A DNA stretch of 26,129 nt from Nitrosopumilaceae archaeon (GCA_036556885.1 DATBIP010000008.1:1-26129); one strand, 5' to 3'; numbered from the stretch's first letter, positions 1 through 26,129 are shown. Notes: generated from the sequence alone by a model not told the origin. Numbers and translations are program-made.

Positions 1-83
1 GATATCCTTTGTGCCGCTTTGACTAATTTTATTATTTTTTCTCCAGAAATTTCCTCATAATTTTTACAATTTATTATGAACAT
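1..83 (-). CDS. tpiA: Triosephosphate isomerase, N-terminal fragment (runs off the left edge)
   Basis: Not in the ORF track. My translation from ATG at 83 is MFIINCKNYEEISGEKIIKLVKAAQRI..., matching the archaeal TIM N-terminus (N-x-K motif). A TATA-like TATAAA lies upstream on the minus strand. Confidence 0.8.
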   Translation of the reverse strand, partial: MFIINCKNYEEISGEKIIKLVKAAQRI

Positions 84-122
84 TGATGTTTTTTGTATTT
101 ATATCAAATAAAAAGAAAGTGG

Positions 123-281
123 TTAATCCCCGTAGTCTCCACTTTTCATGGCATATTGCTTTGGGGGTATACGTATTACGAATCCACAATGGGGGCATCT
201 ATGGGATGTCTCATATTTTCCTTCTACTGTGGTAATTGTAACGTATTTGGTACAGCTTGGACATTGTTTTTGAAATGCCAT
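123..281 (-). CDS. Small zinc-ribbon protein (52 aa)
   Basis: Not in the ORF track. Translation: MAFQKQCPSCTKYVTITTVEGKYETSHRCPHCGFVIRIPPKQYAMKSGDYGD*. It has two CxxC pairs, an ATG start and an AT-rich promoter-like upstream region. Confidence 0.75.
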   Translation of the reverse strand: MAFQKQCPSCTKYVTITTVEGKYETSHRCPHCGFVIRIPPKQYAMKSGDYGD

Positions 282-320
282 ATGGAAAAGATTACTACCA
301 ATTTATCTTAATATCGACTT

Positions 321-337
321 GTGTGTTCATAACAAAC
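321..337. promoter_or_regulatory. Palindromic motif site 1 (GTGTGTT-CAT-AACAAAC)
   Basis: 13/14 match to GTTTGTT-N3-AACAAAC, 39 nt upstream of the zinc-ribbon ATG at 281. Confidence 0.55.
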
Positions 338-343
338 ATTTTC

Positions 344-622
344 TCAATCTTTTTGATTTTCATACCGCATTTTCATGCAAAGTACGGTAGTAGTTAGTGC
401 AATAGCAGCCACATTGACTCCTATAATGTAAGGATCATCTTTTTCAATCCCATACAAAATCCACAAAAAAGCTCCAACTGCAACTAAAATCACAAGGTAT
501 TTTGATACATCCTTGAGCATTTTTGTTCTATATCCTTTGATAATTTGAGGAACCCATCCAGCCAAAATTATTATCCCTGCTACTGTAGCTAAAATTCCTA
601 AAGATGATTCATCAAAAAACAT
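344..622 (-). CDS. SemiSWEET / PQ-loop (MtN3-like) small transporter
   Basis: 92 aa with three hydrophobic helices, a WVPQ (PQ) motif followed by RTKMLKDVS, and LWILYG in the second helix. Confidence 0.8.
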   Translation of the reverse strand: MFFDESSLGILATVAGIIILAGWVPQIIKGYRTKMLKDVSKYLVILVAVGAFLWILYGIEKDDPYIIGVNVAAIALTTTVLCMKMRYENQKD

Positions 623-631
623 TTTTCATCG

Positions 632-3190
632 CTAGTTCCAGAAAAATTGATCTAATCCAGTTTGTTTTGGTTTGCCTAGTATTGTATTAAAATCAAGATC
701 CATTGAAGATGTGATTTGGTCTAGGGTGCTTTCCATAAATTCCATGTACTTTTTGGAATCTACCTCTTCAGGTCGTGCCATTTCAACTGGCTTGACACCA
801 GGCTTGTTTACAATTTTGACATAAGATATGATGTCACCTTTTTTTATCTCTCGAATTGATTCAAGCAATTTTGCTGCACGTATGTGCTGCGGAACTGTTT
901 TGACATATTCAGATGGAGCCTTACTAATCATTACGTTAAATGCAAGCTCCGATAACGGAATTTCTTTTTCTTCTACTTTTTTAGCATATTCTGTAATTTT
1001 ACTGCTGATTTGTTTTTTTGCACTTTCAAAATCCTCAACTGACTGGACCTTTGAAAGAATTCCAAGAAGTTCGTAAAACAATGTCCTGATAAAAGGAGGC
1101 GTGTGCGATTTTTTCCCTGTTAAACCTTTTACATCTACTTTTCCATCCTTTGTTACTCCAAGATAATTTTTCTTACGACTGCTTAATACTACATATCGAT
1201 ATTCCTTATCTACTTCTAACTCAACACTATGGACTTTTTTTGCCCAATCAATTACTTTTTGGATTTGTTCTTGTGTAGGATTTTTAATAAATAAAGAGTC
1301 AGTGTCGCCATACAGTACCTCTATCTCATACTCTTGACATTTTTTTATTGTCTCTAAAATTGTATACCTACCAATTGCGGTGGTGGCCTCAGCTGCAGGA
1401 AGAAAATACAGTGGAAATATCTCGGCTCCCATTACTCCATAACTTGCATTGAGTATTACTTTGAGTGCTTGGCTAACTACAGTATATTGTTGTCTCTGTT
1501 CATCTGATAATGCTTCATTTTTTGAAAGATGTTTGTAATAATTTACTCTAAGATCTCTAAGTGAGCCAATCAAAAGAGATGTCATGCCATTATGCTTTGT
1601 GCAAACCCAATGGTTTGTTTGTGGAACTTTATTTTTCTTGCATTCCTCATGTGGACATCTAACTGTTTCATATGATAGATTTTTTACTTTAATTATACTT
1701 GGATACAGACTGGCAAAATCCATTACAGTAACATTAAAGTGAATTCCTTCTGTAGGGTCAACAACTAGACCCCCTCTGAATTTTTTATCCTTGATAATTG
1801 CATCACTAGTAACTCCGACTGATTTTTTTTCAAGTTCGGTGCTTTTTGGAATTAACGCATTACGCTGACGGTGCTCATAGTAAAGTAGACTACGAATCCA
1901 TTGCGATACTCCCATACGTGCAATATCGTCAATTGGCATTCTTGCAATTCTAGAAATGACAATTAGCAGATTTAGTAGTAAATCATTGTTAAAGCTTGTA
2001 AGTTTGTATGTCAGACTGGCGTCATTAAAGCAGTAATTTGCTGTCTGGTAAAGATTCAGATCAGCAAGCTCAATCCCATAGTCTATTTTAGATTCATTTA
2101 AGAGTGCCTTTGATACGCTGTTTAGTGAAAAATCAGTATACTTGTGACTAAATGCATAGATCTGAAATGATCTGTTTGACAAGGTTCGATACAGATCAAT
2201 GTGTACTCCTTCCTTTAGTGTTGCCGAATCCTTCATCATGTATAATGGATTATCCTCTTGTTTGATTCCTAATCTCTGTGCACGATTATACAAATATGGC
2301 ATATCAAAATCATCTCCATTGAAGGTTATCACAAAAGGATACTCTGATATTTTTTTAAACGCATCAAGTATCATTTCTTTTTCCTTGTCTGCATCATAGA
2401 TTCGAATAGTAACATCAGAAGGAAGTTCGTTTTTACCTTCCTCCAAGCCTTCCTGTCTTAAAACAAATACTTGTTTGAAATTATCGCTTCCTTCAAATCC
2501 AACTGCAGTTACTTTTCTATCTGCAATCTTTGCATCTGGTATTCTGCCAACTTCTGCTTCTACTTCAATGTCCAAACTAACACGTTTAATTTTTGGGATT
2601 GGTTGATTCAGAAGATCAGCCCAGGCGGAAACATATTCTTGATATTCTTTAGCGTCTACCATTCCGTCGTCTGTTGCTTTGTCCCATAAGAGACTCTTGA
2701 GTGCCAGACGAACTTCATCAGAAATTTCTAAATTGTGTGGCTTTATCTGCCCATCTTCAATTTGGTAATATTTGCCAACGATTAGTGAATTATCATATAG
2801 ATAGTTCTCGTAATATTTTATATCAGATTCCCATGTATCAATTAGATTACGAATGCTTTTGTCAGTTCCACCTATTGCAAGAGGATTTGAAACAATTATT
2901 TTAGATACTTTAATTTCAGTATCATTTAGCATGTCATGTTTTTCCACAGTGTCAATTTTTATCACATCATCTCTATCTGAAAGAAAATCTAATTCGTCAG
3001 GGTTAAGCTTTGAATAACAATAAGGCTTGTGACCTGATTGATCATCCCAAAGAACTATTTTTTGTGATTTAGGCTCATAAAATTTTAAGACTGCGGCATT
3101 TTTCTGATTGTTATACGTTGCAGATACTAATAATGAGATAGGGATTGACTTGCCTTGCAACACACTTGATTCATTATTTGTGGCAGTCAT
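632..3190 (-). CDS. polB: Family B DNA polymerase (PolB1-type) with intact 3'-5' exonuclease; no intein
   Basis: Exonuclease motifs DIE, FNGDDFD and YCFND; polymerase motifs DFASLYPS, KVILNASYG and YGDTDS. Confidence 0.98.
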   Translation of the reverse strand: MTATNNESSVLQGKSIPISLLVSATYNNQKNAAVLKFYEPKSQKIVLWDDQSGHKPYCYSKLNPDELDFLSDRDDVIKIDTVEKHDMLNDTEIKVSKIIVSNPLAIGGTDKSIRNLIDTWESDIKYYENYLYDNSLIVGKYYQIEDGQIKPHNLEISDEVRLALKSLLWDKATDDGMVDAKEYQEYVSAWADLLNQPIPKIKRVSLDIEVEAEVGRIPDAKIADRKVTAVGFEGSDNFKQVFVLRQEGLEEGKNELPSDVTIRIYDADKEKEMILDAFKKISEYPFVITFNGDDFDMPYLYNRAQRLGIKQEDNPLYMMKDSATLKEGVHIDLYRTLSNRSFQIYAFSHKYTDFSLNSVSKALLNESKIDYGIELADLNLYQTANYCFNDASLTYKLTSFNNDLLLNLLIVISRIARMPIDDIARMGVSQWIRSLLYYEHRQRNALIPKSTELEKKSVGVTSDAIIKDKKFRGGLVVDPTEGIHFNVTVMDFASLYPSIIKVKNLSYETVRCPHEECKKNKVPQTNHWVCTKHNGMTSLLIGSLRDLRVNYYKHLSKNEALSDEQRQQYTVVSQALKVILNASYGVMGAEIFPLYFLPAAEATTAIGRYTILETIKKCQEYEIEVLYGDTDSLFIKNPTQEQIQKVIDWAKKVHSVELEVDKEYRYVVLSSRKKNYLGVTKDGKVDVKGLTGKKSHTPPFIRTLFYELLGILSKVQSVEDFESAKKQISSKITEYAKKVEEKEIPLSELAFNVMISKAPSEYVKTVPQHIRAAKLLESIREIKKGDIISYVKIVNKPGVKPVEMARPEEVDSKKYMEFMESTLDQITSSMDLDFNTILGKPKQTGLDQFFWN

Positions 3191-3193
3191 GAA

Positions 3194-3730
3194 TTATCTT
3201 GGAATTATTTTTGCATTATAATCTTCGATTAGCTTTTTTGCCCAATACTCGATTTTTGCTTTTTGAAGAGTTATGACCTGCACTCCTGCTTCTTTTATTA
3301 ACTCATAATCGGTCTCAGGATATGTATCTAGGCATACAATTTTTTTGATGCCTATAGTAATTGCCATTTTTGTGCATTCTAAACAAGGTACAAAGGTTGT
3401 ATACAAAATGGCTCCATCGGTTCCAGTCTCTATTCCTAAAATCGCACAATGCATTATCGCGTTGGCTTCAGCATGATTGCAAAGACATCTATCTAAAGAT
3501 GCTCCAGATTCTATTTTTCCTTCCATTCTTAATTGACATCGCTTACATCCTCCATCAAAGCAGTTTTTCACGCCGGGAGGAGTTCCATTATAACCAGTAG
3601 CGATTTGCCTGTGATTTCGAACTATTACCGCACCAACATGGCGAGTCATACAGTTTGAGCGCAATTTAGCAAGCTCTGCTTGCAACATAAAATATTCATC
3701 CCAACTCGGTCTCTCAAAAGTATTAGGCAC
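3194..3730 (-). CDS. dCMP deaminase (cytidine/deoxycytidylate deaminase family)
   Basis: HAE...PCLEC zinc motif, RHVGAVIV and ATGYNG; GTG start; 3-nt gap to polB. Confidence 0.92.
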   Translation of the reverse strand: MPNTFERPSWDEYFMLQAELAKLRSNCMTRHVGAVIVRNHRQIATGYNGTPPGVKNCFDGGCKRCQLRMEGKIESGASLDRCLCNHAEANAIMHCAILGIETGTDGAILYTTFVPCLECTKMAITIGIKKIVCLDTYPETDYELIKEAGVQVITLQKAKIEYWAKKLIEDYNAKIIPR

Positions 3731-3831
3731 ATCAAAAAATGCTCATAGCCACAATATATGGATATTTGAGTAATAGCTACTATTTGCTAACTAGAAAACA
3801 TAAAATCATAATATTAGCCACTAATTATTAG

Positions 3832-5337
3832 ATGTCAACAAAATTCCTTGAACACAGGTTCTTACAAAAAAATACTATAGAATATCGTGATTATCAGGTA
3901 AATTTGGCCAATCAAGCAAAATCAGAAAACTGTCTTGTAGTCTTACCTACAGGTCTTGGTAAAACTACCGTAGCTCTACAAGTAATTGCTGACTATCTCT
4001 CAAGAGGTGCTGGTGGGGTGCTCTTTCTTGCACCAACACGAGTGCTTGCAAATCAACACTATGAATTTTTAAAAAATAATCTTACTATCGAAGATGTTGC
4101 ATTAATTACAGGAGAAGATCTCATAAACAAAAGAAAAAAACTATGGATGAACAGTGTAATTTGTGCTACTCCTGAAATTACAAAAAATGATTTAGACAGA
4201 CAAATTGTCTCACCCGCACAATTTGATTTGGTAATCTTTGATGAGGCTCATAGAACAATTGGAGACTATGCATACTCTGGAATTGCAGAACGATTTGCAG
4301 GTACCAATGCCAGAATTATGGGAATGACTGCAACTCTCCCAAGTGAAAAAGAAAAGGCTACTGAAATGATCACTACACTTAGAATTTCTACTGTAGCAGA
4401 ACGAACAGAGGATAGTCCAGATGTAAAACCATACATCCAAGAGACAAAAACACAGTGGATTAATGTGGAACTACCGCCAGAGATGAAGCACATTCAAAAT
4501 CTCATCAAAAAGGCACTTGAGGAACGATATCGAGAACTAAAAAGAAACGGTGTAAATGTTACAGATAGCAGATCATTATCACAATTACTAAGGTTACGTG
4601 AATATGTCTTGCGACAAAATAGACGTTCTGCAAAACCTCTTTTTACTGCAATTAGAATTCATTATGCACTAAGCATATTTGAATCCCATGGGATTACCCC
4701 ATTTTTGCGATTTTGTGATAGAACAAGCAAGAAAAAGGGAGTAGGTATACGAGATCTTTTTGAAAATGATCAATTCTTTACGCAGGCAATATTATTTGCA
4801 AAGGCTGCACAAGAGAAAGGGATCGAACACAGTAAGATTCCAAAATTAAAAGAGATTTTAGAATCAGTGGACGGAAAGGCTTTGGTTTTTACAAGTTATC
4901 GAGATTCAGTTGAAGTCATTTATCAAAAATTAACCGACATGGGAATCAAGGCTGGATTTTTAATTGGGAAGGCTGGGGAGACTGGTCTTAAACAAAAAAA
5001 GCAAATCGAAACTGTACAAAACTTTCGTGATGGGATTTACAAGGTTTTAATTGCAACAAGAGTTGGCGAGGAGGGTCTTGACATCTCAGAAGTAAACTAT
5101 GTTATTTTTTATGACAATGTTCCAAGCTCAATTAGGTATGTTCAAAGAAGAGGCCGTACAGGAAGAAAAGATTCTGGTAAACTAATCGTACTTATTGCAA
5201 AAGATACTATTGATGAGACATATTATTGGATTGGAAAAAGAAAAATGACCTCTGCTAAAAACATGGGAGATAAAATGACCAAAGTATTACAACAAAACGT
5301 CGAAAAGCCAAAGGCTGCACTTGATGCCTATTTCTAG
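3832..5337 (+). CDS. Hef/FANCM/Mph1-like SF2 helicase (helicase part only, no ERCC4 nuclease domain)
   Basis: [24 protein letters not shown] and QRRGRTGR motifs; the protein ends shortly after motif VI. Confidence 0.93.
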
Positions 5338-5612
5338 CCCAGTCTTTTGATGATGTGATACCCAAATTCTGACTTTACTGGCTCTGATGTTTCTCCAACT
5401 TGTAGCTTAAATGCTGCTTCCTCAAATGGCTTGACCATCATTCCTCTGCCAAAATATCCAAGACTTCCATCCCTTTTTGCACTGCCAGAATCAATTGACA
5501 GCTCTTTTGCAAGCTTGCCAAACTTTTCACCTTTCTTTAATCTCTCCATGATTGCTAGTGCCTCGCTTTGTTTTTTTACCAAAATGTGAGAGCATTTAAT
5601 TTTGTCTGCCAT
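5334..5612 (-). CDS. Parvulin-type peptidyl-prolyl isomerase (thaumarchaeal PinA-like)
   Basis: [31 protein letters not shown] and FGYHII rotamase motifs. Confidence 0.96.
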
Positions 5613-5642
5613 ATCATTTCCAAATAATTTTCCATTAAAAAA

Positions 5643-6041
5643 TTATTCCAAACCCCAACTAGATTTTGTGATTGGTGTAACTTTGATGAATGGTGCCTCG
5701 TTTTCCTTCCATGGTTGGGAACGCACCCATTCAAATTTTTCATGGAATTTTTTATATATTCTTAAAAACTCTTTTCCGTTTTCAATAATTTCGACAGTTC
5801 CTTGTATGCAGACGGCTTGATGCGATTTATCTTTATAAACATCAATTGAAAGTGCTACGCGAGGATTTTTTTGGAGATTTTTGTACATTCTAGTTTCATA
5901 ATCGGTTGCTATGATAAACAGGCCTTCTTCATATAGGTACGACACAGGCTTTACATGCGGCATATCGTCATGCGATGTGGCTATCCTACACGCCTCCATT
6001 TTATTTAAAAACTCTATCTCCTTTGTGGAAAATGAAATCAT
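5643..6041 (-). CDS. Pyridoxamine 5'-phosphate oxidase-like (flavin/F420-binding split-barrel) protein
   Basis: CRIAT...PHVKPV...NLQKNPRVAL pattern. Confidence 0.85.
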   Translation of the reverse strand: MISFSTKEIEFLNKMEACRIATSHDDMPHVKPVSYLYEEGLFIIATDYETRMYKNLQKNPRVALSIDVYKDKSHQAVCIQGTVEIIENGKEFLRIYKKFHEKFEWVRSQPWKENEAPFIKVTPITKSSWGLE

Positions 6042-6157
6042 ATGGTATTTTTGAGCCTTCGAGTTATTAATAATATGATTTTGCTCTTTGTTTAGTCCTA
6101 GTTTGTCTGTTTTTTTTCGGACATATTCAGAGATATCAAGAAACTCTTCCTAGTTAT

Positions 6158-6231
6158 GATGAGCAAATGAATATCCGAGGGGCAATGCTCTCATCCCAGT
6201 TTCATTGTCCTATCCCCTCGGATTATTTTTT
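6158..6231. ncRNA. Candidate structured RNA (GC-rich hairpin, possible pseudoknot); strand unknown
   Basis: Perfect 10-bp inverted repeat ATCCGAGGGG (6173-6182)/CCCCTCGGAT (6214-6223), inner stem CAATG/CATTG, and loop CTCATC (6190-6195) complementary to flanking GATGAG (6158-6163). A T-tract follows on the + strand. Confidence 0.4.
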
Positions 6232-6238
6232 CAATAAT

Positions 6239-6523
6239 TTAATCAAAAATTCGTTCTCTTATCTGAGGTACGTTTTTGTAAACAATGTCTCTGATTTTTA
6301 GCTGATCCTCTTGTGTAGGCATGGCTTTTTTTATCTGAACTAATCCCGTGATACCAGTTGTCAGGGCAGAGCCAATAATTAATCCATATACGAATTCCTT
6401 GGGATTTTCTACTTGAAGGACATCCTTGTTTTGTTCGATTTCTTGTAAATGTGCTTGGATTGTTGCAAGAGCTCCGTCCAAAGTCTGAGTGATTAGTTGT
6501 TCTATCTGCTCATCATCATTCAT
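6239..6523 (-). CDS. Hypothetical protein (94 aa)
   Basis: ATG start, typical composition, fills the gap; no family recognised. Confidence 0.75.
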   Translation of the reverse strand: MNDDEQIEQLITQTLDGALATIQAHLQEIEQNKDVLQVENPKEFVYGLIIGSALTTGITGLVQIKKAMPTQEDQLKIRDIVYKNVPQIRERIFD

Positions 6524-6621
6524 GAATAAAATAAGAGTAAATTTGGTAATAAATCTGCAGCTTTCATTTATAGTTGGATGAATTGAAATAGATTTTTAAT
6601 AACCCAACTTTTAGCAAATTC

Positions 6622-7023
6622 ATGTTTTTGTATTTCACTATAGCAAGCGCCAATGAAAAACTACCCCTCATTGAAGAAAAATTCAAACATGTTGTTAAGC
6701 TAAAAAATGAGATAATAAAAATCGAGCAAGAGCTTTCCAGTACCTTGACTCCAACTAGTAAATTTGAACAATATGTAACTATCAAACAAAAGCTAAATTC
6801 TGTTGTAACAAAATTTTATCAAGCTATTGAGGATCTTGAGAGTACCGGAGTAGTAATCAAAGGAATAGAAGAGGGACTACTAGACTTTCCATCAAAGAGA
6901 TTTGATGAAGAAGTTTGGCTTTGTTGGAAAGAAGGTGAGAAGGAAATTAAATTCTGGCATGAAAAAGATGTAGGATTTAGCGGAAGAAAGCCGATTAGTG
7001 TAAGTGACGATTCTCTAGTATAA
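6622..7023 (+). CDS. DUF2203-like protein
   Basis: N-terminal FTxxxANxxLP and C-terminal GLLDFP...VWLCWKEGExEIKFWH...GRKP pattern. Confidence 0.8.
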   Translation: MFLYFTIASANEKLPLIEEKFKHVVKLKNEIIKIEQELSSTLTPTSKFEQYVTIKQKLNSVVTKFYQAIEDLESTGVVIKGIEEGLLDFPSKRFDEEVWLCWKEGEKEIKFWHEKDVGFSGRKPISVSDDSLV

Positions 7024-7025
7024 TG

Positions 7026-7808
7026 TTATTTTAGCTTACTCATCAATTCAGTATACTTTCTTTGTAATTCATTGAATTCTTCTTTAACTGATTTGAGCTC
7101 ATTTACTGTTGCTTTATTTTTTTCATTTAATAGCTCAACTAAGGTGTTGACAGTACGAAATATCTTTTTGGATTCACTTACGTCCCCAACAACTTGTAAT
7201 TCTTTTTTAATTATATCAATAGCTTCCTGTTCAGTTTTTATTTTATTTTGTAATGCTTCTTTCTTTTCAAGACGTTGCAATTCAAGCTTGATGTCATCAA
7301 TTTGATCTACCTTGAAGCTTAGCTCTGATTGAGCTTGTTCAATTTGATTTTTAAAGTAAGTTATTTTGTTTTTAATTTCTTCACGTTCTGTCTGCAGTTT
7401 GGTTATTTCGTGTTTTAATTTAGCAACTTTTACTTCCTTATAATCAAATTTATTCAAATCAAACTTTAGTTCAGGCTTTTTAGGATTTAGAATCGATATT
7501 TCCTTATCGAATCTCTCATTGTTCTTTTTAAAATTATCAAAGCGAGTCTTTTTTTCTTCAACAAGTTTTTTTGCTAAATCAAAATATTGAGCTGTATTAG
7601 TAAATTCATCTTTAAGTTTTGGAGAATCTCTTTCAAACTCTTCATAGTTGGATTTTTTTATTTTTTCTATTCTTACGGATCTGTCTGGAACCTCTTCAAC
7701 AATTTGATCTGGGATTCTTTGACCTAAAGTTGGAATTTCTACCCATTCATCTTCTTGAGGGTTGCCAGTTTCAGCTTTTTTAATTCGCTTTAGGTGTTTT
7801 TCCAGCAT
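7026..7808 (-). CDS. Long coiled-coil protein of unknown function
   Basis: K/E/L heptad-rich C-terminal two thirds. I prefer ATG 7808 (MLEKHLKR) to the ORF-track start at 7865, whose extension looks promoter-like. Confidence 0.75.
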   Translation of the reverse strand: MLEKHLKRIKKAETGNPQEDEWVEIPTLGQRIPDQIVEEVPDRSVRIEKIKKSNYEEFERDSPKLKDEFTNTAQYFDLAKKLVEEKKTRFDNFKKNNERFDKEISILNPKKPELKFDLNKFDYKEVKVAKLKHEITKLQTEREEIKNKITYFKNQIEQAQSELSFKVDQIDDIKLELQRLEKKEALQNKIKTEQEAIDIIKKELQVVGDVSESKKIFRTVNTLVELLNEKNKATVNELKSVKEEFNELQRKYTELMSKLK

Positions 7809-7846
7809 GTAATTTTGAACAAAACATGAGATATGACTGGTATGTA

Positions 7847-7863
7847 GTTTCAAGCGAACAAAC
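7847..7863. promoter_or_regulatory. Palindromic motif site 2 (GTTTCAA-GCG-AACAAAC)
   Basis: 11/14 match, in the divergent region 38 nt upstream of the coiled-coil ATG (7808) and 51 nt upstream of the prenyltransferase. Confidence 0.5.
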
Positions 7864-7914
7864 ACACTTCAAAAACTACAAAAACTGTTTAGAGGGCAAA
7901 AAAATAATCTTGGT

Positions 7915-8799
7915 ATGCTAAGGATATGGCTTCGAGTAATTCGAATTAGGTTTTTGCTTTCCTCTGTAATTGCCGTCTCTGCAGGTCTAGCAATTAGTTG
8001 GTGGCATATTCAACAGATTGATCTTCTTTATGCAATTATGACAATGAGCGGAGTTGTTGCACTGCATGCAAGTGTGGATCTACTTAATGATTATTGGGAT
8101 TTTAAACGTGGTATAGATATCCAAACCAAACGAACCAAGATGAGCGGTGGTACAGGCGTTCTTCCAGAAGGATTACTGCGACCTAATCAAGTATATCGTG
8201 CAGGCGTTTTCTTTTTAATAATCGGTGCTGCGATTGGTAGCTATTTTGTAATTATTGATGGGATAATAATTGGAGCAATCCTGGTATTTGCTGTCATATC
8301 AATTTACTTTTATTCTACAAAAATTGTTGACTCTGGACTAGCAGAAGTATTTGTTACAATTAAAGGTACAATGATTGTTCTTGGATCATACTATATTCAA
8401 ACCATGGAACTTAATCTTGCAATACTATTTGCAGGAGTTTTCATTGGTGTTCTGTCATCTCTTGTTCTGTTTATTACCTCATTTCCAGATTTTGATGCAG
8501 ATAAAGCAAAAGGTAGAAAAACACTAGTAATTGTTACAGGAAAACAAAAGGCTACTTTAGTTTTTTGGATTTTTCCAATAATTGCTTATTTAATACTAAT
8601 TTCTGGAGTTGTGTTAGAAATTTTCCCAGCGTATTCACTAATCTCTTTGGTAATGTTGCCATTAATAATTAAAGTAGGACTACGACTTCAAAAAAATTTT
8701 AATGATATTGAAGAAATTGTATCCCTGATGAGTAAAACGATTATCTTTAGCAGAATCACAGGTATTCTATTTGTCCTAAGTTTTCTTGTACCCTTGTAA
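7915..8799 (+). CDS. menA: UbiA-family prenyltransferase, MenA-like
   Basis: LNDYWDFKRGID and DFDADKAKGRKTL Asp-rich motifs; multiple TM helices. Confidence 0.8.
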   Translation: MLRIWLRVIRIRFLLSSVIAVSAGLAISWWHIQQIDLLYAIMTMSGVVALHASVDLLNDYWDFKRGIDIQTKRTKMSGGTGVLPEGLLRPNQVYRAGVFFLIIGAAIGSYFVIIDGIIIGAILVFAVISIYFYSTKIVDSGLAEVFVTIKGTMIVLGSYYIQTMELNLAILFAGVFIGVLSSLVLFITSFPDFDADKAKGRKTLVIVTGKQKATLVFWIFPIIAYLILISGVVLEIFPAYSLISLVMLPLIIKVGLRLQKNFNDIEEIVSLMSKTIIFSRITGILFVLSFLVPL

Positions 8800-8802
8800 A
8801 CT

Positions 8803-8819
8803 GTTCATAAAATACATAC
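8803..8819. promoter_or_regulatory. Weak palindromic motif site 3 (GTTCATA-AAA-TACATAC)
   Basis: Only 9/14 match, but 34 nt upstream of the receiver ATG at 8854 and just before a TATTATA box. Confidence 0.25.
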
Positions 8820-8853
8820 AACCTAATATTATAATTTTTTTCCAATACCGTTT

Positions 8854-9252
8854 ATGATCAAAGTCATTGTAGTTGATGATGAAAATGATGTTGCTGAAGT
8901 TTTGTGTGAGTTTTTAAAAATTAAAGAAATCAAAGTCATTGGAAGAGGTAAAAATGGGAACGATGCTTTTGAATTATATAAAAAACATCATCCAGACATT
9001 GTTTTAATGGATTTAGTTATGCCAAATTATGATGGATTTTATGGAATAGAAAAAATTCGCAAGTATGATCCAAAATCAAAAATAATGATCATTTCAGCTT
9101 CTTTAACTCATTTATATGTAAAAAAACTGATAAAATTAAACGTAAATGCAATTTTACTCAAACCCTATGACCTCAATAATATTATAGAAAAAATCAACCA
9201 AGTTCATCAGGGAATAGAAATACAAAGAGTGCCTGTTGCTTTCCAAAAATAA
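8854..9252 (+). CDS. Stand-alone response regulator receiver (CheY-like) #1
   Basis: VVDDE acidic pocket, MDLVMP phospho-Asp, ISAS and LKP; no output domain. Confidence 0.93.
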   Translation: MIKVIVVDDENDVAEVLCEFLKIKEIKVIGRGKNGNDAFELYKKHHPDIVLMDLVMPNYDGFYGIEKIRKYDPKSKIMIISASLTHLYVKKLIKLNVNAILLKPYDLNNIIEKINQVHQGIEIQRVPVAFQK

Positions 9253-9279
9253 TTAAACAGTCAAATTCTCAGATATAAT

Positions 9280-10392
9280 GTGATAGAAGGTTACGCTACA
9301 TCAAATGATACTCTTGCATTTTTGACCAAACAACAAAATGTTAACCAGAAAAATTTTAGAAAAATCCATGGATTGACTTTATCTAACGTTGGAGTTGGAA
9401 CATACCTTGGAAATCCTGATGCAAAAACAGATGAGCTAGTTAAGAATGCTGTAAAGGAATCGATTCTTGCCGGAATCAATGTTATTGATACTGCAATAAA
9501 TTATCGTTCACAAAAAGCAGAACGAGCAGTTGGAAAGGCAATCTTTGAATTAATCAATGATGGAAAGATTAATCGAAACGAGATTTTTGTTTCTACCAAA
9601 AATGGATATGTAACAAATGATGGTGATATCAAAGAAGACTTCTGGCAATATGTTAACCGAGAATATGTTTCCAAAGGAGTTATTCAAGCAAACGACATTT
9701 CGTCAGGATACCATTGCATGACAGTGTCATATCTTAATGACCAACTTGAACGTAGTAGGAAAAACCTAGGTCTTGAATGCATTGATCTAATGTATCTTCA
9801 TAATGCTGTAGAAGGGCAAATTCAAGATGTTACTAAAGAACAATTCATGAAAAACTTGCACAAGTCATTTGAATTTTTTGAATCTAAAAGAAGAGAAAAT
9901 AAAATAAGATTTTATGGTTTGGCAACATGGGAATGCTTTAGGGTACTACCTGATAATCCTCAATTTTTACAGCTATCCGAAGTCATACAATTAGCGCAAA
10001 ACGTAGGAGGGCAAGAGCACGGATTTAGATTCATTCAGTTACCATACAACATGTATCTTGACCAAGCATTAATGATAAAAAATCAATCATTTGATGGTAA
10101 GCTAGATTCTATATTACAAGCAGCAAATCATTATGAAATTGGAGTATTTACAAGCGTTCCATTGATGCAAGGAAAGCTTCTCTCGCCAGGAGTCATGCCA
10201 GAGTTTGGTGAACTAAAACCATCATTGAGAGCTTTACAATTTACTCGCTCCACTCCAGGAGTATTGGCACCATTAGTTGGCCACAAGTCAGAACAAAATG
10301 TAAAAGAAAATCTCATGATCATGAAAATTCCACCTTTATCTCAAGTTGAATTCGAAATGCTGATGCAAAAACTAACTAAAACAAATAATTAA
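9280..10392 (+). CDS. Aldo/keto reductase
   Basis: GVGT, IDTAINY, VSTK, IDLMYLHN and IQLPYN motifs. Confidence 0.92.
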   Translation: MIEGYATSNDTLAFLTKQQNVNQKNFRKIHGLTLSNVGVGTYLGNPDAKTDELVKNAVKESILAGINVIDTAINYRSQKAERAVGKAIFELINDGKINRNEIFVSTKNGYVTNDGDIKEDFWQYVNREYVSKGVIQANDISSGYHCMTVSYLNDQLERSRKNLGLECIDLMYLHNAVEGQIQDVTKEQFMKNLHKSFEFFESKRRENKIRFYGLATWECFRVLPDNPQFLQLSEVIQLAQNVGGQEHGFRFIQLPYNMYLDQALMIKNQSFDGKLDSILQAANHYEIGVFTSVPLMQGKLLSPGVMPEFGELKPSLRALQFTRSTPGVLAPLVGHKSEQNVKENLMIMKIPPLSQVEFEMLMQKLTKTNN

Positions 10393-10400
10393 TGTATCAA

Positions 10401-11090
10401 TTAAGAGCCACCAATGATTCCACCAAAGTTTAACACATCATCTGAAATGTTTGGTACGTCTTGTTCAATTCTTAAAACATATCCTTCTGGCACATTTGCT
10501 TGTATGAAGAGTTGTTCTCCGCTAGAAGGTCTATCCCTATCGGCATAAACTATAGCGAATACTGCTAATTCATCATTATCCACAAAATTATCAAAATTTT
10601 GATTTACTATCCAATAAACAAATGCTGTAGTGGTGTCAGGTTTTTGTTCATCGACAAATGGATTGACATTGATTATGCCACGGTTTTTTGCGTCAGCTAC
10701 TGCATCACGTAATGAATTATAGGACATATCAGGTATACTTCCACCATAAATATTCTCATAGTTTATTGTGTAATTTTCAAGTTGTACTAACTCATATGAC
10801 ACAGTCATTCTTTTTGGGTCAACATGTACTGGACCATCTGACACGGTTTTAACAGGTGTTGCAGTTGCAATCAAGTCATTTAAAGAAACATCAGCAGCTG
10901 CAGAAATTTTTCCTGCCACTATTAAGTGATCATCTACCTGTTCTACAGCTTTTTCTACAACTTTTTTTTGTGTAATGTTAACTTGAAATCCAATATTTGA
11001 ATAAATAACTACTAAAACCAGTGCAATACTAAAAAAGAGCACCATGCCAACAGTGTATGCAGATACTAATCCTCTATGATGATTCTTCAT
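10401..11090 (-). CDS. Archaellin/type IV pilin-like protein with class III signal peptide
   Basis: MKNHHRG|LVSAYTVGMVLFFSIALVLVV (basic leader, G cleavage site, hydrophobic H-domain). The C-terminus (DNFVDNDELAVFAI...GEQLFIQANVPEGYVLRIEQDVP) resembles the archaellin beta-rich terminus. Confidence 0.7.
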   Translation of the reverse strand: MKNHHRGLVSAYTVGMVLFFSIALVLVVIYSNIGFQVNITQKKVVEKAVEQVDDHLIVAGKISAAADVSLNDLIATATPVKTVSDGPVHVDPKRMTVSYELVQLENYTINYENIYGGSIPDMSYNSLRDAVADAKNRGIINVNPFVDEQKPDTTTAFVYWIVNQNFDNFVDNDELAVFAIVYADRDRPSSGEQLFIQANVPEGYVLRIEQDVPNISDDVLNFGGIIGGS

Positions 11091-11143
11091 TTTTAACTTC
11101 CTAATGACTTGAATTTATTTTGATTCAGTATCTTTTCTCGTAT

Positions 11144-11160
11144 GTTTACTGCGAACAAAC
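11144..11160. promoter_or_regulatory. Palindromic motif site 4 (GTTTACT-GCG-AACAAAC)
   Basis: 12/14 match, 53 nt upstream of the archaellin-like ATG (11090) in the region divergent with the YHS gene. Confidence 0.55.
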
Positions 11161-11224
11161 AATATCAGGTTAGAATTAGAATAATTTTAGAATGTATAAA
11201 TAGTAAAAACTAAAGGAGATTATT

Positions 11225-11371
11225 GTGCCTACTGATCCTGTATGCGGAATTGAATTAGATGAAAACTTAGCTTTAATTCATGAACATGATGGAAAAAAAT
11301 ATTATTTTTGTTGTAATGGTTGTAGACGCATATTTATCAAAAAACCACGAAAGTGGAAAAAAAATGTCTAG
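11225..11371 (+). CDS. YHS/TRASH-domain small metal-binding protein (48 aa)
   Basis: Not in the ORF track. GTG start with GGAGA just upstream. Translation: MPTDPVCGIELDENLALIHEHDGKKYYFCCNGCRRIFIKKPRKWKKNV* (DPVCG...YYFCCxxC motif). Confidence 0.9.
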   Translation: MPTDPVCGIELDENLALIHEHDGKKYYFCCNGCRRIFIKKPRKWKKNV

Positions 11372-12318
11372 ATAGGGAAACTGCCACACATTCTACAAAA
11401 TTTTGAATTGGCTAATACCTCAAATTGACATTTTGGACATTTTATTTTAGAAGAATGTAATTTTGCGGGTGGTTCAAAGTATTTTCGATATATCTCATAA
11501 TAGTAAAGTGATTCTTTTGTTCGCAAGTATACTTTCTCAGAGTCTTGAATTTTTTTTGATTTTACTTTAAAGGAATCGTCAGAAATCAATGTGTTAAAAA
11601 GATTCGTCAACTCAGCAGTCCCAGCGCCATCCTGCATTGGAGACTTGTCTCTCCAGACTACAGTTCTTGGAAGTTTATCTTCAAAGATCTTGCGTAATAT
11701 CCATTTACCATACTTTTTCCCCTCATGCTCTCTTACCTTTAGATTTGCAGGAATAGTTTTAGCAAAATCTACTACCTTTTGATTAAGAAATGGAGTTTCA
11801 ACTATTATTCCCAATGAATCACCAATTTTTTTTGATGGAAAATGCATGATTTTCCATATTCTTTCAAGATCTTTTTGTAATTCATTTTCATTTTTTTTCA
11901 AAAAAAAGCTATATCCTGCAAATAATTCATCTGCTCCATCTCCCGATATGATACTTGTAAAGCCCATTTTTTTAATTGATGATATAGCAATATGCATTAC
12001 AATTGAATTTCTAATTTCAATGTCGTTGAAAATTTCCAAGATCTTAATGGTTTCTTCTATGGACGATAATAATTCCTCAATACTTGGCATTATTATCTCT
12101 AGTTTTACTCCAAAATTCTTTGCAACAAGTTGGCAATAAGTCAAATCTGATGCAACAAAGTCTTTTGTAGTTACTGCAATAGCTTGATGAACCCTGTTCT
12201 GTAAAAAAAATGCAATAATGCTACTATCCAAGCCACCAGATAATGCAAGAGTTTTAGAAGAGCAAGAAGAAACTGAATCTTCAAGTATCTCATAGAGTCT
12301 TTCAAAAATTTTATCCAA
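11368..12318 (-). CDS. Asparagine synthase C-terminal (PP-loop ATPase) domain protein with C-terminal zinc ribbon
   Basis: ALSGGLDSS, SGDGADELFAGY and PFL motifs; C-terminal CPKC...CRMC; no glutaminase domain. Confidence 0.85.
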   Translation of the reverse strand: MDKIFERLYEILEDSVSSCSSKTLALSGGLDSSIIAFFLQNRVHQAIAVTTKDFVASDLTYCQLVAKNFGVKLEIIMPSIEELLSSIEETIKILEIFNDIEIRNSIVMHIAISSIKKMGFTSIISGDGADELFAGYSFFLKKNENELQKDLERIWKIMHFPSKKIGDSLGIIVETPFLNQKVVDFAKTIPANLKVREHEGKKYGKWILRKIFEDKLPRTVVWRDKSPMQDGAGTAELTNLFNTLISDDSFKVKSKKIQDSEKVYLRTKESLYYYEIYRKYFEPPAKLHSSKIKCPKCQFEVLANSKFCRMCGSFPI

Positions 12319-12444
12319 TAATGAATTTAATATTTGAAATTATATAGGTTAACCTAATCAAACAAAATTAGTAAAAACTAACGAACGAAAAGACAGGGAA
12401 TCTTTGTGTGCACGTTTAAATATTTCGTCAAATATTTTCTTTGC

Positions 12445-12861
12445 ATGTTATTACCAGCTGAAATTGAATCAAAAACTTTGATTCCAGCGTTACGAGCAAT
12501 TCTTGCAAAAAAACTTGCTGAACAGCATAAAATTAGAGAAGATGAAATATCAAAGATGTTGGGAGTTACCCAGGCTGCTATTAGTAATTACATTAGAGGA
12601 ACAAGGGGAGATCCTAAATTAATTGCAAAACTATTATCTCAAAAACAGATTGTAGAGATGGTTGATGAAATTAGCGACAATCTTGCTTCCAATAAAGCAT
12701 ACACGCCAGCTAGTCTATCAAAATTTATCGGTTTATGCAATTACATCAAATCAAGCTTGTTAATTTGCGATATACATCACCATCTTGAATCAAATATCGA
12801 CGAAGCAATCTGTAAAGAATGTGAAACCATGCTTCTAAAAGGACCTGGAAGCGTATACTAG
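12445..12861 (+). CDS. Archaeal HTH transcriptional regulator (COG2522-like) with C-terminal C-x2-H...C-x2-C metal site
   Basis: EISKMLGVTQAAISNYIRGTRG HTH and CDIHH...CKEC. I prefer ATG 12445 to the ORF-track GTG at 12406. Confidence 0.82.
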   Translation: MLLPAEIESKTLIPALRAILAKKLAEQHKIREDEISKMLGVTQAAISNYIRGTRGDPKLIAKLLSQKQIVEMVDEISDNLASNKAYTPASLSKFIGLCNYIKSSLLICDIHHHLESNIDEAICKECETMLLKGPGSVY

Positions 12862-13175
12862 TTTTTTAATATAACAATTTCAATAGTTGAAAGCATTCTT
12901 CCATACCCAGCAGGAATCTCACTATCAACTATTATTTTATGAATTTTAGAATTTCCTTTTAACATTTTTTCAGTTATAATGTTTGCAATAGCTACCGCGT
13001 TTGGAATTGAATTTCCTTTAGCACGAAGAATAGCTTTTTTGTATTTTCCTAAAAGAGAAACGACATTAAACGCTTCAATCATGACAGGCTCATTATGAAC
13101 ATCAAAAACTGATGGTTCATAATCTGAAATGGTAGATACCACTTTAGTTTGCCCTAGTTCCTCCAGTACTATCAA
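12858..13175 (-). CDS. Alba-family DNA/RNA-binding protein
   Basis: ILRAKGNSIPNAVAIA...STIEIVI matches Alba (ARGxxIxxAV...SxIEI); TTG start is uncertain. Confidence 0.78.
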   Translation of the reverse strand: MIVLEELGQTKVVSTISDYEPSVFDVHNEPVMIEAFNVVSLLGKYKKAILRAKGNSIPNAVAIANIITEKMLKGNSKIHKIIVDSEIPAGYGRMLSTIEIVILKN

Positions 13176-13276
13176 CCCAATACAAAGAAAATTTTTCGGT
13201 TTAAAAATATTATCGACGAATCATCCATAAATTGATAGTTTTTATCTATAATTACAACAATTGAATGAAAAACTAA

Positions 13277-13750
13277 TTAGAGAAAGTAATCAATTGGTAT
13301 GTTTTGATAGTCACCATTGGGCAATGTTCTTCTGATAATAATTGGAATTGCCCGTTGATCAAGTTCTTCCATTGCAATATCAAGTGAAGTTCTTGCAGTT
13401 GATGGAATTTCGATAAATGGCGGTGCACCAAGGGAGAGCTGCAATGCTCTTGCTCCCATTATTCTTGCTTTTTCAAATCTAGTTAAGGTAGGTGGACCAA
13501 TTGCTATTTTGCCTTTTCCTGTAACTTCAATCTCTTGAGGTTCATGAACAGGATCATTTTCAATTACTTCTCGGTCTTCAATAATCTTACATTCTTTATC
13601 TAACTCTGTTAATTCTTTTTCAGTTAATTCCTTTTTTCCTTCCTTAATTTTTCTATATGCAGTTATAGCGTCAGTAACACTTTTTCCAAATTCTGGTAGT
13701 TCTTCAACCTCCTCAGTAGGCTCTATAATCTCTTCATCTAATTCAGACAA
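13277..13750 (-). CDS. rpo6: RNA polymerase subunit Rpo6 (K/omega) with long acidic N-terminal extension
   Basis: LTRFEKARIMGARALQLSLGAP...IAMEEL...IPIIIRR core. Confidence 0.93.
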   Translation of the reverse strand: MSELDEEIIEPTEEVEELPEFGKSVTDAITAYRKIKEGKKELTEKELTELDKECKIIEDREVIENDPVHEPQEIEVTGKGKIAIGPPTLTRFEKARIMGARALQLSLGAPPFIEIPSTARTSLDIAMEELDQRAIPIIIRRTLPNGDYQNIPIDYFL

Positions 13751-13863
13751 TTACTCAAATTCTTAAAGCTGGTAATATATTCGAAACGGGACATTTTCTT
13801 ATAATATTTTGAGCTGTTCTGAAACCCAGCGTTTATCTATGTAACAAAATTTTCCTATCACGA

Positions 13864-14250
13864 ATGGAACAAGACTCTGTATCAAAAATTAAGATGATTC
13901 TAGAAATACGTGGAAAAACTAAACTCAATTGCGAGTTAAAACGACATCTTTCACCTAGGACCGTGGGAATTATTTCACGATCTTTGCCGTTAGAAGGAAA
14001 TGCTCATCTCATGGCAGATAATATTGCTTATTTTGAAACACCGATTGAATCAGGAATTGATAGACCAAGAAAAGAATTCAAAAAAGGAGATATTGCTTTT
14101 TTGCCAGCCAATGGAAGCATATGCTTTTTTTCTGGAGATGTATCATCTACAAAAACAATGACTCCGATAGGCAAAATTTTATCCGATAGTTCTGTACTAA
14201 GTACTATAAAACCTGGAGATGTATTTTCACTTTATGCAGATAGTGGTTGA
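13864..14250 (+). CDS. Cyclophilin-like fold protein (DUF369-like)
   Basis: LSPRTV...LPLEG...YFETP...GDIAF...ICFF...TPIGKI pattern. Confidence 0.75.
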   Translation: MEQDSVSKIKMILEIRGKTKLNCELKRHLSPRTVGIISRSLPLEGNAHLMADNIAYFETPIESGIDRPRKEFKKGDIAFLPANGSICFFSGDVSSTKTMTPIGKILSDSSVLSTIKPGDVFSLYADSG

Positions 14251-14558
14251 TAGATGTGATGACCACTAAATCCGCCAACCCTTTTTACTTTACCATCATT
14301 TAACAATTTTTTCAAAAATGCATTTGATGCAGAAACTTTAACTCCTAACTGTCGTGCAAGATCTTGAACTGTAAGTACCTTTGCACTTTTGATAATTTTC
14401 ATAGCTTGTTCTTCATTAACAATTACTGAAATCTCAGCCTTTGAAGACCCTCCTTCTTCTTTCTTTTTACCTTTCCTTTTTTCTCCTGATTTTTTTGTAG
14501 ACTCGTCAGTTTGTGATTTTTCTTGTTGTGCTGGTGATTTCTTTTTTGCTCCACCCAT
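14232..14558 (-). CDS. rps25e: 30S ribosomal protein S25e
   Basis: Lys-rich N-terminus MGGAKKK and winged helix LTVQDLARQLGVKVSASNAFLKKL...IYQP. Confidence 0.9.
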   Translation of the reverse strand: MGGAKKKSPAQQEKSQTDESTKKSGEKRKGKKKEEGGSSKAEISVIVNEEQAMKIIKSAKVLTVQDLARQLGVKVSASNAFLKKLLNDGKVKRVGGFSGHHIYQPLSA

Positions 14559-14603
14559 AGAAAAATTTGAGATTAAATCCTCCTTATAAAGGTGAATATA
14601 ATG

Positions 14604-14705
14604 TTAGTTGTTTTCTTTTAATCGATTTACAAAAATTTCCGTATATTCTTGCCCATAGATTTTTTTCATATATGGCACAAGCTCCTTCCAATTCAGTTTT
14701 GACAT
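14604..14705 (-). CDS. Possible small protein (33 aa, MSKLNWKELVPYMKKIYGQEYTEIFVNRLKENN)
   Basis: ATG-initiated 3' half of ORF 14604..14807; amphipathic, protein-like sequence in an otherwise empty gap. Confidence 0.35.
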   Translation of the reverse strand: MSKLNWKELVPYMKKIYGQEYTEIFVNRLKENN

Positions 14706-14869
14706 GAATCTAATTGATCTTTTTGTTGGCTGATAATTCAATAGTATTTTCACTCTCAAAAAATCTTTAAACATCGAAGTTGATTTTTTCACACATATTA
14801 GTAACATTAATTGAAATTTTTCAACATTAGAATTTCAATTATATATGACATCATTTTCTAATTTGTATA

Positions 14870-15079
14870 ATGGGAGTCATTTCAAAAGGAGCTAAATGTA
14901 ACATAAGTGGTTGTGACAAAGATGGTGTACGTTCTCTAAATACGACCAAAGTAGAAAATGCAGGTTTTCAAGTCTCTGGAGGAAAAAAAACTGTTCTGTG
15001 TAAAGAACACTATAAAGAATGGAAGAAAGCAACAAAAGATGATCGAGACCTTGAACGTGCTAGATTTGATAAATTTTAA
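14870..15079 (+). CDS. Small basic Cys/His metal-binding protein (C-x4-C...C-x2-H), function unknown
   Basis: CNISGC...LCKEHY; TATA-like TTATATAT about 25 nt upstream; stop overlaps the convergent gene. Confidence 0.85.
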   Translation: MGVISKGAKCNISGCDKDGVRSLNTTKVENAGFQVSGGKKTVLCKEHYKEWKKATKDDRDLERARFDKF

Positions 15080-16176
15080 TTTCTTTTTCTAGGCTTTTTG
15101 TGTTCAAACTTTGAAGGCGATTCTTTCAAAAACTCATCTCTGAGGCTGTTATAGTATGGACCAAGTTTTTTGTAAAGCCTTTTTGGTTTTCTTGGTTTTT
15201 GATTGCTAAGTGCATATAACGCAAGAATAGGAAAAGCAATGGTCGAATCCGCATAAACAGTTATCATGTCATGATGAGAATCCTGTACCTTTCCCCAGCT
15301 TTTTCCTTCCTGCAATGTAGCTCCTGATAATCCTCCTGTATCTGGTCTCGCATCAGTAATTTGTATAATGTAATCCTGTCCCCCATCATTTCTCCTCAAT
15401 ATTTGATCTAAAAGCGGACCTGTCTGCTGCGCAGAATTTTTAGGCACGCCACCTCCTAATTCCACAATACCTGATTTTTTTGAATTGTAAACAATCGCTG
15501 CCTGTTCTATTATCTCTCTAACGAAATCTAAGCTGTACACCTTATCTCTTAATCTATGCACTGCCAAATTCATGGCAAGTGATGAATCAAGTAATGCTGG
15601 AACATAAACTGGTACATCATAGTCATATGCAGTAGTTAGAAAGCTTCGTTTAGGATATTTTGCTTTATTTTTACTAATTTTTCCCATTATGTTACAAAAT
15701 TCTGCACTTGTAAAAGGTTTGTCTATTAGATTTTCCTTAAACATTTTTTGAACTACTTTATCTTCTGCTTCTAAGGTTTCAGAAAATTTAATAAAAACAT
15801 CTCGAATTCTCACAATTTCTTTTTCATAAAGTTTCATGTCATCAACTTCATAATGACCTTGCTTTACCGGAAAACCCCATGCAAAGTGATCTTCATGATA
15901 CACATTTGCGCCAGTTGTAACAATCCAGTCTACAAATCCTTTTTCAATTAACGTTTGAATTATCCCACCAAATCCTACTGGAGTCATTGCCCCTGCAACT
16001 GTAAGGCAAATTACTGCATCTTCACTAATCATTTTTGAATAAAGTTGTGCAGCTTCTCCTAATTGCCTACCATTATATCCGCTTCTGGCATAAACCTCAA
16101 CCAGATCCTGGATTTTCATCTTAGGATCTAGTTTTACGTGAGGGATGTCCTTGCCGTGAAAATGATGATGATCCAC
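15076..16176 (-). CDS. Deoxyhypusine synthase-family protein (possibly SpeY-like homospermidine synthase)
   Basis: AGAMTP, TTGANVYH, GGGVPKN and DARPDTGGLSGATLQEGKSWGK (catalytic Lys retained). Start placed at GTG 16176 (MDHHHFHGKD) because the ORF-track extension to 16314 overlaps the divergent gene. Confidence 0.88.
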   Translation of the reverse strand: MDHHHFHGKDIPHVKLDPKMKIQDLVEVYARSGYNGRQLGEAAQLYSKMISEDAVICLTVAGAMTPVGFGGIIQTLIEKGFVDWIVTTGANVYHEDHFAWGFPVKQGHYEVDDMKLYEKEIVRIRDVFIKFSETLEAEDKVVQKMFKENLIDKPFTSAEFCNIMGKISKNKAKYPKRSFLTTAYDYDVPVYVPALLDSSLAMNLAVHRLRDKVYSLDFVREIIEQAAIVYNSKKSGIVELGGGVPKNSAQQTGPLLDQILRRNDGGQDYIIQITDARPDTGGLSGATLQEGKSWGKVQDSHHDMITVYADSTIAFPILALYALSNQKPRKPKRLYKKLGPYYNSLRDEFLKESPSKFEHKKPRKRN

Positions 16177-16260
16177 GAATGAAAAAATTTCATGCACTAA
16201 ATAACACTTACGAATACAAATTATATTCTTATGAGAGATATACATACAATATTTACAGTA

Positions 16261-16602
16261 ATGAAAATTATTGATGTCCCTAATCCTGACAGAGTAAATA
16301 GAATCCCTGACCAATCTGTAACCCTTTTTTCTGGACAGGATTATTCAGATCATGGTTTTAGGATACAAAAAATAGAACTCAGACTTTTTGTAGAAAAGAC
16401 CGATGAGAATCTTGGGCCTTATTCTTTGATTACTTCATTTGTTGATACAGATAAGGGATCAATAGAAATGATTTATGATGAAGGATATAGAGGAATTAAT
16501 CCACTCGAATCTGTCAAAGAACTGCTTGTAAAAAACTTGGGCATATCAGGGTTAATTTTACGTTCAATCATCACTCTAGAATCCGAATTAAAAGCAAGCT
16601 AA
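16261..16602 (+). CDS. Hypothetical protein
   Basis: Protein-like ORF divergent from the DHS-like gene; ATG 16261 (MKIIDVPNP) preferred. Confidence 0.72.
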   Translation: MKIIDVPNPDRVNRIPDQSVTLFSGQDYSDHGFRIQKIELRLFVEKTDENLGPYSLITSFVDTDKGSIEMIYDEGYRGINPLESVKELLVKNLGISGLILRSIITLESELKAS

Positions 16603-16610
16603 TCCCTGTC

Positions 16611-16627
16611 GGTATTTGATTACAAAC
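16611..16627. promoter_or_regulatory. Weak palindromic motif site 5 (GGTATTT-GAT-TACAAAC)
   Basis: 10/14 match, 35 nt upstream of the receiver ATG at 16663 and just before TTTTATTA. Confidence 0.3.
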
Positions 16628-16662
16628 AAGTGGTTTTATTAGAAATTTCCCTATGACATTTA

Positions 16663-17064
16663 ATGGATAATTCTAAAATTCCTAAAGAAACAATTCAAGC
16701 TATTGTAGTAGATGATGATGAGGATTCGTCAGAATCAATTTGTCAAACACTTGAAATTGCGGGAATTGATGTTATTGGGAAAGGGTATGATGGAGAGCAA
16801 GCATATCAACTATACAAAACACTATCGCCAGACATTGTAATATTAGACATGAATATGCCAAACTACGATGGTGGATATGCACTTGAAAAAATTACTCAAG
16901 ATTTTCCAGAAGCAAAAATAATTGTAGTAACTGCTTTTACAGATTATAAGTTTGACAAAAGTAAAGCATCTGCCATCTTTACAAAACCGTATGATTTTGA
17001 ACCATTTATAGATACAATAAAAAAAGTCGCATTAAACCAACGTACTCCAAAAATAATCTCATAG
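16663..17064 (+). CDS. Stand-alone response regulator receiver (CheY-like) #2
   Basis: VVDDDED, LDMNMP, VTAF and TKP motifs. Confidence 0.93.
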   Translation: MDNSKIPKETIQAIVVDDDEDSSESICQTLEIAGIDVIGKGYDGEQAYQLYKTLSPDIVILDMNMPNYDGGYALEKITQDFPEAKIIVVTAFTDYKFDKSKASAIFTKPYDFEPFIDTIKKVALNQRTPKIIS

Positions 17065-17167
17065 ATAATTTAGATCTGCTTTATATGTACAATATACTAT
17101 TTTCAAGGCAATTTTTAATTTACAAATATTAGATACCTTTATTTCAATAACTCAAGAGTGAAAAATT

Positions 17168-19018
17168 GTGCGAATACTTCAATTACATTGTGATAGTATT
17201 GAATATACACCGACAAAAAAAGAGATAAAATCAGCTGAAGAAATTACCCCACAAACAAAACACCTTGACGAAGTCGTTGTGACATTTATTGCTGTTGAAG
17301 AAGGTGATGATAATACTGTTGCAAAAAAAGCAATTGATGAAATTAAAAATTCTATGGCAAAGGTTGGCTGCAAAAAATTATTGTTATACCCATATGCTCA
17401 TCTTAGCTCAAATCTTGCATCACCAAATTCAGCTTTATCCATTATAAAAGAAATGGAATCGTTGGCAACAGATCTTGATGTGTCAAGAGCTCCATTTGGT
17501 TGGACAAAATCCTACAAGTTACAAGTAAAAGGTCATCCACTAGCTGAAAACTCAAAGGTTATTACAAAAGGTGAAGGAGGAGACAATACTTCAGAGGCTG
17601 TCAAATCTGAATCTAAGATAAAATCATACTGGTATATTTTGTCTCCAGATGGAACCATGCAAGAAATTGATAAATTTAATTTTTCAAAACATCCTCAACT
17701 AGAAATCTTATCAAAATATGAAGCTGCAAAGAAGAGATCTGTTGACGAGCCTCCTCCACATGTAAGATTGATGAAAAAAATGGCAATTGCAGACTATGAG
17801 CCGGCATCTGATTCTGGCAACATGCGATTTTATCCAAATGGAAGGCTGATTAAATCTCTAATAGAGCGATATGTGTCTGAAAAAGTTCTAGACTATGGTG
17901 GATACGAGGTTGAAACTCCCATCATGTATGATTCTCATCACCCTAGTCTTGAGAGTTACTTTAATCGTTTTCCTGCGAGGCAATATAACATAAATTCTGA
18001 AGGAAAACAATTGATACTGAGATTTGCTGCCTGTTTTGGGCAATTTTTGATGGCGACTGATTTTCAATTATCTTACAAAAGTTTACCATTACGACTCTAT
18101 GAAATGACAAGATACAGCTTCCGTCGTGAACAGTCAGGGGAGCTAGTTGGTCTAAGAAGACTGCGTGCGTTTACAATGCCAGACTGCCATGCATTTTGTA
18201 AGGACATGAACCAAGCTATTGAAGAGTTTAAAAAAAGATTTGATTTGTCTCGTGAAGTACTTCGTGGTTTAGGTTTGTCTGATTCCGATTACGAGATGGC
18301 AATAAGGTTTACAGAGGAATTTTATAATCAAAACAAGCAACTTGTTCACGAAACAGTAAAAAAACTTGGAAAACCTGTTTTGGTTGAGCTTTGGAAAGAA
18401 AGATTCTTTTATTTTGTCTTAAAATGGGAATTCAATTTTATAGATAATTTAGGTAAGGCCTCTGCACTGTCAACTGATCAAATTGATGTAGAGAACGGAA
18501 AAAGATACAACATTGAGTTTTTTGATGAGCAAAACAAACCGCATAATCCAATAATATTACATAATTCTCCTAGTGGGGCAGTTGAAAGAGTGATTTATGC
18601 ACTGTTAGAAAAAGCAGCAAAGGATGCTAAAGAAGGAAGAAAGCCCAGCTTTCCACTCTGGATGTCACCTACTCAAGTTAGATTAATTCCTATCAGACCA
18701 GAGTTTTTGGAATTTTGTGAAAATATGGCCAATAAACTAACTGCTGCTAAAATTCGTGTAGATATCGATGATAGAAACGAAAGTATTGGAAAAAGAATCC
18801 GCGAAGCGGAAACAGAATGGATTCAATATATTTTGGTAATAGGTGAAAAAGAGGTCAATGCCAAAGACCTTAGCATAAGAAACAGAGAGACTGGCGAACT
18901 CAAACAACTTGTTTTTGAAGAATTTGTAAAGGAAATTAGCGAACAAATTCATGATAAACCTTTTTCAGGCCTCAACTCTAATCGACACTTATCTTCACGA
19001 CCACAGATAATGGTATAA
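17168..19018 (+). CDS. thrS: Threonyl-tRNA synthetase, archaeal type with N-terminal editing domain
   Basis: MRILQLHCD...YPYAHLSSNLA archaeal editing domain; FRREQSGELVGLRRLRAFTMPDCH, HNSPSGAVER and an anticodon-binding domain. Confidence 0.97.
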   Translation: MRILQLHCDSIEYTPTKKEIKSAEEITPQTKHLDEVVVTFIAVEEGDDNTVAKKAIDEIKNSMAKVGCKKLLLYPYAHLSSNLASPNSALSIIKEMESLATDLDVSRAPFGWTKSYKLQVKGHPLAENSKVITKGEGGDNTSEAVKSESKIKSYWYILSPDGTMQEIDKFNFSKHPQLEILSKYEAAKKRSVDEPPPHVRLMKKMAIADYEPASDSGNMRFYPNGRLIKSLIERYVSEKVLDYGGYEVETPIMYDSHHPSLESYFNRFPARQYNINSEGKQLILRFAACFGQFLMATDFQLSYKSLPLRLYEMTRYSFRREQSGELVGLRRLRAFTMPDCHAFCKDMNQAIEEFKKRFDLSREVLRGLGLSDSDYEMAIRFTEEFYNQNKQLVHETVKKLGKPVLVELWKERFFYFVLKWEFNFIDNLGKASALSTDQIDVENGKRYNIEFFDEQNKPHNPIILHNSPSGAVERVIYALLEKAAKDAKEGRKPSFPLWMSPTQVRLIPIRPEFLEFCENMANKLTAAKIRVDIDDRNESIGKRIREAETEWIQYILVIGEKEVNAKDLSIRNRETGELKQLVFEEFVKEISEQIHDKPFSGLNSNRHLSSRPQIMV

Positions 19019-19043
19019 TTTTTTTCAAACAATTTGATGATGT

Positions 19044-19060
19044 GTATTTTTCGAACAAAC
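19044..19060. promoter_or_regulatory. Palindromic motif site 6 (GTATTTT-TCG-AACAAAC)
   Basis: 12/14 match, 42 nt upstream of the receiver ATG at 19103. Confidence 0.5.
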
Positions 19061-19102
19061 TAAAGCAGAAATCTGTAGATATTAAATAAAAATAGACACC
19101 AT

Positions 19103-19573
19103 ATGGGAATGAAGATACTCGTAGCTGAAGACAGTCCGTCTCTAGCATTACTATACAAAAAAACTTTGGAAAAACGAGGTCATATGGTAATCATTACTGA
19201 AAATGGCTTCAAGTGTCTCTATCAGTACTTAGATGATTATAAAATTCGTGGAGGAGATAAGAAAAAAACCTCTCTTTACGACCTTGTCATCTTAGATCAC
19301 AAAATGCCAAGAATGTCTGGCACAGAAGTTGCTAAAGAAATCATGGAAGTTAACCCAAAACAAAGAATTCTTTTTGTTACAGGGTATGTTAAGGATATGA
19401 TGAAAGGTGTTAGAAAAATTGGAGAAAAAATTGAGCTTATGCAAAAACCATTCCCGATTGATGCAATGATTCGCCAAGTAGAAGGTATCAACGAAAGATG
19501 GAGAAAAAAAATGACAGAAAAGATAGCAATGGAAATGTGGGATGGGGAAGGACTATCAGAACCAATCCAATAA
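19103..19573 (+). CDS. Stand-alone response regulator receiver #3 with short C-terminal tail
   Basis: VAEDS, LDHKMP, VTGY and QKP motifs; tail RWRKKMTEKIAMEMWDGEGLSEPIQ. Confidence 0.92.
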   Translation: MGMKILVAEDSPSLALLYKKTLEKRGHMVIITENGFKCLYQYLDDYKIRGGDKKKTSLYDLVILDHKMPRMSGTEVAKEIMEVNPKQRILFVTGYVKDMMKGVRKIGEKIELMQKPFPIDAMIRQVEGINERWRKKMTEKIAMEMWDGEGLSEPIQ

Positions 19574-19627
19574 TACATTCCCTTTGAATTTATTATAGGG
19601 AAATTTTCAGTACCATATGATAGAAAC

Positions 19628-20497
19628 ATGAGCTATCTTGATCTGTATATGAATAGAAATCCCTTGATTACTAGTCCAAGTGAAGAAGGAGAACCTTCAA
19701 CAATTCTTTATGGAATACCTTTTGATTCTACCCATTCGTATCGTCCAGGAACAAGATTTGGGCCTGATGCCATACGTGAATCTTTTAACAATATTGAAAT
19801 TTTTATGCCTCAATTTTCAGTTGATTTAGAAACAGTCAACATTGAAGATTTGGGTAATACAAAACATACCGTAGTAGCAAAAGAAATGCTAGATATGGTT
19901 TCAAAAATCACCTCAGAATTAATCAAAAAAGAAAAACAAATTATCATTCTTGGTGGTGAGCATCTAATTACTCTTGGAACATATCCATGCTTTCCAAAAG
20001 AAACTGGGTATATTGTATTTGATGCACACTATGATCTTCGTGACGAGTATGCAGACATCAAACTTAGTCATGCATCATATTTACGAAGATTGATAGAAAA
20101 ACAAGGCTCTGATAGAATTATTCATGTTGGTGCAAGGTCATATGTTAAAGAAGAATTAGCGTTTAAAGAAGAACATAAAGTAAAGACAATCTCTGATTGG
20201 GATATTAGACACGGTAATGGTTCAAAGTTAGTCAAAGATGCAGTTTCAGTTTTTGACAAGTTGTATGTGAGCATAGATTTGGATGTCTTAGACCCAGCTT
20301 TTGCGCCTGGAGTTGGCAACCCAGAGGCAGTAGGAATAACTTCTAGAGAATTATACGATATGATTAGTTCACTAAAAGATCAAAAAATTACCGGTGCAGA
20401 TATTGTTGAATTATGCCCCACATACGATAATGGTGCAACTGCATCAATGGCTGCAAGATTAATGTCAGCAATAATAGCTATGAATATTAAGAAATAA
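19628..20497 (+). CDS. speB: Agmatinase (ureohydrolase family)
   Basis: GIPFD...RPGTRFGP, GGEH, DAHYD and SIDLDVLDP...APGVG metal-binding motifs. Confidence 0.92.
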   Translation: MSYLDLYMNRNPLITSPSEEGEPSTILYGIPFDSTHSYRPGTRFGPDAIRESFNNIEIFMPQFSVDLETVNIEDLGNTKHTVVAKEMLDMVSKITSELIKKEKQIIILGGEHLITLGTYPCFPKETGYIVFDAHYDLRDEYADIKLSHASYLRRLIEKQGSDRIIHVGARSYVKEELAFKEEHKVKTISDWDIRHGNGSKLVKDAVSVFDKLYVSIDLDVLDPAFAPGVGNPEAVGITSRELYDMISSLKDQKITGADIVELCPTYDNGATASMAARLMSAIIAMNIKK

Positions 20498-20630
20498 TTT
20501 TTTGATTATTCTCGAATTTATCCATTTTTTTTAGAAATGATTCAAAAATTTCAGCGTCTGATACTTTATCAGTTTTCTCTTTATTTGCTTCAAGAGTAAT
20601 TTGATGAATCATATGTGTAGTTATGACCAT
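20487..20630 (-). CDS. Possible small protein (47 aa)
   Basis: Not in the ORF track. Translation: MVITTHMIHQITLEANKEKTDKVSDAEIFESFLKKMDKFENNQKIIS*. Its stop overlaps the agmatinase 3' end, and CTATATCT plus a motif copy lie upstream. Confidence 0.4.
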   Translation of the reverse strand: MVITTHMIHQITLEANKEKTDKVSDAEIFESFLKKMDKFENNQKIIS

Positions 20631-20664
20631 AGTAATTTTTTCATGCATGTAGATATAGGGAATT

Positions 20665-20681
20665 GTGTGTTCAAAAAAAAT
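20665..20681. promoter_or_regulatory. Palindromic motif site 7 (GTGTGTT-CAA-AAAAAAT)
   Basis: 11/14 match; shares GTGTGTTCA with site 1; 34 nt upstream of ATG 20630. Confidence 0.35.
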
Positions 20682-20763
20682 CTACAGGAAAGCATGCCTA
20701 AAGACCTAAGAATTGTATTTTTTCATCTGAATTTTTTATATATGTGGAAATTAGGGGAATTTC

Positions 20764-21333
20764 GTGTTAAATAATCTTAGAAATTCATTACAGCCATATC
20801 TAGAAAAAATTGGCAGAGCATTTGCAGCTACTGGTCTTTCCCCTAATTTTTGGACTGGTGTTGGAATTGCAATTGCTTTTGCATCGGCATTAGTTTATGG
20901 TTTGAATATTGAATTTGCATTAATAATTGGAGGAATACTATTACTAGTATCTGGATTTTTTGATATAGTAGATGGACAAGTTGCTAGAGTAACACAAAAG
21001 ACTTCAAAAAAAGGAGCTTTGCTTGATTCTATATTTGATAAAATTGCAGAAGTTGCAATATTTCTTGGAATATTAATTGGTGGATATGCAGAACCGTATT
21101 TGGTATTTCTTGCGATTACACTATCGCTGCTAGTTAGCTATACAAGAGCAAGAGCAGAATCTCTTGAAATAAAATTGCAAGGAATTGGTATTGGGGAACG
21201 TGCAGAACGATTGCTTGTAATTGCTATTATCGGCATGATTGGATTCATGGATTATGCTGTAATGATTGTGATTGTCATAGCTGGAATCACTTTAATTCAA
21301 AGAATTGTTGTTACTGCAAAACAATTACACTAG
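20764..21333 (+). CDS. CDP-alcohol phosphatidyltransferase (archaetidylinositol phosphate synthase-like)
   Basis: DIVDGQVAR...GALLDSIFDK signature; SYTRARAE and ERAER. Confidence 0.9.
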   Translation: MLNNLRNSLQPYLEKIGRAFAATGLSPNFWTGVGIAIAFASALVYGLNIEFALIIGGILLLVSGFFDIVDGQVARVTQKTSKKGALLDSIFDKIAEVAIFLGILIGGYAEPYLVFLAITLSLLVSYTRARAESLEIKLQGIGIGERAERLLVIAIIGMIGFMDYAVMIVIVIAGITLIQRIVVTAKQLH

Positions 21334-21334
21334 A

Positions 21335-21622
21335 TTATCTTAATCTGCCACGATCTCTTCTTGAAGATTCAGACCTAATCTTTAGAATACCAAAATGTAT
21401 GGCACAAGAAATGCAGTACCACTTTAATATTCTAGGGGACGCAATGTAGGCACCTTGTGCTCGTAACTCTTTTGCAAGCGAGTGTTCAACTAGATTAAGT
21501 CTAGAAGTAACTTTTTTTGCTTTATCACGAGGTACAGTTGCTCCGCAATTTGTACATTGTATTCTATCTGAAGAGCCTTTTCCACCTTTTCTACGTCCTC
21601 TGCTGGCCCTCTTTAATGGCAT
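21335..21622 (-). CDS. rps26e: 30S ribosomal protein S26e
   Basis: MPLKRASRGRRKGG...CTNCGATVPRDKAKK...CISCAIH. Confidence 0.97.
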   Translation of the reverse strand: MPLKRASRGRRKGGKGSSDRIQCTNCGATVPRDKAKKVTSRLNLVEHSLAKELRAQGAYIASPRILKWYCISCAIHFGILKIRSESSRRDRGRLR

Positions 21623-21784
21623 GACCCTTCATCCTTATTCTTCCTTATATGCTTGCGTTTTTACTGATAATTTCTACGCGAGTCTTTTATTGAAAAACAG
21701 TTAAAACATTTTCAAGATAGGAAGTGGGCTCATATTATACCCCACAATTCCGTCTAAACCGACCATAGCCCTTTGGTACGAGCT

Positions 21785-21804
21785 TTTTAGGAATGTTCCT
21801 AAAA
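21785..21804. promoter_or_regulatory. Perfect 9-bp inverted repeat TTTTAGGAA-TG-TTCCTAAAA, candidate operator
   Basis: Read directly from the sequence in the rps26e / zinc-finger divergent region. Confidence 0.35.
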
Positions 21805-21875
21805 TTGCTCTACCAAAATACAAATTCTCATAAAAATATTCTTAAAGATTTAAGGCTCTTTATCCAATTTACAGT

Positions 21876-21992
21876 ATGAAAGGACTGTGCCATTCTTGCC
21901 TGACTTCTAATGTAGAGTTAGTTATAGTAAAAGGGGACATAATCTGTAATGAATGCAATAAAAAAAGAATGGAAAAAACTAAATCATCATAA
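21876..21992 (+). CDS. Tiny zinc-finger protein (38 aa)
   Basis: Not in the ORF track. Translation: MKGLCHSCLTSNVELVIVKGDIICNECNKKRMEKTKSS* (CxxC-x15-CxxC); 15 nt upstream of the PfkB gene. Confidence 0.75.
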   Translation: MKGLCHSCLTSNVELVIVKGDIICNECNKKRMEKTKSS

Positions 21993-22007
21993 AATTCGTT
22001 ATAAGAA

Positions 22008-22877
22008 GTGAAATTTGCAGTATTTTCTCATTGCACGATAGATTACATCAATCTTGGAAATTCATCATATGAACAAATTGGCGGTCCTGGATGTTATTGT
22101 GGAATCACAGCAAAAAACCTAAAGTTTGATGCTCAATTGATTACAAAATTTGGAAATGATTTTCCAAAAGAGATTCTCACCAGAAAAAAGATATTATTTG
22201 AAAATGCGTTATCTGGCAGGCCCACAACAAAGTTCAATATTACAATTTCAGGGACAGATAGAAGATTATCTCTTCTTGAAACCTGTGAACCAATAGAATA
22301 TTCTAAAACCAATGCTGATGGAACTGTAATTAGTCCCGTATATGATGAAATATCAAACGAGGTGTACACCAAAATTAAAAATGATTCAAGTTTTGTTTTA
22401 CTTGATCCTCAAGGTTTCTTACGAAGAACTGACTCTGAAAAAAAAATTATTTTAGAAAAAACTGACATTGATTTATCAAAAATTTCAGCAATAAAGGTTA
22501 ACCCTGATGAGATTTTTTGTTTAACAAATGATGTAGGGCTTCAAGCTCTGAAAAATCTTCAAAAAAGGGGGGTTGAACACGTAATACTTACTAACAAACG
22601 AGAAATTTCCCTGCTTGTAAAAGATAAATTATATTCTATTACTTTGCCAAATTTGGAGTTGTACGATACTACTGGACTAGGGGATATTTTCTGCGCAACA
22701 TTTTGTTGTACGATATTAAAAGAAAAGGATTTTTTTTGGGCTCTATGCTTTGCAGGGGGTGCAGCTCAAGCCGCAATTGAAACAAAAGAAGTGGGATTAG
22801 AGAAAATACCTGCAAAAGGCGCAATAGAGACCAATGCAGCGTATTTCTATAATCAAGTAAAGTTCAAACAGGTCTAG
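22008..22877 (+). CDS. PfkB/ribokinase-family carbohydrate kinase
   Basis: IGGPG, LDPQGF and DTTGLGDIF (anion-hole DTTGAGD variant). Confidence 0.88.
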   Translation: MKFAVFSHCTIDYINLGNSSYEQIGGPGCYCGITAKNLKFDAQLITKFGNDFPKEILTRKKILFENALSGRPTTKFNITISGTDRRLSLLETCEPIEYSKTNADGTVISPVYDEISNEVYTKIKNDSSFVLLDPQGFLRRTDSEKKIILEKTDIDLSKISAIKVNPDEIFCLTNDVGLQALKNLQKRGVEHVILTNKREISLLVKDKLYSITLPNLELYDTTGLGDIFCATFCCTILKEKDFFWALCFAGGAAQAAIETKEVGLEKIPAKGAIETNAAYFYNQVKFKQV

Positions 22878-22908
22878 TTTTTATTCTACCAAACATTGTA
22901 ATTGCTTT

Positions 22909-23907
22909 GTGCAAATTGGAATCTTTGACTCTGGAATTAGCGAATCAGCAATCAAATCCATAAAAAGTGAATTAGATAATGCCTCAATAAGTTATTTTAT
23001 GATGAGCCCTCGTTCTAAACCAAAACCTGCAGATTGCATAATTGTTCTTGGTGGTGATAGAGGCGTTCGAAATTATTTTCGTGGAAGTTTTGATTCAAAT
23101 ATCCCTGTCTTGGGAATTAGTGAATCTGAATCTAGTGGATTTTTGGCACAAATTGATCTCAAAGAGCTTTCTTCATATCTGAATCGATTAAAAAATAAAA
23201 ATTACACAGTAGAAGAGGTTCCAAGAATTGGAGTCAAAATAGATGGAAAAAGTGTATATCCTGTCTTAAATGATGTAGCAGTCTTTACCTCAAAGAGTGC
23301 AACCTTGATGGAATATACTCTAAGAGTAAATGATGAGGAAGTATGGCATGATAGTAGCGATGGAGTGATTATTTCTACACCAATTGGCTCTTCTGCTTAC
23401 TCGATGTCAGCTGGAGGTCCAGTAATATTTCAGGATTCTTCAGTATTTGGAATAATTTCGGTAAACTCTCTAGATGTGACAAGACGTCCTCTAATAGTTT
23501 CAAATGACAGTCTGATTGTAATTGATGATATCTCCTCAAGACTTTATTGTGAAGTTGTATTAGATGGAATTGATCGATACAAGGTAAATAAAACATTAGA
23601 GTGCACCAAATACAAACCTGCTAGGATTATTAGAATGAAAAAAGATTCCACTGCAATTTCTGCTCTAGCAAAAAAAGTACACCTTGCAGAAGATCTTCTA
23701 AACATGCCACCAAGCTCAAAACTATTATTAAAGATTCTAGAGTATGAAGGCGCTATGACTCAAAAGGAGCTTGGTAAAAAAACAATGTTGCCAGACAGAA
23801 CGGTAAGGCTTGCATTAAGTCATCTCCTTGATAAGGGGTATGTAAAGAAAAAAGTCTCAATGCGTGATGCTAGACAAAAAATCTACGAGATATCCAAATT
23901 AGACTAG
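22909..23907 (+). CDS. NAD kinase-family protein fused to a C-terminal winged HTH
   Basis: LGGDRG, LNDV, SSDGVIISTPIGSSAYSMSAGGP; C-terminal MTQKELGKKTMLPDRTVRLALSHLLDKGYVKK...DARQKIY. Confidence 0.88.
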   Translation: MQIGIFDSGISESAIKSIKSELDNASISYFMMSPRSKPKPADCIIVLGGDRGVRNYFRGSFDSNIPVLGISESESSGFLAQIDLKELSSYLNRLKNKNYTVEEVPRIGVKIDGKSVYPVLNDVAVFTSKSATLMEYTLRVNDEEVWHDSSDGVIISTPIGSSAYSMSAGGPVIFQDSSVFGIISVNSLDVTRRPLIVSNDSLIVIDDISSRLYCEVVLDGIDRYKVNKTLECTKYKPARIIRMKKDSTAISALAKKVHLAEDLLNMPPSSKLLLKILEYEGAMTQKELGKKTMLPDRTVRLALSHLLDKGYVKKKVSMRDARQKIYEISKLD

Positions 23908-25502
23908 CGTGACGCAGCTTCTAAAAATGCTCTAAATGAGTCTTCAGGAAATCCCGGCCTGCTACTAAATTCAGGGTGGAATTGCACTCCAAAAAAGAAT
24001 TTGTGTGATGGAATTTCTAATGTCTCCATTCTTTTTCCATTGTCACTTTCTCCTGAAAAAACCATGCCATTATCAATAAATTTGTCAAGATACTGTTTAT
24101 TGAATTCAAACCTATGTCTATGACGCTTGAAAATAATTTCAGAGTTGTAGATTTTGTATGCAAGAGAATTTTCCTTTATGATAATATCATTTGTTCCTAA
24201 TCGTAATGAACCGCCCATGTTTGAAACATCTTTTTGTTCAGGCAACAAGTCAATAACAGGATGTGGGGTTTTAGGATCAACTTCAGTAGAATTTGCATTC
24301 TCTAAACCACACACGCTTCTTCCAAATGCAACAGCAGCTAATTGAAAACCAAAACATATTCCAAGATATGGAATATTTTTCTCTCGTGCAAAGTTTGCAG
24401 TTTTGATTATTCCTTCAGAACCTCTTATTCCAAAGCCTCCTGGAACAAGTATACCGTCAAAACCAGCTAATCTTTCCATATTACCATCAAGAGTTTCTGA
24501 ATCAATCCATTCAATTGACACGTCTTTATTAATCGCAGAGCCTGCGTGTTTTAACGCATGATTCACGCTAACATAGCTGTCAGCTAATGTAACATACTTG
24601 CCAACCATTGCAATCTTAATGGATTCTTGATGTTTCTTTAACGAATTAACAATTGCATTCCATTTGTCCCAGTTTGCTGATGCATTTACTAATCCTACTT
24701 TTCCAAACTTTTTGAAAATAATGTCTACTAACCCTTGATCATTTAGAATTTGTGGAACTAGGAAAATCGAATCCACATCATGACAAGAAAATACATCTCT
24801 AACAGAAACATTAGTAAACATTGAGATCTTTTTCTTTGTTTTTTCTAAAAGGGGATAACTACAACGAACTGTAAGTAAATCAGGTTGAATACCTATTCTT
24901 CGCAATTCTTGAACACTGTGTTGTGTTGGTTTTGTTTTCTGCTCACCTACCACGTCAAGTGATGGGGCTAGTGTAACATGAACAAAAATTACATTTTCAG
25001 GACCGTCTTCTGCCCTAATTTGCCTCAAGGCTTCAAGAAATGGTAAGCTTTCAATGTCTCCAACAGTTCCACCACATTCAACTACTAAAATATCAAGATT
25101 TTCGTCTTCTGCGATTTTTCTAATACGATTTTTTATCTCATCGGTGATGTGTGGAATTATTTGTACACATGCACCAAGATATTCTCCTCTTCGTTCAGCC
25201 TCAATTACTTTAGAATAAATTTGAGCAGTAGTGATATTATGAGATTTTGGAATATCGACATTAAGAAATCTTTCGTAATTTCCTATATCCATATCACATT
25301 CTCCGCCATCATTTGTAACAAAGACTTCCCCATGGGCAACTGGGTTCATGGTGCCAGCATCAAAATTTAGGTATGGATCTATTTTTACACAAGATACTTT
25401 TTGGTTTGATAATTGTAAGAGTTTTGCTATAGAAGACGAAACTACGCCTTTTCCAAGGCCAGACATAACTCCCCCTGTTATGAAAATGTATTTCGTCTGC
25501 AC
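23904..25502 (-). CDS. pyrG: CTP synthase
   Basis: [37 protein letters not shown] and QFHPE. Confidence 0.98.
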
Positions 25503-25538
25503 ATTAGTGATGGAAAAATCCCATATTTATTCTTGACA

Positions 25539-26129
25539 TTATATGGTTGTGTTTTTCAAACTTTTTGTAAACGATGCAATTTTTGATTCAATTTGCCTTG
25601 CAGGAGTTTGTTCCATTATTCGTAAAAATGCACTACCTACAATAATAGCATCCACACCATATGACAAAAGTTTTCTAGCATCATTAGGAGTGCTTACTCC
25701 AAAACCTATTCCGATTGGGATTTTTTTATTTACAATCCTTTTTGTTTTTTTAATTGCATCGATTGTATATTTTTGAATTTTTTTTACCATTCCGGTAGTT
25801 CCATAGATTGATACTAAATACAAAAATCCAGTTGTTGCTTTTAGGATTTTTTTTATTCTTTCTTGGCTTGTATTAGGTGAGATCAAAAAAATTGTATCAA
25901 GTTGGTTTTTTCTAGCAGCATCCAAGTATATTTTTGATTCTTCTATTGCCATGTCAGGTAAGATGATTCCATCTATTCCAACACTTTTTGCTTTTTTCAT
26001 AAATTTGTCAAATCCCTTTCTATACAGTATGTTGGTATAAGTCATCAAAACTAATGGCAAATTAGTTTCAATTCGTATTTTTTTTACTATTTTAAAAAAT
26101 CTCTCAAGATTAGTTCCTTGATTTAATGA
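25539..26129 (-). CDS. trpA: Tryptophan synthase alpha chain, C-terminal part (runs off the right edge)
   Basis: PLVLMTYTN, GIILPD, YLVSIYGTTG, GFGVS and IIVGSA. The frame stays open to the window edge (SLNQGTNLERFF...), so the ORF-track start at 26060 is internal. Confidence 0.95.
   Translation of the reverse strand, partial: SLNQGTNLERFFKIVKKIRIETNLPLVLMTYTNILYRKGFDKFMKKAKSVGIDGIILPDMAIEESKIYLDAARKNQLDTIFLISPNTSQERIKKILKATTGFLYLVSIYGTTGMVKKIQKYTIDAIKKTKRIVNKKIPIGIGFGVSTPNDARKLLSYGVDAIIVGSAFLRIMEQTPARQIESKIASFTKSLKNTTI

Follow-up and report, generated by a model that had tools for sequence, protein, structure and literature searches.

A 21-bp palindromic operator upstream of motility and signalling genes in Nitrosopumilaceae and a candidate TrmB-family binder

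Results

The window, the whole 26,129-nucleotide stretch of DNA analyzed here (Nitrosopumilaceae archaeon, GCA_036556885.1 DATBIP010000008.1:1-26129), holds several scattered genes that are preceded by palindrome-like elements. Two of them encode stand-alone receivers on the plus strand, namely, receiver #1 (8854..9252; PF00072, E = 4e-24) and the genus-specific receiver #3 (19109..19573; PF00072, E = 2e-13), the orthologues of which (70-83% identity) were found in congeners only. The minus strand carries a divergent archaellin gene (10401..11090), whose product has a weak Pfam Arch_flagellin match (E = 0.0099) and is a full-length homologue of another genus's bona fide archaellin (29% identity, E = 2e-27). 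Also on the minus strand are a coiled-coil protein gene (7026..7808; coiled-coil-type Pfam matches only), a 52-aa zinc-ribbon ORF (123..281; weak Zn-ribbon Pfam matches), and a 47-aa ORF (20487..20630; no Pfam family found), for which a conserved GACCAT sets the start at 20630.

The original prediction placed copies of a 17-bp palindrome, GTTTGTT-N3-AACAAAC, at seven positions in the window, and both the positions and the scores out of 14 are right: 321 (13), 7847 (11), 8803 (9), 11144 (12), 16611 (10), 19044 (12), and 20665 (11). The spacing of 34 to 53 nt between site and start stands after correction of the starts (coiled-coil gene, 7808; receiver #3, 19109; 47-aa ORF, 20630), and the half-sites inside coding sequences at 1613 and 18533 are present. 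The 9-mer CGAACAAAC occurs in 9 copies in the 1.1-Mb genome, the three intergenic ones all within the window. The left halves picked for 8803, 11144, and 19044 were displaced by 4 bp, and 7847 and 16611 fall outside the palindrome, conservation there being confined to one half-site. Clear conservation was detected at five of the seven sites (321, 8799, 11140, 19040, and 20665) in 7 to 10 congeners (72-80% DNA identity), in which the fixed positions are kept and the spacer and N positions drift.

The true element is a 21-bp palindrome, GTNTGTTC-N5-GAACANAC, which has the half-sites of the 17-bp model and a spacer that is 4 bp longer. The half-sites originally proposed are thus real, while the spacing was wrong, being 5 rather than 1 when the half-sites are taken as 8-mers. 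A spacer scan with GTNTGTTC/GAACANAC at up to 2 mismatches gave a sharp peak at N5 (14 intergenic versus 4 coding matches). Spacer 1 gave 7 intergenic matches, 3 of which are shadows of spacer-5 sites, since each half-site consists of a repeated 4-bp unit, and every other spacer gave 0 to 2. When 3 mismatches are allowed, about half of the 21-bp motif's intergenic matches are expected by chance, as estimated from other spacers. In an unbiased dyad count, TGTTC-N5-GAACA ranks third of 13,312 5-mer dyads (5 observed versus 0.07 expected), and the top-ranked dyad is the tRNA T-arm. Two-fold symmetry is seen in 30 distinct sites with at most 1 mismatch, and same-genus genomes hold 4 to 11 matches each at this threshold, versus 0 to 1 in the reversed control.

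The 17-bp palindrome as a homodimer-bound element in its own right is largely refuted, and we consider it very improbable. Its core is not enriched in intergenic DNA genome-wide (TGTT-N3-AACA, 6 observed versus 4.1 expected; TTGTT-N3-AACAA, 0 copies in the genome's intergenic DNA), and its 8 window matches at up to 3 mismatches are not significant (4.27 ± 2.2 in shuffles, 7 of 100 of which reach 8). The 17-bp model does find three matches genome-wide at 1 mismatch (C3:8579, C8:321, and C184:4134), each of them intergenic and with a start ∼40 nt away. These three, however, also match the 21-bp frame at 3 mismatches because of the 4-bp repeat. In addition, the conserved footprints at 8803, 11144, and 19044 reach 4 bp to the left beyond the 17-bp frame, and perfect sites across genomes have N5 in every case.

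The strongest operator in the window (11140..11160; GTATGTTT-ACTGC-GAACAAAC, 1 mismatch to the consensus) lies between divergent genes, at 49 nt from the archaellin-like gene, its target, and 64 nt from a YHS/TRASH mini-gene. It is fully conserved in 9 congeneric genomes, with variable spacer and N positions (fixed-position conservation, 0.98 versus 0.74 in the remaining intergenic region). The operator of receiver #3 (19040..19060; ATGTGTAT-TTTTC-GAACAAAC, 3 mismatches) leaves 48 nt to the corrected ATG of this target gene at 19109, and its place is taken in 9 congener genomes by GTGCGTTC-AATTC-AAACAGAC with 2 mismatches; the variant GTTCGTTY-N5-AAACAWAC is also found at the paralogous receivers C3:6279, C184:3703, and C145:3328. 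The element predicted at 8803 upstream of receiver #1 exists in a frame that was 4 bp short, the actual operator spanning 8799..8819 (AACTGTTC-ATAAA-ATACATAC, 4 mismatches), overlapping the UbiA stop codon and leaving 34 nt to the ATG of the target gene at 8854. Congeners carry ATATGTTC-ATTAA-AAACATAC there with 2 mismatches, and the block TATGTTCAT.AAA.ACA.ACAAT is kept in 7 genomes while the N positions vary (conservation, 0.96 versus 0.85).

Two further sites combine a strong half, GTGTGTTC, with a weaker partner. The first (321..341), whose other half has 3 mismatches, precedes the zinc-ribbon ORF, which is probably its target, by 39 nt and lies 5 nt from the TATA box of this ORF (reverse complement of TAATAT, 308-313). 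Six of 8 genomes keep its TTGTNTGTTCA, the element has 2 mismatches over the 21 bp in two congeners, and conservation is 0.90 versus 0.77. A 2-mismatch site also occurs 35 nt in front of a comparable 56-aa Zn-ribbon gene (C172:2984-3154). The second (20665..20685; 3 mismatches), in which an A-run and AAATCTAC come after the strong half, precedes the 47-aa ORF, likewise a probable target, by 34 nt; TTGTNTGTTCAAAAAAAATC(T/G)ACA is kept in 8 to 9 of 9 genomes (conservation, 0.95 versus 0.78).

The remaining two elements are atypical. At 7840..7863, a perfect half GAACAAAC (7856-7863) is separated by 8 bp, not 5, from GTATGTAG, 34 to 38 nt upstream of the coiled-coil gene, a possible target. G[AG]AC[AG][AG]ACAC is kept there in 9 of 9 genomes and the left half in 5 of 9 only, and conservation (0.83) is no higher than in the flank (0.81). 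The distance to the coiled-coil gene is kept and that to UbiA is not, because relatives have a 26-nt insertion; other coiled-coil genes with sites are C124:14429, C163:3515, and C11:1459. The half-site-like element of receiver #2 (16620..16627; TTACAAAC) lies 6 nt upstream of a TATA box (TTTATT). Its partner half is absent, the best 21-bp match having 5 to 7 mismatches, and conservation is limited to TTACAAACAAG.GGCTTTATT, the left side not being kept; judged by this sequence, its membership in the putative regulon is doubtful.

The prediction of a dimer-type palindromic operator directly upstream of BRE/TATA was borne out by positional bias, with 14 of 24 intergenic sites ending 30 to 50 nt from a start codon versus 17.7% expected (p = 1e-5). 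The genome's TATA lies at -31..-24 relative to the ATG, and sites end 4 to 8 nt upstream of TATA, the distance from site to start ranging from 34 to 58 nt. As had also been proposed, the element recurs in front of scattered genes for receivers, kinases, archaellin-like and coiled-coil proteins, and small zinc ribbons, but was not found before housekeeping genes; the targets of the 21-bp motif include histidine-kinase and cheY genes as well as receivers. Sites were found at 8 of the 18 two-component promoters of this genome, compared with 20 of 844 other promoters (Fisher p = 1.5e-8). Upstream enrichment, positional bias, and conservation at orthologues, on which the prediction had been staked, were all tested for and found, the last of these in congeners for the window sites and in other genera for cheY and archaellins. 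No published description of the 21-bp operator was found.

In 6 genera, the cheY promoter has conserved the palindrome followed by N7 and ATATTAC. In genome G033, all four archaellin genes (PF01917, E = 1e-21) have a site 36 nt upstream, and sites also precede MCPs, cheY, three receivers, and one CBS protein. At 2 mismatches, genome-wide matches in other genera are barely above the reversed control and are striking only in their clustering in arl/che regions, which is seen in G033, G042, and G081.

A candidate TrmB-family regulator of ∼270 aa is encoded at G000:C14:6285-7094 (PF01978, E = 2e-14, 53.6 bits versus a cut-off of 25.6). Its closest PDB structures are TrmBL2 and TrmB, and its match to PF11495 (Regulator_TrmB; E = 0.018, 14.7 bits) is under the cut-off of 22.2. 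In G000 the gene adjoins both a prepilin peptidase gene and a perfect operator; in G033 and G042 it lies within the arl/che clusters. The protein is 60-75% identical across genera, and in its recognition helix D45-R51 and K55-R57 are invariant, with variation only at residues 52 and 54. In a 61-genome sample of the family, orthologues were found in 12 genomes at a cut-off of at least 51% identity, which was set after the gap had been seen. These are exactly the genomes with cheY, a phyletic match that every motility-set gene would be expected to show and that comes from related, non-independent genomes. The 12 genomes hold 62 motif matches versus 10 in the other 49, and one genome (G013) has 3 matches without cheY and without the TrmB orthologue.

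Discussion

The best explanation of these observations, to which we assign a probability of about three in four, is a 21-bp operator that is bound by a TrmB-like dimer, probably an activator, and controls a motility, chemotaxis, and signalling regulon. The operator sits directly upstream of BRE/TATA in leaderless promoters. In motile Nitrosopumilaceae genera, the regulon would comprise archaellin, chemotaxis (cheY and MCP), two-component (stand-alone receivers and coiled-coil histidine kinases), CBS-domain, coiled-coil, and small zinc-ribbon genes, and in this genus it may have come to include many scattered genes, the window holding several of these.

Characterized TrmB-family proteins bind fixed-spacer inverted repeats, such as TATCAC-N5-GTGATA of TrmBL1/Tgr, and activate from sites upstream of BRE/TATA (PMC4158304). 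The system proposed here resembles TrmBL1/Tgr, the Thermococcales glycolytic motif, in its candidate TrmB-family wHTH dimer, 5-bp-spacer inverted repeat, and dispersed regulon (PMC4158304). It differs in the half-site sequence, in a motility, chemotaxis, and two-component regulon instead of sugar metabolism, in the phylum (Nitrososphaerota), and in the weakly TrmB-like C-terminal effector domain of what is here a presumptive binder. EarA, the euryarchaeal archaellum activator, is likewise a wHTH activator, with a site directly upstream of the weak BRE of archaellin promoters, and its gene often adjoins arl/che clusters, as does the candidate TrmB gene (PMC10117864). EarA, however, belongs to another protein family, is described in Euryarchaeota only, and has short consensus sequences upstream of BRE where a 21-bp palindrome is found here. 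ArnR/ArnR1 of Sulfolobus, a TACK archaeon, also activate the archaellin promoter but are membrane-bound HTH proteins with another box, acting on the arl promoter only and without a wide signalling regulon (PMC10117864, PMC13286277). CsmR of Haloferax volcanii controls motility and other traits; its operator is semi-palindromic and lies upstream of BRE/TATA at arl and further genes, and thaumarchaeal homologues are reported without archaellin co-occurrence (PMC13286277). CsmR is, in contrast, a 13-kDa Lrp/AsnC-like protein, and a CsmR regulon was rejected here because its published motif, TATCA-N4-TGATA, mismatches the present operator in both half-site and spacer.

As for the binder, we modestly favor a homodimeric TrmB-family regulator, the product of G000:C14:6285-7094 or of a close paralogue. 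A different protein on the same operator is an appreciable but unlikely alternative, the possibilities being a 70-74% identical TrmB paralogue, another TrmB paralogue, a CsmR-like Lrp protein, an ArsR/HTH_20 protein, or any of the small zinc-ribbon proteins of the regulon. Motile genomes hold 4 to 9 TrmB-like paralogues, so another of these could be the binder, and in two genera conserved 2-mismatch sites stand ∼200 nt in front of the close paralogue. CsmR homologues are reported from Nitrosopumilaceae (PMC13286277), and some thaumarchaeal REC genes have an ArsR gene divergent to them (PMC5847659). The motif mismatch, however, also argues against CsmR as the binder, and no HTH_20/HTH_24 gene besides the TrmB-like one was found in the arl/che clusters examined. 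Upstream of the TF gene of this genus, no site with up to 3 mismatches was found, which gives no sign of autoregulation.

The position of the operator suggests that activation is the more probable sign of regulation. With the operator directly adjoining the upstream edge of the BRE, the TrmB-like dimer would most likely activate by helping to recruit TFB/TBP. A repressor that covers the BRE and blocks TFB is a tentative, less probable reading: the proximal half-site ends just 4 to 8 nt from TATA and therefore overlaps or abuts the BRE, and motility genes are often off by default. Every strong site, on the other hand, is upstream of TATA and none lies over the TSS, and such an upstream position accompanies activation for TrmBL1/Tgr, VNG1451C, EarA, and CsmR (PMC4158304, PMC10117864, PMC13286277).

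It is also quite improbable that the proximal half-site serves as an extended BRE for recognition by an alternative TFB paralogue. The window elements 321, 20665, and 16611, which keep mainly one half-site at a fixed 5 to 6 nt from TATA, would fit such a role, but the best sites are complete two-fold palindromes, the distance to the start is not constant, and the motif follows the TrmB gene and cheY across genomes. We give hardly any credence to the absence of a regulator, with the motif a remnant of paralogous promoter duplication or an RNA/DNA hairpin: extra flank similarity does exist in four paralogous receivers (e.g., ACTYGTCTTAAAAG at C3:6279 and C184:3703), but unrelated gene families follow the motif and share its 14 fixed positions only, many sites lie in divergent promoters without a transcript end, and pairing is not selected because positions 3/19 are complementary in just 5 of 30 sites and the spacer is not palindromic.

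On the preferred reading of a TrmB-like dimer at the 21-bp operator, a TrmB-family regulator may have been recruited in motile ammonia-oxidizing archaea as the master of archaellum, chemotaxis, and orphan two-component genes via GTNTGTTC-N5-GAACANAC, a broader proposal that we hold to be evenly balanced. We know of no archaellum regulator in Nitrososphaerota; reviews name only ArnR, EarA, and now CsmR, all elsewhere. If true, the phylum would gain its first defined cis-regulatory code as well as its first motility regulator, and the range of the TrmB family would widen from sugar metabolism to motility and signalling. Thaumarchaeal genomes contain dozens of stand-alone receiver and kinase genes without conserved neighborhood or known output (Galperin et al. 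2018, PMC5847659). The common operator links scattered receivers and kinases to archaellins and cheY and, if the proposal is true, would give a functional handle on the many scattered stand-alone receiver genes. The motif is usable at once for annotating motility-linked genes in MAGs, including those for small zinc-ribbon, coiled-coil, and CBS proteins, and the analysis yields a concrete regulon list, a candidate binder, and a promoter architecture for these ecologically important ammonia oxidizers.

A 21-bp palindromic operator

An unbiased count of palindromic dyads (spacers 0 to 12) in intergenic DNA placed TGTTC-N5-GAACA third of 13,312 with 5 observed versus 0.07 expected copies, the top-ranked dyad being the tRNA T-arm. 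With the half-sites extended, this dyad becomes the 21-bp palindrome GTNTGTTC-N5-GAACANAC, hereafter the operator. A spacer scan with the 8-mers showed a sharp peak at N5, where 14 intergenic versus 4 coding matches were found at ≤2 mismatches in a genome that is 9% intergenic. Other spacers gave 0 to 2 matches, apart from a minor peak at N1, the register of the 17-bp palindrome GTTTGTT-N3-AACAAAC of the original prediction. Three of the seven N1 matches are shadows of N5 sites, and the remainder match the N5 form at 3 mismatches. Because the half-site itself is a 4-bp repeat (GTNT-GTTC), a genuine N5 site is picked up in the N1 frame as well; the original prediction had therefore recognized the right half-sites in a frame that was 4 bp too short.

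All seven window sites of that prediction (321, 7847, 8803, 11144, 16611, 19044, and 20665) were reproduced in position and match count, and the half-sites internal to coding sequences at 1613 and 18533 are present. The geometry did not hold: the 17-bp palindrome has 8 window matches at ≤3 mismatches versus 4.27 ± 2.2 in shuffled sequence, and in all intergenic DNA of the genome its core TGTT-N3-AACA occurs 6 times versus 4.1 expected and TTGTT-N3-AACAA not at all. The model was rejected on these statistics together with the conservation footprints. Its three 1-mismatch matches genome-wide did stand out, every one of them being intergenic. The 9-mer CGAACAAAC, described as common to three sites, has no intergenic copies in G000 other than three in the window; it is made up of the right half-site and a single base of the spacer and was dismissed as an independent signal. 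As predicted, polB, thrS, and the ribosomal genes of the window have no site at ≤3 mismatches ahead of them. The interpretation of the palindrome as a regulon operator is largely supported and is extended below.

Among 30 distinct sites at ≤1 mismatch, only 5 have complementary bases at positions 3 and 19, and the spacer is not palindromic; selection therefore acts on two protein-contacted half-sites and not on a hairpin. A hairpin or RNA reading, for which no covariation was seen, was rejected.

Another palindrome with no relation to the operator, TAATC-N7-GATTA (in its longer form TATAATCCT-N3-AAGATTATAC), is also enriched in intergenic DNA, with 6 observed versus 0.15 expected. Its copies (C62:2361/2383/2957, C73:480, C120:1057, and C177:1238/1821/1843; contig:position) are often paired 22 nt apart, and it is a candidate operator for another regulator.

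Genome context and promoter layout

The metagenome-assembled genome (MAG) G000, of which the window is contig C8, comprises 1.1 Mb in 194 contigs with 34% GC and is 75% complete. The deposited MAGs of its relatives bear the name "Nitrosopumilaceae archaeon", and one has the label NP_delta. Window DNA is present in wetland, soil, and sediment metagenomes. The only matches in public RNA runs are short contigs from one metatranscriptome, which yielded no transcription start positions. Some G000 counts include duplicates because contig ends overlap or are duplicated and some segments are near-identical (C30:13887-13998 with C151:1-112; C6 with C99; C71:455 with C106:3284; C92 with C93); the C30/C151 overlap was left out of the tests. 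Gene calling with a dicodon model gave 1,466 genes (91% coding). Aligned at their start codons, 863 upstream regions display a T/A-rich box at -31 to -24 and an A-rich stretch at -37 to -32, which corresponds to a BRE/TATA spaced as it should be if most mRNAs are leaderless.

The window encodes core genes (PolB, ThrRS, DHS, RpoK, Alba, S25e, and agmatinase), between which lie three stand-alone receivers, a divergent archaellin, a coiled-coil protein, a YHS mini-protein, and small open reading frames (ORFs). The 48-aa YHS/TRASH mini-protein gene (11225-11371) and the archaellin-like gene diverge from a common promoter region; the former lies tail to tail, with a 4-bp overlap, with a glutaminase-less asparagine-synthetase-like gene ending in a zinc ribbon (11368-12318). 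Conservation in relatives shifted three start codons (19103-19109, 20630-20648, 7808-7865), placing that of the third receiver (REC3) at 19109 (MKILVAED) and that of the 47-aa ORF at 20630; for the coiled-coil gene, 7808 replaces the GTG at 7865.

Conservation of the window sites

Syntenic regions of 7 to 10 congeneric genomes (72 to 80% DNA identity) were aligned across the seven window sites. Five qualify as good sites, a sixth is atypical, and the seventh is doubtful. The site at 11140-11160 (1 mismatch) is kept in 9/9 genomes with variable spacer and N positions. The site at 19040-19060 is also conserved, the relatives being nearer to the consensus (GTGCGTTC-AATTC-AAACAGAC), as is that at 8799-8819, originally scored as the weak site 8803, which the relatives carry at 2 mismatches. 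Sites 321 and 20665 retain a strong half-site, TTGTNTGTTCA, with a weak second half; each precedes a mini-ORF on the minus strand and is 5 to 6 nt away from its TATA. At the atypical site, 7847, the right half G[AG]AC[AG][AG]AC alone is kept, and 5/9 genomes have a left half at a distance of 8 bp; at the doubtful 16611, TTACAAAC alone is kept, adjoining the TATA.

Target genes in the genome

Fourteen of the 24 intergenic sites at ≤3 mismatches in G000 end 30 to 50 nt ahead of a start codon (random intergenic expectation, 17.7%; p = 1e-5), and the gap between the proximal half-site and the TATA-like box is 4 to 8 nt. The targets include coiled-coil histidine kinases (C14:8007, C11:2435, C3:8636), a membrane kinase (C145:3794), cheY (C151:171), a receiver subfamily (C3:6279, C184:3703, C145:3328, and REC3), both archaellin-like genes (window 10401-11090 and C98:6362), coiled-coil proteins, 52- to 56-aa zinc-ribbon proteins, and a CBS-like protein. 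Two-component promoters carry a site at ≤3 mismatches in 8/18 cases versus 20/844 for other promoters (Fisher p = 1.5e-8), a conservative test since two sites outside the clipped upstream segments were missed. These observations show that the promoters of a coherent gene set share a DNA element of two-fold symmetry whose location upstream of the BRE/TATA is fixed.

The motif in congeners and other genera

Sites at ≤1 mismatch number 4 to 11 per genome in 10 of 11 same-genus genomes, compared with 0 to 1 for a reversed-pattern control. Orthologous sites recur among these congeners with altered spacers, and their perfect sites lie between cheR and cheY. A locus scan with the single REC3 protein reached congeners alone, and cheY was substituted for conservation beyond the genus; its promoter preserves the palindrome, seven bases, and ATATTAC in six genera.

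Motif matches in three other genera are clustered at the archaellum/chemotaxis (arl/che) region. One of these genomes, G033, has four archaellin genes (PF01917, E = 1e-21), each with a site starting 36 to 37 nt upstream of the ATG, and further sites at two MCP genes, cheY, three receivers, a kinase, and a CBS protein. Another, G081, carries four tandem operator copies with an exact 33-bp period (locus L159:3914-4033; G081:C20:22914-23033) ahead of a 229-aa ORF, a putative archaellin gene from its length. Motility and chemotaxis therefore form the ancestral core of the regulon, which in the genus of the window also takes in many scattered signalling genes.

CBS-domain proteins are recurrent targets in three genera (G000:C160:971-1936; loci L157:11521-12408 and L158:4043-4495 and 4905-5372), with a perfect match at the G033 site. 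A small 85- to 94-aa protein (EDGYxWGL...LxKLE) is conserved within the che clusters of two genera (L156:9946-10230 in G033; L160:8360-8617 in G042). Neither a Pfam family nor a DNA-binding signature was found for it, and it was rejected as a binder on the latter ground.

A TrmB-like candidate regulator

Scans for helix-turn-helix families in five genomes found a single DNA-binding gene within the arl/che clusters, encoding a TrmB-family protein of ∼270 aa (PF01978, E = 2e-14; weak Regulator_TrmB match) whose closest structures are TrmBL2 and TrmB. A TackOD1-type wHTH response regulator was rejected as a binder, with no convincing copy in G000, and so were ArsR/HTH_20 and HTH_24 proteins, absent from the arl/che clusters of the five genomes bar the weakly matching TrmB-like gene itself. 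In G000 this gene (C14:6285-7094) is followed, in this order, by a prepilin/prearchaellin peptidase, the one operator of G000 without a mismatch, and a coiled-coil kinase. Its orthologues in three genera are 60 to 75% identical, and D45-R51 and K55-R57 of the recognition-helix region are invariant, with only residues 52 and 54 varying.

Of 61 family genomes sampled, the 12 with cheY, and no others, encode an orthologue (at least 51% identity, E ≤ 1e-96), within-genus splits included, and the other 49 have TrmB paralogues of ≤44% identity or none. The 12 genomes hold 62 motif matches at ≤1 mismatch (2 to 10 each; control total, 8), compared with a total of 10 in the remaining 49, a phyletic pattern that would be common to any motility gene and that comes from related, non-independent genomes. 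The operators of characterized TrmB proteins are inverted repeats with a spacer of set length (TACT-N3-AGTA, TATCAC-N5-GTGATA, TACT-N7-8-GAGTA) (PMC4158304). The locus, the co-occurrence, and these known operators together make the TrmB-like protein the leading candidate. We consider it slightly better than an even bet that its dimer binds the operator. The family reaches nine paralogues per genome, and one, at 70 to 74% identity, has conserved upstream sites.

Signs of autoregulation of the TrmB-like gene differ between genera, and the idea was set aside. A conserved element, TTGTCTGAA(A/T)(A/T)TAACAAAC, lies upstream of the gene at C14:6170-6200 and at orthologous places in G009 and G005, with 4 mismatches to the operator. 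Only ∼8 nt separate it from an alternative ATG further upstream, and it may serve for autoregulation from a position over the transcription start. A genome of genus g3, G013, has three operator matches at ≤1 mismatch (C17:23623, C23:39237, and C75:358), and neither a cheY nor a TrmB orthologue was found in it. One match lies 2.6 kb from a 38% TrmB paralogue, with which the operator specificity may be shared.

Mechanism and relation to known systems

A TrmB-like dimer on the operator would aid TFB/TBP recruitment from its place upstream of the BRE/TATA. Activation of this kind has been proposed for TrmBL1, EarA, and CsmR when they bind upstream, and is to us the probable mode of action here (roughly 0.6). 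The main alternative is that the bound protein represses by occluding the BRE. For characterized TrmB proteins, a site upstream of the BRE/TATA leads to activation and a downstream site to repression (PMC4158304).

Known archaellum regulators are ArnR/ArnR1 in Sulfolobales, EarA in Euryarchaeota, and CsmR in Haloferax, which recognizes TATCA-N4-TGATA (PMC10117864, PMC13286277). The 21-bp operator motif belongs to none of them, nor has any been described for Nitrososphaerota (PMC10117864, PMC13286277). Galperin et al. reported that the stand-alone receivers of thaumarchaea are scattered and of unknown role, and did not describe a promoter motif (PMC5847659). Our search of the literature for a thaumarchaeal promoter or regulon motif did not find this element described. 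The regulon apparently represents an archaeal transcription factor-operator system in which a TrmB-type regulator was recruited to motility and signalling, and it is of relevance both to archaeal regulation and to AOA biology.
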